64,000 bases of DNA. It comes from Moniliella sp. 'wahieum' (lineage: Eukaryota). Under the pieces are notes generated by a model. The model worked only from the letters and a program-made list of their open reading frames with translations, ran no database searches and was not told where the DNA came from. Below, one piece after another: positions 1-64,000 of the stretch (within the stretch, counting starts at the first letter, position 1; the number at the start of each line of letters is the position of its first letter). The stretch lies in assembly GCA_003971905.1 (NCBI GenBank), contig RSEE01000038.1:558001-622000 (forward strand). Direction: 5' to 3'. A program made the translations under genes and the position numbers.

Positions 1-828
1 ACGTCAACGTAGAACCAGGTGGCGCCGCCCTACGTCATGGGTGTTTCAACCTGTTTCAACTGGGAACATTAAATCTTGCAAGTTCCCCAAAGTAACAACT
101 AGCTTCCGTAGTAGCATCTCCACCGCTGCTGCTTCTCGAGAATGCCAAAAGGCCCATTCCCCCTACTCAGGCCTCAAGATTCAATCCTCTCGATCCCTTT
201 TATAACGCTGGTAATAGTGGGATCTAATTTCTGTATCGCAACACGGATATATGTCGACGCATGATTGAGATCCTCGATGTGGTGATCGGGCCAATGAGGG
301 CGACCTGCCGCATCATCATTCCTCAGCATTCTCCTCCTCGCAGGCCTGACCCTGCGACAGTCCCGTGAAGCTTGAGTAGTCCGACTGCATGCTGGGTGGC
401 AACAGGCTGAGACCATAGCTGCTGGCTTATTAGCTTTCCTCTTGAGCCGGCACACGTCGATCGTTCCACATTGCGCATCGCTGTGTGTGGTTTTGGAGCC
501 TTGCGTCAAAGATGCCGATGTCATCGATATCCACATCTGGGATCTGAGGGCCCCACCAGGCCACACCAGTCATCGACTGCGCCTCGCGCCCAGCCCCAGC
601 ACGGCCAGCACACCTTCACTGCGTCACACACCAACTGTTGTGTTGCTGTTCCACGGGCCCCCTCATCATAACCTCCAGCGTGGGCCCGTGCGCTTGGCAC
701 GCTGAGAGCAGCCAGTCTCCGCCCGGGCTAAAAGGAGAATGACGAACGTCCCCACGCTTCCGATTCCCATCTTTACCCCCCTTTCTTCTTTTTCCCACCA
801 ACCAAGTTCTGTCCCGCTTGCCATCACC

Positions 829-1422
829 ATGACCTCCCCCGGCCTCACATCGAACGACCAAGCGCTCGGCTTCCGCTCTTCCGACGTCCCCCACGCCCAG
901 GCCCAACACGCGACTGGCACCGTTGAACAACGTCGACCAAGGCCAATACTACCCCTGCCCCACATGCTGCTGCAACCTCCCAGCACCACTCTCATGGTCT
1001 GCACCATGACCCTCCCTTAATGTCGATGTGATTGATCGGGGTGGAAAGCCGGTTGGTGCAGGAAGCCGAGAAGGATGCCGCTTCGGCCGGCCTGGCCGGC
1101 AGCACAAGGATCATCAAGCCCTTGCACCCGGGCGAACCAGAAACTGGTACGTTCTCTTCTCCCGGCCTTTGCCAAGTATATACATGTCCATATGGGACGA
1201 CTTGTCGCTGACCTACACCCCCCGCGCTCGTAGTCGTCAACGATCCCAACATCCCTGACAGCGCCAAGGATGCACCGTGGTTTGGTGTTCCTCCGGTAGA
1301 GGGGGTGCCGTTCAAGGATCAAGTCAAGGCCAACGCGCTCTACTACCGCGGCAAGGTGTTTTGACACGGACAAAGTTCAGCAAGCTGCCGCCGAACTCCG
1401 GGGGGACATTAGTGCGGAGTAG
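829..1422 (+). CDS. Small hypothetical protein, 1 intron (1147-1233), frameshifted
   Basis: ATG 829 (MTSPGLTSNDQALG...). Intron GTACGT...GCTGAC...TAG. Spliced C-terminal part reads ...EPETVVNDPNIPDSAKDAPWFGVPPVEGVPFKDQVKANALYYRGKVF.DTDKVQQAAAELRGDISAE* (TAG 1420-1422). Confidence 0.5.
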
Positions 1423-2027
1423 CTAGGATCCGCTGCTCTACCAATTTCCTAAGCCGCTCGGATTCCTCAACCGATTTATTGGTACCTAGCTTGTTGACAT
1501 ATATGGATTGTTTGCCGCCCTCCACATGTCGCCCGCACCGGCCTTATTTTGCGTTGTGTTGTCATCCTCGGTTGAGTTGATCTCGGGCCTGGGCGCCGGA
1601 TCGCTTTCGATCGACTCTTCCCTGCAACCCCATTGTCATAGCATGAGATTCTAGATAGTGTATTACTCTTCACAGCACATGGAGGCAGGTGTGATCCATC
1701 TGGAACGCATCACTATAGGGCCGACGGCGCAGAATGGCGAGGAAAGAGGAGAGCGCCGGGGCATATATGTGGTGGTACAACAGCAAAAAGCTGAGGAAGG
1801 GCGGGGCGGACGGGGAGGGGGTACTATGGCTTGTAACTGCGATGTGTCCGTTGATACAAAGCTCCAATCCAAGATCCACAGAGACGAAGGTCTTGGTAGA
1901 GAGAAGGTGAACGCGGGGAGGAAAACGGAGCCAACTCGAAAAGGCATGATGCGGCGGTGGGGCTTATTTCATGATGTTTTTTTTCAAGACGGGTGAGGCC
2001 TGAGGCCACACCAAGAGAGTAGATTGC

Positions 2028-2825
2028 CTACACCCAACCCCCATGTGCCGGGGACGAATAACGCGTTGGAGCAGTCCTTGAAGTGCACAGAGACAAGTAA
2101 AGAGACTGAGACTTCGGGTTGCTTTCATTGCGTCTTCCCAGGAGGCGGAGGCCTCGCGGTGGAGCGCGTGGATGCAGGTATGGATGAACGTTGGTCCGGG
2201 AAGACGACACCCGAGATCTCAATGGCACAGAGCGCTTCTCAGTTGATGTTGCTCTGGTCGAAGCGGAGTTGGTAGAAGAATGAGAATGGCCATTTCCCTT
2301 CATCAAAGCCAATTGGGCCTCCATGCCTCGTATCCTCGCTTCAACCGAAGTGGGCGTGGCCGCGGACAAGGCGGCGCTCAATGCGGTTTGACGGCTTTCT
2401 GTTCCAACAGGATGACGAGCTTGCGGTGCGTCCCTAATCCTCTGCTTCTCCTCCCATTGCGAGGCATAGGACACCACAACTTTCCTCCCCTGGAGGACAG
2501 CACCGGCACCAGAGGTGGTAGCCTTGAGCGCTTTGGCGGCATCGGACGCTTGCTCATATTCGATGAAAGCATACCCGCGCGGCTGTCCCCGTCTCGGCCC
2601 CGTCTTGTGGAAGAGAAAGTCGAGTCTTTTGAGCTTGCCAAACCGCTCAAACGCCTTGAGCAGCGCATATTCGTCCACGCTCGCTGCAAGATTGCCCACG
2701 TACAAGTTGGTGGGCGCACCGGTCGAAGCCGAAGGTACAAGTGGACTGGATGCGACTTGGTGTCCATCGGAGCGGGCCGACGTGGTGGCCGCCTGTGGGC
2801 GCGCCTTGTCCTCGGCTGGTGACAT
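2028..2825 (-). CDS. RBM18: RRM-domain RNA-binding protein, RBM18-like
   Basis: RNP2 LYVGNL and RNP1 RGYAFIEY, plus the family-typical LDFLFHKTGPRRGQPRG and C-terminal EARIRGMEAQLALM. Likely start MSPAED at 2825; 3' end uncertain. Confidence 0.8.
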   Translation of the reverse strand: MSPAEDKARPQAATTSARSDGHQVASSPLVPSASTGAPTNLYVGNLAASVDEYALLKAFERFGKLKRLDFLFHKTGPRRGQPRGYAFIEYEQASDAAKALKATTSGAGAVLQGRKVVVSYASQWEEKQRIRDAPQARHPVGTESRQTALSAALSAATPTSVEARIRGMEAQLALMKGNGHSHSSTNSASTRATSTEKRSVPLRSRVSSSRTNVHPYLHPRAPPRGLRLLGRRNESNPKSQSLYLSLCTSRTAPTRYSSPAHGGWV

Positions 2826-3183
2826 GTTGATGGTTGGATGCGGGTGGCACCCCTTGCGAGTGCTGTGATCACGGCACGCATTTAAACTGCTGGGCATATT
2901 AGGTAATGCATCGGGCCAGCCATGGCTCATTTCATTTTGTGTGACAAAACAGCAAGGACCCAGGCGCCAAGGGCTGGTAACCCGCAACCGCGCTTTGTTG
3001 TAGCGCCACCCCCACGATTGGCACACGCCGTCATGGACTGAACAGCCAGCTACGCGGGAAACTCCGTACGGGCACACTCCGCAACCACGCTACGATTCTT
3101 TCCTTTTGGGAGCTACGTGCACGCCCGTGACGACGACAAAGGGAATGAACTCGGACCAAAATAGTGTTCCTCAGTAAGGATAG

Positions 3184-4128
3184 ATGCATGCGTGCGCGCC
3201 TCGACGCCAAAGGCACCGAGGCGAAAAGGGGAAAAAAGTGAGAGTGCCCCAGCGTCCAACCCACCAGGGGTGGCACCAGGGCCTGTTTGCCCGCCCATTT
3301 ACGGGGGCAGCAACAAAGGGTGACGGTCAAGAGTAAGCCCCGTCGTGTTACCGCTACGCGGCGACCGCATAACTGTATGAAGATGACCAACAAGCGGGAT
3401 CAGCACCACCCATTTCGTCTCACTTTGCTCGCCACCACCGCAGGCACAGAGCCGGACCAGCTCCTCCTGAGCAGGCACAGGGCTCGTGTCTTCGCTCACC
3501 TGCGCCCCAAACCAACAGGAGCTAGCCCAGCCCCAACACCCAGGGCAGTGCCCTCCAAGCAACCACGAACATGAAAGTCCATCATCAGATCCACCCCATG
3601 GATGGGCAGAGGGTGAGCGCACCAAGCCTCGGTCCCCATGATAGGGTTACAGAGTACCTGCCCGCAAGGGCATCTCAACCGCGCGCTTTCCGCTGCCGGT
3701 GCGCTTCCTCGTACCCATCCAAGAGACAGCCTAGAACAGCCACGTCCTCACGTGGAGCCCAAGAGGATGCAAGCAAAGCGACAGAGGACATGGGTCGCAC
3801 CCTGGTGCCCCTCCTGCGTGGGGGGGCAGCCAGACGTCACCGCACCGTCCGGGGACTTTCCCAACAGCGACTCAGCCACCGGAAGCGGCGAGGGGGGCTG
3901 CTAGTGCGGTCCTTTGGCCGTCACCCTTTGGTGAGCACCGCGTGCGTGGGCAGGCCCGGCAGCCCAGCAGGCCGCCAGACCCACGAGAAGGGTTTGGTGG
4001 AAAAGAAGAACGAAACGACCCCAGCGGCAACGCAGGAAAAAATACACGGTACAGCATAAACCCCGAGCGGAACGGCGTTGCGCGTATTCCTCCTCAGCTC
4101 TCCTCCACTGTCGCGCAAATTCATCACA
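3184..4128 (-). repeat. ~0.93-kb duplication containing the MRP RNA gene plus flanks (inverted partner ~26877-27822)
   Basis: Near-identity read by eye from ~3184 to 4106 versus the reverse complement of 26905-27822; weaker similarity continues ~20-30 bp further (GTGATG..TTTGCGCGA..GTGGAGG). Confidence 0.95.
3314..3930 (-). ncRNA. NME1: RNase MRP RNA, copy 1 (~617 nt)
   Basis: Reverse complement is nearly identical to 27078-27693. Contains CR-I GGGAAAGUCCCCGGAC, GCG-GAAAG-CGC (GARAR loop), CR-IV ACAGUUA, CR-V ACACGACGGGGCUUACUC and helices P1/P2/P3/P4/P19. Confidence 0.9.
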
Positions 4129-5334
4129 CGGTCACCACGAAGCGTGATGCATGGTAGCAGCACGACTGCAGCCGAGGGCGGGGGGCGCAAACGCGGCACG
4201 GGGGCAGCCCCCGCACACACAACTGTACACTTCCGCTTCGATGTATATAATGGTAACGCTGGCTGGGGGAAGAAGAAAGACATGCCGCCTGAGGGAGAGC
4301 ACGGGGCCAGTCGCATTGAAAGCCAAAGGAAGCTCTCTCTTTGGCGTTTGCGGTATTCCATCCTCTAGAGCGACCCATTTTTCGTTGAAAGCGCGGGGGC
4401 CAAAACAATGACACTCATAAAAGGCCTATATGTGCATGAGACCACATCCATCCAACTTCTCGCCAACACAATTAATTTATCTGGTTGGGGGGAAGAAGAA
4501 ATGCAGTGGGGGGGTGGGCGGAGGCGAGACGTGTGCTCTACCAAGGGGTAGCACCAAGAGGTGCAGTTACGAGAATTGGAATAGATGCGGATCTCAGCCG
4601 AGGGACTCGGGTAGAAAGGAAGTAAACTTTTCGAGCTATGAGAGGTGCATCAGGGGGTACATGACGATCCCGCAAGACTGTGCGGCTCTGTAGCGGCAGA
4701 ACTAGCTGCATTGACTCTTGGAATGGCGCGAGAATGTCTCAAAGGCTACCAGGGACCCACTCAAAAGTCGTTCTTCTCTGAAGCCATGAAACCAGGGTTT
4801 AATTATATACTGTGCCACATACACTGTAACCTAGATCCTTCCTCCCCTGGTTGGAAGCTACTAGGTATCCTGAAGAATCTCATTAATCTCAGATCTCATT
4901 GGAGATAGTTCAACGTACTCAACGGTCAACGGCAACGCGTCAACGCGTCAACGTTCAACGTTGAGTGTTGAGTGTTGAAGAGTTCAACGCTCATCGCTCA
5001 CACATGTTTGCCACGCTCGATCACATCCACTCGTGGTACATCCAAAGAAGCGAATGGGGAAAGCGGTCAGATCTCAGAGGGTTCTGACCTGCTGGGAACA
5101 CTATTGACTTCATACATTGAGTGGGTGGGGCCCAGATGTCAACAAACACCCGCTGTGTGCGATACTGAAGGGTAACAAGTAGACTGTGGGGCACTATAAA
5201 ACGTGCTTCTTATGTCTCGGCTTGGGCATTATGTTTTGTGAATGTGCTATGGATACAGTTGTCTCATTAATAGTAGATTTACGTGTTATGCATGTTATGG
5301 TTCAACGTGTTCAACGTTCATTGCGTTAAGAATA

Positions 5335-5599
5335 CTAGGAGACCACCGGCCTACGGCCCGGTCAGCTGGGCTTCGCCCCAGCTTGGTGCTTGGTGCTTGC
5401 TCGCCCACCGTAGCCACCGTTCCCCGTCGCCACCTTAGCCACCGGTCCACCTTCGCCACCGTAGCCACCGTTCCACGCTGGAGGATTTTATCACCCATGT
5501 GCATCCGCGGGCTGCGGCTGGAACGTGCCGGGTGGCATGCTGACCCTAGAATTTACGTAACGGGGAAAAACGACTGCCGCAAAAATATAGAAAGGGAGA
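5335..5599 (-). mobile_element. Non-autonomous Helitron, copy 1 (265 bp)
   Basis: On the minus strand it starts TC (5599), ends CTAG (5338-5335), has subterminal GC hairpins, sits between A and T with no TSD, and is near-identical to 25381-25648. Confidence 0.85.
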
Positions 5600-6233
5600 T
5601 GCAGTGGGCGGCTGCGCCTGGTGGGACCTATACATTTCAGCTTTCCCAGGCGACGTGCCACATGGCGCACAGGTCCAACGCCAAGCTCACTTCTGTCCAG
5701 GTCACACGGTCACGTGCCATCTGGTCGAATGCTTGATGGGCGCAAACAAGGCGGCATGGTTCTGACAAGGGCAGCGGGCGTACCAGCTCACTGGCTGGCT
5801 GTCCTGCTCACCTCCCGTTCCCTGCCTCTGCGTCTGGAAGACCGGTCGTCCTGCACAATCTGAGGCAGCAAACCATGTATAGCTGGCACGGGGTGCGCCT
5901 CGTTCACACTTGAAGGCAGCTAATAAAGCACTACAATGCATAGGGGAGAGAGGGTGGTGCTGGTAAGCCGTTGAAGCAATGCGATGAGGATGAGAGGGGG
6001 GAATCAAGGTCCGGGTGAACCGACATGTTGTACACGCGTATCGAGATACATGGAAGTCGTTGAGACGAGCAAGGTAAAGGACAGAAGGAGAAGTCGATAA
6101 GGAGGCAAGCCGCGTAGTTTTGGAAGGGAGCCGGGTTGGTCACGGGTCACGGGTCACAGGTCACGGATCACGACCGGCTCCCCACTTGGAGTTGAACCAA
6201 GAGTAGAGTGAGTGGCAGGTTCAGAGTGGCCGT

Positions 6234-7480
6234 TTACAGCGTCAGCTTCTTGGGCTGCTCCCAGGTGAACTCGGGGCGCCCAAAGTGCCGTACGAAGCGG
6301 TGGAACGGTAAATAGGCTTTTGCAGTTCGAGGTGGTGCACAATCACACCGGGCTTGAGGTTAAAGTTTTTGCGCACAATATCAACCAGCTCGGCATCCGA
6401 CTTGGACGACGTGCCGTACGACTCGACAAACACCGACAGCGGCTCCGCAACCCCAATCGCGTACGACAGCTGAACCAGCGCGCGACGCGCCAGGCCAGCG
6501 GCAACCAGCGACTTGGCCACCCACCGCGCCGTGTAGGCCGCCGAACGGTCCACCTTGGAGAAGTCCTTGCCTGAGAAGGCACCGCCACCGTGCGCGCCCC
6601 AGCCGTAGGTGTCAACGATGATCTTGCGCCCCGTCAGACCAGCGTCGCCCTGAGGGCCGCCAATCACGAACCGGCCCGAAGGCTGGATGTGGTAGATGGT
6701 CTGCTCGTCAATCAGGTGGGCGGGGATGACTTCCTTGATGATCTTCTCCAGAATCTCGGCACGCAGGTGCTCCGTCGTCACGTCGTCGGAGTGCTGGGTC
6801 GAGACGACAACCGTGTCGACGCGAACGGGCACCACCGCACCGCCATCCTTCTTGTACTGCACAGTCACCTGCGTCTTGGTGTCGGGGCGGAGCCAGGGAA
6901 GCGCGCCCGTCTTGCGAGCGACGGTCAGGGCCCGGTTCAGCTTGTGGGCGAGGGTGAGGGTGAGGGCATAAGCTCAGGCGTCTCATCCGTCGCATAGCCA
7001 AACATGATGCCTTGGTCACCAGCGCCGTGATCCTCCAGCGAGCCGTGGTCGAGGCCCTGGGCAATGTCGGGGCTCTGCTGCTCAATGGCAACCAGCACAT
7101 TGCACGTCTTGTAGTCGAAGCCCTTGGCACTGTCGTCGTACCCAATCTCCTTGATCGTGTCGCGAATGACCTTCTGGTAGTCAATCACCGCCTTGGTCGT
7201 GATCTCGCCAAAGACCATGACCATGCCCGTCTTGGTCGCCGTCTCGCAGGCAACCTTGGAGTTGGGGTCCTGGGCAAGGCAGGCATCGAGGATGGCATCG
7301 ACACTTGGTCACAAATCTTGTCGGGGTGGCCCTCACCAACAGACTCGCTGGGGGGGGACGAAAGGGGGGGGGTTAGCGGCGATGCGCGCAGGGACTGAGA
7401 GTGGATGGCGACGTACGAGGTGAAGAGGAAGTGGCCCTCGGCAGCTTGTGGTTGTGGAAAGAAACACCGTTAGCAGACAT
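6234..7480 (-). CDS. SAM2: S-adenosylmethionine synthetase, intron 7348-7416, several frameshifts
   Basis: [17 protein letters not shown] across the intron, [49 protein letters not shown]; ends WEQPKKLTL*. Confidence 0.97.
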
Positions 7481-8922
7481 GGCGGAGGACAGGCAGCGTG
7501 CTGGGCAGAGAGGGGAGGGGGACGGAAGAAGAAGCCGAGGGGAAGGGGGGGGGGGTGCCTTATAAACGCACGGGGTTTTTCTGCGTGCTGGCCACGTGCG
7601 GAGTCGGCTTGGGTTTTTTTGCTGGTGCCGGTGCGTTGGCCAGGAGGGAGGGAGTGATGAATGACGCGTGATGGTGATGGCATGCCTCGCGCGCCTTGCG
7701 CTCCCAGATCCCACCGGCCCTTCCAGCCCAGCCGACCCGCACGCGTCCGACTGGCGTCGTGCCGTGCAGTGTTCACAGTGCCAGCTGCCAAGGTGTCGCC
7801 GGGATGCATGATGCATGATGCACGATGCATGATACGCGGTGGGATGTTCGTGCGGCGCCGTGCGACCCGTGGGCGGCACCAGAGCCGGCGCCATTCAACG
7901 CGAAATGGCGTGCTACGGCAGGACGGAGCAATAGGCTGGCGGCCGATGGCACCACAGCGCACGACGCGGCTATGGGTCATCGATCATCGATCATCGATCA
8001 TGCACATGCATCATGCGCCAGCGTCTTTGTGCGTGTTGGCAGCGCTTATCGGTATCGCCTCCATTATCGCCCCGGCCTGCTTGGCCCGCCTTGGCTGTCT
8101 CCGTCCGGGTCGGCCGAGGCGCCGCCACGCACGCCCGCCGGCGTTTGCCGCGTATCACGTACATGGCCAGGTACCGGTAGTTGAACCGTTGTCCTTTTGG
8201 CAGCGGAACGCCACACGGTGATCGCCATGTGATAGCCGCATGCGTGTGACACACATGTGACAGGAGACGACCCTTGGGCCTGGGAGTGGCAGGAGCTACT
8301 CCTGAGAGGAAGACGATGTAATAGGCCCCCGTCGGCAGCGCGAGAACGACGATGGGCATACACAGGCATAGGCGAGCACCACGTGTCCAGAGCTGCTCAA
8401 CACCGGATGTTTGGATGAGGAGGGCGTGATGCTTGGCGCAATGCCGACCGGATGCTCTTCCGCGCTCAGGCGCTGATATACTCTACTCACCAGCTCATCA
8501 ACCCCTCCTCTGGGCCGTCCTGGGGCAACCAATCGCCCCGCACCCGCCCACGCCCGCGCACACCCGGCGCTGTCGCGTGTCACATGTCATGCACCATGTG
8601 TCTTGTGGCACGGGGGCTGTCGCCCAGCTGGTCGCGGTGGAGCAGCCGCCGACACGCTCCCAACGGCAGGCCCACCAGACAGATCCAGCCCTACTCATCC
8701 AGCCCACCTGCCCAGCCGGCATTCCGACGACTGTCTGCTGGCCCACTGGGTTGCGCTGCATCGCCACCTCCTCTCCTCCGGCCACCTCCCGTCTTTCCCA
8801 CGGGCTCCTCCGCCTCTTCATCATCCGCCTCTCCCGGGTGGACGACGCCTCTCTCTGCTGTCCATATATATAGGGCTCTCTGTGGGCGCGCACATCTGCA
8901 TCTCTCCGCCACGACCCACGCC

Positions 8923-9671
8923 ATGTCTTCGTCGCACTCCTCCCACGGGGAATCTCAAAGCTCAGACGCCTTGGTTCCTACCCCTCCGTTTCCCTTCCCT
9001 AAAGATCATCTTGCAGGAAGGCATCAAGCAAAGCCCTCTCACCACTCACCCTGGCGAGGACAGCAGCGACGCCACTCCTCATCTCCCTGCCACGGCCAAC
9101 GAGCGCCCTTCTCCCTCAATGTCCTCACCCCACTTCGCCTCTACCAACACGAACGGATCCAGCCACGACAATAGCACCCTCCCCCCCGCTGCCCCAGTGA
9201 GCTCAAACTGGAGCACCAGCATCGGACCGGCCTCCCAGGGGGACGGTATGTTGCCATCCCCATCAGAGGATTTGGCCACCTTAATCGACAGCCTCCTCGA
9301 CACGGATCCTGGTCCTGGGGTCTCTGCACCACCTGGCCTAGTGTCTTCCTTCGTCCCCGGTTCTGTTCCTCATACGCATCTCCCCCAGGCCCAATCGGCA
9401 CACCCCGCAACCAAAAAAGAGGACCAATAAGGGGCAAAAATCCGATCCCCCGCGGCGCCGGCCCAAGAGCAAGTACCATGCCTACATGTCAACTGCCCTT
9501 CCCTTGGTGAAAGCCCGGCACCCAGGCTTGCCCCACAATCAAGTTTTCCGTATCGCGGCGAACGAATGGCATTTCCACCCCAGCAACCCCAACCGCAGAG
9601 AGCTGGTGGTTGTGGATGTGGCACCGATGGCCAATCCTTCCACCAACAATTCCCTGGTGATTGACCGTTGA
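8923..9671 (+). CDS. Low-complexity protein with C-terminal YABBY/HMG-box-like domain (frameshifted)
   Basis: TATATATA at ~8865, ATG 8923. The frame at ~9417-9600 reads KRTNKGQKSDPPRRRPKSKYHAYMSTALPLVKARHPGLPHNQVFRIAANEWHFHPSNPNR, matching the YABBY/HMG-like pattern S.Y..(F/Y)M......K..HP...H...F..AA..W. Confidence 0.65.
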
Positions 9672-12471
9672 CCGTTGGACGTTTTGCCCCATTCCGTATT
9701 ATACCACCCTTATGGCTCGTGCTTATGGTCAAGGCCCATTTGGTCTTCTTCTTTAGGCCTAGTAAGAGTTTTTCAGCATATTTTCTCGCTGGGTTCTTGG
9801 TCACAACAGCAACCAAGCCTGGTGACATGTGTCCACTTTTTTCATGTCCCTCTGTATGTGTCGCTGGTTGACTTTGACCGTTTTCCACCACCTCATCCAC
9901 CACACCGTTGTGCGGTTTGCATCATCTTGGACGGCAATCATCAGTGCTTCTTTTCCAGGTTTCGTCGCCCCACCATTTCTTTTTGGCCTTTTTACATTCC
10001 ACCCGTATCGTCCTCTTCCTCCCTGATCTGTTGGTTTCTTGTACTTTTCACCCCCCTTTTTCCATCGCGCGGACGAGCAGTGGCGCAAACACCACAATAT
10101 AGTGTTTTGGTGATATAACTTATTGCCAGTCGCGTTGCGCCTCTCTGTGCGACTGATGGGGCGGGGTGGTGGCACCATATGGGTGTGCACACACATGGTT
10201 TCTATACCCCTCTCCTTCCTGGTATGTTTTGTTGTGTATCGTCTCCCGCAGAGAGATGGCGGGCTAGGAAGCATGGAAGTTCGCTTGCAAAGTGCTTGTT
10301 TTCATCCCAGCTCTCTATGGTGAGCCACTGGTATATACAGATGCCTTTCTGTTTGTTCGATTCTATTACGCCCTCGCTCGCCCCATTACAATATAGAAGA
10401 ACAGTCACGAAAAGAGCGGTGAGGACATGGGGGTGGGGTTCTCATATGTGGCGAAAGGGTTTGCCCAACACCGCCATGCACATCACTCACTGGCACAACC
10501 AGCCAACTATGTCGCTCACAGACCATGTTACCCTCGATATATGCAGGAAATTGTATCGCTGCCATCATGAATCCAAAGGGTATCCAGATCCGAGCAGACA
10601 CGGACTCGTCCCTCTTGCGACTTAGGACGATGCCTTGGCTGCCTGCAGAGGTACGAAGAGGGAGCCCTTCATGACTTCCTTCTTCTTCTCACCCGTGAGC
10701 GCCGCCCAGGCACCGTGGGAAGCGCCAGGATAGGATGCCCCACGGAACAAAATTCGTGCTGTGGGGTGAAAATGCGTATACGAGGCGGGAGAGAGAAAGG
10801 TGTGGGGTCGCCCCAGTTGGTCCAGGTGGGAACAGTTAATGTTGCGTCTGTTTCGTCGCCACCCCCGGTGCTTTTCCAATACATGGCACCCGTCGGGTGC
10901 CAGGGTAGCGAGCCGTGGGGGAGAGGATGAAGATGTAGTAGTAGTCAATTGATACAAAGGGGTACCGGTTGGTCATTTGGCTGGAACGGTTGTTGCGCTA
11001 TAGTAGACACAAAGGAGGAGAGGCGCAATTGGGGTGGTGGCAGGCTAAATAGATGCTTGGCCACTTTGGTCTACCAAGCGCATTTACTCATACTTGATGG
11101 CCACGTCAAGCTGAACAGGATGGGAGTGACGAACCCGGTTTTGTGATCGGAACGCAGCGACTTGGTCTCGGTCGCTTCTTCTCGCATTGCTTTCCTGTGC
11201 CACACGGAGAACAATCTGCAGAAACTTAAGGGGCCGAAACGGCTGCTCTGAAGGTGGAGGGCGAAACCGAGGTTGTGTCGGAGGAAAAGGAGTAGAAGAG
11301 GAGAGGCTCAAGCCGAGGCGGCAGTGCAAGAGGCGGGAAAGTCAGCTGACGACAAGGAGATTGTTGTCCAGGCTACGTTCTCGGAAATACAGGCAGTCCA
11401 GGATGAAACCAAGGAGGAGATAAGGCGGAGAAGGCGACCAAGGAGGCCAAAAGGAAGGACAAAGGCGCCAAACTGCCTTTTCCCAAGGGAGTGCGTCCTC
11501 TCTCCCACGTACCTTATACCGCTTACTTCCTCTTTGTTCCTCCCCCCTTGAAGTCAGGTGGACAGCTTGCTCGGCGACTCTTTGTGCATATATGCCTGCC
11601 ATTCCTGCCCGCACCGAGACGAGGCGACCGGGCCCGGGCTTCCGCAGTCGCACCATGACACGGCGGCAGGAAGCGAGAAGCGTAGTTGCGTCCGGCGAGG
11701 CATCTAACAAGGACGCCAAATACGAGACGGACATTGGCTCCCGCTTCCCTGCCGCACAGGGGACGAGCACAAGCTGTAGTGGGTGGTACCAGTCCAACTC
11801 ACTGCGCCCGCGTGGAGAGGTGCGCAAGGTGCGGCAGATGGGGACAGCCTCGTCGCATCTCGATCGATTGAGGCGTTCGACCTATCGCGTGCATTGGTCA
11901 AACAGCGAGCTGATCGAGCGGCAGAGCACCAATGTCGCCTGGCTTTACAAGATGCGGCACGAACAGCAGCCGACACACCAAGCGCATGCTCACCAAGCGC
12001 CAGACGCTCACTGCCTTGCCGGGTACACGGGCGCTGGAGCGCACCTTGCCGTTGCGCCAGCTATGCCTGGACGCGGCCACGGCGTAGACGGAGCGGCGCT
12101 TGCACCGCAACCCATGGAGGCCATGGCGGCCATGGCAGCCATGGAAGCCAACAGGCCGATGGACATAGGCGGATGGAGGGGCGCGCGCTGCGCACAGGGC
12201 AGTGTGGGCAGGCTGCAATGGCCGGGCATAGATCGCTGCCGGCGTCACGCATCACGCGTCACGCGTCACGCGTCATCGATCATCGGCCCCATCATGCATC
12301 ATCCATCCTGCCATCGGCCAGCTATCAGCGCTCAGCCGATAACCATCCTGGCGCAAGCCGCCCCCACCGCCTCCATCTTTCTCCAAGCCACCACCGCCAC
12401 CGCCACCACCATCACCGCCACCGCCGCCGCCACCACCACCTCACTTGCCCGTTCCTACACGGCCGCGCGCC

Positions 12472-15400
12472 ATGGACCGCCAGCCTGTCCTACCTGGTGT
12501 CCCCCCGTTCTGGTCCAGCGCCGATACGTGTATGGCGCAGCCTCACTTGCCCTCACAGCCCATCACGTTATCCTCCAGCTCGACCCCGCCTCCAGCTCTG
12601 ATTCTGGCACGCCTCCCAGCGCCGACGTGACCCCTACAAAATCCCCTGCGCTTAGTGTCCCGCACACTGCCGACGAACCGCGTCAGCGTATCTTCGGCGC
12701 CCGCCCAGGCGAGACGATTCCATTTTCCGTGCACCTGATTGGCCATGTCACCCGCCTGCCCAGCGTCCCTCTCCCGCATGCCTATGCCGCCACTCTTGCT
12801 CCATCCTTCCAGTTCCGAGCATTCCCCCTCTGGATTCAACTCAAGGACTTTGAGTCGCTCACACTCTACTTTGGCAGCGACCAGGTCTGCCACGACGTGT
12901 ACCGATCCTTGCGCTCCTGCACAGTTCTCAAGCACATCGAACAACTTGCTGCTTTCCATCCGGACGTGTTTCTAACAAAGGAGAAACCGAATTTGAATTT
13001 GCTCCCGCTTTCATCACCCCCGTCTGCTGCTCCCACCGATGGTTCTGAAACCAGTCTCTCTCCACCCGGATGGCTCATCTACGATCCCAAGAGGGAATTC
13101 GAACGACAAGGTGTCTGGACCCGTACCCGTGCATGGAGGACGACGACGCTCAATGAGACCCATACTGTAAGTTTGGCTCCCAATCCGGCCGGACACGTTG
13201 TCTTCCACCTTTCTTCATGAGATCTTCTAATCCCTTGGTTCGATTCACCAGTTCTGCCCAACATACCCCTCGTTGTTGGTCGTTCCCTCAAGGATCAGCG
13301 ATACGACTCTGCAGCATGGCGCCAAGTTCCGGTCCAAGTCGCGGCTCCCTGCGCTCACCTACCTCCACTGGGCCCACTTGGCCACCATTACCCGTTCGTC
13401 CCAGCCATTGGTGGGACTGCGGTACAGTCGTAGTGTCCAGGATGAAAAGTTGGTCGATGCCATCTTTTCGTCTCATCTTTTTGCTGGGGGAACACACGTT
13501 GGTGCGCCTCCCAACGGGACAGCACCTTCTACGAGGGACGAAACACACATTACTGACTCGTCCTTGGGGGGATTTGACGCAATCGACTCGTCAGAGGCAC
13601 CTACGTCGTTAGGCACTCAGCACATTTACGGAGCCAGGACCAACAATGTGATTATCGATGCCCGGCCTACAACCAATGCCTATGCCAATCATGCAAAGGG
13701 AGCCGGGAGCGAGACGATGGACTATTACCCTGGCTGCCGCAAGGTCTTCCTTGGGATCGACAATATCCATGTCATGCGGGACTCGCTTAAGGCAATTACT
13801 GAAGCTTTGAGCGACGCTGATGTTGCTCCTGGCTTTGGTGCCGAATCTAAAAATTCCCTACCGTTCCTTGATCCAGGGCAGGTCAAGCGCTCGGGCTGGC
13901 TGAAGCACATTTCTACTCTGCTTGAAGGGGTAGGCAAGATTGTACGAACAGTGCATGTGGAATGCGCCCATGTCCTCATTCATTGCTCTGATGGATGGGA
14001 CCGCACGTCTCAGCTTTCGGCAGCAGCCCAGGTATGCTTGGACCCCTACTTTCGTACCTTCCAGGATTTGCGTTTTGATTGAGAAAGACTTTGTTGCGTT
14101 TGGCCATCGGTTTTTGGATCGGACTGGCCACTTGTCGCACACCCACTTCTTTGACGACAAGTACCAGCCCCGCCTGAGCCCGAGCCGGACTCGGACTCGC
14201 GCAATGGAGGGTTTGAGCCGGCCAATGCCGCCTCAGCGCTATGGGGATTTACCAAGTCGGTGGCAGCCAACTTACGGGGGCCCCACGACCAAGAGTCGGT
14301 CACGCACCTCAAAGAGATCTCCCCTGTCTTTCATCAGTTCCTCGATTGCATTTATCAAATTCACCGCCAATTCCCAGAACGATTTGAGTTTTCCACTGGC
14401 TGGCTCGTTGAGTTGCAACGAGCGCTTCACGAGTGCACCACAGGCACCTTCCTCTTTAACTCGGAGGCTGAGCGACTCCGCCTCCGTCACCAGTTTCCTG
14501 GGGTCAAGAGTGTGTGGGACGATCTTCTTCTCGCCCACCACCAAGGCCGTATTTGCAAATCCACAGTACGATCCCCAGTTGGATGACATTAAGCGACCCA
14601 AGACGGATATGGGCGTGGTGATGCCCGACGGCAAAGATGTACGATTTTGGCCTGCGTTGTTTCGTCGCTCAGATGAAGACCTCAATGCCTACATCGATTT
14701 GGAGCAGGCTGCTCAGGCAAGGCCGCCTCCCAGCGGGACGCTCGACGCAAGCGGCTCGAGCAAAGATGGAGGCGGCTGCGCAAAGTCAACCGGACCCAGG
14801 CTCAGGGGGTGCAGGAGCGGTCGAAGATGCCCTAACCAGAAGGACGAATACGCAGGGTTGACTTATCGTCCGTACCAAACCAAGCCCAAAAACCACAGGC
14901 TCTCACACATCTTGTCCCATTCCCATGCCAATGGGTCGTCCGACAACGGAACCCCATCCGGCCCCTTCCCACTCAGACGAGCAGGGTTGGGACCCTGCGG
15001 CGGCAGGGAAGAGGCAGGTGCGTGCCCTTTGGTCTGCCAGTAGAGGGTGGCTGTTCGGTGATCAGCCAGGCTCTGCCGAGATGGACAGTCCTTGGGATGC
15101 CCGCCCATCATCAAGCATTAAGGATGCGTCCTTGGAAGCTCCCCCGCTGGTCGCGTCAAAATCATCTCCTGGGCATGAAAGAAACGATAGCACTTCCGTG
15201 GGAGGCAACGTTTGGTCCGACCCTCTGTCTGACCCCCCGACTGACCCTCCTCACCTGACCCGCTCAGCGCCGGACTGAAAGAAATACATCTCCCCTCCTC
15301 ACCTCTCGCACCCTTCCCCTCCCCAGCATTGCATCCATCAGCCCACCACCCAGGCGACTACGCCTTCACGCCGTTCCCCTCCCCCTTCCTCTTCCCGTGC

Positions 15401-15624
15401 ACGACTTGACTCCTTCGCCAATCCCCATTGCCCTGTCAAAGCCTCCACCCGAGCCTCGCGAGGCCCTCCACTCTCTCGGAGCTTCATGGTCTTCCAGCAT
15501 CGAAGTCGAGCAGCCACTCAGCTTGATGAATGGCTCCTCGTCGGACAAACTTCTCTTCTCCACTGCACACGCGCCCCAATCCTCCCCAGCCCAGACCCAC
15601 TCTGGCCCTTTGAGCATCCTTTGA
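12472..15624 (+). CDS. YMR1: Myotubularin-family phosphoinositide 3-phosphatase; intron ~13167-13250; frameshifts; 3' end approximate
   Basis: Catalytic VLIHCSDGWDRTSQL (~13970-14015), FRSKSRLPALTY, ITRSSQPLVG, IIDARP, GIDNIHVMRDSL, SPVFHQFLDCIYQIHRQFPERFEF. Confidence 0.93.
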
Positions 15625-17268
15625 GCATCCTTCTCGAGCCAATGCAATCTCATCTTCCGCTTCCAACGGCCCTCTCAACACACACTGAAATTGGTCGCGG
15701 TGGCGGTGGGAGAACGCCCCCACGGCAGATGTTGGAACAGGTACCGCAAGCAAATATCGAGGTCGCGAAGTAGAGATTGTACGCCTGCAGGAGTGTGGTG
15801 GTCCGGCCAAAACGCAAATTGAGTAGAACAGATTTCATTTGTAGTCCTCGCTCCGTATGCATGTTGGTGTCTACCGTGTTTCTGACTCGTGAACGCGTGA
15901 ACTACGGCTGAGCCGCTCAGACAGCGCTCAGCGCGCTCACCCATCAATGAGGTCGATGAAGCCATTGAGACCCTGAGGCTGCGGCGTGGTTGGAGGCGGG
16001 AGGCATCTAAAATTGCCACTTTGCACATTCCGAGTCCAGACAAGACCGGCATTTCTGCAATTTACGATGGTTTTCCTTTCCAATGGAGAAGGAAGTGTTG
16101 GGGGGCTAGACGCTAGTGGGGGGAGATAGATTGATAGACATTCCTATGGCATTTAGCGGATCTGAGATCTGAGACGTCGAGTTCTGAGTGTGGCGTCCAA
16201 CCTCTATCCCCCTCTCCAATCTCGCCATGCCACATGTCGCACGCAACCAAGTCACACGGATGTCATTTTGGACGCGGGGTAGCGAATTGAATCATTAATC
16301 AACGTTCAACACGTTCAACACGTTCATCACCCATCACATGTCGCAAGTGTCCCGGCGTGGTAAATCATGCTGCTGGTGCTGGGAACAGCATTTGCCAGCG
16401 CACCGATGCGCCATGCTGATTATACTTTGCGCAGTAAGTACTAAGTAAGGCAGCAATGCGCGCTGGAGCGGCTCTTCGGGCCGGAGGCCATCCGAGAAGA
16501 AGACCAAGCCCGGTAGCCATTGAAATGTGGTGGTATTGAGACGCCTCTGCGCTAAGGCAGTGTTGACCCTGGCATCCGTGGTACTCAGCCTCAGCGTACT
16601 CAGCCTCAGCGCCTCAGCGTTAAACTGAACAGACGGCGGAAGAATTGGGATTGGACGGTTGTGCTCGCTGCCGCTCGTGGCGCTGGTTGTCGTCGACCGT
16701 TGGCTTCAACCGCAGTGACGCGGTGACGGAGCCGCCGGGGGGTGGGAACTGAGGCTGACGCGCTGGCGCGCTGGCGCTTAGCCATGGAACGACGCGCGAG
16801 GCGTAGACAACCGGGTACTTTTTAAACTGGCCCCGTGCCATTCGAATGTCTGCCTAGGTCGCTCGCACAGTGGGGTCACTGGTCATGCATCATGCATCAG
16901 GCCTCAGGTGGCACCGCCCTTGTGGCAATCCCGAACTGAAACATCCCACTGTTTCTCGCTCCCACGCCCGGACACTGCCCTTCTGCTTCTTCTTCCCCAT
17001 GCTCGCGCGTGCGATCGATGATCGATGATGGACGATCGCCCCGGGGCGTGGTGCCCTCCGCAATGGCGGTTCAAGCTTCAAGCTTCAGGTTGAACATGTT
17101 GATCTTCTCGCTCAGCAACACCTTGTCACCCCCAACATCCACCCACAGTACACCACCATCACCATCCTCTTCTCCCTCCATTCCACTTCCACTACCCCGT
17201 CCACTCCTCCCTCCCACCCTCACTAGTCGTCCCTCCCGCCCCAATCCTGCCCGTCCCATCTCGTTACC

Positions 17269-17930
17269 ATGAAGTTTGTCGCTATTTGCTCCCTCGCCGT
17301 TGCCTCGATGGCCGCTGCATCCTCTCTCATGGCCCCTGGGGAAGCCCGAGCGGCTCACAAGGCTCGCCACTCCGACCTCTCTCTCGAGAAGCGCTACCGT
17401 GTCTACTCGGGCGGCCAGGGCACATACTACGATGGAAGCAAATTGGTACGTCTCACTCGCCGTATGACGGATCTGTCGGCCTTCCCCCGTTCACGATGGT
17501 TCCCCATACCATCAATAGTGAAGCTAGTGACTAGTGACATGCGACAGGCCAAATGTTCTTTGCTTGCTGACACAATTTTGGCTTCTGACTTAGGGTGACC
17601 CCGCTTGTGGTGGCAGTGCCCCTTCCGACAGCAGTATGTCTGTCGCCGTTCCTGCCGGCTCTCCTGCCCGCTGTGGACAATGGGTGCATCTCCAGTTAGT
17701 ATTACTTTCCTTGTTCTCTTTGTTTTTCTTGCCGGTGGGGTCTGCTGACTGCTTTTGTTCCACGTAGTTACAATGGCAAATCCGTCGCAGCTAAGGTGGT
17801 GGATGAATGTGGAAGCTCGTGCAAGTCTCAGTATGACGTTGACATGACCAAGGCCGTCTTCCAGGAGCTGGCTGACTTGTCTGTCGGTGTGCTCAAGCCC
17901 CTCAAGTTCCGAGTCCTGGACGACAACTAA
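17269..17930 (+). CDS. Small secreted RlpA-like double-psi beta-barrel (expansin/loosenin-like) protein; introns 17446-17593 and 17695-17767
   Basis: Signal peptide MKFVAICSLAVASMAAA, Kex2-like EKR. Spliced product reads GQGTYYDGSKLGDPACG...VAV...CGQWVHLHYNGKSVAAKVVDECGSSC...DVDMTKAVFQELADLSVGVL. Confidence 0.85.
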
Positions 17931-19355
17931 GGCGGCCGGCCACTCGCATCTCTTTTCCCACTCATTGGCGCATCGCTAGCTGTCTTCGTTGATCTCCACA
18001 TCCTGCATGCAACGGCTTCGGTATTGCCGTATTGCTACTCGTGCATCTTACAAACCTTCACACCTCCCTCTCTGTCGCTCCTTACACGGCGCTCTTTTGC
18101 ACCCCTCCCCTTTGGTCTTTCCTTCTCCCGGCGAGTAGGGCTAATATGGCCAGCTCACCCGTTCTGACCACACCACATTCCCTCCCCAGTGTCATTACCT
18201 GTCCCCTCTCAACCTCTCCGGCACCGGCGGCCACTTTGTGGGGACCTCCGCATCTCGTTCCTTTTCTACGTTTCTGCACAGTGCCTGCCATCATTCCAGT
18301 TGGTACTCTTTCCTCCTGCTTATGGTAGACATCGGCCACGTGTGGAATTTTTGCTCTTCGCTCCCTTCACATCCCTGCAACCCGGCGTTGCTGGTTATGA
18401 CTGTTGCTTTAAGTGCAATGCACTGCCATGCTTCACCCGTTGTGCAAACCTCTGTTATTGGGTAACCTTTCGACGGATGTCCATAGTGGCTGTACCCTGC
18501 TTCCCCGTGCGACTCGATATATAAATGCAAAACGTCATCAGCGACATGATGTGTGGCGCTTCGTCCACCACAGGCTCGCTCATCCGAGCTTTGTCAAATC
18601 CCTCCCCCCCCCCTCCCCCCCCATCGGGAGCCCAATGGCGTCACTGGTACCCAGGTCTGGACCCCCTGCCACCCGTTATTCATTTCCAAACGACATGTGG
18701 CTGAAGCGAATACGAATGAGCATGGATTTTTGGTGGACATGTGAGCGATGACCTTAATGACCCTTCTCCAATGAGGCTCTCTATCACTTTACCCGTCTAC
18801 AACACACTCCTATAGCCTACGTATCGTCAGGACGAATGGATAGCCGCCCTGCCTCTCCCCCTCCAGAGAAACAGTTAGTGGTTATTACGCTAAACCAGAG
18901 CGAGAAGACTAGACACAGCTTCGCCGAAACAGCATTGTATTTTTGCTGTGAGAAGGGCAAAGGGGAGGGATCGAATGGCGGCACCAAGAATGTGTTCAAG
19001 TGTGTGTATATTTGGGTACCAATGAGTGCGCAAGAAAGATGATGGCCCAAGTAGGAGACGAGGATTCAAAAAGGAACAGTAATGTAGTCATGGGTACGGA
19101 GGGGGTAAAAGTGCGGAGAGAGAAAAAGTGAGGTGGGGCATCATGCACCGTAAAAAGCCATAAGGTCCCAATGGGAACGCAATTATCGTAGAATAGTAGT
19201 TGTTGTGAGAGATGGGGGTTGTGGATCGAACGAGAGGGAGGTATCATGGGATGGACGGTCACCGGTCAACGGGCAACGTTCACATCCCCATGTAAAGCGC
19301 AAAAAGTTGGGGATTAGACGGGACAAACACAAGCGTGGGTGTGTCAGGGTCAGGC

Positions 19356-20918
19356 TCAAAAAGGAGAGAAGGGTGGGGGCATTCTAAAGGATGGCGTTGG
19401 AGCATTTGTAAAAGTGGGGTGAAAATTGTGGCAAGCCCAGTCACGAGCAAATGGAGCGGCCCCAAGGAAAACACGGCGACTGTACTTGTGATACACGTGC
19501 AGGTTGCACATTTCGGGCTGGACAAGCCGTTCAAGAATCAAATTGCAGCAGGGACCAATTGTTCTTGAACATGACCAGAATAGTAGATGAACGCATTGTC
19601 CCAAACCTCGCCCACTCAACCAGAATTCGGCGCGCTAGGAACATAGACATGGCCGCGATGGTTCGTGGGCGGACCCGAAGGAAGCGCTCATCCACCAAGG
19701 CAAGCTCAGAAAAAAACTTGGCCAAGGTTCGGGTATGGGCATCATACTCATCTGCCTTGCTGATGCGGCGAAGGAAGGGGTAGGGTGTAGTGTATCTCGA
19801 AACGTCAAAGTTCAAAGCCTCGAGGATGAGCTTCACCCTTGATAACCTCCTCCCGGTTGCACGCCCCGCTACACACGTACACCAGATCGTCCAGAGGTGG
19901 AGGCAGCACCTCTTCAAATTTGGACGCGATCATGAGGGAGGTTATTGCAAGCAACTGAAGCTTAGCCAGTGCCACAACCCGCAGAGAAAGGAAGCGGTCC
20001 AAAATATTGGTCGCATTGAACAACGTTTCGGGACAGAGGCGAAAGCGATCATGAACCAAGACAAGCCAGTCTATTACTTTGCTCCGTGCCGCCGCATCCA
20101 CCTCACATTGCTGCTTAAGGTAGTTGCATTGGGCATCGTCCGCTTCTCGCATTCTCCCAGGTACTGCAGGATTTCATCCGCATATTCAGCCATCATGGTA
20201 ACGTCGCGTGCCTCCACCACATCGACCCCTGCCTGTGCCAGCGCCTCTCTTCAGCCGCTACACGGGGAGAGAGGCATCCTTCGGCCACGAGCGCGGCGCG
20301 GGCATCAGATTGGGCTTGAATCCGAGGGCGGAGCTCATACCAATCGTAATGCATCTGCACACGCAGCACCTTGTTCATCGCGGCCAGCTCAAGCTCGTGG
20401 GCAGGCACAATACATGATCTGGGTCGGTCATTCGGAGAAACTCTAAATCGTCCGTGGCACCGTCAACATCCTCCTCTTCCGTCCCGTCGCTCTCCTCGGC
20501 GCGAGATAGATCAGCGAGGGGTATGCCTTGCTCAGAGAGTGCATCCGGGCGGGGCAGTGTCTCGTTCCAGGCTGGTGCGCCGATTGAAATAATGGGCTCC
20601 GACGTGCACTTGCTTTCATATCCCGTCGGTGGTATGGAAGCCCCTTTAAGCATGTCTGAAGAGACATACCAGTTCTCGTCCGCTTCCTGCCTGTCCGCCC
20701 ACTCGTTCGTCTTGGGCTTGAGGATTGAGTGGACACGTACCGCCGCGTCAGACAGTATCGCCCGCCTGCTTGGGAAGGATCTGCTTCGCTGCCCTGCTCG
20801 CCCGTGGAATAATGGCAGATGTGCGGGCCCAAGACGCAGCCGGGGCAAGCTTGGTACGCTCGGGGGGTAAGAAGGCAGCGGCGGAGGGGCACGTTTCAGG
20901 CAGTGCGGCGGCGGACAT
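19356..20918 (-). CDS. B-type (G2/M) cyclin, frameshifted
   Basis: MMAEYADEILQYL, cyclin box RSKVIDWLVLVHDRFRLCPETLF...LDRFLS...KLQLLAITSLMIASKFEE, TPYPFLRRISKADEYD, C-terminal VYHKYS...FARDWA. Start approximate. Confidence 0.92.
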
Positions 20919-22961
20919 GGTGGAGGAGGACACCGGTCTGTGCAAGACACTAGGATTCGGTCATTAACGTGTTTCAGCTCCTGGTGTTGGAGGGGGGGAT
21001 CGAACATACCACTGACGAGGGCGTGCGGAATGAGACGCGTGGTGCGTAGACAAGGAGCGAGGTGCGAGGTGCGAAACGGCAGGGATGGTGGGTCCTGTCG
21101 GGCAGGGTGCCTCCACACTGGGTGAGTTGGGCCGCAGCGGTCCAGACTTCGGGTCGCGTCCAGGCTCAGGTATCAGTGGGGGAGGTGAAGAAAAAACAGA
21201 AAGGGGGCGCAGGCGGGGCGCAGGAGGGTTGGCTGAGCTCAGCAACGGAAGGCGTGGCCGCCGTGCTCGGGAGCGGATGGGAGAGGTGGGGGAGAAGGGG
21301 ACGGGGAAGGGGGCGGGGAAGGGACGGAGGAGGAAGCAAAGGAAGGTCGGGAGCAGCGCGGCTCCCACGTCGCCGTGGGAGGATGGTGGGGTGGTGGAGG
21401 ACCCTCGCGCAGGTCGGCTAGTACGCTCAGTCGGACTGATGGCTTGGCAATGCGTTTGTCTGCGCAAGCAAGCCGGTGCAATTTCAACCCGCTGTACATA
21501 TATAGGGGGCCGCATTCTGGGCCCATTGCGGCAGGCGGTGCTGGTGGGTGGCTGAAGCGAATAAGCTCCCGCTCTTCGGGCCCCACCCAGCACCCCCTTT
21601 CTCCCTCTCTCAAGCGGCAACGCACGCCAGCTAACGAACGTGAAGCTTCTGCACGCCTGGAGCGTTAGACGCTCAGTCATAGTCCGCGCCTTGTTGCCCA
21701 GAGTGCTTTGCAAAACTGAGTACTGAAGCTTCAAGCTTCAAGCTTCAACCGAAGCAAGTGCACACAGGACAGGGTCTCTGTACACTACGGAAGCATCAGT
21801 GCGATCAGTGGTGGGCGGTTCGTTCAGTACCAGTACGAGGACCAGTGGAGATATGTGATTAAGGATCCAGATTCAAGCTTCAAGCTTAGAGTGTGGCAAC
21901 ATGCCGTCTCATCACCGCATTTTGCGTCGCGACGACCTTGTTCTATCGGCAGAGGGCAAAAGGGTACAGTGTGTCAGCTATATATAACCTTCGCCGCCCT
22001 TCTCCGCCCAAAAAGCTCATTGTATAAACAGAGGCTATATGCCATGGTTCTTCTCTCTCGTTTCTAACGCGGCAATACTGTATTTGCCTCTCCGTCCTAG
22101 CCATGTCCACACTATCATAACGGAGTTGCGTAGGACTTCCTCACAATCCCCCCGCCACGATCATCGTTCATGTGAACGATTGCGCCCCGCTCTGATCATC
22201 TTAACATGCTTCCCACATCCCACGTATATGTATACATTCATTGTCTCGTCAGTCCATCAGAAGGCCTCTCAGCATCAGGCCGGCCACGACAAAATTCAGC
22301 TCGAAGGAACTTATCTCAAATCACGTTGTTAGAGACAGGGATAACTTTGTAGGTGTGGTTGTCCTACCATCGAGGTTCCATCAGGCCTCAGGAGAGACCA
22401 GGGTCTCAAGATCTCTCTATGGTGTGTACAGTTTCTCAGGATACTCTAGGGGTTATTGTCATATAGTTGGACTGAGATCTCGCTCCCATTTCCAATTTCT
22501 TCTTCGTCCTGAAGACGCCGCCCTTTCCCTGTTTCTTCCACTTCGCACCATGTCCTCTGCTCTTGCTTCTTCCCCCACGAACTATATTGCTACATAGTCC
22601 CTTGACCTAGTCTCGGCTCTGGTCTCCCCTCGCCAGACTTTTTGACAAGAATTTCCGAGTAGTCATCACAACCAATAAGAGCTCTAGTAGTATGTACTAG
22701 TGATGAGTGTATATAGAGAGACATAGAGGCAAGGCGGTATAGCTTAAAAGCCAGCTATAGGGTACGCAGGGAGTATACAATAACCCCAACTCCTATATAT
22801 AGTAAGTACTTCTTCTGTAACACACAATGTTGGGCATATGGATTACGGTTTGAAAGAAAGGCCACATGGTGAGTCCCAAGCAGAAGAGGTGAAGGGGTCA
22901 CGGGGTGACTCAAAGATTAGGACATTTCCATCACATGTCCGGGAATGGAAGAGTGTACATT

Positions 22962-24307
22962 TCACCAAAAAGGAAACCAGTGAATGTTGTAGTCTAACAA
23001 TCCCGGATGCACATTCCACTTGTCGAAAAAGGTGGTGGTCATGTTAGGTTTGCCAAACAGCACTTTGACGCCAGCGAGGACCGAGTTGCTGTACTCCGCT
23101 GACCGATCATCGCCATTTTGCTTGTAAGCCCCAGGACCATCGGTGGCTGGCCCAGCTGCCCAGGAGCCAAGAGCGGTCTGGAAGGTGTAGGGCAGCTGAG
23201 TAGCCTGTAAGTACTTGTTCAGCTTCGCCTGGCCTCCGTCCCTGGGGAACGGAAACCAGGCATGGATCCAGGTGTGGGAGGCGCGAGCGATCGCTTGCCA
23301 ATTGCTCGGGTCATTGCTTCCTGAGCGGGCAAGATTGGACTGTATCCAGCAAGCAACGTGCACATTGATCCACGGACGGAACAGGTCGTTGTTGCTCAAC
23401 TTGCCCAGGTTCAACGGCTGCGATGACTGGTAGTCCGTCAAGGCGCCCGAACCCTCTCCCTCGTTGACGTTCGCCACTTGCCAAGAGAGCGTATGCTGCT
23501 GGACATTCGCATAATTCTTGAACAAAGTTAGCCCGCGGGTGTCGTTCCCGGGTGTGACCTGGAGAAGGCCCAACGCAGGGCCATCCGCCTTCTTGCTGTT
23601 AAAATCAGACTCGACCTGAATCTCAGCGAGGATAAAACGAGCGGCCGCACGCGCCGGGATTTCGTTCCAGTACCGTGCCGCTGCACTCCAGACAGCATCA
23701 ACAGTCTCATTGAATAAGCTGTCCTGGAGCTGTTCCTTGGCGTTTGCCCAACTCATGATATTGCTCAGATCAGTCCGCAACTCCCCTTTGCTGTACCCAT
23801 CGTGGGGCCAGGCAGTGCCTGTTGAGGAAGGAGAAGGCGAGGCACTACTCGAGGACGCAGTGCTACTGGAAGAGCTCCATGATTGGGCAGGTGTGGTGGA
23901 GGTAGGCGTGGATGTTATCACCATGGTAGACGTGGTGGGTGGGGGTTGCATGCATGTGGTGGCAATTTCCATGGTTTTGACCTTAGGTCCACTGTACCCA
24001 CCTGTAGCCCCACAGGGCATTTGATGCTGGCACCACTGAACTCTTCCGGACCGTTGATATCTTCCCATCCGTCCTGGGGAAGGGGCTTGGAAACAGCTTG
24101 AGATTGAGCAAAGACACGGGGGTAGAGTTGGGCAGAGGCGGCAGTCGTACTGGCTGGTGGGTTCACGTTTGCTTGTGCGGGAATGTTGGTGGCAGTAGGG
24201 GCCTGGATGGGCAGTGCGCCGACATTTCCGCACAGATGGGCGAGGAGGCAGACAAGGAGGAGACCAACCAGGGGACGAGGGTGCATGACGACAAATACGA
24301 CCGGCAT
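22962..24307 (-). CDS. Secreted protein with Ser/Thr linker and lysozyme-like (GH23/SLT lytic transglycosylase) domain; one frameshift near 24020
   Basis: Hydrophobic signal (LVGLLLVCLLAHLCGNVGA), S/T-rich linker, ILAEIQVESDFN (catalytic ES motif), ALGLLQV (GLMQ-like motif), LFRPWINVHVA. Confidence 0.7.
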
Positions 24308-25380
24308 ATAGGCTTCAGGCAAGATGGAGGGTGTGATGGGGCGATGTGCACGCAGGGGGAAAAGTTCCAGACCGGCTGGATGTTGATGGGGGTAAGTAGG
24401 GGATGAGGAAAAAGGAAGGAGAGCCTGCTCTCGAGCACCAACCGGTGGTGTAGAGGTAGAAGGACGGGAGGGGAGGGTGGTTGAAGCGATGGAGGGGGCG
24501 CCAAACAGAGGGCAAGGAGACGCAGATCAGCTTATAAGAAAGGGACGGCGTAGCAATAGTTCTAAAGGGTTTTGGGGGCAGCAGTCACTAGTCACACGTC
24601 ATGCGCCTACATCACCGGTGACTAATTTAACTTAGGCTCTTATAGAGCTGGTGTGTCTGATAAGCAGCCCGAACTAGGCCACTTGCCGCATCATACATGC
24701 ATCATGCATCATGGTGCATCACAAGCACCACGGGACTCTGTCAAGAATTGGTCATGTCATTAAAGTCATTAAATTGCTTGGGACGGGTATAATTCGTAGA
24801 TGGGGTCTCAACTTGTCACATACATATGCTCTGATGCACTCGAGGCAGCCCCAACTACATCCGGCTATAGACCCATCCTCCACCCTTGCCTGTCAGAGCA
24901 AGGGTGATGGCCACGAGACCCACGTTTTGCCTGCTGGCGCTCTGAAGTGATTGAGTGATCGGGGGGATGCATGATGGAACGTGTGGTGTGGTACTAAAAC
25001 CGGGCATGTATACATCGGACAAAAGGTGTTGCACCCGTGGTGGTGTTTTATACTTGGACGGTAGCTCTTGCTCAAACGTATACCAGACGGTCCCAGTAGT
25101 ACTAATAGTACTCGACGAGTACTCAGGTACTCAGACCTAATACGCTCAAACTAGTACTAGCGTACTACTCAGAACTCCTCAGCACCCACAACGTTTTCAT
25201 GCAATGAAACACCCATCACCTCTGGACAGATTGTTGCGCTCCTCTATCAGATTTCAGAATCACTTTTCTCCTCTCCTAGCCTTCTTTCACGCCGGTAACC
25301 ACCCTCTCTCCTCTTTCCTTGCCTTGTGTCCTCAGTAATCATTATTGTTTTCTCACCTCCTATTAACGAAAGCGCAAATA

Positions 25381-25648
25381 TCTCCCTTTCTATATTTTTG
25401 CGGCAGTCGTTTTTCCCCGTTACGTAAATTCTAGGGTCAGCATGCCACCCGGCACGTTCCAGCCGCAGCCAGGCGGATGCACATGGGTGATAAAAATCCT
25501 CCAGCGTGGAACGTGGCTACGGTGGCGAAGGTGGACCGGTGGCTAAGGTGGCGACGGGGAACGGTGGCTACGGTGGGCGAGCAAGCACCAAGCACCAAGC
25601 TGGGGCGAAGCCCCAGCTGACCGGGCCGTAGGCCCGGTGGTCTCCTAG
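25381..25648 (+). mobile_element. Non-autonomous Helitron, copy 2 (268 bp)
   Basis: A|TCTCCC...CTAG|T. Hairpins AGCTGGGGC-GAA-GCCCCAGCT (25598-25618) and ACCGGGCC-GTA-GGCCCGGT (25620-25638) lie just before the CTAG. Confidence 0.88.
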
Positions 25649-25891
25649 TGCATCCAATATGCCAGCCAGACGCCCGCGTGCCTACATAATGCAGGACGGG
25701 CAATCAATGATCACCGATCATATGCATTACGTAGTCTTGGCGCTCAGCCGGGGTGTGCCAACCCTAGTAAATTGGGATTTATTGCGGGTGCCGCAGCACG
25801 GTGCGCTTGGGAATGCAGAAGCCAAAACGGGCGAGGGAGGGCAAGCTGCTTGTTACCTCACCGCCATCTTGCCAAGCGTGCGACTGCCAAG

Positions 25892-26535
25892 ATGTCCAAG
25901 ATCCAGGTCTCGTCCGTCCGTGCCTCGCTCCAGGAGCTGCTGAAGGCCAGCGAGGAGAAGCACCGTAACTTTAACGAGACGGTGGAGCTGCAGATTGGCC
26001 TCAAGAACTACGACCCCCCGTGACAAGCGTTTCAGCGGCACCATCAAGCTGCCCCATGTGCCCCGCCCGCGCATGACGGTGTGCATTCTGGCTGACGCTG
26101 CTCACGTTGACCAGGCCAAGCTGATTGGCCTTGACTTCATGACGGTGGAGGACCTCAAGAAGCTCAACAAGAACAAGAAGCTCGTCAAGAAGCTGGCCAA
26201 GAAATTTGACGCTTTCCTTGCCTCGGAGGCGCTCATCAAGCAGATTCCTCGCCTGCTCGGCCCCGGTCTTTCCAAGGCGGGCAAGTTCCCCACCCCTGTC
26301 TCGCACGCCGACGACTTGGAGAAGAAGGCGATCGAGGTGAAGCACGATCAAGTTCCAGCTCAAGAAGGTGCTCTGCCTGGGTGTGGCCATTGGCCACGTG
26401 CAGATGTCGGACGAGGAGCTGCTCGCCAACGTGATGCTTGCCATCAACTTCCTCATCTCGCTGCTGAAGAACTGGCAGAACGTCAAGTCGCTCAACGTCA
26501 AGTCGACCATGGGCCACCCTTACCGTCTGTACTAA
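25892..26535 (+). CDS. RPL1: 60S ribosomal protein L1 (uL1/L10a), apparently intronless, frameshifted
   Basis: [10 protein letters not shown]...[77 protein letters not shown]. Confidence 0.97.
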
Positions 26536-27077
26536 ACAGCTCGCCGATTTCCTTTAGGCATGAAGAATGACGTACGGCTGTCGCACGCTACACCCAGTAG
26601 TCGCCCCCTCTTGGCTTTTGTCATGGGGCGGCAGACTATGAGGGGAGCTTTTCATTGCCTCAAAATTGCTTGCAATCCATGATCCTTGGTCTTGGGCTGG
26701 CTTAAATATTTAGGGGGAAATGTGTTTGTAATTGTGCTTGTAGCCAAGAGGACAGCAATTGCTCGCGATTCCAAGGATTTGGTCGTATTCAGCAGCATCC
26801 CCGTCGCCGCGGCCTACCGTGGTGGCAAGCAAATCAGGATCAGGGCTGAGCCCGTGCGGTGATCAATATTCGGTCGGTGATGGTTTTGCGCGAGGGTGGA
26901 GGCCGGAGGAGAGCTGAGGAGGAATACGCGCAACGCCGTTCCGCTCGGGGTTTGTGCTGTGCTGTGTATTTTTTCCTGCGTTGCCTCGGTGGGCCGTTTC
27001 TTCTTTTCCACCAAACCCTTCTCGTGGGTCTGGCGGCCTGCTGGGCTGCCGGGCCTGCCCACGCACGCGGTGCTCAC

Positions 27078-27693
27078 CAAAGGGTGACGGCCAAAGGACC
27101 GCACTAGCAGCCCCCCTCGCCGCTTCCGGTGGCTGAGTCGCTGTTGGGAAAGTCCCCGGACGGTGCGGTGACGTCTGGTTGCCCCCCCACGCAGGAGGGG
27201 CACCAGGGTGCGACCCATGTCCTCTGTCGCTTTGCTTGCATCCTCTTGGGCTCCACGTGAGGACATGGCTGTCCTAGGCTGTCTCTTGGATGGGTACGAG
27301 GAAGCGCACCGGCAGCGGAAAGCGCGCGGTTGAGATGCCCTTGCGGGCAGGTACTCTGTAACCCTATCATGGGACCGAGGCTTGGTGCGCTCACCCTCTG
27401 CCCATCCATGGGGTGGATCTGATGATGGACTTTCATGTTCGTGGTTGCTTGGAGGGCACTGCCCTGGGTGTTGGGGCTGGGCTAGCTCCTGTTGGTTTGG
27501 GGCGCAGGTGAGCGAAGACACGAGCCCTGTGCCTGCTCAGGAGGAGCTGGTCCGGCTCTGTGCCTGCGGTGGTGGCGAGCAAAGTGAGACGAAATGGGTG
27601 GTGCTGATCCCGCTTGTTGGTCATCTTCATACAGTTATGCGGTCGCCGCGTAGCGGTAACACGACGGGGCTTACTCTTGACCGTCACCCTTTG
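27078..27693 (+). ncRNA. NME1: RNase MRP RNA, copy 2 (~616 nt)
   Basis: P1 CAAAGGGUGACGG/CCGUCACCCUUUG; P2 GACCGCA(27097)/UGCGGUC(27638); P3 CUAGCAGC/GCUGUUGG; CR-I GAAAGUCCCCGG (27148-27159) pairing with GGGGCUU (27666-27672); GARAR loop 27318-27322; CR-IV ACAGUUA 27631; P19 GCCGC-GUA-GCGGU. Confidence 0.92.
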
Positions 27694-28547
27694 TTGCTGC
27701 CTCGTAAATGGGCGGGCAAACAGGCCCTGGTGCCACCCCTGGTGGGTTGGGCGCTGGGGCACTCTCACTTTTTTCCCCTTTTCGCCTCGGTGCCTTTGGC
27801 GTCGAGGCGCGCACATGCATGCTTCCTTGCCCATTGCAGCCATTCTACCAGAAATCATATATACCTTCCGTACAACTGCTCATATACATGTTCTGACCCA
27901 AATTACAGCCGAAGAGGAGCGTACGCTGACAGTGGTGTTATTGTTGGATTGCTTCGCGAGTCTCGCCCTTTTCTTTGTTCTTGTGCCATAACCCCATGTT
28001 TTTCCTTTGCTTCCGCTGCACCCACGATTATCCGACCTTGTCTGGACGCTGCTCCTCACCGCCTTATTCCCTTACCATGACAAATGGGGTTTTGTGGTCC
28101 CAAAAGATCCATAGTCTTTTCCTACACGCCAACCACAGGTATTATAGACACCCTTGGACCGCAGCTAGCTTAACCTCCTCCCTCCCCCTCCCCATCACGT
28201 AGGAACACACATCGGGCATCCATAGAACGCTACCATCACACAGTCCACCATCCCTTATTACTCCAAGGACGCCGTGCGCGCCCAACTAATTTCTAGCCTT
28301 TAATCCGTGCTGGTGTTGGGTGAGACCGCGGGAATATGGCAAGTGATCCTGACTGATTCGTTTCGGCTCGGGTCATCCCTTGTTGACGGCTTGACGGCGG
28401 TAAAAACGCCTTCTCAATCCCCGCCAACGATGTCTATACGCCCCAGCGCAGGACACCGCAAGTCCCAACACCAAGTCTCACTATGAAAGAGTAGACGCAG
28501 AGTGGGGATTGCGTGAGTGCGTATGGGAAGATGTGGGGGGGAATGGA

Positions 28548-30106
28548 TCAAAAATAGATGCATGGGTTTCTACTACGACGTCGGCGGCCCACTCTACCTC
28601 GCCGCGGGAGGGACCGGGGTCGAAGGCTTGGGTTGCGACAGGTTGCCCGGCAGGGCCAGGGTGGGGTCTGTTCACTAAGCAGGTGGCCGCCATAGAGGAC
28701 CTTGCCATGGGCCTGCTCGTAGTCGACCATGCGCTGTTCGACACGATCGCGGAAGTGACGGATCAAGCCCTGAACGGGCCACGCCGCCGCATCGGCCAAG
28801 GCACAGATCGTGTGACCTTCCATCTGCTTGGTAATGTCCTCAATCAGATCAATCTCGCGCCACGTTCCGCGGCCTCGGCAAAGCGCTCCATCATGTGTTG
28901 ATCCAGGTCGTGCCCTCGCGGCATGGCGTGCACTGGCCACACGACTCGTGCTTGTAGAACTTGGAAAAGCGAGCGATGGCCTTGATAATGTCCGTCTGCT
29001 TGTTCATCACGATTACCGCACCCGTGCCCAAGGCAGATTGAGCGTCCCGGAGCGAATCAAAGTCCATCAATACCTCCTCACACCGATTCTTGCAGGCAGC
29101 ACAGGCACCGACGAGCCGCCGGGCACAATACCCAGCAGGTTGTCCCACCCGCCACGCACACCACCACAGTGCTTCTCAATCAGATCTTTGAGCGGAATGC
29201 TCATCTCCTCTTCCACGACACAAGGGTGTTGACATGGCCACTGATGGCAAAGAGCTTGACACCACTGTTGCGCTCACGACCAAAGGAAGCAAACCACTCG
29301 GGACCGCGACGGAGAATCGTGGGGGGGGAGGAAGCAACGTCTCGACGTTGGTCACCGTCGTCGGGCAGCCAAACAAACCCACGTCGGCTGGGAAAGGAGG
29401 CTTGAGACGTGGCTTGCCCTGTTTGCCCTCCAGCGACTCGATCAGCGCCGTCTCTTCACCGCAAATGTAGGCACCGGCGCCCTTGTGGACATACACGTCA
29501 AAGTCGTATCCGGTCCCGCACGCATTCTTGCCAATCAAGCCGGCGGCATAGGCCTCGTTGATCGTTCTTGCATGTGCGCCGCCTCCACGTGGAATTCACC
29601 GCGAATGTAAATGTAGGCCGCGTTGGCGTTCATGGCGCGTCCGGCAATCAGACATCCCTCGACCAGTTTGTGTGGGTCGCCACGCATAATTTCACGGTCC
29701 TTGCATGTGCCCGGCTCGCCCTCATCGGCATTGATGACGAGGTACCGCGGACGCGGGTCCTTCTCCCACCGGGCTTGTTCATAAAGCTCCACTTGAGTCC
29801 CGACGGGAACCCAGCGCCGCCACGGCCACGCATGCCCGACTTCTTCATCTGGTCAATGATCCACTCGTGGCCCTTGAGCACAATGTCCTTGGTGCGGTGC
29901 CAGTCGCCGCGCGCCAGCGAACCGCCCTTGCCATTGAGGTGGTACGAGTGTTGGAGATAAAGGTTGGTGTAGATGCGGTCCTGGTCGCGCAGGCCCCGTG
30001 GGTGGTGACGGGGGGACGCCGACCTGGGTTGCGAGGCCACGCAGGTGGGCAGCAGCGGTGTGCGGGCGAGGGCAGCGCGGGCAGCGGGGACAGCAGCCAG
30101 CAGCAT
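28548..30106 (-). CDS. NDUFV1: NADH:ubiquinone oxidoreductase 51-kDa flavoprotein subunit, frameshifted
   Basis: Mitochondrial presequence [88 protein letters not shown]. Confidence 0.96.
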
Positions 30107-30764
30107 GGCGGCGGCAACAGCGACAGCGACGGCGACGGCGACGACGACGGTGGAGGAGCAGCAGCAGCCAGAATGCGGCGGCCGCCGAGCAAAGTCAAGC
30201 GGGACGAGCAGAGCCGCGCAGAGCGCCCCCCCGCACGGGAGCACTGCCCTGCTGCCCATTACAAATCGGCAGCCAACCACGCAACCCTAGCGCTGCCCGC
30301 GGAGGGGCGGCAGCGCTGCAATATTTCATTCCCACAGCGGGCCCATGCGTTCGCCTCCATGAAGCTTCCCTTGGAGAAGCGCCGTGGGCTATCCGGCTCA
30401 CATGCACAGGCTATACCCGCTACGGGCTGACACGTCGAGGCAGGCAAGCCCACCCCACACCGATTCCAACAAGTGTAAGAACGATACCATATCACGAGAC
30501 AGATGCGCCAAGGGACATGGGACAGGGGACATGGGACATCGGGGGCGGAGAGACGAGAGACCGACAGGCGCTGGAAGAGAAGGACAAGGCCACACGAGGA
30601 CAGCATGACAGCAGACCGCCCATCTTCGGCCCTGCACTTGGCCCGCCCTGCCTTGCCTCTCTCGCAATCCCGCCCAGGGGGCTGAGCCAGGTCAACGGAA
30701 CAAAAAGCAAGGTTCCCCGCAGGCCCAGTACAATGGAAACGAGCGCCAGGCAAAGGTGGACGGA

Positions 30765-31215
30765 TTAGAACCCTACCCCGATGAGGTAGTCGGCTGGTCA
30801 AAGGGATCGAATGTGTCAGCACATCCCTCGCGCACCCACGCACAAGCGAGGCAGGAAAAACGTACCCAAGCCTTCCACCACCTTGGACGCTTCACCGGGC
30901 ACGGTAGGGCTCTGGTACACGGCAATCAGCGCGGCCTGGGAGGTCTTGACGCACACCAGGCCATCGCCCTGCAGCTTGCCGTACACCGACCGGTCGTCCG
31001 CGCGGAGGCAGAAGTACTTCTTGCCGGCGGCGTGGATGCCCGAGGCCTGGACTGCCTCGGGGTTGTCAAACATGGCGACCAGCTGCTTCTGCTCGTCGGT
31101 GCTGAGGTTGAAGCCGGCCGAGCTGGCCCATACGCCGCCTTGAGGCCGAGGATGGCAGCCTGGCTGATCTTGCCGGTGCCAAGCAGGTTGTGTCGACGTA
31201 CGACTGCCAGGACAT
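30765..31215 (-). CDS. PFY1: Profilin; intron 30794-30865
   Basis: MSWQSYVD.NLLGTGKISQAAILG...GKKYFCLRADDRSVYGK...VKTSQAALIAVY...VVEGLA|DYLIGVGF*. Confidence 0.95.
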
Positions 31216-31703
31216 GGTGGGGGAGACGGGTGTGGACGGGCGGGAGGGGCAAGGGGTGTGGTGGGGGGCGGAGCGTGGCGTGGGCGGCGAGCCAGCAGGT
31301 GGGGGCGCGGGTTCGGGCGGCTGCGCTGCTGACATCAGCGGGGTGGGCATGGGCTGCCAGGGGCTGCGGTGCGCTGCTGCGTCACGCGTCATGCGTCACG
31401 CATGCGCCAGCGGCCGCCCGCCCGCCGAGCCGCGCAAAGCTGGCCACTCAAAGCTGGCCACTTCGCCGCCTTCCGCCGCCGCACTGACCAGGCGGAAGGG
31501 ACGCGCGCCGCGGAATGGGGGGGGCGCGCTTCCGCTTCCGCCCCCGCTGGTCGCCTGTCGCCAGTCGCCAGTCACCTGACCTGGCTGGCCAAAGTACGTC
31601 ACTGCATTGGCTGGCTATTCCACCCGGTGCTACTAGCATGCATCACCACCACCACCACCACCACCACCGCATCCACGAATAAATGTAGCATTCCCATCCG
31701 CCC

Positions 31704-34688
31704 TCAGATGGTGATCTGCGTCGCATCCAGGTTGAGCGCATGCAGCAGCAGGTTGACGTTGCGGATGCGCGCCTCCGGCCCGTCCTGGCCCGACGCAGCC
31801 ACCGCCGCCAGCTCCGCATCCACGTCCGCCGTCGGGCGCAGCGTCTGGAGCGCACGCCCCTGCACCGCCCACTCCTTGGCACTCGCCACGTTTCCAGAAT
31901 CTTCTCCCGCAGCCCGGCACCAGCACCTGCTGCTGCTCCATCGTACACGCCACCGCCAACGCCGCCATGAACCGCCACACCGGCTCGTCTTCATGGTCAA
32001 TGTTGCGGTACCGGCCCCGCTCCACGCCCTCGGCCCCGCTCGCCGGCAGAGGCGCCGCGCCAAACGCACCCGAGATGTAGTAACCCGGCCCAAACGGCAG
32101 CAGCGCACGTGCGCGCGTCGAGGGGAACAGACTCGGCAGCACGCCCGGCTGCGAGAGACGGTGGAAGAGTTGGCCAAAGTAGTGCACCCAGGAAGCCACA
32201 TCCTGCCCGGACGGCGCACCGGCCGTGTCGGGAGGTGCATTGGCACCAGCTGGCGCAACGCCTCGGCCCGCGATAGGAAGATGGTAAAGAACAGCACACC
32301 TGGCGGGAGCGCGCGACCCGAACAACATCGTTGCGCTCGAGGAAGATGGCCAGCATGCCCGCCACGTACTTGAGCGGCTGCACCGTCACAAGGTGCAGCA
32401 TAAACGGAATGATCGTGTTGGCAAACGCTTCCGTCTGTTCCCAAACCGATTCGCGCAAGCCAGCCGGAGCACCCTCCTCCTCCAGCACATGTGCTTGCCG
32501 AACCACATTGAGCTGGTCAAACGAGGCGACAATCATGGTCATCGTCGTTAGCTGCTGGTCATTGCCCAACAGCCGCATCGCCCTTGGCACCAGCCGCTGG
32601 CCCTTGAGACTGTCCATAATAGACACAAAGGGGTGGGGGTTGGAGATGTCCGTGGCTCCAGCACGCGCTAGCTCCTTCCACAGCTGGGACGTCAAGGCCA
32701 CACGCTCCTCCCGTCGTCCTCCTGCGCTTTCGGTACCAGTTCCTCCCTTCAGGCGGGTGGGCTCCGTAGCGGCCGTCGCGCCATCGCGACGCAGTTGTTC
32801 AATGGCGAGCACCGTGTCGTACAACGTTTCAATAATCGCCAACGCTTCCCGCCGCGTGAGCGGATCCCGCTTCGTTACTCCCCTCCCCTCGCCCAGGCCC
32901 ACATCGTTGGCCAGAGCCGTGCGAACAGCCGCGTGGGCAGCCAAGTCGGCCGCCGTCGGACCCGAGGCCGCTGGTGCCGAGTCGGGGAGGGAAAGGGTTT
33001 GACGCATGCCCTTCGTTGAGCTGGCGCTCAACTTGCCTAGCGCACCTTCCAACGCGGCCCCGGACGCGACTTTTGCGACCGTTCGATCCGGTTGCGAACA
33101 ATGCGCTCGACTTGCTGTTGCATGCGCAGAATGGCCGTCTCGCGACGAGAGAGGCGAGACTGTTGCTTGCGTCCACGCCGGTCCAGCGCGCCTTGCTCCC
33201 GCTCCCCAACCGATGTGGTGACACTTTCCGTCGAAGGCAGCAGCGGCGCATTCATGCCACTACGGCCACGCAGAGTAAAGTAAATGTGAGCGTAAAAGTC
33301 GTCCGTGTAGGGGTCCGAGGTGACCAACTGGCTCACCTGAATCCGCGTAATAAACTGTTTGTCCGATTGCTCATCAACCCATTGTACTTGCTCATGGCCC
33401 CGCTTGGCCTCGGCGCGTTGGGCGCGGGATTGCTGCGCAATCCACGCCATGACCTTCGGCTGCGCATGCAGGTGGAGCGCGTGCAAGGCAGATGCCTCCA
33501 TGTGCTGTGCGGCCGAGGCCATTTCCGGGTTGGAGAGGTCGGTGGTACGAAGCGCTGCCAGCGGCGGGAAGGTCATCGCGATAAACTCCAACTCCTCAAA
33601 CTGGATCGGGGCGGGAGACGCAGAATGGCGCTTGGACCGTGGCCGGCATGGAGTCGAGTAGCGCTTTCATACGAGCAAAATGCATGGCTTGGCTCTCCCC
33701 CTGGACAGGCCCCTGGACAGGGGCCACCCCAGCAGGCTGGCTTGTGGGCGTAGCGGGAGCCGGGCGGCAGCTGGAGCGGATCGAGCGCGCTCGTCCCGCA
33801 TCTGCGCCCTCCTGCTGCATAATCTGCGCCAGGAGGGGCACTCCAGCATTGGCTTGAACCGGCACCGCAGTCGGCGTGACAGGCGCACCCGAGGGAGTAC
33901 CCGGCGTGCCGGGAGCAGGGGGGCAGGCACCCGAGCCGTCGGCATCGAGGGCACGGAGCAGCGTACATACCGGGCGGCGGCACCCCACCGCCGGGTACCG
34001 GGATCGGACCAGGTCCGGGCGGGGGGGCGGAAGCACGCTGTTGCCGCATCTGCGCCTCCACCTCCTCCATCGTGAGGCATGCGTCGCGGACCGGGAGCTG
34101 GAACCGGAGCCGGAGCCGGAGCCGTGGCGGACAGGAGGCGGCACGCATCTCGCGCTCAATTTCCTCGACCGACTTGGCGGGCTTGGTGGCAAGGGGCGTA
34201 CCACCGCGGGACGAACTGCGAGGCTTGTCCGTCAAAAAGTCGGCCAAGTCCGAGAGAACTTGGACGGCTTGGACGGGGTCTGCTTGGCTCCCCACGCGGG
34301 CAGAGGCGCGGGCTTGGCCAGACTAGGCGGATTGCCAAAGTCAAAGTCGTTGCCTGGCAAGAGAGGGGTTAGCACGCGGTGGTCAAGGGGGGGCATCACG
34401 TACCGACCACGCCACCGCCAAAGGTGTCGTCGTTGAAGGCATCTCCCTTCATCCAGCTGGTCACCCAGACCGTCGTAGTCCTCTGCGCCCCAGGTGTAGA
34501 CGGCCATGTCTTCCTTGTTGCCCATGTGGGCGCGGATCTTGGCATCCAAGTCGTCGTCGTCGTCGGGCGCGGCGGAGGCAGTGGGGTCGAAGGTGCGGTC
34601 GCTGGCGAGCGGACGCTCGCCGTGGGCGGCACCGGGCGGCCCACCGGCCCGGTCGCGGGAGGGTCGTGTCGAAGCCAAAGAACGACAT
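31704..34688 (-). CDS. PAT1: Pat1 mRNA decapping activator; intron ~34354-34403; frameshifts
   Basis: MSFFGFDTTLP start, DQLDE...FNDDTFGG, DKQFITRIQVSQLVTSDPYTDDFY, EGALGK, PHPFVS, VWRFMAALAV, C-terminal NLLLHALNLDA. Confidence 0.9.
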
Positions 34689-35178
34689 GGTCGTCGCACA
34701 GCAAAACCGCCGGGCCGTCCAGCGCGGGCTGCTGCCTGGGCCGATCGAAACGCACGTCCGCTGCTGTTCTGCACCGTGCGTTCCGCCCTCCTGTCGGCGT
34801 CCCATTCCGCCCCGTCGAGTCGGCCGCAACCACACTGGCCCCGCGCCGCGTGGGCCTCGGGCTTGCATCGTTCGGCGCTGGCACTGCCCTGCTGCCTGCA
34901 TCTCCAACCCATGCCAGTCTGGCAAATGCCGCCTACCGTTTGCCTGATGCACATGCCAACGGCAGCTGCTTGCCTTCGCCGCTTTGGCGTCGCCTGTCGG
35001 TGTGTTGCTGGCGCTGCGCCTCCACCCACCGCTCTCGAGATGGGACAAAAGTCCCGACGATTCGTTAGTGCTCACTTTGATGGCATAACCACCACCCAGG
35101 CTGCGAGAAAGGCAGCACCAGAAACTGTCGTGGATACAGCAATTGAGCGAAAAAAAATAGGACGCCCATATGTCGGGT

Positions 35179-35259
35179 CGAACGACGCAGGGGTCGAACC
35201 TGCAACCTCCTGATTACAACCAGTCGTAGTCAGACGCGCTACCATTGCGCCAGCCGTCC
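35179..35259 (-). tRNA. tRNA-Arg(ACG) with 9-nt intron
   Basis: GGACGGC-TGGCGCAATGGTAGCGCG-TCTGA-CTACGA[CTGGTTGTA]A-TCAGG...GCAGGTTCGACCCCTGC-GTCGTTC-G; T8 terminator at 35157-35150. Confidence 0.93.
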
Positions 35260-35690
35260 TTATTCATTGGTATCGTACATGTTTCCTCACACCTAATGTG
35301 CTCGAATTGGCTTGACTGACATCCATTGATGCTCGTGCTGATTCCTATGCGCATAGTGCATCAACCTGACCGCCATCATTGCGGCCTCGCCTGTAGTAAC
35401 ATGGGATTCCTGTCGGGCATTTGCAATTGGAAGGCAGTGGCCCGTTAGACGGGCTCGGCTCAAGGTGCTGTACCTAGAAAGTCACCTCATACAAGAGTAG
35501 ATAGTATCCTCGCACCACGACACAGATCAAGAGCACCCTGGCCAAACTAGCTTGCTGCCGCACCTAGGCCCAAGTGTGCCCAAACGAGCGAGCCAACAGA
35601 CTGTGGGAGAGGGATGAATTTGGGTAGACCATCATGAATGCCAAGATGCGTAGTCCCGAGACTAATTAGGGCTTCTTGATGGTGGCATTG

Positions 35691-36349
35691 TCATATGCCG
35701 CACGCTCCGCCAGCTCGGAAGCAACCTGCTGGACAAATGGCGTCAGGTAGCGCGCATCCTCTTCCGCCTTCGTCCACTCGCTCTTGGAAGAGGGCGGTGG
35801 AGCATGTCCTGGTGCACCGCGCGACGGATGCGCCAGATGCGGTCCTGCTGCTCACGAGGCGAGAGACGGGCAATGGCCTGCGCGAAAAGTAACAGACAAG
35901 GTTAGTTCCCATCCGCTTCCGATTCCCAGGCACCCTGGCTTCCACCTCCTATCTCCACAATGGGCCAGGCCTGGGGCCTGCGGGTTGCCCCATGCCCCCC
36001 ACACGTCCCTTCGGTAGATTCGGCACACCGCTATCAGGCCGGCAGGAGGGGGGGGGGGATCCAGGCCGCCGGTAGTCCAGCTGCTCTGTTCGCACGCCTG
36101 TACACTGTGCTGCAACCCGCGGGGGTGGACAACAACTGCGAGCCAACATGGCTGGGGTGGAAGAGGGTCCAACATACCTTCTGCATCACCTCGCTCTCCT
36201 CGATCAGCAGATCGTCAACTTGAGCCCGAGCTTGCGGTAGCCCATCTTGTCGACGTACCAGCGGGCCAAGGCTGGAGCTTGCGGTGAACCCAAGGGTTGG
36301 CCTTGATGAGGTCACCAAGGGTGCTCAGACGACGGAGGTTGGTGTACAT
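35691..36349 (-). CDS. Possible hypothetical protein (fragmented ORFs)
   Basis: ATG 36349 (MYTNLRRLSTLGDLIKANPW...), then protein-like text in another frame (QARAQVDDLLIEESEVMQKVCW); no family recognised. Confidence 0.3.
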
Positions 36350-36928
36350 GGTGGCCAGGCGGTGGTGGAAAGACAGACACGCCAGGCGCCACCACCGTCC
36401 CGCCCCAGCGACCCACTGGCCAGGACGAGCGGGAAGACGGGCTGATTTCAAATCAGTGGCCTCCTGCCACCGCGCTTTACACTCGCCCTGTGCCGCGGTG
36501 TGGCCCCGGGCCGCGCCGACTGCACTGCAGGACAAGTTCCGCTGCAATATTAGAAAGCGTCGACGCATTGATTTGGCAGCCGCGATCTCACCTCTACTGC
36601 TGTCCTCGGCGCCCAACGCCTGCCGGGTCCTGGCCAGGTGAGGTGAAGCGGTTACTGGCAACCGTGGGGCAGGTGGCGACACCGTGGGACGACGAGAGGA
36701 GGCAGAGCGGAGAATGCTCACCGCATCAGGCCGCTTTGCCTGCAGCACCCCAGGATCGAGACCGAATGGGGCGTGTGCTCGCATCCGCGTAACCGGCGGC
36801 CGTCTGATACAGTTTTGGCACCCTGGACCAATGCACCGTTCTCGCTCTGTGTCGCATGTTCTATCAATGCATCCAACCACTTGGCACCACTCCTGGTATA
36901 CACGTCGCAAACGAAAGTAGTAATCCAT

Positions 36929-38948
36929 TTACACAAATAAACTCGCACGTCCGTACCTCCCGTCTCGTCTCGGCATATGCATGCCGAGGGGCACCTTGCC
37001 TGGGGCGGGTCTGGGCTCAATCGTTGATGCGCAGCCAAAGGATGTGCCCGTTGGCCGCCGACCGAGAAGACCTTTGATGCTCACTATGCCACTACCGCCG
37101 CCCAATCCCCAGGACAGAAGTCGCGGCGCGCTAGGGACCGAGAAGAACACACAGCGTCAGTACTTGCCCCACACGCGCTAGAGCATGCCAATCAACGTAC
37201 AAGCCAAGGTCAGAATCAGGAAGCCCTTGACCACCCACGGGTGCACTGGCCGACCAACGGGAACGTGTAGTCCTGGGGCCGCGCCAGGCCCTTGCGCTCG
37301 CGGTACAGGTAGAGCACCAGCGCAAAGCAGGGCGGCAAGGTAAATGAGAAATTGAAGATGCCCAACGCGCTGACCAGGCCCTGGACCGTGCCCACCTGCG
37401 GATGGCCGAGGCAACGGCATACGATGCGCCCCAGATCAGTACCGTAAAGGGAACCCAGAGCATCATGCCATATGGCGTCGTGCGCGGTGGACCACGAAAA
37501 CGCCGCCCTCGATCACCTGCATTTTGATACGAGCAACGCGGCAGGTCAAAAAAACGCACACGCGGGGAGGCAGATAGGGAAGGGAGAGGAGGGGAGGCGG
37601 AGAGGAGAGACGAACCTCACTATAACGCCCTTGAGGACAGCTTGCCCACTACGGCGGCCGCGTAGGATACCGGTCAGGAGGTAAAGCACATTGCCGCATC
37701 GAGTGCCTTGCCTGGGGCCATGCCGCCGTACGCGGGGCTGAGCGAGTACTGTCCCGCCAAACTGTAGACCCAATTGCAAACAGAATGTAGAGCGCCGTCA
37801 ACGTCGTCTCGCACGCCGCCAAGCCTTTCCAAAACTGACGCGGATCCGTCATCTCGCTGGCAATCTCAACAAAGATGAGTGCGCCCCAAAGCAGTAAATG
37901 ATGTTGAACACGCCGTTCACCCGGGTGGCCAGGATCAGGCGTGATGGCGTACGTCTCGATGGGAGGGTAGGGCGGAACCGAGGCCTTGGTTGGTACTGAT
38001 CGCTGGCCAGTTGAGCCCATCGCGCTGCATCACCACCAGCGTGATTACCACCAGGGCAATGTTGACCCAGACGGCAATATGCGAGAGGGAGCCAGGCCCC
38101 GAATGGTGCGTACCTGGGCAAACACGATCCCCACAATCGCCCATACTGCCACGGCGAGGGTGAAGCACATGCTCTTGTTGTGCGATTGGAGCAAACTTTC
38201 CAGTGCCTGACCGTTGGTCAGCGACGCTACGCCAATGAGCAAAACAACTGGCTTTGCTGCAAAACATGACGATGCGCACCCAGCGACCGGCGATGCGATG
38301 TGCCAAGTCCGGGTAGGAAGTCACGGGGAACCGAACCGAGTCCAAGCTGCAAAACACGTGCATCAGAATCGCCCCACACATCACTGCCGCCGCACTGAGC
38401 ACGACAAAGAGAATGTTGGTCGGCACGTAACCCAGTGCGCCCTCGGCGTACGGCACCACATTCGGTCCCACCTGGTCCGTCCATAGGAGCAACATGATGC
38501 TAGGCCCACTGGTACGCAGACTGGCCGCCTTACGAAGTTTGAGCTGCGTATGCACGTCCAGGCCTTCCAGCTGATCCACCGTCCCGCTCGCCACTTTGAG
38601 TTCGACGTCCGATCCAATCCCCGCCTCGCCTGCCGACAGGCTGGGAAGCGGAACAACGGCCGCATTCCCCTCGGCCTTGACGTCCACGCCCGCGTCGCCC
38701 TTCTCGGACTTGTCAACCGCAGGATCGGAAGTGGAAAGCGGGGAGGCCAAGGCCGGCAAAGCTGTCGACGTAGTAGTAGCCTTCGCCTTGCGGCCCCGCA
38801 TCCAGCGCCACATTGCCAGCACCGGATCCAGGAACGCGGGGCCGGCACCGCGCACGCCAGCACGCGCAGCGTCGGCCTCCTGCGCGCGCTGGATGCGCGC
38901 CCAGTAGATCTGCTCCTCAATGGTAGGAGCGGTGGGTGAGGAGGACAT
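36929..38948 (-). CDS. Amino acid transporter (Aa_trans family, Mtr-like fungal clade), frameshifted
   Basis: TIEEQIYWARIQRAQE N-terminus, LLWTDQVGP.VVPYA, LDSVRFPVTSYPDLAHRIAG, GALIFVEIASEMTDPRQFWKGL, many TM segments, C-terminal TSFGCAS. Confidence 0.85.
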
Positions 38949-39979
38949 GGAAGGTGGGGGGGGGAACAAGAAGGACGGAAGGAGGGGCGGGAGGCGAGGA
39001 GGCGCCACCTTCCTGCGGGTGCTATGATGCAGCAAGTAAGTCGTTCGCCTGTCTCACATTGTGCGGTCCTACCGCCGTTGTTGTGCCGCAGCCGGGCTGC
39101 GCCCAACGGCTAGCGCTGGGGCAGTCCTCGCAGTGCGCACGTCGCCAGCCAGCAGCCAGCAGCCAGCAGCCACAGGCAGTGGCCTGCGGTGGTCCAGATG
39201 TCCCCTGTACGAGCGGTACGCCAGGGTAGTACTCAAGCCTCGGCTTCAGTCTCTCGTCTATCAAACAGAGTGCTGATACCGACGTGTGATATACTGACGA
39301 GCCTCTGTGTCCCTCTGCGCCTCTTGTGCAGTACCATCAGTTGCTATCTGGCCCAGTTGCCACTGCCCCTTGGCGCATTGGCGCAGCAATACCCAAATTC
39401 AGCCTCTGGCCACAGCACAGGAGCGTTGTGTGATGTGGGTCCCAAGCCAGCCCAGGAACACGGCGGGGCGGGGGGCAACAAGAGACGGTCCGGGCCCTGG
39501 CTTGGGTCTTTGATTCCATTATGCACGTTCAGACGTTCAAGCGCCCAGGCCTCAAGCTCTCAAGCTTCAAGCTTCAAGCCGCTGTGGGCCTCAGGGGCAT
39601 GTAACAGTGCCTAGTACCTATCAGCTTCCGGTTCCGGCGTCAAGCTTCAAGCTTCAATCAGTGCCTAGCGCCTATCGAGCGTCTATCGACTGTCCCAGCT
39701 TGGTGCCGGGGAGCCCCCAGCCATTCGGCTCTTCGTCGCTGCGTTCGATGAGGTACCCCAGAGAAGGTGCACGCCACGGAACCACTCACTATGGCAGCAA
39801 TCATTAATCAGCAAGCAATCAGCACCCTCATCGACCTCATCCATCTCAGATCCAGGTACTAGTAACGGTGGGGCAGGGGGGGAGCGAAAGGAAAACGACG
39901 GGTGCTTTGAAAAATGCGTTCCGGGTTTAAATTTTAACGTTTGGTGGTACTTAGGAACCTGTTTACACGGGACCGCTTG

Positions 39980-40017
39980 TCACATGTCACATGTCACGCG
40001 TCACATGTCACACGTCA
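39980..40017. promoter_or_regulatory. Representative TCA-N4 heptamer array (one of >30 such intergenic motifs/arrays)
   Basis: TCA CATG TCA CATG TCA CGCG TCA CATG TCA CACG TCA. Regulatory function is inferred from position only. Confidence 0.5.
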
Positions 40018-40855
40018 CAATCCCTATCAGTCAGTATATCCCGCCGCACTCCGAGTCAGCACCAGCACGACCGCACAGTCGCTACAGGTCAATCTAGCTA
40101 GCGACCAACTCGTCAAGCTTGTGACGTGAAAAGTGAGCAAGTGAATGTACAATGCGTTTGGCCCACGCCAGCCGCCGCACCACCACCACATACCACTGAC
40201 ATCCCGACGCTCTAAAGCTTCAAGCGCCTTATTAGCGCCGCCAGCGACAGCTACCAGGAGCTAGCCTACCCCCAGCATCCTCCTGTGTGACATGTGGCGT
40301 CACCTGTCACAGGCGTGGTGTGTGACATGGAGGCGGCCCGTTCCACTCGCTTCCGCTCCCGCCCACACCTGTTTCTTTTCCCTAAGCCGGGGGCGGTACA
40401 CAACCCATCCATAACTTCTTCACTCGCAGGTCCCACGAGGCCGGGGCTATCCTGTTGCATCCTAAACAGTTCTCGTGTGTGTCCAGAAGCCGCGGCATCG
40501 ATGCCTTGGTCTGGTGTTTGACGCTGCCCACGCTACTACGCACCCTGAGGGCTGAATCTTAGTCTGAGGTCGTCCAAGTTGATACAAATAGGAGACAGGC
40601 AGGAAACATATAGGAAGACAGAGAGTAAACATAAGGGGGGCAAAAACGGCCACGGCAGTTGGAAAAGAGGAAAGTGAAGAAAAAAAAAGGCATGGAGAAG
40701 GGGGATGGAGCAAGCTAGAAACGAGCCAAGCCCAGTTGGATAAGTCCAGCAGGGCTTGCGGGGGGCGAACAAGGAAACGCAGGCAAAGGCGATTGCCCAA
40801 GATACACAACGGGGCAGCTCAACGACAGAGTGCGGAGACTAATGACCCAATGTTG

Positions 40856-42130
40856 CTAGGGGGAACCAACCTTGCGCTCCGTGGCAAGCACAAGAGGCGA
40901 CAAGGTGCCTGGGCTCGAGGTTCTCGAGAAGATGGGGCAGGCAGCGACGTCACTGGCAAGAGGGACAGAGGGGTCGACGATCAGGTTCGTGTCCGGGAGC
41001 CAGCGGGTCGGAGCCACAAAATCAGCATGGTAAAGTTTAACCGGAAATAGGAGTGAGATCGACCACGTCAAAGCGGGGGCGAGGCGAGCGAGCTGCAACA
41101 ATAGGCTTGACATCCTCATCGGGCAAGATTTCCGCTTGCATGGCAGGATAGGCCGCCAAGACAATCGTCTTCTGCGTCTCGGACAGACCTTCCTTCTTCA
41201 TGTGCACATTCTTGATGTGCCGATGCATGTCGGCCCGGCGGTGCGACGCGTGGGCGCACTGGGCAAGGGACAAGGGAAACGCTTGTTGCAGTTGGGATCA
41301 TGGGTCTTGAGGTGTTCTTTAAGATTATATGCACGGTCAAACACCAACGGGCATTGGTCGCACTGGTACATGCGCGGACCTGCCGGGATAGCATACGGAC
41401 TGGCCGCCTCGCGCAGGATTGGCGCGGGCGCCGGTGCGCTCCAAAGCCAGACGCAGACGAGGTCGTCGATCGCGGACACGCTTCCTGGTGCGCGGCTCGT
41501 TCCACCAGACCTTGCAACACGATTTCCGCGGGGATCTCTTGCACCAACGAGCGGCGCGACAACGTGAGGAATTGGAGCATCGTCGACGCCGGCGTGCCAT
41601 TCGCAGCCATGTCCTTGAGACTGGCGCACACCGACTCGTATGTAAGTCCATTCGGGTCCAGAGAAGAGGCAGCGTCCGCCTTCGCAAGCTGCGGCTTACA
41701 CTCGGGCGAGGACGCAAGTGTCATCGTGGATGGGGGCGAGCAGTGTGCATCAGATCAGGCAGATGATCTTTCGTCTCCTGGATCGATAGGTTGGGGAGAG
41801 CGGCTTGGGACATGACAGGCGACACGGTGGCCGCCCGCGAATGCGGGGACATGTCCATGTCCATAAGATTTGGGCCAGATCCGGGGGCGAGGAGGCGTCG
41901 ATCGATACCGAGCTGTCGTATTCCGAAGGGGAAAGAGGATAGGAGCCAGGGCTGGAGCTGAAGGAGGCCTGGCTAAAGGAAGCGTAGTCTCCATCGGGGA
42001 GGTGCGGGTCGAGGGCAAAGAGATCAGGTGCGAGGGTCAACGTGTTGTCACGCTTGGGCTCGGACATGATGGTGGCAAACACGTCGTAGTCGACGGGAGC
42101 GTTGATGGCAGGGTTGAGGAGCTCGGGCAT
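40856..42130 (-). CDS. C2H2 zinc-finger transcription factor, frameshifted
   Basis: YQCDQCPLVFDRAYNLKEHLKTH, then FPCP.AQCAHASHRRADMHRHIKNVH; Ser/Pro-rich N-terminus starting MPELLNP. Confidence 0.85.
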
Positions 42131-43774
42131 GGCAGAGAGGCGGATGGGACTGTCAGGCTGTGAGACGCGAAGGGAGGCGGTGCGAATGGGAATGGAGAGG
42201 CGGTGGTGGTGGTGGTGGAGCAAAGCAGGAATACCAACGTTGAACGCTGCGCAGCAACGTTTTAACACCCCCTGGCCGCCGAGGGGTGGGCACGACGCCT
42301 GTGTGCTGTAGCGACTGCTTGTCTACGACTCATCGTACTCATCGATCACGCATGCACCCATCGATCATCGACCATCCGATGCATCCTAGCTGGTTCTGCC
42401 GCGAGGACCGGGGGAGCGGTGAACGGTGATTGATGCCAACGACTCGATGATGCCGGTGATGTGATGCATGGTGTATGCGGCCCGAGGCCCGATGCATGAT
42501 GTTCATGATGGGACAACGCCGCTGCACTGCTTTGGCTTCCATGCAGAAGCAGCGTTTTAGTGTGCTCCCTCTCCGCCGTGGCCATCGTCCTATCTGTAGG
42601 CCGCTGTGCCCCCTCGTCCCCGCCGGGCCAAGCTCGTTCCCTGTCAGCTGGCGCGACGCCGGACGCGTCCCCCGTCTTGGCGTTGGTCGCGCGGCCGGTG
42701 CTGCGCGAGATGCGAGTGTTGCCCAGCCGCTCCCCACGCACGCCGACCGCCAAGGCACGGTGCTGCCCAGCTGAGCGCGTGTGCGGTAGTGACGCCCTCC
42801 TGTCCAAGCGCCTGAAGTAACTGACGTTGAGCCCAGCGCTGAAGCTCCTGGGCACGACGACGGAATGCCGAGTGCGCCTGGTTGTGCTTTCGGAGACAGA
42901 ACAACGAGAGAGCGCCCGTCGGAGAAGCAAAGTCAGGAACGGCCCTCTGGCAGCTTGCTAGGCGACATGTGAGTGTGATGTTCGGCGTCACAGCTGTCAC
43001 TTGGTACGCGGTACGCCCCCACTCTGTCCCCACTTGAAGAGCTTGGCGTTTGAAATTTGACACGTGACTAGTGACTCCGCCTCGTCGCCTGCATTCCGCT
43101 CCACGTGTCCTCCTCTCCTTGGTGGCCACTGCAAATCGACAATCAATAATCAATCGATCTAAGATCCCCTCCATCATCTCAGATCGATCGCATCGATACT
43201 CGTCGTATCCAGTACTCACTAGTGCCATCAGATGAAGTGATGTCGTTTTTTTCTCCACGCGAGGACAGTGCGCCTTCAAGCTTCAAGCTCCACACCCCGC
43301 CACATCTGCACGGCGCCCTGTGGCATTTCTGCCTCATCTGCTGGTAGACAGGCATCGACGTAGTGCGCCCGACCGCGACATAAGCATCAGCAGTGGGCAA
43401 ACACAAGTCGACGACCACAGGCCTGCCTGCCCCCAACTTTTCCCCTCACAGGCCTCACCGACCTCATCATTGCTCTCAGAGAAACAGAACTGATAAGATA
43501 GCCGGCAGACGTATATGCGCACGGAAGATTTGATGCAAGGAGTGTGGAGCCCTCGAAATTTCGACGAACCACTGCCTTGAGCACAGATGACGTGCACACA
43601 GCAGCTAACAAAAATGAATATAGGATCCAATTGAACACTGAGGTGGTGACGGGCCAGGCGGATGGGAGAGACCTCCACGTCAGACCTCAGGTTAGACTGC
43701 CCAGGGACCAGGAACCATGCATAGAAAAGAGGAGATGAAGAAAAGAAGGTCAAGGGAAAGACCCAGTCGCACGC

Positions 43775-44732
43775 TTCACGACGTGGGGTGGGACGACGCC
43801 ACTTTAGGGGGAGGGAGGGATTACACGCCCGCCACTCGCACTCGCTTCCTTTGCCCTTCGGCCTGGTCGGGGAGACATGGAAGGAAGAGAAGGCGAGTTT
43901 TTTGGATCATGCACCGGGGCACTCTCAATTCCGGTCATGGTGCCAACCTGGGCCCAGAAGGCAGCATAGTTGCTCGGCACTGCTTCCCGCTCCATCCCTG
44001 CCCCAGAATGAGAGAGAACAGGCGACGCGGCAGTCACCGAAGCGGAAGAAGGGACAAGGGTGGAGGTGGCAGCTACCGCTGTATCGTTGGCGTTGGGACT
44101 GATGATGCTTAGCGGTGCGGAACGCCGGGCCGGCGTGTGCGCTACCCTTTTGCGCGCAGGGGTCGGCCGGGGCGCCATCATTGAGGCCTGTGCCAAAAGC
44201 GCCATGTTGTCCATCCCTGGTGGTGGCTCCCGCCAGCGTTGGTATTCCGGCACCTCCTGCCCAGGACGGGAGAGAGCACGCCCGAGAACATTGTGGTTCA
44301 CGGATGCGGATGAGGCGCTCAACCCGGTTTCTGGTGCTTGGCTAGACGACGGGGAACGCATGCGGACGCCTTCGACGCTGGAGCGGGCGCGTTGGGTCGA
44401 AGGGAGGCATAGGGTCCAAAAACGTCTTCGGCGCTGGGGGCAGCGGTGCGCTGGGTACGCTGTTTTTTGTAATACAGAACCTCAACCTCGGACAGGGTTT
44501 GTTTGGCCTGATGAGGTAGCGGCAGGAATGGTGCACGACAAGGTTAGTGGTCAGTCCCAGGAGCCAGTTCATCCGAGAGAACGCACCCAGCCATTCTGGA
44601 CCTTGAAGTGAGCGTAGCGCAGGCGTTTGGCGCAGACTTGCGCCATCCGTTCTAGCTCGACCGGATCCAATGGCCGTCGTGTTGCGGCGGTGCTGGTGGT
44701 TTGGGTGCAATGGGGTCGATGCTGGGGAGCAT
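43775..44732 (-). CDS. Whi5/Nrm1-like cell-cycle repressor domain protein; intron 44508-44586
   Basis: Spliced motif KRLRYAHFKVQNGW|AKQTLSEVEVLY matches the Whi5-like GTB motif; downstream S/P-rich region with DNMALLAQAS. 3' end uncertain. Confidence 0.72.
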
Positions 44733-45045
44733 GCTGATGGCGGCGGGAGTCCAACTACCAGGGCAGGGTCGCAGGTGTGTAGATGGCGGTGGCGGGCGGC
44801 GGGGTGGGGGGTGGTGCGGCGATGATGGGACGGCGACAGGGTGGCCGCCCATGCACTGTACTTAATTCCATGTGGATGCGTGTGGTGTTGGTCTCTACCG
44901 CGCCGCGGCTGCGTTTGGCGTCCCCCTCGGGTGCATCACGTGGACAGTGGGTGCTAGGGTTGCCCGGGTAAAAACAAGAACAGGCTGCGCCTCAGGAGCT
45001 TCCGCCGTGGGGATGATCTTGTTGAATTGATGTGGCGCCTTTCGG

Positions 45046-46452
45046 ATGTCAGCTGTCAGTGGTGACGGCAACCAACCTCCCCTGCGCCCCCGCCCCCCTG
45101 TCCCCGGCCCGCCATGTGGGGAGCTCCCCACCCCGCCCCGCCCCCGCGCCTCTCCCGCCCTCCTCCGGCGCCCCCCCCACAGCGCCGACACCTCGCCTGC
45201 CGACCGAAGCGCCACGTATCTGCCGGGCTATCTCAGCAAGATCAAGGATGTCCGCCCTTACTCGTCCCCCATCCACGGCACTCCCGCGTCCCGCTCGGCC
45301 TCGGACGTGAGAGACGATATCGGCCACGAAGGTGGCTCTCTCTTTGCGCTGCGGCCGCCGTCTGCGATACCCAGTCACCCCGCCCAGAACACGTTCAACT
45401 CCCCGCTTTTCCAACCGCGCACCTCGGGACGATTCAACGACTCATTCACCAGCAACCCGGCCAACAGCTCCTTCCTCGGCAACGTCTCCCTGGGAGGCAC
45501 TTCACGTGGATCCCTCTCTCCTCTTCCGCGGGGCGGGAGAACGCATTTGGACCGTCGGGCTTACGCGCGCGCCCGAGCGCTGGCCACGGACCCAACCCGC
45601 CCCCGCACAGCCCCAACATCAGCCTCAGTGCCCGCAGAGGAACCGTTGTCTCCTCGCCAGGGAACGAGGACGATGCCCCGCCTCCCATCCAGACCCTGGG
45701 GGACGAGGATGCGTTGGACATCTCGGGTGCCCTACCCCCGCCCCTGCTCGGACCCTCGTATCAGCCCCAACGTCGGTTCTGGGCAGGGCCTCTGCATCTA
45801 CCAGCTCCTCCCTCATGCCCCCCGGACAGGGCGGCGCGGATGATGCCAAGTTACGCACAGTGTACCTCTATGGCTTCCCGCGCTCCCTGGAAGTGGTCGT
45901 CGTGGAACACTTTGGCCTGGGTCTGCTCTCGTCCGAATGGGTGCCCTTTTCCCAGTCGGACGAAGGACCGGGGTGTGTAGAGGTGGTGTACAAGGACTCG
46001 ATCTCTGCCTTACGCGCTTCCGGCGCGCGGGCGAAATCGTTGCGGGCGCCTGCATGGTCGGGGTACGCGTGAAAGACGAAACCCTGCATCATACCCTCCG
46101 CCTCGATGGGCTGAGCGGTTCGTTGGCCTCGGAATCGCCTCGGCCGTCCCTCGCTTCGCCCGCTGTGGTCCCTTCTCCTGCACCCAGCACGCCCCAGCGG
46201 CCCCAAGCCCGTCCGCCGCGCGCCTCAGCCGGCCGGCCGCTCAGCGTGATGGGCACCAAGGACTCGGCCTTGGCCCCGGCGGATACATCAGCCTCTTTCT
46301 TCCGCATTCCTGGATGGTCCACCCCCACCGCTCCTACTGCCACCGACGTACCGGCAGATTCGCGCCGCGCTTCCTTCTTAAGCAAGGGGGGGACACGGTT
46401 TTCGGTTGGTAATCGAGGTAATCGCTGCGGATGCATGGATGCTGGTGCATGA
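45046..46452 (+). CDS. NUP53: Nucleoporin Nup53/Nup35-like protein (RRM-like domain), frameshifted
   Basis: YLPGYL near the N-terminus, DDAPPP motif, TVYLYGFP...VVEHFG...VEVVYKDSISALRA...GEIVAGACMVGV. Confidence 0.65.
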
Positions 46453-46895
46453 TGCATGACTCCCCTCTGTTTGTGTCTGGCGCCATTATATCATGCCTAC
46501 CCATCCGACCCAGCACGTCCACAGCGACGCAGCCGATGCTGGCAGCCAGGTAGCCGCCGGACGTAACCGATTCCAACCCGAACGAACACCGGCCCGTTGC
46601 ACAGCCGGGAGAGGTCGAGGAGCGAGTACCGAGTACCACTGGCGCAACTGCATTCAAACTTTCATCGGACGTCCCTTTGGCTTGATCAGCTTGATCTGAG
46701 ATCTGATCCATCTGAGATTCCAGTCTGACATCTGAGAGATCTGAGATCTGATTTCTGATTTCCGTCCATCTTTTGAGCTTTGGCCTGACGCTCAGCAGGC
46801 TTCATCGAGTTCGTCACTTGGTCTTTGATGGCGCGAGCAGTTCGCCAGCTTTTACCACCTTCTTCCTCCCCACCGTGTCTTCTTCCTTTGCCGCC

Positions 46896-47849
46896 ATGTT
46901 CACCGGTCTGATCGAGATCTGCGCGCCGTATTGCAAGTCGAGAGCATGGACGCTTCGTGAGGCAGGCGGAAACGGATTTTCCCTCACCATTGGCGGCGCC
47001 GCCTCCATTCTGGACGATTGCCACATTGGAGACAGCATCGCTGTGCAGGGTGGGTATTCTTTCGTTTTTGTTCACTACACTGCGTACGGATCCTGACTCT
47101 CCGCTTTTTCCTCCTCAGGCACATGTCTGACGGTCACCGAATTCTCCAAGACCGACAAGGGCGGCTGGTTCAAGGTCGGCCTGGCGCCCGAAACGCTGCA
47201 GCGGACCAACCTTGGCTCGGTCCAGGTGGGGCAAAAAATGAACTGCGAACGCGCAATGAGTGGGCACACGAGGTTTGGAGGTCACCAGGTCCAAGGACAC
47301 GTCGATACCGTAGCCACGTTGCTCTCGCTTGCGCCCACAGGCAACGCATTGACGCTGAGCTTGCGTCTGGACTCGGCCGCGGGCTTACCGACTGCATCGC
47401 AGTGCGCGCCCTACCTGATCCCCAAGGGATTTATTACCCTCAACGGAGCCAGCTTGACGTTGATTGATGTCAGCCCGCCCGGCGGCGGCGCGCTCACCGC
47501 CGAACAGCGCCACTTGTCCCCCGCCGCGTACGCAGCGGACTTGCACGCCTTCCCCCCTCCTCCCAAGGAAGAGACGGTGGAGCTGACGATCATGCTCATT
47601 GCCCACACGCAATCCATCATTGACCTCCCCCGCCTCCACCGGGCGCCAAGGTCAATGTCGAGTTTGATATGGCGGGCAAGTACGTGGTGCGGTCGGTGCA
47701 GGGTGCATTGGCCGCCGGCCCAGCCGCGGCTACCGACCAGGCAAGCGGAGACCAACTCCACTTCTCTCGAACGACTGGTCGAGCACGTGGTGCGCAAAGT
47801 CTTGCCGCCGAAACAACCTGATTTGCTTGCAGGGCCGCGGGCAAAGTGA
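46896..47849 (+). CDS. RIB5: Riboflavin synthase; intron 47050-47118; frameshifts
   Basis: MFTGLIE start, GDSIAVQG|TCLTV, APETLQRTNLG, ERAM...RFGGHQVQGHVD, KGFITLNGASLT. Confidence 0.95.
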
Positions 47850-48100
47850 GGAACTGGGCCGGGGGGAGCCAGGTCACTGCTCACTTGACCCATCACGTTT
47901 CCCGCGCCTGTCCGCCCGACAGACGTTTGTGCTGCGATCAATTTGAATGGACAGTCCTTTCATTGTGCTTGGGTTCTCGCCTGTGCGTGCAGTGCGGGGG
48001 CGAGTGATAGTCGGGTGGGGAAACGAGGTTGGTAGTGGTTAGAGAAACGGGGGTTGAGTGGGATGGTGTTGTGCGTCGGTGAACGCAAAAAGAAAAAAAC

Positions 48101-48196
48101 TGGTCAATATGAGGCTTGAACTCATGACCTTGGCATTATACAGCTCCGGGAGGATGCTTATTAGTACCACGCTCTGACCAACTGAGCTAATCGACC
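48101..48196 (-). tRNA. tRNA-Ile(AAT) with 22-nt intron
   Basis: GGTCGAT-TAGCTCAGTTGGTCAGAGCG-TGGTA-CTAATA[intron]A-TGCCA-AGGTC-ATGAG-TTCAAGC-CTCAT-ATTGACC-A, followed by T tracts. Confidence 0.93.
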
Positions 48197-49266
48197 ATTT
48201 ATTTGCACTTCTTGGTTTGAACATTTTGACGAGGCTTGTACCTTCCTCTCCATGTCCACGCGCTCAACAGTATAGTTTAAACAGGCGTAAGCTGTGTGCA
48301 GCACTGACAAGCATGCCACAGTGCGCAACAGCGGGGGAAGTGCTGCTTCAAGTGCAAAGCCGTGCGCAATGCAATGCGGAACCAACTATCGAGGGAAGCT
48401 AAAAGGTGGAGCACGCCATCCAAATTTTGGTGGGTATACATTCCGCGGGTGGTGCCATACGATAACGAACGCCCACCCTCACCTTCTGCTTGGGGGGTTT
48501 GCCGCCAAAACCATCGACGGATGCGTGCTCACCGCTCACGGTCACCCACAGGGTGCGCACGTTGTTATCTCGTCGACGCGAGGCGAGGTGACACTAGGCA
48601 GAGGGCAGTGACGGCGAGCGTACTAACCATCATGATATGGTTTGTGATGCTATTACCATCCTTGGGTCTAGTGCACGGGTGAAACATGAACCCCAGCGCC
48701 CAGCGAACGAACGAGAGATGTTAGATCTTAGACCGGCTCTCGGTTGTTCTGTTGACAGGTTAGGATGGCGCCATGCCAGCCCCTTTGCGCCGCTCCGGCT
48801 GAGGCCAGTGTGGGGGGTTATTCTTCCTGTCCATGCGGCCTTCCACAATGTACCGAGGGAGACGCCCCTGCCAGAACACTGCTTTCTCTTCTTCCCACCA
48901 CCACCTTTTTCCCGCCGCCTCGCCTCCACGCCCCCCCGTCGCCGTGGTGGTTCCCTTCCGAGCAGTCTTGTCCTGCTCTCGCATCCTTCGCCCCCACCCA
49001 GCTCTCGCCCTTTTGGCTGTCTCCCGTGACTTACCCGCCTCCAACAGGCTTGTCTGGGAAGCTCAGTCCAACCTGTGCTGTGAGTGCGTCTTTCGCCCTC
49101 ACCCACCAGGTTTCCTCTGTGCGTTTGTTTACTTACCTGTGTAAGACTCTTTCTTTCCGAGTTCGCCTTACTTCAACCACTTTAGCATCACCTTCCCCTC
49201 ATCCCACCTTCACCCCTCCCCCCCCCCCCTTTACGTACCCCCACTCGCCCTCCTCCTCCTCTTCCC

Positions 49267-50327
49267 ATGTCCAACCAGCACATCTGGGAGAACGCTCTCG
49301 AGTGTGTGGGAGACACCCCCCCTTATCCGTCTCAACCGTATCCCCCAAGCACGGGGGATCCAGTGCAACGTGTTTGCCAAGTGCGAATTTTTCAATGCCG
49401 GTGGCTCGATCAAGGACCGGATTGCCAAGCTGATGGTGGAGCAGGCCGAGGCGGATGGCCGTCTGGTGCCGGGCCAAAGTGTGATTATTGAGCCCACGTC
49501 GGGCAATACAGGGGTAGGCCTGAGCTTGGTCGCGGCTGTCAAGGGGTACCGCTGCATCATTGTCTTGCCGCAAAAGATGAGCCAGGAAAAAGTCAATGCG
49601 ATGCGCGCGCTTGGCTCAGAGATCGTTCGCACCCCCCGAGGCCGGCCATGAGGACCCGAGGTGCAACATCAATGTCGCCCACCGTCTCGCGACCGAGATC
49701 CCGCATGCCGTGCTGCTGGACCAATTTGCCAACCCGAATAACCCCTTGGCGCAGCAAGTCACGGCGCAAGAGATCATTGATGCCCTGCGCCATGGCTCGC
49801 CCAGCCGGCGCGCCAGCTCGCACACGCTTGTCGACGCTGTCTTTGCCGGGGTCGGGACCGGCGGCACGATCACGGGCTTGGGCCATCGACTGAAACGCGC
49901 CGACCACAACCCGGCGTGCCAAGTGATTGCGATTGATCCGGTGGGATCGACAATTGCTGAGCCTGCCTCGCTCAACGTGCTGCCTCCGGGCTCGACGGGC
50001 GCCTACAAGGTCGAAGGGATCGGGTACGACTTTGATCCAGCCACACTGGACAAGACGGTGGTGGACAAGTGGATCAAGACGACCGACGACCAATCCTTTG
50101 CCATGACCCGCGCTATCATCCGCGACGAAGGCTTGTTGGTCGGTGGCTCCTCCGGCGCCGTCTTGTACGCTGCACTGGACTGGCTCGAATCAGAGCACGG
50201 TAAAGCCATTGCGCAGAACCCCGAGGCAAACGTGGTGGTGATCATGGCCGATGGCCGATGCATTCGCAACTACATCTCCAAAGACTGGCTCGTCGAGGGA
50301 GCCAAGCCAGTAGAGGTGATTGAGTAA
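49267..50327 (+). CDS. CYS4: Cystathionine beta-synthase, catalytic core only (~350 aa), frameshifted
   Basis: [78 protein letters not shown]. Confidence 0.9.
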
Positions 50328-51720
50328 ACACGGTCCCGCTGTACCGCCTTGCCATGCTTTTGGCCCGCCTTTGTTGGTTGGCTCGGTGTGCCGGTTGGGT
50401 TCAACATGCACCCCCTCAACCTCCCGCCTTTCTATTTTGTCTCGCCAAAGCGCTCGAAGCACAGGCAACCTCAACCGTTGGAACCAATCCGCTTTTTTCC
50501 ACTGACCGTGACGCTCAAGAAAGGGAGGCGTGGGGAACATAGTGGAAAGGAGGTTTCTGATCACATACAGATCAGTGGGCGCTTGTAGTAGTAGTGGAAG
50601 GCGCTAGTTCCAATCAACGATACGGGGTTCTTTCGGGACGCAGACAAGCAGACACGCAGAGGCACCTCTGACCCTTAACGCAGGCTGACCTGTCGTTTTG
50701 GGGGACGATCAAGAAACAGGCGCTCAACCATATCGGGGCTGTAACTGGATGTTCGGAGTTAGGCCCCCAAATACAATCTTTTTTGGGGCTGCCTATAGCA
50801 AGTGTCACGGCGTACGGTGCCCCACTTATATGATCGTACACTGCTAGGAGAGCCGCTCAAGCGTAGCAAAATGAAGCGGTAGAGTTATGTTGGAGAAATG
50901 AGGGACGTGCGAGAGACATGGACGAGGATATTGGCTAGCTTAGCTACCTTACCACCCCCCGATGTGGCAGCGCTGCCTAATTCACCAGTTGAGAGAACCG
51001 TGAGTATAAGTTAGTGGGTACTGTGAACCATTGTTGCGCCAGGAAACAGAGCTATTTGTCTGTGGAGAGAGGCGGAAGCGGTTGCCACGGTACCATATGG
51101 GCAGGAACGAGGTATGAGTGGTACAGCGAAGAGTGGAGCGATGATAGAAGATAGGACGCATCCGCCGTGGATAAGAGAAACAGGCAGCGAGTGCACAGCG
51201 CGGACCTTTTCCCCTGTCCCATCAGGGCACGGGCCACGGACATGCTGTCAACCTCTGCAGCCCGCCCCCCCCCCCCCCGAATCTTTGCAGGCCCAAGACC
51301 TACCGCGAAGGCAACAACGGAAGGTGAGATAAGTGGAATAGGGCCCCACAAGGGAACGAGCTGGGCGAAGGGCTACAATCGCTGGCTGCCTAAGGAGATC
51401 TAGATACGTGGGGCGCGGGAGACGCTGTAGGTAAAGTATGAAGGCATCTCGTTGAGCATTGGCTTGAAATGGGATCGGTTGACCACAAACATCGTGGGAT
51501 GGCTTGCTGTGGTTGTCAGCGACACGCGGTGACGACAGCCGATGGCAATGACAATGGCAACGGGAGCATGCGCATCAGCATTGGCGACCACACCAAGAGG
51601 AAGAGAGAGAGAGACGTACACGTGTGCATCGTGTAGCCCAGCACAAGCAATGGGAATTGGGCATTGTGCATTGTGTTCCGGGCGCGGTTCATGCGCTTTG
51701 AAGCTTCCACGCTTCCACGC

Positions 51721-51902
51721 CTACTCTTGGCCCTCGGCCTGGAGCTTGGCATAGAAGGCGTCGCGCTCTGGATGTAGGGCTTGTGGATGCCGTACCAGAA
51801 GTAGGAGCCGCCAGTAAAGGCGAGGCCCAAGGCGAGGGTGAGGTCGCGGGTGAAGCTCTTGCGCAGCATGCCCGTGATGGGCGCGATTGTCTGGGCGGCC
51901 AT
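51721..51902 (-). CDS. COX9: Cytochrome c oxidase subunit 9 (VIIa), one frameshift
   Basis: MAAQTIAPITGMLRKSFTRDLTLALGLAFTGGSYFWYGIHKPYIQ.RDAFYAKLQAEGQE*, matching the Cox9 pattern IAPITG...YWW.G.H....R..FY..L. Confidence 0.92.
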
Positions 51903-52955
51903 GGGGGGCAGGAGGGGGGAGGTGGTGGGGTGGGGTGCGGAGGGGAGGGCGTGGAGGGAGAGGAGATCGCCAGAAAGAGAGAGCGGTAATACTAATCAGC
52001 CTGCTACTGTGCCGGTCTGTGGTGTGGGCCCCTGGGGCGGGGGGAGTCATTGGGAGTGAGCTGATTTTGGGAGTGACTGCCCCCGTGCGGCGGATGGATC
52101 GCGTCTGCGACATATAATGGACTGCTGCAAGGATGCCGAGAGCCGCTTGCTCTTCCGCTCCTCCGCTCTTCCGCCCTCCCCGCGCTTGCTGCCAGAGCCA
52201 CCGATCGGCTGCGGCTGGCAGTTGCCAGTGTCGATCGCCGGCTTCTGAACCCCAGGTTGCACGTTTGACGTTTTCTACCATCGTCCATCGTCCATCGTCC
52301 ATCGACCCGAGCTGTGTATGGCGTAGCCTGGCTTTGATTACCAAAGAAAAAAGGGCGCGGTGGGGCTGTTGCGGGAATGGCTGGGTGGACAGGCTCCTGA
52401 ACGAAGTTGTGACAATTAATACAGGAGCCTCAGCGCTCGCTGAGCTCAGCCTGAGCTCGGCAAGGTGCGAGGCAGGCTCCAAGGGCGGCGTGGGGTGGGA
52501 GAGGGATATTTGAACGATGCATTGAGTTGGTTCGCTTTCCCCAGCATGCTCAGCGTCGAGGCGCAGCGCTCGTTCAGCCGCAACGTTTAGCCCCAGCGCT
52601 CAGCCTGAGCGCTGAGGCTCAGCGAGGCGAGGGGGGCGACGGGATGGCAGTTTTCGCATGATGCATGACGTTTTTGACGAAAATGCGGAGGAAGAGCGAA
52701 TTGGTCTGTGCTCCGCACTGGCGCTGCGCATCGGTGCACATATACGCCCATCGCAAAATGAAACGAAATGCAGTGGAGCTGTTTTAGCAGCGCTGGCCGG
52801 GTGCCGTTTCCAACGTTTACACGCTGGCCGCTGTAGCGCTCATCGCGAGCAGACCGTCGCCTCCATCTCCATCAGCCGTGCTGTGCCCCCGCCCGCCGCC
52901 CTCGCTGGCCCTCGCTCCTTGCTTCGTTTCTGCCCCCTCGCCACCACCACTCCCC

Positions 52956-54020
52956 ATGCTCTACCGCGCCGCCGCCGCCTGCGTTTCTCCCGGAGCCACC
53001 CCGAGCCGCCGCCTCCGCCTCCGCCTCTGCCGCCGCCCCTCGCGCCCCCAGCCAACGCCGACGCCAAAGCCTCCCCCACACCCGCCGCCCAACGCGACAG
53101 CGACCCCGAGCCCCATCGACCCCAGCAAAGCAGACGCTGCAGCCGGCCAGCATTCTTCCTTCCCCCTTCCCGTCGCCACCCCCCCTTCACCCAGCGACCC
53201 TCTCTTGCGTCTCCACCCCCCCATTCCTTCCCCTCGCCCCGCCTTCTGCCCACGCTCTGTCATTGCATCCCACCCCCAGTCCGTCCCCAAGCCGAACAGG
53301 CCGCAGCCTCGAATGGAATCGCAGCCATAGTCGCTTCCATCTTCCGCTCCACTTGCCCCCACTCCGTGCCGCGAGCCAACCACCCTCCCGCGCACGAGGT
53401 CCGTCCTCCGAGATTGACCCGCGCCTTTCCGGCGAAACCGCTGGACAATCCACCGACGCTGGCACCGAGTCCTCTTGGCGCGCCGCGCTTCCTCTGCCAT
53501 CCTCCGGCACCAGCTCGCCATGGCGCCTGGGATTCTCCATGTCCCTCTCTGCCGAGGGAGAGGCACGGCCAGGCCCGGAATCGGGCGTGACCGCGGCAGA
53601 AGAAGCTCAGTCCAACTTGATCCGTCGTGGGCCCAAGCACAATCGCATTCGTCATCGGCCCCACCTGAAACACGAAACATTATGGATTGGCTGGAAGGAG
53701 CTGAATTTTGCGACCGCGCAGCCGCCCCGCCAGCAGGCCTAGCAGGGACCTTCTGCCCCCGTTGGAGGCCGAGCCATCGGTCCCATCTTGCTCCTTGGAG
53801 GAGGAGGACCGGACCGACGTGCCTTTGTCAGTCTTGTCTCCACCTCCATTGACCACCTCTTGCACCTTAGTCCCGGCAGGCCCAGATCCGGATCTGTCCG
53901 TCCCCTCCCACCTGCCATGCCCGCAGATTTGCCCTCACCCAAGCCGGCCAAGCCTTCGTTGCCCACCAAACTCTCGTCCCGCTTGGGCTCCCGCTCGCTT
54001 TCGGCACTCAAACTTTGGTA
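52956..54020 (+). CDS. Possible proline-rich hypothetical protein (fragmented)
   Basis: Overlapping Pro/Ser-rich ORFs, promoter-type TGA arrays at 52606-52668 upstream, GTAAGT donor near 54017; no family recognised. Confidence 0.3.
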
Positions 54021-54169
54021 AGTGCCCGTTGGGACTCTTGCATGGACTGCTTCGCCTCGGTACCTCCCATGTCATCGGTCCCCCTCGCACCATCGCATTA
54101 CCGGCGCCTAGCAGGATGCCACCTGTACTGTATCCATTCCTTGTCGTACCTGTCAGCCGCATTGTACGC

Positions 54170-54266
54170 GGCACACCGCACACCGCACGCCGCACACCGC
54201 ACACCGCACACCGCACATCGCCGCACATCGCCGCACATCGCACACCACACGCTACACGCCGCACAC
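54170..54266. repeat. Degenerate heptamer tandem repeat (CCGCACA)n
   Basis: gcacaccgcacaccgcacgccgcacaccgcacaccgcacaccgcacatcg... Confidence 0.9.
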
Positions 54267-57200
54267 TTTCTTCCTAGCCCGTCTCTCTCTCTCTTGTGCA
54301 TGCGCCATTGTGCCGTCACCTGCAACCATACGCATCGGGCAACATGCCACCGCCCCCCTTTTCCCGGACACTCTCCGTGCCCCTCTTCAATCTCCAATCT
54401 TCAACCCTTTGTTGGTCGTTTTACGTTGATCCCAACACGGGGTCGGGGATCGGAAGCCTCTTCATCGATCATTCGTCATCCCTGTTGATCCATAAGCCAT
54501 AAGCCTCGCACGTTACTTGTTTTCTCTTCTTGTTTGTTTTGGGTTCCCCCTAGTGTCTACCTGCTGTGACGCCCGACCTGGCCTGACCGACTGGCCTTGC
54601 TTCGAGCCCTTGGCAGGGCCAGCGCGTGCCGATCATAAATGCATGGCCAGAACACGCGCAGAGGCCAACAGGGGCGCAGGGGGTATGAGCAATGATTAGT
54701 GATTAATGAGCACAGAGATAGAACACTGCATACGAGAGTTAGGGCCACCATGCAACCTACGGCAATGAGCAATCATTAATCATTGCTCAGGATGGAACCG
54801 CTAGGCCAACACGTGCCTGGGTGAATATGGAATACGCCTACGAAGGATCGTGCATGGTCTCTTTGGTCGCCGGCGTTTCGCCTTCGGCGCGAGCGTTGGC
54901 CGGGGTTCCCTCCATGTCCTATGTTTGAATTGAGCGAAAGAAGGACTCAACGGTGCACCTTCCTCACACGTCACGGTGCGGCCGACATGTTTGTTTTCGT
55001 TTTCTGTTTTCACTTTCTGGGTTTGTTGATGTCTGGGTGTACTAGCGCGCGCGTACTCCTCTATCCATCGCAGCCAGTGCCCTCCTCTTGATGCATGGTC
55101 AGAAGCAACGGAGGCAGCTCCACGATCAAGTAGATGTGCAGAAGTTCATGTCATGCAGCATGTCATGTCATGATGACATGCAATGACATGTTTATGTGTC
55201 ATGGCTGCCATCGAACGAATACGAATGAGTTATTGAAGTACTAAGTCCTGAGATCTGAGACTCAGTACTTGCCATTATCTTCAACTTTCAGCACCCTCTC
55301 ACGGGCGATTCAGAGTTTCCTTTGCGCAGGCCAGATGGGCGTCTGACCAGCACGACGAACTCGCCCTGGACCTTATCGCTATCCTGCACTAGGTAGGCCA
55401 GAGCGTTGGTCCTATGTATTAACCTTTTCTGAGATCTGACAGTTCTGACGCCGGCAAGCTATGTCTCAGCAAACAAGACGTGTGAAAGAGGAATGCAGTA
55501 TGATTGTATGAACGATGTGAGTTGAGAGAGTCGGCCGACTGGTGTACCAGCCAATGCATGGGATGGGGCAGGGGGAAGCTCAAGTTCAAAAAGCGCTTGC
55601 AGTGCGGCGACAACGCATGCGTGGTGCCGCACTCGCTAGTTGAGAGCTTGGCACTTGGCTTCCCTGTCAGTTTGATGAGAGCGAAATGCGATGTAAGATG
55701 GGCGGCAGAAGAAAAAGTGTCTTGGTGGGTCTGTGTTCACTAAGTAATATCCAAAACACGTATCAGTAACCTGGACCCGCCAAAGTCATTTTGAATGGTT
55801 TTGGACGGCGCGGAATATACACTGCCCGAGAAGGGAAGCACGTACGGTTTGGTTGCAGGGGGGCAGAAAATGCCAAAGGTGCAGATTGAAGCGAGAGCGG
55901 ATGGGGACAATGGCCATCTTGCGTCGTGCCACAATCGCTCACGGCGCACGCAACGGCGAGCGGCCCGACAAGCGACGGCCCGGACGCAGGATCGTCGGCG
56001 TCACGTTCTTCGGCGCGCCCCCCGTCGGCGAGCGCACCGTCTTGCTTGGCGAGGGGGCAGCGTGAGGGAGGCGCAGCGCAGCGCGCGAGCCGAGGTTGCG
56101 GACGAGGGTGGTGGGCAGCATGGTGGGATGAGAGGCAAAAGAGGCGGGAAGGGCGTGGACGACAGCATGGCGGGATGGCCGGTGGGGGCGGGTTTATATC
56201 TGCTGGTGGGCAGCTAGCTGGGTGGCTGCTGTGAGACGCAGTACTCAAGCCAACAATCAAGCGAATCTGCCAGTCGCGTTGCTGATGATCGATGATTGAT
56301 GAGATCTGAGATATGGGGGGAGCGGCGCAGGGGGTCTGTGCGCTCGCGGTGCGGGGTGGTGACGTCAGTGGCGACACCCAGCACACCGCCCTGCTGCGCC
56401 CTGCTGCGATGGGAGATGGGAGATGGGGTCTCTAGCCCAGTGCGGCGCTGACTATCCAGGCCACCCATTCTCGGCTACCCTGCCCCCGCCACCTGTTCCC
56501 ACCGCCGCCCGCCCACCCCAGCCATGCTGGTGGACACACTGCCCATGCGCTTCCCCCCCCCCGCACTTTGGTCCACATTGGGCGGTGTCGCTCAGCGCCA
56601 GTGTCGCAACTGTGTGGTCGCCACACTTGAAGTGCCCCAGCGGTGGTCCCAGCGGTGGCCCTTGCTCTCTTCTGGATGTTCTTTGTGGCCATCCGCGTTC
56701 TGTTTGGTGTTGGAGCGTTTGCTCCCATTGGCCATTGAATTCTTCTCACGGTAGTCCTGTCAGCCGTCCCCCCCAGACGAGGACCGCACTCGCCGCCACC
56801 GCTCTTCTACGGTCATACCGTCATCGCGTCATCCGTCATCCAGCCGACGGGGCCAAGCTGGTGCCAAGCTGACGCTTACTGCCGAAGCGTCCGTGGGAAT
56901 ACGAAAGAAATGGAATCATCAGCCGGATAATGTACCCGCAACCAACGGAAGATGGGCGGACGCAGGAGCGTCGATGTCAACGAGAGGAGATGCACACTCA
57001 GACTGATTACGAGCAACTAAGAAGCTGGAAGCCATAAAGCTTGAAATCGCAATCCCTTCCACTTGGCACGTGGCGTGGCCGAGGGGACTGACTCGATGGA
57101 GAGTCGCAGATTCATATCAAAATGTTGGCAAGGCCGCCTCAATGAGCATCTCGCTCCAACTCTCCAAAACCCACACATGTTATAACGACGGGGGGTTCCT

Positions 57201-58783
57201 TGGCTGTGATACATTTTTCTTGGAACCCCGGTCTCCGTGAATCCGCCTCTCCACACCTCTCCTGGAAGCTTGAGTCAAATGTAAACTTTTGACGCAGGCC
57301 ATGAGACAGGGGAGTCTCCACCTTTCGAGAAAGACCGGTTGATACAAGTGACTTATCCGACAGAGTCACAAAATTCATGAAGAGTGTGGCCAAGCGCCAA
57401 AGGGAGATGTGTTTTGGTGTATGTGAGGCTTTAAGCTTCAAGCTCCCCTATCTGAGAACAAAAAGGGTACGTTTCGACCGTGCAGAGTGTTAGCGCTTAG
57501 CGAAGCTTGGAACTGAGGGCCTGAGACCTGGTGATCAGGTCCCTCTCTCTGGCTTGCTCGGCACCCCACATACTTGGGATCAAAAAGCTATATCGATCAC
57601 TATATGTGCGGCAGAGGGAGAGCAGAGCCGCGCCGGACCAGGGGTGGCCGGTGGGTAATCTTAATCAGTAGGCAAATATATACGTCAGCCGAGTAGACAA
57701 ACGTCCTGTGCAGCCTTGGTGTGCGGATCTGTGCTGCATCTGGTGTCACCATGTCATCATGTCACATGTCACTGCCAATCGACAATCTAAACGCGTCCGT
57801 GTCAGCATCCCCAACACATTGACTGGGTGTTATGCATGTTATGCACGAGGAAAAGAGGTACAGCCCTTTTGATGGCCAGCCTGGGCCGAACTCTGAGAGA
57901 CAACAAGGGAGCGAGCGTGCAATGCCGAGGGACTGCTTTTGTTTTGCACAGATAGGGTAGCGTTATTCAACGTTTATGTGAGCAGAAAGGGATGAGTTCT
58001 AGAGTGCTGATGGCGCTGATGGTCCCTCGAGGGCGATGCGATCTCGCACTAGGGGTGGCGTGGACTAAGCCAGCCAGCAATGCCTGTGCAGAGGAACATC
58101 AAGCAGCCAGCCGGCCAGGGGCTATAGGCTGCGGAACAAGGAAACCAAAAGCGAGAAAACAAAGGAACTCCTAGGCCGCAGGAGGCACTTAAGGGACGTC
58201 GGCCAAAACACACGAGCCACCCGCGGTGGCTCCCCTGAAGCTTGAAGGGTGTTTCCCCTCGTTTTGTTCCGCCCGTTCCCATCCCCCTTGGCGCCCTTGG
58301 CCTGCTCTCTCCGACCGTTCAAAATTCAAAGGTGTGGCGTGGGGTGCCTGCGCTGAGACCGACCTACACTGGCGTGCGAAGGCGATAGGCTGGCGTAAAG
58401 AGGGCAAGTTCTACAGAGAGAAGGAAAGAGAGAGAGAGGTGATGGATCTATTCCAAGAGAGGTGCCTGTTCGGGTAAGAACATGGGAGAGAGTTGGATAG
58501 AACAGCGCGATGTGTGATGTGTGATGCGTGTGCATGATGCATGATGTATGATCATGGCGCTGACCGCTGGGCTGCTCGCAGCTTGTTCGGTGTATCGCCA
58601 ACGTCAAGCCTTCTCGAATTCTGTCCTGCACGTCCGAAGTACTCCGCCGGAGTCCGCCATGCCGAATGCTTAGCTCAGCGGGGTGGAGCGACTGCCTTGT
58701 GTGTGCTGCGTCGTCTGCTCGGCCACGGGGCGCGGCAGCCGGCCTCGGCGCACCGCTTCCGCCTCCAGACCAGCACCGACAGC

Positions 58784-60858
58784 ATGTCGGCGCCGCGCGC
58801 CGCACACCACCCTCCCGTCTCCCCGACGACCCCGACGACGTGGCGCGAGAGGATGTGCGGACCTTGACGCGACCCGGCCGCCTGGCCCCAGCCAGGACCA
58901 TGCCCATGGCGCCGACGGCGCCAACGGCGCAGAGGGGGATGGGGATGGGGAGGAGGAGGAAGAGGAAGAGCAGGAGGAGCAGGAGGAGCAGGAGGAGCAA
59001 GATCTCGCACGGGCATCGGAAGAGTACGCCGTGGGCCAGGTCACCGCGGTCCGTCCCCCGCACGCCATAGCACCGCCTCGGCCATCGACATCCCCCTCCT
59101 CCTCAATGAGGGTCTGGCCCGCGTACAGGAACAGATGCCGGTTCCCGACTGGCTGCGTCGTGGCGCCGGCACGTTCGATGGCACGGTCAATATGGCCAAC
59201 TCCATTCTGGGTGCCGGGATTGTCGGGTTGCCGTACAGCATGCGTGAGTCGGGCTTTGTGGCCGGAGTGGTGCTGCTGGTCGGACTCAGTTTCCTGACCG
59301 ACTGGACGATCCGGTTGATCGTGCTCAATGCCAAGTGTCGGGCCGACGGACGTACATTGAGATAATGCAGCATTGCTTTGGTCCGCGCGGTTCGGCGGCC
59401 GTGTCGCTGTTTCAGTTTGCGTTTTGCGTTTGGGGGGGTGTGTGCGTTTTGCGTCGTTATTGGCGATACCATCCCAGCCGTCTGGGCGCCGTGTGTCGCG
59501 CTCGGCGGCCGAGGGCGTGGGGGCGAACGGAGCTTGTCATCTCCTTTTGCACCTTGGCTATCCTTCCCGCTTTCACTCTATCGCAACATTGAGTCCCTCT
59601 CCAAGGCGTCGGCGATTGCGCTGGTGTCCATGGTGGTGATCATTACATCGGTGTGATCCGGGGCCCAATGATGCCGTCGGAACTAAAGGGAGACCCTTCG
59701 TTACGGTTCACAGTGGTGTATCCCACCAAACTCATTCGCTCGATCGCTGTGATTAGTTTTGCGTTTGTCTGTCACCACAACTCACGCTCATCTATGGCAG
59801 CTTGAAGGAACCGTCCATGGACAAGTTTGGCAAGGTAACCCATTATTCCACCTTGATTGCCGGCCCGTGGCCGCCACGACATGTCCAGGCCGTGGCGGGG
59901 TACTGGTCGTTTGAGAAGGAAAGACCTTGGCCAACATTCTCAACATTTCCCGCCCACGATCACTTGGTCAACGTGGCTCGCTTCCTCTTTGGCGTCAAAA
60001 TGTTCACTACCTTTCCGCGGAATGCTTTGTGTGTTGCGAAGTGCTCGAGACGTACTTTTGGCCCGACGAGACGGCGGCCTTGGCTGCGTCGGCCGAACAG
60101 GGCGGCGAAGAAGAACGTACAATCGCAAGCGCCATTTTATCCTCACCTCGGCCCTCGTCATCACAAGCCTCATCATCTCCCTCCTCACGTGCGACCTGGG
60201 CATCGTGCTGGAACTGACAGGCGGCTTATCGGCCACCGCGTTGGCCTACATTTTCCCTCGGCATGTTTCCTCAAACTCAGTCGGGATACGTCTCTCGCAC
60301 CCGCCCATCGCGACTGCACCTGCACCCACGTCCACGGCCATGACCATCCGATTCGACCCAGAGGGCGAGGCAGACGATAACCAACTCTCTACCCTCCCGC
60401 CGGATCCAGGGGGGGGTACCACCCTATGCCCAGCGAAGAGCCGAGCGAGTCAAGGCCCAGCTCGTCACGTGCTGCAAGACCTGGAACGCAGCCAAGGGCC
60501 GCCCCCCGTTCCGGACCCCTATCTGACTCTGCCCTGCCGATGTGGACCCCACACCTGATCGAGTTGCCATTCAAACCAGGGCGCGTACCACCTGCCCGAT
60601 CCGGACGGCGACACCAGCTTAACCCTGCCGGTACCCTTGCCGCGTACAGGACCGCCGACCGTCGGGTCGCCGAGGGGATCGGATCGAGCGGGGGTGACCG
60701 TAGTCAGCGCTGCGGTCGCCCATCCACGCAAAACCTGGACCCACACCAAACTCGTCGCCGTGGCCACGGGTGTTTGGTATGGTAGTCCTCGCGGTTTCCG
60801 TCGTGACGGCCTTGTCGGACGTGATCCAGGGACGGGGGCGAACGACATACGTGCTAAT
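58784..60858 (+). CDS. AVT2: Vacuolar amino acid transporter, Avt2/SLC38A11-like, frameshifted
   Basis: NMANSILGAGIVGLPY...ESGFVAGVVLLV...TDWTIRLIVLNAK.SGRRTY, FGGVCAFCVVIGDTIP, SFPLSLYRNI, VISFAFVCHHN, CDLGIVLELTGGLSATALAYIFP. Confidence 0.9.
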
Positions 60859-61509
60859 GCACTGCGTGAACTGTCTTTTTCCTTGGTCGTCTTCTTGCTC
60901 GGCCCACGACACTTGACTTACTTGCACATGAGACAGGGAAACCACGTGCCGATTATGCGGTCCCGCCGACCGGCCAGGGGCAACGGCTGTACCCACCCCC
61001 CGCATCTTGCAGCTGCCATTTCTCGCCCACCGCCTTATCTGTGTGCGAGACGCATGTATACCCACAGGCACGCTCCGCGCGGATCGTGTTGCTCTTGCTT
61101 GATTGCTGCCACGGTAGGCGCTGAGAGTAGAGCCATCAGAGAGGGAGTGCACGGCCCCGAGGCTAGTAGCTCCACCAGCTCCACCGAGTGCGGGCCCGGC
61201 CGCACCTCCTGGCCTTTATACAACCCAATCTGCCCTGCCTGGCTGTCGGAACGAGCTTTTTTTTCCAGCTAACATGGTGGTAATGCGCACAGGCGCTTCG
61301 TTGCGCGCGGTGTCGGCGGTGGCCATGGGCGGGTAGCTAGGACCGAACGCTTCTTCCCTGGCGCGGAGAGGATGTGCGCGGAATGCACGGTATGCACTAC
61401 CGGCCTCTATCGTGTCATCTAACCCCTGGTTCTGATCTAGGGGTCTCCCTCGCCACACTGGATTCTTCCCTGCTTTCCGTTTGACACCTGCACCGTACCG
61501 TGCCGGACG

Positions 61510-61670
61510 GTTGAGGTTGAGGTTGAGGTTGAGGTTGAGGTTGAGGTTGAGGTTGAGGTTGAGGTTGAGGTTGAGGTTGAGGTTGAGGTTGAGGTTGAGG
61601 TTGAGGTTGGGTTGAGGTTGAGGTTGAGGTTGAGGTTGAGGTTGAGGTTGAGGTTGAGGTTGGGGTTGAG
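61510..61670. repeat. Hexanucleotide microsatellite (GTTGAG)n, ~26 units with one phase break near 61609
   Basis: Directly visible. Confidence 0.97.
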
Positions 61671-62048
61671 TTGCCCTGCTCTGTTCTGCATAATGCTGCA
61701 TCACTTTTTCGTGTTCTGTGTCGTCTGTTTCGCTTTCATGCATCTAGCTTGAACCCTCCTGGGGCGCAGAATAGACTGACAGAGGGGAGGCAGAGGACAC
61801 CCGAAGACGCGTCGGTGGGGTTACAGGTTACAGGTTACCCGTTACTGGTTACCAAGTCCGAAATCACATGATCCTGCTGGATTTGTGTAGCTGGTCGGGC
61901 ATACCAAGAAAGGACACAGAACGGACGACCTTAACTATCAACATGACGATCGAGTTGGAAAGAGGAACCTATTTTGTAGGGTGAGGAGAGGAGAGAAAGA
62001 AATGAAAGAAAATGAAAGGAAATAAAAGGAAAGGAAAGACGAAGACGT

Positions 62049-63465
62049 CTAGTCGATTGTCAGTTCCTTGGTTCGGTTCGCCGCGTACTGGTCTTTCCAC
62101 GTATCCCAGATCCTGGTGGCAAGCAACCCAAAAGCGAGGTGAGTGTGGTGTCCTCCCTGTTCCCCCCACGGACGGCGAGGGCGTAAATCAAACAAAAAGA
62201 AAGCATTCAACGTACCGGGTAAGCTCAGCAATGTACCGTTCTTGCACCTCTTCAATTTCTTCCGGCGTCGGGTGCTTGTTCTGCACCGTCTCGATGGGCC
62301 GGCCGACACAGGCGACAATGGGATGACGGAAGGGCAAGAGACCAATACGGTAGTTGAACACGCCTCGGCCATGGAAGAGCGGGAGCGTAAACCCAAATAA
62401 GGCTTGGAATCGTTTTTGGAACCCATACAGCGCCGTACCCTTCTCGTTGGCCAGCTGGGCAAAAATGTCATTCTCCCCAAACGCAAACACGGGCACCAAA
62501 GCCGCCCCATTCCGAATGGCAATCTTGATGAACCCCAACCGACGACGCAGCGTCAGGTCCGCCGTGCCCGGATGCGCCCTTAAACTCTCCGCAGCACCGC
62601 CGACCACAATGGTGATGGAGCTGCCCGGGCCTCGGCGTAGGAGCGTCTCGCAGCTCGCCCGACTGACACTGCCAATGCCCAGGGACAGGAGAACGTCACG
62701 GAGAAAGGGAAGTTTAAAGTTGCTGGCCAAGGTGAGGAGGTGGGTTTGGATGCCAGGGAAGGAAGTGGCAAACTCGGTAGCATCCGACGCAAAGTTGGCC
62801 AGCGCGCCCATGCCCACCACCCCGTGCGGGTGGTAGCCAAACAGGTAGGGCTTGTCTGGCGGAAGGTCGACGGTCTGGTACGGGGTATGGTCATCCACCG
62901 GGGGGGGGGGGGTTAGCACACAGAAGCAACGGGGTGTGTGGGGCAGAGGCGAACGGGGACGGGGACTGAAACGGGAGACATGAGACGGAAGACGGGGGAC
63001 AGTACCTTGATGCAGCTGATGGGGTAGTACTCGGCAAAGTACTTCCAGAACTGGGACTGGCGCATCGAAGCCACGGGCCGGCCACCATTCTCAGGCGCCG
63101 TGTCGATAAAAAAGACCCAGATGAGGTAGGGGATGACCAGGGGCCACAGGAGTGGGATGGAGCTGTGGGGTGCGGACCAGGGCAGGGCAGGAGTCAGTAG
63201 AGTGCGCCCGCAACAGGGCCGATCGGGGTAGATGCGAACCAGCAAAGAAGAAGAGAGAGGCTGAGGCTGATGGGGATGCTCATCCCCCACAGAAAGACGG
63301 CGAGCGTTTGCATGTGGCGATGGTGGGCGCTGACGGTGGGCACAAAGCGGAGCGAGTGCTGGCGCTTGAGCTCGCCGGGGTGGTGTCGGTGGGGCGGGCG
63401 GGGCATGGTCGTCGGCAGCATGTGGGGGAGCAGGGGCGCTGGGTGGGGCGATGGCGCTGGGCATG
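62049..63465 (-). CDS. DGA1: Diacylglycerol O-acyltransferase (DGAT2 family), 3 introns
   Basis: FWKYFAEYYPIS, YLFGYHPHG, IVVGGAAESL, RRLGFIKIA...LVPVFAFGEND, PLFHGRG...GLLPFRHPI..VGRPI; last exon RIWDTWKDQYAANRTKELTID*. Confidence 0.95.
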
Positions 63466-64000
63466 CTGGGCGTGCGGGACGCCGCCAGAGACGAGGCCGG
63501 TGGCGCAGGCCGAGGTGGAGGTGGAGGCGGACCGGAGGCATTGCCAGACCACCTGGGCCCAAGCGCAGCGCTGGTTGGTCGACGTGGCGCATCAATATCA
63601 GCAACCCTTGCGGCGATCCACGCACCAGCAAGCATCCACCTGCAACATTCAATTTCGGGGTTTGTGCCGCAGGTCCATCCTGAATGTTTCCACAGACAAA
63701 ATGCGCCGAGCCTCGGCCCGCCCCCACTGAAAACGCTCCGACCGTACAGCTCTCTCCTCTCCACCCAAAACCCTCCGAAACGGAAACGCGCCGCCCGCAC
63801 ATGCACCCCCAGCAGCACGCATGTGTCCTCTTGATCGCCCCCTACTCTGCTCTGTTGTAGGTGCGATGGGAGAGATATATCAGTGGGTGCTGTGCGTGCA
63901 AGGAGATCGTCGTGCTCCTCACCACCACCTTCCCTCTCCCCTCCACACACGCTCTGCACTCGCGTCCACATGCCCCGCACCATGATCATGGCGAACACAA

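What the first reader, a model, noticed from the sequence alone, without database searches (positions are those of the whole stretch)
167..58551. Window-wide 7-bp-periodic TCA-(4-bp palindrome)-TCA pattern in promoter/intergenic DNA
Seen: TCA (or TGA) recurs every 7 bp with a mostly palindromic 4-bp spacer, and at least 14 of the 16 possible palindromes occur: GGCC 167, GATC 4889, ACGT 4948, TCGA 7977, CATG 8580, CGCG ~12252, TTAA 16292, TGCA 16883, AGCT 17071, CCGG 19259, GTAC 21717, CTAG 24585, AATT 43051, GCGC 52606. Single arrays mix spacers while holding phase: TGA AATT TGA CACG TGA CTAG TGA (43051); TGA GTAC TGA AGCT TCA AGCT TCA AGCT TCA (21717); TCA TGCA TCA TGCA TCA GGCC TCA (16883); TGA TCGA TGA TTGA TGA GATC TGA (56286). 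Slippage of one unit cannot easily produce that. Arrays sit ~150-800 bp upstream of the starts of SAM2, the YABBY-like gene, myotubularin, the RlpA gene, cyclin, the GH23 gene, profilin, the C2H2 gene, RIB5 and AVT2, and I did not notice them inside conserved CDS. Inference: sites for a general regulatory or nucleosome-positioning factor that binds TCA half-sites cooperatively, or the footprint of an unusual mutational/modification process. I recall TCACGA-type heptamer arrays in Ustilago maydis intergenic DNA but cannot verify that, and I know no description of this palindromic-spacer form.
Basis: partly seen in the sequence, partly recalled or inferred. Interest (0 to 1): 0.85.

Follow-up and report, generated by a model that had tools for sequence, protein, structure and literature searches.

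The report
TCA-plus-palindrome seven-base repeats between fungal genes
The DNA between genes of this basidiomycete fungus is peppered with short seven-base repeats, each made of a fixed TCA (or TGA) followed by any four-base palindrome. The pattern is real, was not found in the literature searched, and looks more like the scar of an unusual DNA insertion process than like a protein-binding site.

Summary
On both strands there are 130 TCA-N4-TCA pairs, against 25.0 ± 4.9 in order-3 Markov sequences. Of these, 66 have a palindromic spacer, against 1.7 ± 1.2, and 14 of the 16 possible palindromes occur. No other trinucleotide pair behaves this way. In a control of 122 metagenome loci with TCA heptamer arrays, 36 of 1472 spacers (2.4%) are palindromic.

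The anatomy can be refined:
- The unit is a 6-bp palindrome A-N1N2N2'N1'-T plus one C or G.
- The middle base of the triplet is copied. On the + strand, palindromic spacers lie in 44 TCA..TCA and 22 TGA..TGA pairs, but only 3 mixed pairs.
- Arrays tend to start or end exactly at the triplet.
- The commonest isolated form is a 12-mer, [TSAab][b'a'][TSAab].
- Single units are barely enriched.
- Predicted hairpins are weak.
- None of the 66 palindromic elements lies in Pfam-supported ORFs.
- I saw no orientation rule relative to genes.

My best reading (about 0.4) is a lineage-specific insertion or duplication process anchored at TNA, amplified by slippage and tolerated only in non-coding DNA. 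Regulatory arrays remain a live rival.

No genome, reads or relatives' DNA could be obtained, and the assembly carries single-base indel errors.

The parts
166..183 (+). TCA GGCC TCA AGAT TCA, a short in-phase chain
1994..2007 (-). TGAGGCC x2 (TCA on the - strand)
4886..5000 (.). Composite cluster: GATC unit, TCAACGG x2, 8-bp-period CAACGCGT, TCAACGT x2 switching in phase to TGAGTGT x2, then TCAACGC/TCATCGC. It is the only stretch with a strong predicted ssDNA fold.
   Evidence: (4905-5003: -24.1 kcal/mol, z -4.2)
5067..5078 (+). Isolated 12-mer [TCAGA]TC[TCAGA]
5309..5320 (-). Isolated 12-mer [TGAAC]GT[TGAAC] as read on the - strand
6138..6172 (+). GGTCACG x5. The spacer CGGG is one mismatch from a palindrome. 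It lies 75-105 nt beyond the SAM synthetase stop codon.
7655..7671 (-). TGA-phase chain including the spacer CGCG
7803..7833 (-). GATGCAT x4.4 (TGA + TGCA)
7977..8016 (+). TCATCGA x3.6 followed by TGCA units, in the promoter region between the SAM synthetase gene (-) and the next gene (+)
8578..8589 (-). Isolated 12-mer [TGACA]TG[TGACA] as read on the - strand
12245..12336 (+). TCACGCA, TCACGCG x3, TCATCGA, TCATCGG, then TCATGCATCA and the 12-mer [TCAGC]GC[TCAGC]. It lies just upstream of a candidate ATG at about 12299 of the myotubularin-type gene.
16159..16174 (-). GATCTGA x2.3
16290..16330 (+). TCA TTAA TCA ACGT TCA, then the 9-bp-period ACGTTCAAC x3.2
16876..16908 (+). Mixed array TCA CTGG TCA TGCA TCA TGCA TCA GGCC TCA GG
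17013..17029 (-). GATCGAT x2.4 (TGA + TCGA)
17070..17087 (+). TTCAAGC x2.6 (TCA + AGCT)
17524..17538 (-). CTAGTGA x2.1
19256..19282 (+). ACGGTCA x4, including TCA CCGG TCA
21715..21748 (.). TGA GTAC TGA AGCT TCA AGCT TCA AGCT TCA. This is one of only 3 in-phase TGA/TCA switches.
21872..21887 (+). TTCAAGC x2.3
22381..22392 (+). Isolated 12-mer [TCAGG]CC[TCAGG]
24583..24601 (+). TCA CTAG TCA CACG TCA
24696..24713 (+). CATGCAT x2.6 (TCA + TGCA)
31379..31401 (+). GCGTCAC x3.3, between the profilin 5' end and the PAT1 3' end
39560..39579 (+). TCAAGCT x2.9
39640..39657 (+). TCAAGCT x2.6
39799..39810 (-). Isolated 12-mer [TGATT]AA[TGATT] as read on the - strand
39978..40019 (+). Mixed array with spacers CATG, CATG, CGCG, CATG, CACG
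42339..42371 (+). TCATCGATCA (a bare 10-mer) and CATCGAT x1.9
43049..43076 (-). TGA AATT TGA CACG TGA CTAG TGA
43274..43289 (+). CTTCAAG x2.3
46446..46459 (-). TGCATGA x2
46693..46762 (-). GATCTGA arrays upstream of the riboflavin synthase gene
52594..52668 (-). CAGCGCT / CTGAGCG units and TCATGCATCATGC
54462..54472 (+). TCATCGATCAT
54686..54789 (.). TGATTAATGA and AATCATTAATCATT, forming a 19-nt inverted pair 66 nt apart
   Evidence: I18
55248..55260 (-). CTGAGATCTGAGA
55428..55439 (-). Isolated 12-mer [TCAGA]TC[TCAGA] as read on the - strand
56284..56312 (-). TGA TCGA TGA TTGA TGA GATC TGA GAT
57758..57772 (+). CATGTCA x2.1
58236..58247 (+). Isolated 12-mer [TGAAG]CT[TGAAG], as printed in + orientation (TCA on the - strand)
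58509..58556 (-). GATGTGT x2.6 and TGATGCA x5.3, upstream of the amino-acid transporter gene
26898..26909 (-). CCTCC GG CCTCC. This is a 7-nt insertion relative to the paralogous copy at about 4092-4108, which has a single CCTCC. It is the only filled-versus-empty comparison available.

Best explanation
The arrays are scars of a lineage-specific insertion or duplication process, not binding sites.

Proposed sequence of events:
1. An event at a T-N-A triplet (overwhelmingly TCA/TGA) copies the triplet.
2. The two copies are joined through a 4-nt junction that is its own reverse complement. Often the first half of the junction repeats the two bases after the triplet. The elementary product is then the 12-mer [TSAab][b'a'][TSAab], a net insertion of 7 nt.
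3. A junction of this kind is what a hairpin-capped or fold-back DNA end, or a short template switch, would leave.
4. Once two units exist, replication slippage and repeated events add units in phase. Independent events at neighbouring triplets give mixed arrays. Point mutation then erodes them.
5. Every event adds 7 nt, so selection removes the products from coding sequence. They accumulate in intergenic and promoter DNA.

Shown here: the duplicated triplet, the palindromic junction, the 12-mer form and its phase, the exclusion from coding ORFs, and the lack of enrichment of single units.

Inferred: the break or hairpin chemistry, the enzyme responsible, and neutrality.
For: (1) The triplet is duplicated rather than merely recognised. 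On the + strand, palindromic spacers lie between TCA..TCA 44 times and TGA..TGA 22 times, but between TCA..TGA only 2 times and TGA..TCA once. TAA..TAA and TTA..TTA pairs give 4 palindromic spacers of 14, against 6% by chance (p = 0.008).

(2) Isolated elements are not 14-nt tandem duplications. Of 29 single palindromic TCA-N4-TCA elements, the exact period-7 run is most often 12 nt (10 cases). Among 17 12-nt runs of the TSA+palindrome class, 13 sit in 2 of the 7 possible phases, both equivalent to [TSAab][b'a'][TSAab] (p = 6e-5).

(3) Array ends coincide with the triplet. Of 76 runs of at least 10 nt, 36 begin exactly with TSA on one strand or the other.

(4) Single TSA+palindrome units outside arrays are barely enriched (242 against about 211). 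The same holds for A....T hexamer palindromes (207 against about 172). The signal therefore lies in the duplication.

(5) Period 7 is generally favoured in this DNA. There are 212 runs with at least 5 matches, against about 59 in simulations, while periods 8, 10 and 11 are near chance.

(6) Two paralogous segments that are 96.6-98% identical differ by one 7-nt indel of the form CCTCC-GG-CCTCC against a single CCTCC. That is a 5-nt direct repeat plus 2 nt.

(7) Period-8 and period-9 variants keep TSA plus a palindrome and add 1-2 extra bases, which resembles junction variability.

(8) Spacer choice is broad: 14 palindromes across 55 loci. It weakly tracks the background frequency of TSA+dinucleotide (rho = 0.39, p = 0.14).

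(9) I saw no orientation rule relative to genes (hand tally). None of the 66 elements lies in Pfam ORFs.
Against: - No enzyme, mobile element or break mechanism is identified. No TIR element or MITE occurs in the window.
- The palindromic junction is specific to TSA units. Among non-TSA heptamer arrays, 8 of 34 contain a 4-bp palindrome, against a chance value of 0.375. The CCTCC-GG-CCTCC indel may therefore be palindromic by chance. It is a single case, close to the end of the homology.
- Longer arrays do not obey the 7n+5 length rule. Many run from TSA to TSA (7n+3). A 3-nt duplication plus a 4-nt junction therefore fits some arrays better than 5+2.
- Several different arrays cluster in the same promoters, for example 10 elements in 16163-17537 and 9 in 39560-40010. 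This is equally expected of selected regulatory elements.
- The correlation of spacer use with background is not significant.
- Everything rests on one 64-kb window of an assembly with single-base indel errors. No relatives or reads were available.
Confidence: 0.4

Rival explanations
1. The arrays are selected cis-elements of promoters. A factor, or an oligomer with dyad axes every 3.5 bp, reads TCA every 7 bp. Alternatively, the arrays keep promoters free of nucleosomes or supply initiator-like TCA start sites.
For: Arrays lie in non-coding DNA next to gene starts, for example 230-620 bp upstream of the SAM synthetase gene. They also lie just upstream of candidate starts of the myotubularin-type, riboflavin synthase and transporter genes.

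Several independent arrays with different spacers cluster in the same intergenic regions. Mixed arrays hold phase, and 5 of 21 differing neighbours are also palindromic.
Against: - A reader of TCA does not explain why spacers must be palindromic with 14 different sequences.
- The central base is the same in both copies (66 same against 3 mixed).
- There is no orientation rule relative to genes (hand tally).
- Some arrays lie beyond stop codons (6138-6172).
- Single units are barely enriched.
- A spacing of 7 bp puts successive sites on different faces of the helix (established DNA geometry).
- No paper describing such a motif was found.
Confidence: 0.25
2. These are ordinary microsatellite dynamics with a structural filter. 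Heptamers arise by chance duplication. Those whose unit is nearly self-complementary (6 of 7 positions) form slipped hairpins with a 5-bp stem and a TCA triloop, so they expand and persist more than others.
For: Two adjacent units can pair as a 5-bp stem with a 3-nt TCA loop. ViennaRNA finds exactly this in the AGCT and TGCA arrays. Period-7 repeats of all kinds are in excess. Imperfect units next to perfect ones look like microsatellite decay.
Against: - Predicted ssDNA folds of arrays are weak (-2.6 to -9 kcal/mol). Seven of the eight TSA-type stretches are no better than dinucleotide shuffles (z from -0.80 to +1.23), one is only modestly better (21712-21751, z -2.13) and only the composite 4905-5003 is strongly better (z -4.24).
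- Mixed arrays are not self-complementary across units, yet each unit stays palindromic.
- The filter does not explain why the odd base and its neighbours must be T-S-A. Of 24 arrays whose unit is a hexamer palindrome plus one base, 23 are A....T plus C or G.
- It does not explain why the commonest isolated form is a 12-nt run in a fixed phase rather than a 14-nt duplication.
Confidence: 0.15
3. These are excision footprints of a cut-and-paste DNA transposon family that targets TNA. The triplet is the target-site duplication. The palindromic 4 nt are either two bases left from each inverted terminal repeat, as in the Tc1 footprint TA-CA-TG-TA, or hairpin-derived P nucleotides.
For: A directly duplicated triplet flanks an obligatorily palindromic junction. 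In-phase addition of units with different junctions is natural under repeated insertion and excision. Many DNA transposons prefer promoter DNA; that point, and the Tc1 and Sleeping Beauty footprints, are recalled knowledge and come from no call.
Against: - No TIR element, MITE or transposase domain occurs in the 64 kb. The only dispersed repeat is the duplicated RNase MRP RNA gene.
- Fourteen different junctions would need many families with different terminal dinucleotides.
- The junction half often equals the adjacent flank: the right extension is at least 2 nt in 17 of 29 cases, against 6% by chance. Terminal-repeat remnants would not show this.
- A density of 42 clusters in 64 kb far exceeds any footprint density I know of (recalled).
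Confidence: 0.1
4. The arrays are an assembly or base-calling artefact of an unpolished long-read assembly.
For: The SAM synthetase coding sequence carries three single-base deletions in short homopolymers (near 6965, 6287 and 7300). The consensus therefore has indel errors.
Against: The errors seen are single-base homopolymer deletions. They cannot create ordered 7-bp units with palindromic spacers. The arrays avoid coding sequence (0 of 66 in Pfam ORFs), which an artefact would not do. They also comprise 55 loci with 14 different spacers.
Confidence: 0.03

Closest known systems
Heptanucleotide long simple-sequence repeats of prokaryotes (cyanobacterial STRR and similar). Known to me from recall and from earlier notes of this scan; the original papers were not read here.
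   Same: The unit is 7 nt, the arrays are short head-to-tail runs of about 2-6 copies, and they lie in intergenic, often promoter-proximal DNA. In both cases the preference for period 7 over 6 or 8 is unexplained.
   Different: The host here is a fungus. There is not one unit, or a few, but an open family (TSA plus any 4-bp palindrome). In a control of 122 metagenome loci with TCA-phase heptamer arrays, 36 of 1472 spacers (2.4%) were palindromic, and no locus had 3 or more of 5 palindromic spacers.
Excision footprints of cut-and-paste transposons: the Tc1 TA-CA-TG-TA footprint, the Sleeping Beauty TAC(A/T)GTA footprint, and hairpin-derived P nucleotides of hAT, Transib and RAG (all recalled knowledge).
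   Same: A short direct duplication flanks a junction that is palindromic by construction. The 12-mer [w5][reverse complement of the last 2 nt of w][w5] has the form of a target-site duplication plus 2 P nucleotides.
   Different: No element is present in the window. The target is TCA/TGA, which I know for no superfamily. The junctions are of 14 kinds, the density is far higher, and units are multiplied up to 5-6 times in phase.
Short template-switch or quasi-palindrome mutations (recalled: Ripley's model; Loytynoja and Goldman 2017).
   Same: A few bases are copied in reverse complement from the adjacent sequence, which creates a local palindrome in one event.
   Different: Those events make or perfect inverted repeats. 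Here the flanking triplets stay direct repeats: perfect 10-bp palindromes (TCA-pal-TGA) occur only 3 times, against 66 direct. The event is also tied to one trinucleotide.
Ultra-short or palindromic repeat elements of fungal and algal mitochondria. Passages of PMC7218506 were read, including its mention of the 11-bp MUSE1 element of Podospora.
   Same: These are very short repeats containing palindromes, found in non-coding DNA, present or absent between close relatives, and suspected of being mobile.
   Different: They are mitochondrial, AT-rich (A)n-spacer-(T)n palindromes or fixed 11-mers. They are not nuclear TSA-anchored heptamers with variable palindromes.

Membership tests
Heptanucleotide simple-sequence repeats (LSSR / STRR type) | Head-to-tail copies of a 7-nt unit, in excess over chance | tested here: met
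   TRF lists many period-7 rows. There are 57 exact runs of at least 14 bp, against 8 for period 8. Runs with at least 5 matches number 212, against about 59 simulated.
Heptanucleotide simple-sequence repeats (LSSR / STRR type) | One or a few conserved unit sequences per genome | tested here: not met
   There are 14 different palindromic spacers at 55 loci, plus 34 non-TSA arrays.
Heptanucleotide simple-sequence repeats (LSSR / STRR type) | Prokaryotic host | tested here: not met
   The genes have introns and basidiomycete best hits.
Heptanucleotide simple-sequence repeats (LSSR / STRR type) | Copy number varies between strains (slippage) | not testable with these tools
   No genome is held, no reads were listed, and no relatives' DNA could be obtained.
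Transposon excision footprints | Direct duplication of the target flanking a short junction | tested here: met
   Palindromic-spacer pairs with the same central base number 66, against 3 mixed. Array ends coincide with the triplet.
Transposon excision footprints | The cognate element (TIRs, transposase) is present with the same target duplication | tested here: not met
   None was found in this window. The rest of the genome could not be searched.
Transposon excision footprints | Empty and filled sites between relatives or paralogues | tested here: inconclusive
   There is one 7-nt indel between paralogous segments (CCTCC-GG-CCTCC against CCTCC), and it is not at a TSA site.
Transcription-factor binding-site arrays | The single site is enriched on its own, with positional or orientation bias to genes | tested here: not met
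   Single units number 242 against about 211 expected. I saw no orientation rule (hand tally). The intergenic location itself is met.
Transcription-factor binding-site arrays | Conservation in orthologous promoters; a binding protein | not testable with these tools
   No related DNA is held, and no binding data exist.
Hairpin- or cruciform-forming inverted repeats | Predicted fold clearly more stable than shuffled sequence | tested here: not met
   Of the eight TSA-type stretches folded, six have z between -0.80 and +1.23. One (21712-21751) has z -2.13. Only the composite 4905-5003 is strong, with z -4.24.

The most novel reading that the evidence does not exclude
This basidiomycete lineage has, or recently had, an endogenous, sequence-directed insertional mutagenesis that has not been described. 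Breaks at T-C/G-A triplets in open intergenic chromatin would be repaired through a hairpin or fold-back intermediate, each time adding exactly 7 bp (the triplet plus a self-complementary 4-mer). Equivalently, there may be a 7-bp 'ultra-short mobile element' with no sequence of its own. The arrays would then be a genome-wide record of where this nuclease or repair pathway acts.
Probability: 0.3. Interest if true: 0.85.

Novelty: new variant of a known kind. Interest (0 to 1): 0.7.

Why it matters
If the arrays are scars, they are a clean, countable signature of a DNA break-and-repair or micro-insertion process that no model fungus shows. They mark its target (TNA), its product (plus 7 bp with a palindromic junction) and its preferred chromatin. 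The responsible enzyme could then be found by comparative genomics.

If they are instead selected, they would be a promoter grammar with a symmetry rule (any palindrome will do) that known DNA-binding proteins do not explain.

There are practical consequences too. The arrays load promoters with 6-bp restriction-type palindromes and with hypervariable 7-bp repeats, which would make good strain markers. They also show that heptanucleotide repeats, long noted and unexplained in bacteria, have a eukaryotic counterpart with an extra rule.

Tried and rejected
- Whole genome: none is held for this window.
- Sequencing runs: none was listed for window 16000-25000, and no RNA holder was listed. No read-level check or expression check was therefore possible.
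- Earlier notes of this scan: there are none for this genome, and no look-alike stretch for an array-rich region. Word searches returned only bacterial heptamer-repeat notes. A look-up with the SAM synthetase exon returned only unrelated bacterial and phage notes.
The closest proteins (87-90% identity to the DGAT2 exon, P0121 and P0123) are unnamed, and their contigs could not be fetched.
- Transposon search: inverted-repeat and self-BLAST searches found no MITE or TIR element. The one repeated 'inverted-repeat element' turned out to be two copies of the RNase MRP RNA gene.
- Generalising the rule: I thought that 3-mer + palindrome might hold for all heptamer arrays. It does not. Non-TSA arrays contain a 4-bp palindrome in 8 of 34 cases, at or below the chance value of 0.375.
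- Hairpin model: ssDNA folding gave weak structures.
- Self-trained codon-usage gene finding was unreliable. Part of the reason is that the assembly has frameshifting indel errors. Location statements therefore rest on Pfam-supported ORFs only.
- Spacer use against background frequency: rho = 0.39, p = 0.14, not significant.
- Literature: eight full-text searches found no description of this pattern and no support for the Ustilago maydis recollection. Only open-access papers and bioRxiv were searched, and only search listings were seen, except for passages of PMC7218506. No supplements were opened.

Full report
WHAT THE WINDOW IS. The 64 kb is 59% G+C nuclear DNA of a basidiomycete fungus.
- Pfam-supported ORFs include SAM synthetase, a myotubularin-type phosphatase, a cyclin, ribosomal protein L1/L10a, the NADH dehydrogenase 51-kDa subunit, profilin, PAT1, a C2H2 protein, riboflavin synthase, a PLP enzyme, an amino-acid transporter and DGAT2.
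- The best named relatives of the SAM synthetase exon are Agaricomycetes, Malassezia and Meira, at 75-80% identity.
- For DGAT2 the best named relatives are Tilletiaria, Rhodotorula and smuts, at 66-70%. Two unnamed proteins reach 87-90%.
- No whole genome is held, and no sequencing run was listed.
- The assembly is of draft quality. The SAM synthetase coding sequence is interrupted by three single-base deletions in short homopolymers. Exact copy numbers of repeats should therefore be read with some caution.

- TCA pairs on the + strand peak at lag 7: 85, against 22 at lag 6 and 21 at lag 8. There are echoes at lag 14 (40) and lag 21 (36).
- On both strands there are 130 TCA-N4-TCA pairs, against 25.0 ± 4.9 in 100 order-3 Markov sequences. 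Sixty-six have a palindromic spacer, against 1.7 ± 1.2. Fourteen of the 16 palindromes are used.
- Of all trinucleotide pairs at this spacing, only TCA/TCA (44 of 85 palindromic) and TGA/TGA (22 of 45) stand out. The background share of palindromic 4-mers is 6%.
- Period 7 is special: there are 57 exact runs of at least 14 bp, against 8 for period 8 and 9 for period 9. Runs with at least 5 matches number 212, against about 59 simulated, while periods 8, 10 and 11 are near chance.
- As an outside control I scanned metagenome contigs for (TCA N4)x5 TCA. Only 36 of 1472 TCA-N4-TCA spacers (2.4%) were palindromic, 10 of 610 in the matched arrays, and no locus had 3 or more of 5. Palindromic spacers are therefore not a general property of TCA-containing heptamer repeats.

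WHERE THE ELEMENTS LIE. The 66 palindromic elements form 42 clusters. None lies in Pfam-supported ORFs, which cover 19.1% of the window (p = 1.4e-4).
- They gather in about 18 intergenic stretches, for example 10 elements in 16163-17537 and 9 in 39560-40010.
- For the SAM synthetase gene, the arrays lie about 230-620 bp upstream of the start region. One array lies 75-105 nt beyond the stop codon.
- A hand tally of arrays against the direction of the nearest Pfam-supported gene gave about 9 with TCA on the sense strand and 11 on the antisense strand. I take this as no orientation rule.
- My attempts at self-trained gene finding were unreliable. I therefore make no firm claim about introns, or about 5' against 3' regions.

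REFINED ANATOMY.
(i) The unit. TCA plus a 4-bp palindrome is the same thing as a 6-bp palindrome A-N1N2N2'N1'-T followed by one C (G on the other strand). Of 24 exact arrays whose unit is a hexamer palindrome plus one base, 23 are of the A....T + C/G kind. In mixed arrays it is this hexamer frame that stays palindromic, not the 7-mer centred on C.
(ii) The middle base is copied. On the + strand, palindromic spacers lie between TCA..TCA 44 times and TGA..TGA 22 times, but between TCA..TGA or TGA..TCA only 3 times. Perfect 10-bp palindromes are thus not enriched. TAA..TAA and TTA..TTA pairs show a weak version of the same effect: 4 palindromic of 14 (p = 0.008).
(iii) Isolated elements are not plain tandem duplications of 7 nt.
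  - Of the 68 single-spacer chains, 29 are palindromic. Their exact period-7 run is most often 12 nt.
  - Of the 17 12-nt runs of this class, 13 sit in two of the seven phases. Both phases are equivalent to [T-S-A-a-b][b'-a'][T-S-A-a-b], a 5-nt direct repeat joined by the reverse complement of its last two bases (p = 6e-5).
(iv) Array ends. Longer arrays tend to begin at the T or end at the A of the triplet: 36 of 76 runs begin with TSA on one strand or the other. Their other end is variable, and many run from TSA to TSA. A description as '3-nt duplication plus 4-nt palindromic junction' fits some arrays better than '5 + 2'.
(v) Period-8 and period-9 relatives keep TSA plus a palindrome and add one or two bases.
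(vi) The palindrome rule is specific to TSA units. Non-TSA heptamer arrays contain a 4-bp palindrome in 8 of 34 cases, at or below the chance value of 0.375.
(vii) Single units are barely enriched outside arrays: 242 TSA+palindrome against about 211, and 207 A....T hexamer palindromes against about 172.
(viii) Spacer use is broad. Counted by locus: GATC 8, AGCT 8, TGCA 7, TCGA 6, GGCC 4, CGCG 4, TTAA 4, then others. It follows the background frequency of TSA+dinucleotide only weakly (rho = 0.39, p = 0.14).

STRUCTURE. Two adjacent units can pair as a 5-bp stem with a TCA triloop, and the folding program finds this. The energies are small, however (-2.6 to -9 kcal/mol). For seven of the eight TSA-type stretches they are no better than those of dinucleotide shuffles, and for one (21712-21751, z -2.13) only modestly better. 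Only the composite at 4905-5003, where TCA units abut TGA units, folds strongly (-24.1 kcal/mol, z -4.24).

ONE NATURAL EXPERIMENT. The window holds two inverted, 96.6-98% identical copies of a segment that carries the RNase MRP RNA gene. Among their few differences is a 7-nt indel. One copy reads CCTCC and the other reads CCTCC-GG-CCTCC, a 5-nt direct repeat plus 2 nt that happen to be complementary to its end. This shows that 7-nt insertions of the '5 + 2' type do occur here. It is a single case, not at a TSA site, and near the end of the homology. Given point (vi), its palindromy may be chance.

INTERPRETATION. The signal lies in a duplicated triplet joined through a self-complementary junction. 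The single unit is not favoured on its own. Orientation is free, coding DNA is avoided, and period-7 repeats of all kinds are in excess. I therefore read the arrays as scars of a lineage-specific insertion or duplication process anchored at TNA (mostly TCA/TGA).
- The junction looks like what a hairpin-capped or fold-back end, or a very short template switch, would leave.
- Slippage and repeated events then add units in phase, and mutation erodes them.
- The chemistry and the enzyme are inferred, not shown. I put this reading at about 0.4.

RIVALS.
- Selected promoter elements (0.25). These explain the clustering in promoters. They do not explain the palindrome rule, the copied central base or the lack of orientation.
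- Hairpin-assisted slippage alone (0.15). This is weakened by the weak folds, the TSA specificity and the 12-mer form.
- Transposon excision footprints (0.1). These have the right formal shape, but no element is present in the window, there are too many junction types, and the junction correlates with the flank.
- Artefact (0.03). This is unlikely, because the errors seen are single-base deletions and the arrays avoid coding DNA.

COMPARISON WITH WHAT IS KNOWN.
- The nearest described kind is the heptanucleotide simple-sequence repeat of bacteria (cyanobacterial STRR and similar). I know this from recall and from earlier notes of this scan, and did not read the papers. It shares the 7-nt unit and the intergenic habit, but not the host, the open family of units or the palindrome rule.
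- Transposon footprints and P nucleotides (recalled) share the formal structure.
- Mitochondrial palindromic and ultra-short repeats (passages of PMC7218506) share only the general idea.
Only an open-access library was searched, and mostly only search listings were seen.

VERDICT. This is a real, strongly non-random and, as far as I could find, undescribed sequence pattern. Its origin is unresolved because no related DNA, reads or whole genome were available. I file it as a new variant of short tandem repeats, with a fair chance that it records a new mutational mechanism.

Noticed in passing
window 3321-3924 (-) and 27084-27686 (+): There are two copies of the RNase MRP RNA gene (Rfam RF00030, 57.8 and 58.5 bits). 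They lie in inverted orientation inside 945-bp segments that are 96.6% identical (3183-4127 and 26877-27825). A second duplicated piece of 271 bp (5334-5600 and 25380-25649) lies about 1.2 kb away in both copies. The DNA between the two pieces differs: ribosomal protein L1/L10a gene in one copy, array-rich non-coding DNA in the other.
   Followed up: partly
window about 6965, about 6287 and about 7300 (- strand gene): The SAM synthetase coding sequence needs three single-base corrections in short homopolymers (CCCC, CC, GG) to stay in frame with its relatives. The cause is either consensus indel errors of an unpolished long-read assembly or, less likely, a very young pseudogene. ORF-based gene finding in this window is unreliable for this reason.
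   Followed up: partly
window 35179-35259 (-) and 48101-48196 (-): A tRNA-Val (anticodon TAC) was found by ARAGORN and Rfam. A second, 96-nt tRNA match was found by Rfam only and may contain an intron.
   Followed up: no
window 5405-5476 and 25506-25576: A 26-bp tandem repeat built of CCACCGTAG-like 9-mers (about 2.8 copies) is present in both copies of the 271-bp duplicated piece.
   Followed up: no
window 39146-39172, 52278-52304, 54171-54266: These are longer heptamer arrays without TCA or a palindrome: CAGCCAG x3.9, CCATCGT x3.9 and GCACACC x13.9. They show that period-7 repeats in general are favoured in this DNA.
   Followed up: partly
window 4933-4953, 16302-16326, 25119-25134, 39551-39566: These are period-8 and period-9 relatives of the arrays. 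TCA (or TCA plus one base) is still followed by a 4-bp palindrome, but one or two extra bases are present per unit.
   Followed up: partly
window 11424-13217 (+): This is a 598-codon open frame whose first 270 codons have no family match. The TCA arrays at 12245-12285 lie inside it, just before a candidate ATG at about 12299 that would start the myotubularin-type protein. The upstream part may be open by chance in G+C-rich DNA.
   Followed up: partly

Follow-up and report, generated by a model that had tools for sequence, protein, structure and literature searches.

Inverted RNase MRP RNA gene copies in Moniliella sp. 'wahieum': a probable old duplication with later homogenisation and inversions

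RNase MRP takes part in pre-rRNA cleavage. In the accessible parts of two sources, the gene for its RNA is given as single copy in most species, with several copies in plants, five uncertain ones in sea urchin and one plus pseudogenes in humans (PMC1796607), and as one copy in five out of five yeasts (PMC5033589 Table 1), which agrees with the premise of a preliminary description of this DNA. The window analysed here, 64,000 nucleotides of contig RSEE01000038.1 (C38) of this basidiomycete fungus, differs from that usual state in carrying two inverted, apparently intact copies on one chromosome. How did the pair arise, and what has kept its members alike?

Identity of the two loci

Both loci matched the Rfam RNase MRP model RF00030 above its gathering score of 50 bits (right locus, 27084-27686 on the forward strand, E 8.6e-14; left locus, 3321-3924 on the reverse strand, E 1.4e-13; scores in Table 1), as the preliminary description had proposed. 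Its gene ends agree with the P1 helix, in which 27078-27090 pairs with 27681-27693 at a probability of 0.99 in the energy model. The P2 and P4 strands were read from the sequence and the Rfam alignment rather than from the energy model; there, CR-I and CR-V are able to form P4, and P1 and P2 close domain 1. CR-I, the GARAR hairpin, CR-IV and CR-V, which had been claimed together with P1-P4, occur once each per copy, and both copies are far more stable than shuffled sequences (none of 20 as stable). The RNA thus resembles yeast NME1 and human RMRP in P1, P2, P4, P19, CR-I, CR-IV, CR-V and GARAR. It also has the enlarged variable domain 2 of other fungi, with MRP RNAs of 907-2226 nt given for Candida in the accessible part of PMC5033589.

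The GARAR hairpin starts at 27315 in the right copy and 3693 in the left, with a GAAAG loop on a 3-bp stem. A GARAR loop on P8 is MRP-specific (PMC1796607, accessible part; PMC3737539), which argues for MRP over nuclear RNase P. Within CR-IV, ACAGUUA at 27631-27637 is followed by U and the P2 strand, fitting the AnAGUnA rule that places this element 0-3 nt before the 3' strand of P2 (PMC1796607, accessible part). The nuclear RNase P model RF00009 gave no match row at either locus, in an output that hides overlapping clan matches, and a direct genome search for RNase P RNA returned no match, as did its control queries. Covariation in P19 was uninformative, all five pairs being invariant. A metagenome pattern scan retrieved three loci with 21-nt matches only and no Rfam match. 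On the window DNA, ARAGORN tRNA identities were unreliable. Both window copies look intact.

Table 1. Features of the window and its MRP RNA gene copies
Feature	Position	Strand	Evidence or remark
RRM protein gene, presumably RBM18, downstream of left copy	2028..3089	-	Pfam PF00076; genome search without diverged-set homeologue
Left arm of ~950 bp inverted repeat (gene with upstream region and T6 run)	3183..4127	-	blastn
8-bp direct repeat, 3' edge of left arm	3183..3190	-	pair of 4146..4153
RNase MRP RNA gene, left copy, 617 nt	3314..3930	-	RF00030 57.8 bits; fold z -7.8; homeologous C50 site without trace
8-bp direct repeat, 5' edge of left arm	4146..4153	-	possible target-site duplication or microhomology
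Left spacer	4128..5334	.	unrelated to RPL1-side spacer though similar in length (1206 vs 1227 bp); alignment scores as for shuffles
Segment between MRP arms, 22.7 kb, inverted on C9	4128..26876	.	C9 block map; ancestral order from C50
Non-autonomous Helitron-type element (A|TC ... hairpin CTAG|T)	5335..5599	-	absent from C9
Inner 19.8-kb segment inverted between Helitron copies on C38 (SAM synthetase, myotubularin, cyclin, lysozyme-like genes)	5600..25380	.	C9 empty-site junctions; C50 order; Pfam
Second copy of the same Helitron-type element, 98% identical	25381..25648	+	244 bp upstream of RPL1 start; absent from C9
Ribosomal protein L1 gene (RPL1), frameshifted in assembly	25892..26560	+	Pfam PF00687; indels vs C9
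Right arm of inverted repeat	26877..27825	+	blastn; haplotype crossover within 26909-27812
RNase MRP RNA gene, right copy, 616 nt	27078..27693	+	probably the older site, adjoining RPL1; RF00030 58.5 bits; fold z -7.7; homeologous fragment beside RPL1 on C50
CR-I (5' strand of P4)	27148..27157	+	left copy 3851-3860
GARAR pentaloop, GAAAG (GAGAG in both homeologue fragments)	27318..27322	+	left copy 3686-3690
CR-IV, just 5' of P2 3' strand	27629..27637	+	left copy 3370-3378
CR-V (3' strand of P4)	27666..27676	+	left copy 3331-3341
T6 run inside shared block, candidate terminator	27769..27774	+	left copy 3232-3237
NADH dehydrogenase 51-kDa subunit gene (NUO51), outer marker of right copy	28548..30269	-	Pfam PF01512, PF10589; C50 match

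The arms are 96.6% identical over 955 blastn columns and extend past the gene by about 200 bp on its upstream side and by 120-130 bp downstream, close to the shared flanks of about 170-200 and 130 bp described earlier. Over the 163 bp upstream of the gene the copies differ by 5.5%; farther out, upstream of 26909, their promoters are unrelated. Over 616 aligned bases the genes themselves differ by three substitutions (27179, 27265 and 27273) and a single-nucleotide indel, so that the differences are indeed few, though the preliminary description had listed two substitutions. The G missing from the right copy at 27370 occurs in the three remaining copies of the genome and in all three public-run contigs, and its loss is therefore probably an assembly error.

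These differences had also been called structure-neutral. In the predicted fold, two of the three substitutions remain paired as G-U and none lies in a conserved region, while site 27179 pairs at a helix end (P 0.5) in one copy only. The base pairs cited in support are nevertheless not those predicted: the helix of CCAUGUCCUC with GAGGAC[A/G]UGG has a pair probability of 0.0 in both copies, forcing it costs about 16 kcal/mol, and the homeologue retains only four of its ten standard pairs, so this helix was rejected.

Contigs assembled from three public runs (relatives, from one study and not recorded as RNA) cover genes only, with a depth on MRP of 162, 38 and 118 against up to 11 on NUO51; the two window copies are not distinguishable there. 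One of these contigs ends at 27689. A further run, X13, yielded three matching reads, none of them on MRP, and speaks neither for nor against. None of the sequencing runs listed as containing this sequence is recorded as RNA.

Probable homogenisation of the copies and two inversions between haplotypes

Four full-length RF00030 matches were found genome-wide, two on C38 and two, in identical inverted layout, on C9, a separately assembled contig representing the second haplotype of the same chromosome. The pair noted earlier is thus not a single locus duplicated by misassembly. The C9 copies score 54.3 and 41.9 bits; the left one, at 41.9, falls below the cut-off and shows G>T in P1 plus clustered changes, and the right one lacks a C in CR-I, all apparent lesions.

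Across the four copies, 33 columns in 26860-27830 divide two against two. Eighteen of them (26860-26908) track the inner spacer, nine (26927-27585) the chromosome and six (27813-27829) the outer flank, a pattern that points to one old duplication with homogenised cores and exchanged flanks. Since all nine informative core sites group the copies by chromosome and none by position, gene conversion is suggested. It follows that near-identity is no proof of separate selection on each copy, which in these homogenised copies is not readable, and that specialisation is unlikely. By pairwise distance, the C38 arms resemble each other more closely than they do their alleles, while those of C9 do not: the C38 genes differ at 3 of 616 positions (0.5%), those of C9 at 21 of 606 (3.5%), as much as between haplotypes (15-22 of 607-614 positions). 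Between haplotypes the MRP gene differs by 2.4-3.6%, which shows no stronger conservation than in coding genes (1.0-1.2%, with 3.8% in the RRM gene) and falls among the lower values for spacers (2.4-7.2%).

At the level of the assembly, both orientations of the 22.7-kb segment between the arms are present, one on C38 and the other on C9, with the crossover inside the block; this is the only inversion at the MRP repeat seen between the two contigs. A second inversion lies within this segment. Helitrons insert at A^T, and C9 has exact empty A^T sites at both Helitron positions of C38, in unique sequence consistent with the outgroup. The elements agree with canonical non-autonomous Helitron1 elements, as defined in the accessible part of PMC5148889, in a 5' TC, a 3' CTRR (here CTAG), a subterminal hairpin near the 3' end, the lack of a target-site duplication and dispersal in many copies. 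Among the element ends examined, 19 out of 21 read CTAG then T; at least 49 matches to dispersed copies were obtained (40 of 363 candidates scored), and Helitron_like_N gave two matches above cut-off in the genome. As this inversion is nested in the MRP-bounded segment, the haplotypes would differ by two independent inversions that resemble a swap of two 1.2-kb spacers. A single large inverted duplication spanning Helitron to MRP was rejected, the spacers being unrelated, as was Helitron capture of the MRP gene, since no Helitron ends were seen at the block edges when read by eye. The preliminary description mentions neither the two inversions nor the Helitrons nor the other chromosome sets.

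The broken gene of the diverged chromosome set

Two further contigs, C50 and C2, represent the haplotypes of a diverged homeologous set, and on both MRP is present only as a 5' fragment. On C50, an outgroup with rearrangements of its own, gene order is SAM synthetase, RPL1, MRP fragment, (Peptidase M24 gene), NUO51, and the left flank is joined to the lysozyme-like side. Its fragment stops near 27515; that of C2 is missing 52 nt in P1/P2, and its CR-I is damaged. Because C50 similarity stops at a splice-donor-like motif, a spliceosomal intron at 27509-27636 was considered and rejected: contigs X1 and X2 read through this stretch and X3 enters it with no joint listed, it is predicted to pair in long helices (P 0.97-0.99), and the stop is a truncation point common to C50 and C2.

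When compared with the 114 predicted pairs, the homeologous fragment keeps nine two-sided and 17 one-sided changes paired and has 38 pairs broken. Considering that it also keeps CR-I and GARAR, it seems to have stayed functional through much of the period after the two sets separated. For the MRP 3' half, each of two patterns and a DNA query gave four matches genome-wide, all on C38 or C9, and nhmmer and a covariance model, run over 74,403 bases, gave a best E of 0.53. As no 3' half was found by the genome-wide searches, or by nhmmer and the covariance model over those bases, a split or trans-spliced MRP RNA in this set was rejected, a strongly diverged 3' half apart. The homeologous site of the left copy carries no MRP trace on C50, FKS1 lying at that site in the diverged set, and a genome search found no diverged-set homeologue of the RRM gene.

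The Peptidase M24 gene is 98% alike between C50 and C2, and its versions on C72 and C123 are 70% alike to those. The assembly thus apparently holds four chromosome sets, a count from few genes in which C72 and C123 are presumed to belong to the window's set. With the diverged-set gene reduced to a 5' fragment, four intact-length MRP copies stand against apparently four sets; with the homeologue most likely a truncated pseudogene, no intact source besides the C38/C9 pair was found in the assembly. Of the two window copies, the left one is probably the more recent, derived insertion, given its absence at the homeologous site and the 8-bp direct repeat around it, which is intact on C38 and split across the two arms on C9 (background about 0.5%, found post hoc).

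A combined account and its alternatives

We consider it likely that one old duplication, gene conversion, one crossover inversion, a Helitron inversion and a pseudogene homeologue together account for these observations. A single copying event would have taken a unit of about 950 bp, comprising the MRP gene, its upstream region and the T-run, from beside RPL1 to a position 23 kb distant, in opposite orientation, before the C38 and C9 haplotypes split. The arms would then have recombined by non-allelic homologous recombination, mostly as gene conversion that kept the copies alike, with at least one crossover that inverted 22.7 kb on C9. Independently, two Helitron insertions on C38 would have recombined and inverted the inner 19.8 kb, and the homeologous gene of the diverged set would have become a truncated pseudogene. 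We infer the direction of copying, the conversion and crossover mechanism and the transcription of both copies. Most likely the two window copies serve RNase MRP interchangeably, each yielding the same RNA of about 616 nt.

Compatible with this account, and adding a selective cause to it, dosage compensation is plausible, if tentative: the diverged set lost MRP, and selection for output would have fixed and maintained the second copy. RNase MRP is essential (PMC3737539), the duplicated block fits a plausible whole transcription unit, and the long functional life of the fragment and the match between four intact-length copies and four sets, as counted from the Peptidase M24 gene, fit this idea, as does, circumstantially, the reduction of both diverged-set haplotypes to the 5' fragment. 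Nevertheless, the order of loss and duplication is undated, and duplication followed by loss requires no compensation; a third of the predicted pairs are broken in the homeologue (38/114), other genes were also lost or moved singly (the RRM gene and FKS1), and ploidy comes from few genes with C72 and C123 assigned by presumption. Alternatively, and again doubtfully, the second copy may be a neutral passenger, silent or dispensable, that stays intact only by conversion from the working gene. The site pattern that indicates conversion, the upstream divergence with unrelated promoters beyond and the lack of excess conservation between haplotypes would all suit a passenger, but the homogenised span is exactly the gene, its upstream region and the T-run, every core motif is kept in both copies, and the pair has persisted in both haplotypes. 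A wider proposal seems to us rather unlikely: in a doubled basidiomycete genome, hybrid or anciently polyploid, the local duplication would have restored MRP copy number after the other set's gene broke, with dosage selection keeping the pair, conversion keeping its identity and the gene acting as the hinge of a recurrent 23-kb flip/flop.

Since the assembly is indel-rich and its junctions are known from contigs, the duplication, the chromosome-wise identity or the inversions could in principle stem from misjoins at repeats or within-haplotype consensus mixing in an unpolished long-read assembly. Single-base indels are frequent in coding genes (in NUO51, 1669 aligned columns contain 10 gaps for C38 and 16 for C9), both inversions terminate in repeats, and the right copy probably has its own error at 27370. 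Yet the pair lies on two separately assembled contigs that share 18 position-specific upstream columns, the empty Helitron sites of C9 are unique sequence matching the outgroup, the alleles at 27265, 27273, 27567 and 27585 recur in unrelated public contigs, and repeats of 270 and 950 bp are short relative to contigs of 0.6-1.1 Mb, so that we regard an artefact as improbable. The early specialisation raised in the preliminary description, with copies giving RNAs of different substrates or expression, is very improbable: although three substitutions are present and the promoters differ, none of the former lies in a conserved region, none is shared by position on C9 and conversion erases divergence, which leaves room for regulatory differences alone.

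Each of these mechanisms is already known; neither their combination on an MRP gene nor a published duplicated fungal MRP gene was found in searches of openly licensed papers, and we see in the locus a case study rather than a new kind of system. Homeologues are lost after hybridisation or genome doubling, and the broken or missing genes of one diverged set (MRP, RRM gene) resemble such loss, whereas here an essential non-coding RNA is affected, and the other set shows a local duplication alongside the loss. Transposon-mediated inversions between two inverted copies are reportedly known for Galileo; the Helitron inversion is likewise bounded by two inverted element copies but, unlike those, is nested in the MRP-bounded segment. 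That segment would work like the 24-kb flip/flop region on Saccharomyces chromosome XIV, where, in the accessible part of PMC9731477, a 4.2 kb repeat of sporulation protein genes has recurrently inverted over 17 million years. Both have gene-bearing inverted repeats some 23-24 kb apart, within-strain homogenisation, opposite allele orientations and gene conversion with occasional crossover, but in Saccharomyces NME1 is single and merely lies inside, whereas here the repeat is under 1 kb and is the essential RNA gene itself, with one flip seen against recurrence there. Whether MRP dose matters is hard to test; here two apparently intact copies per chromosome occur beside a broken homeologue, and three substitutions could mark the copies in allele-specific assays. 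If the wider proposal is true, this would be a natural test system for MRP RNA being dosage-limiting. Recombination may here turn on a sub-kilobase RNA gene as its hinge, around a segment that holds a further inversion bounded by Helitrons, and the inversions would be expected to suppress recombination between the haplotypes along some 23 kb.

Identity and structure of the MRP RNA genes

The window carries two inverted RNase MRP RNA genes, as the preliminary description had claimed. In an Rfam scan of the window, both copies exceed the RF00030 family cut-off of 50 bits (table), and each contains CR-I, the GARAR hairpin, CR-IV and CR-V once, in a form that agrees with the descriptions in PMC1796607 and PMC3737539. 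By every sequence feature tested, the pair belongs to this family. The gene ends first proposed are the ends of the P1 helix, and both copies are far more stable in folding than shuffled sequences; a length of 616-617 nt is unremarkable among fungi, according to PMC5033589. What is unusual is the arrangement; the gene itself is real and ordinary. One copy is usual, with several in plants (PMC1796607), and our searches of the openly licensed literature turned up no fungus described with two MRP genes in inverted orientation.

Features of the window (bare positions) and of stretches (L numbers) from C50 and C2, contigs of the diverged chromosome set
Feature	Position	Remarks
RRM gene	2028-3089(-)	matches above 55% identity on C38 and C9 only (genome search)
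Inverted block	3183-4127, 26877-27825	96.6% identity over 955 columns
Left MRP gene	3314-3930(-)	RF00030 match 3321-3924(-), 57.8 bits
Helitron-type pair, inverted	5335-5599, 25381-25648	98% identity; TC start, hairpin, CTAG end
SAM synthetase	6242-7308	frameshifting indels
Open frame, 450 aa	22962-24314	kept on C50 (73%)
RPL1 (ribosomal protein L1)	25892-26560(+)	frameshifting indels
Right MRP gene	27078-27693(+)	RF00030 match 27084-27686(+), 58.5 bits
NUO51 (NADH dehydrogenase 51-kDa subunit)	28548-30269(-)	frameshifting indels
tRNA genes	35179-35259, 48101-48196	apparent introns
GGTTGA hexamer array	61509-61673	about 27 units, 10 kb from contig end
1,3-beta-glucan synthase (FKS1)	L063:4549-8000, L071:1-2324 (C50)	homeologous position of RRM gene and left MRP copy
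Truncated MRP pseudogene	L067:846-1306 (C50), L068 (C2)	both haplotypes of diverged set

The two genes differ by three substitutions and one indel. Single-base indels are numerous in conserved genes of the assembly, so those between the MRP copies are to be distrusted. The helix in which the differences had been called structure-neutral has a pair probability of 0.0 in the energy model, which is blind to P2 and the P4 pseudoknot; sites 27265 and 27273 pair outside it, both turning G-U, and site 27179 is a helix-end position.

Three runs of a single study, none registered as RNA, yielded public contigs over RPL1, MRP and NUO51, with most non-coding bins left uncovered. The contigs reach depths of 162, 38 and 118 on MRP but no more than 11 on NUO51. 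One contig of run X1, with 12 mismatched letters and 5 gaps over 533, ends at 27689, the P1 end. These contigs fit abundant unspliced RNA in close relatives, with the copies not told apart, and they count against an intron at 27509-27636. One RNA run whose label matches gave three reads, none on MRP, which is evidence neither for nor against expression. A second, deeper X1 contig matches only the MRP 3' end (27602-27689) before continuing as unrelated sequence, and probably comes from the MRP RNA of a different fungus.

Age and homogenisation of the copies

The assembly comprises 69.5 Mb in 223 contigs, and the window covers C38:558001-622000. The organism is a basidiomycete, since the best named relatives of the window's myotubularin are Ustilaginomycotina (54-55%). 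Contig C9 is a near twin of the window region on C38 (substitutions in RPL1 7/671, SAM synthetase 15/1243, NUO51 20/1633); C50 is a diverged homeolog, with 68-95% identity where alignable, and C2 is its twin. On the strength of a few genes, we take the assembly to contain two diverged chromosome sets, each with two haplotypes (C38/C9 and C50/C2). The frameshifts in the table point to an unpolished long-read consensus, and gene calls from this assembly will come out fragmented.

C9 holds both MRP copies in the same inverted layout, and 18 columns immediately upstream (26860-26908) tell the left copy from the right in the same way on either contig. By these alignments the duplication is real and predates the haplotype split; an assembly artefact behind it, the chromosome-wise identity or the inversions is unlikely. 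Of the two copies, the left is probably younger: C50 has an MRP fragment adjoining RPL1, and its counterpart of the left-copy site is occupied by a glucan synthase gene, with neither MRP nor the RRM gene leaving a trace there. This absence could instead be a loss in the other set, from which the RRM gene itself was apparently lost. On C38 the left arm, but not the right, is bracketed by an 8-bp direct repeat, a post hoc observation with a background of about 0.5%. RBM18, for the RRM gene, and methionine aminopeptidase are presumed gene names.

All nine two-versus-two columns within 26909-27812 put together the two copies of one chromosome; in none do the copies pair up by position. The two on C38 differ at 3/616 positions, versus 15-22 between haplotypes. 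Those on C9 differ at 21/606, mostly singletons, which counts against homogenisation; some of these differences are clustered like sequencing errors, and one C9 copy falls below the Rfam cut-off. Two of the nine chromosome-grouped alleles (27567, 27585) recur in public contigs of relatives, as do the alleles at 27265 and 27273, so these are more than errors. Gene conversion between the arms would keep the copies on one chromosome alike, and we infer it as the homogenising mechanism. It removes the case for the early specialisation once proposed, which we consider highly improbable, and means that intactness alone is no proof that both copies are used.

Two inversions between haplotypes

Beyond RPL1-MRP comes the RRM gene on C9 but NUO51 on C38. 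The last six informative columns track the outer flank, which places the exchange inside the MRP block. C9 has the flipped orientation, since C50 shows the C38 order (RPL1, MRP fragment, Peptidase M24 gene, NUO51) and, on C9, the 8-bp repeat has become divided between the arms. The MRP arrangement works like the 24-kb flip/flop region of Saccharomyces, whose segment is re-inverted through a homogenised inverted repeat (PMC9731477); recurrence is a defining feature of that region, and for the MRP repeat one inversion is seen.

Both inversions are read from a comparison of assembled contigs. The inner 19.8 kb is inverted on C38 between two Helitron-type elements, because the empty C9 sites and the C50 order agree: in both, SAM synthetase adjoins RPL1, and the left flank meets the lysozyme-like side. 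Helitrons insert between A and T, and both C9 sites are exact A^T sites. Scoring 40 of 363 candidates gave 49 matches to the element; CTAG is followed by T at 19 of 21 ends examined, and two of three Helitron_like_N matches in the genome exceed the cut-off. The defining features applied are those in PMC5148889. Taken together, the two inversions give the appearance of two unrelated 1.2-kb spacers having changed places. Both bounding copies, non-autonomous and about 268 bp long, are absent from C9; with one of them only 244 bp upstream of where RPL1 starts, the upstream neighbourhood of this gene differs between haplotypes.

The broken homeolog and further features

MRP similarity on C50 ends near window position 27515. 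The C2 fragment stops there too; in addition, 52 nt of P1/P2 are missing from it and its CR-I is damaged. The two fragments differ at 18/371 positions, compared with 15/1028 and 26/1390 in neighbouring genes and 65/789 upstream. The shared part has 114 predicted pairs: 50 remain as they were, 9 have changed on both sides and 17 on one, and 38 are broken. With the homeolog broken and no further MRP 3' end found, the intact-length copies number four, all on C38 and C9, which makes dosage compensation by the local pair plausible; as the selective cause of the pair's retention it is possible but doubtful. Overall, we consider a concerted duplicate pair with gene conversion, a crossover inversion, a Helitron inversion and a broken homeolog the likely explanation.

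The pseudogene on C50 and C2 is joined to the upstream region of the Peptidase M24 gene, which the other set carries at a different place (C72, C123). A whole-assembly RF00009 search gave no nuclear RNase P RNA match; its controls gave none either. The product of the 450 aa frame is apparently secreted and rich in Ser/Thr; its lysozyme/transglycosylase-like Pfam matches are weak and below cut-off (E 0.0025, 0.0054). ARAGORN identities of the tRNA genes vary between runs; by eye, we take Arg(ACG) and Ile(AAT) to fit better. C50 also differs from the window by a roughly 30-kb inversion, one end of which adjoins a tRNA gene (48094-48197; C50:81108-81212). Hexamer runs like the GGTTGA array occur on C72 and C123 as well.
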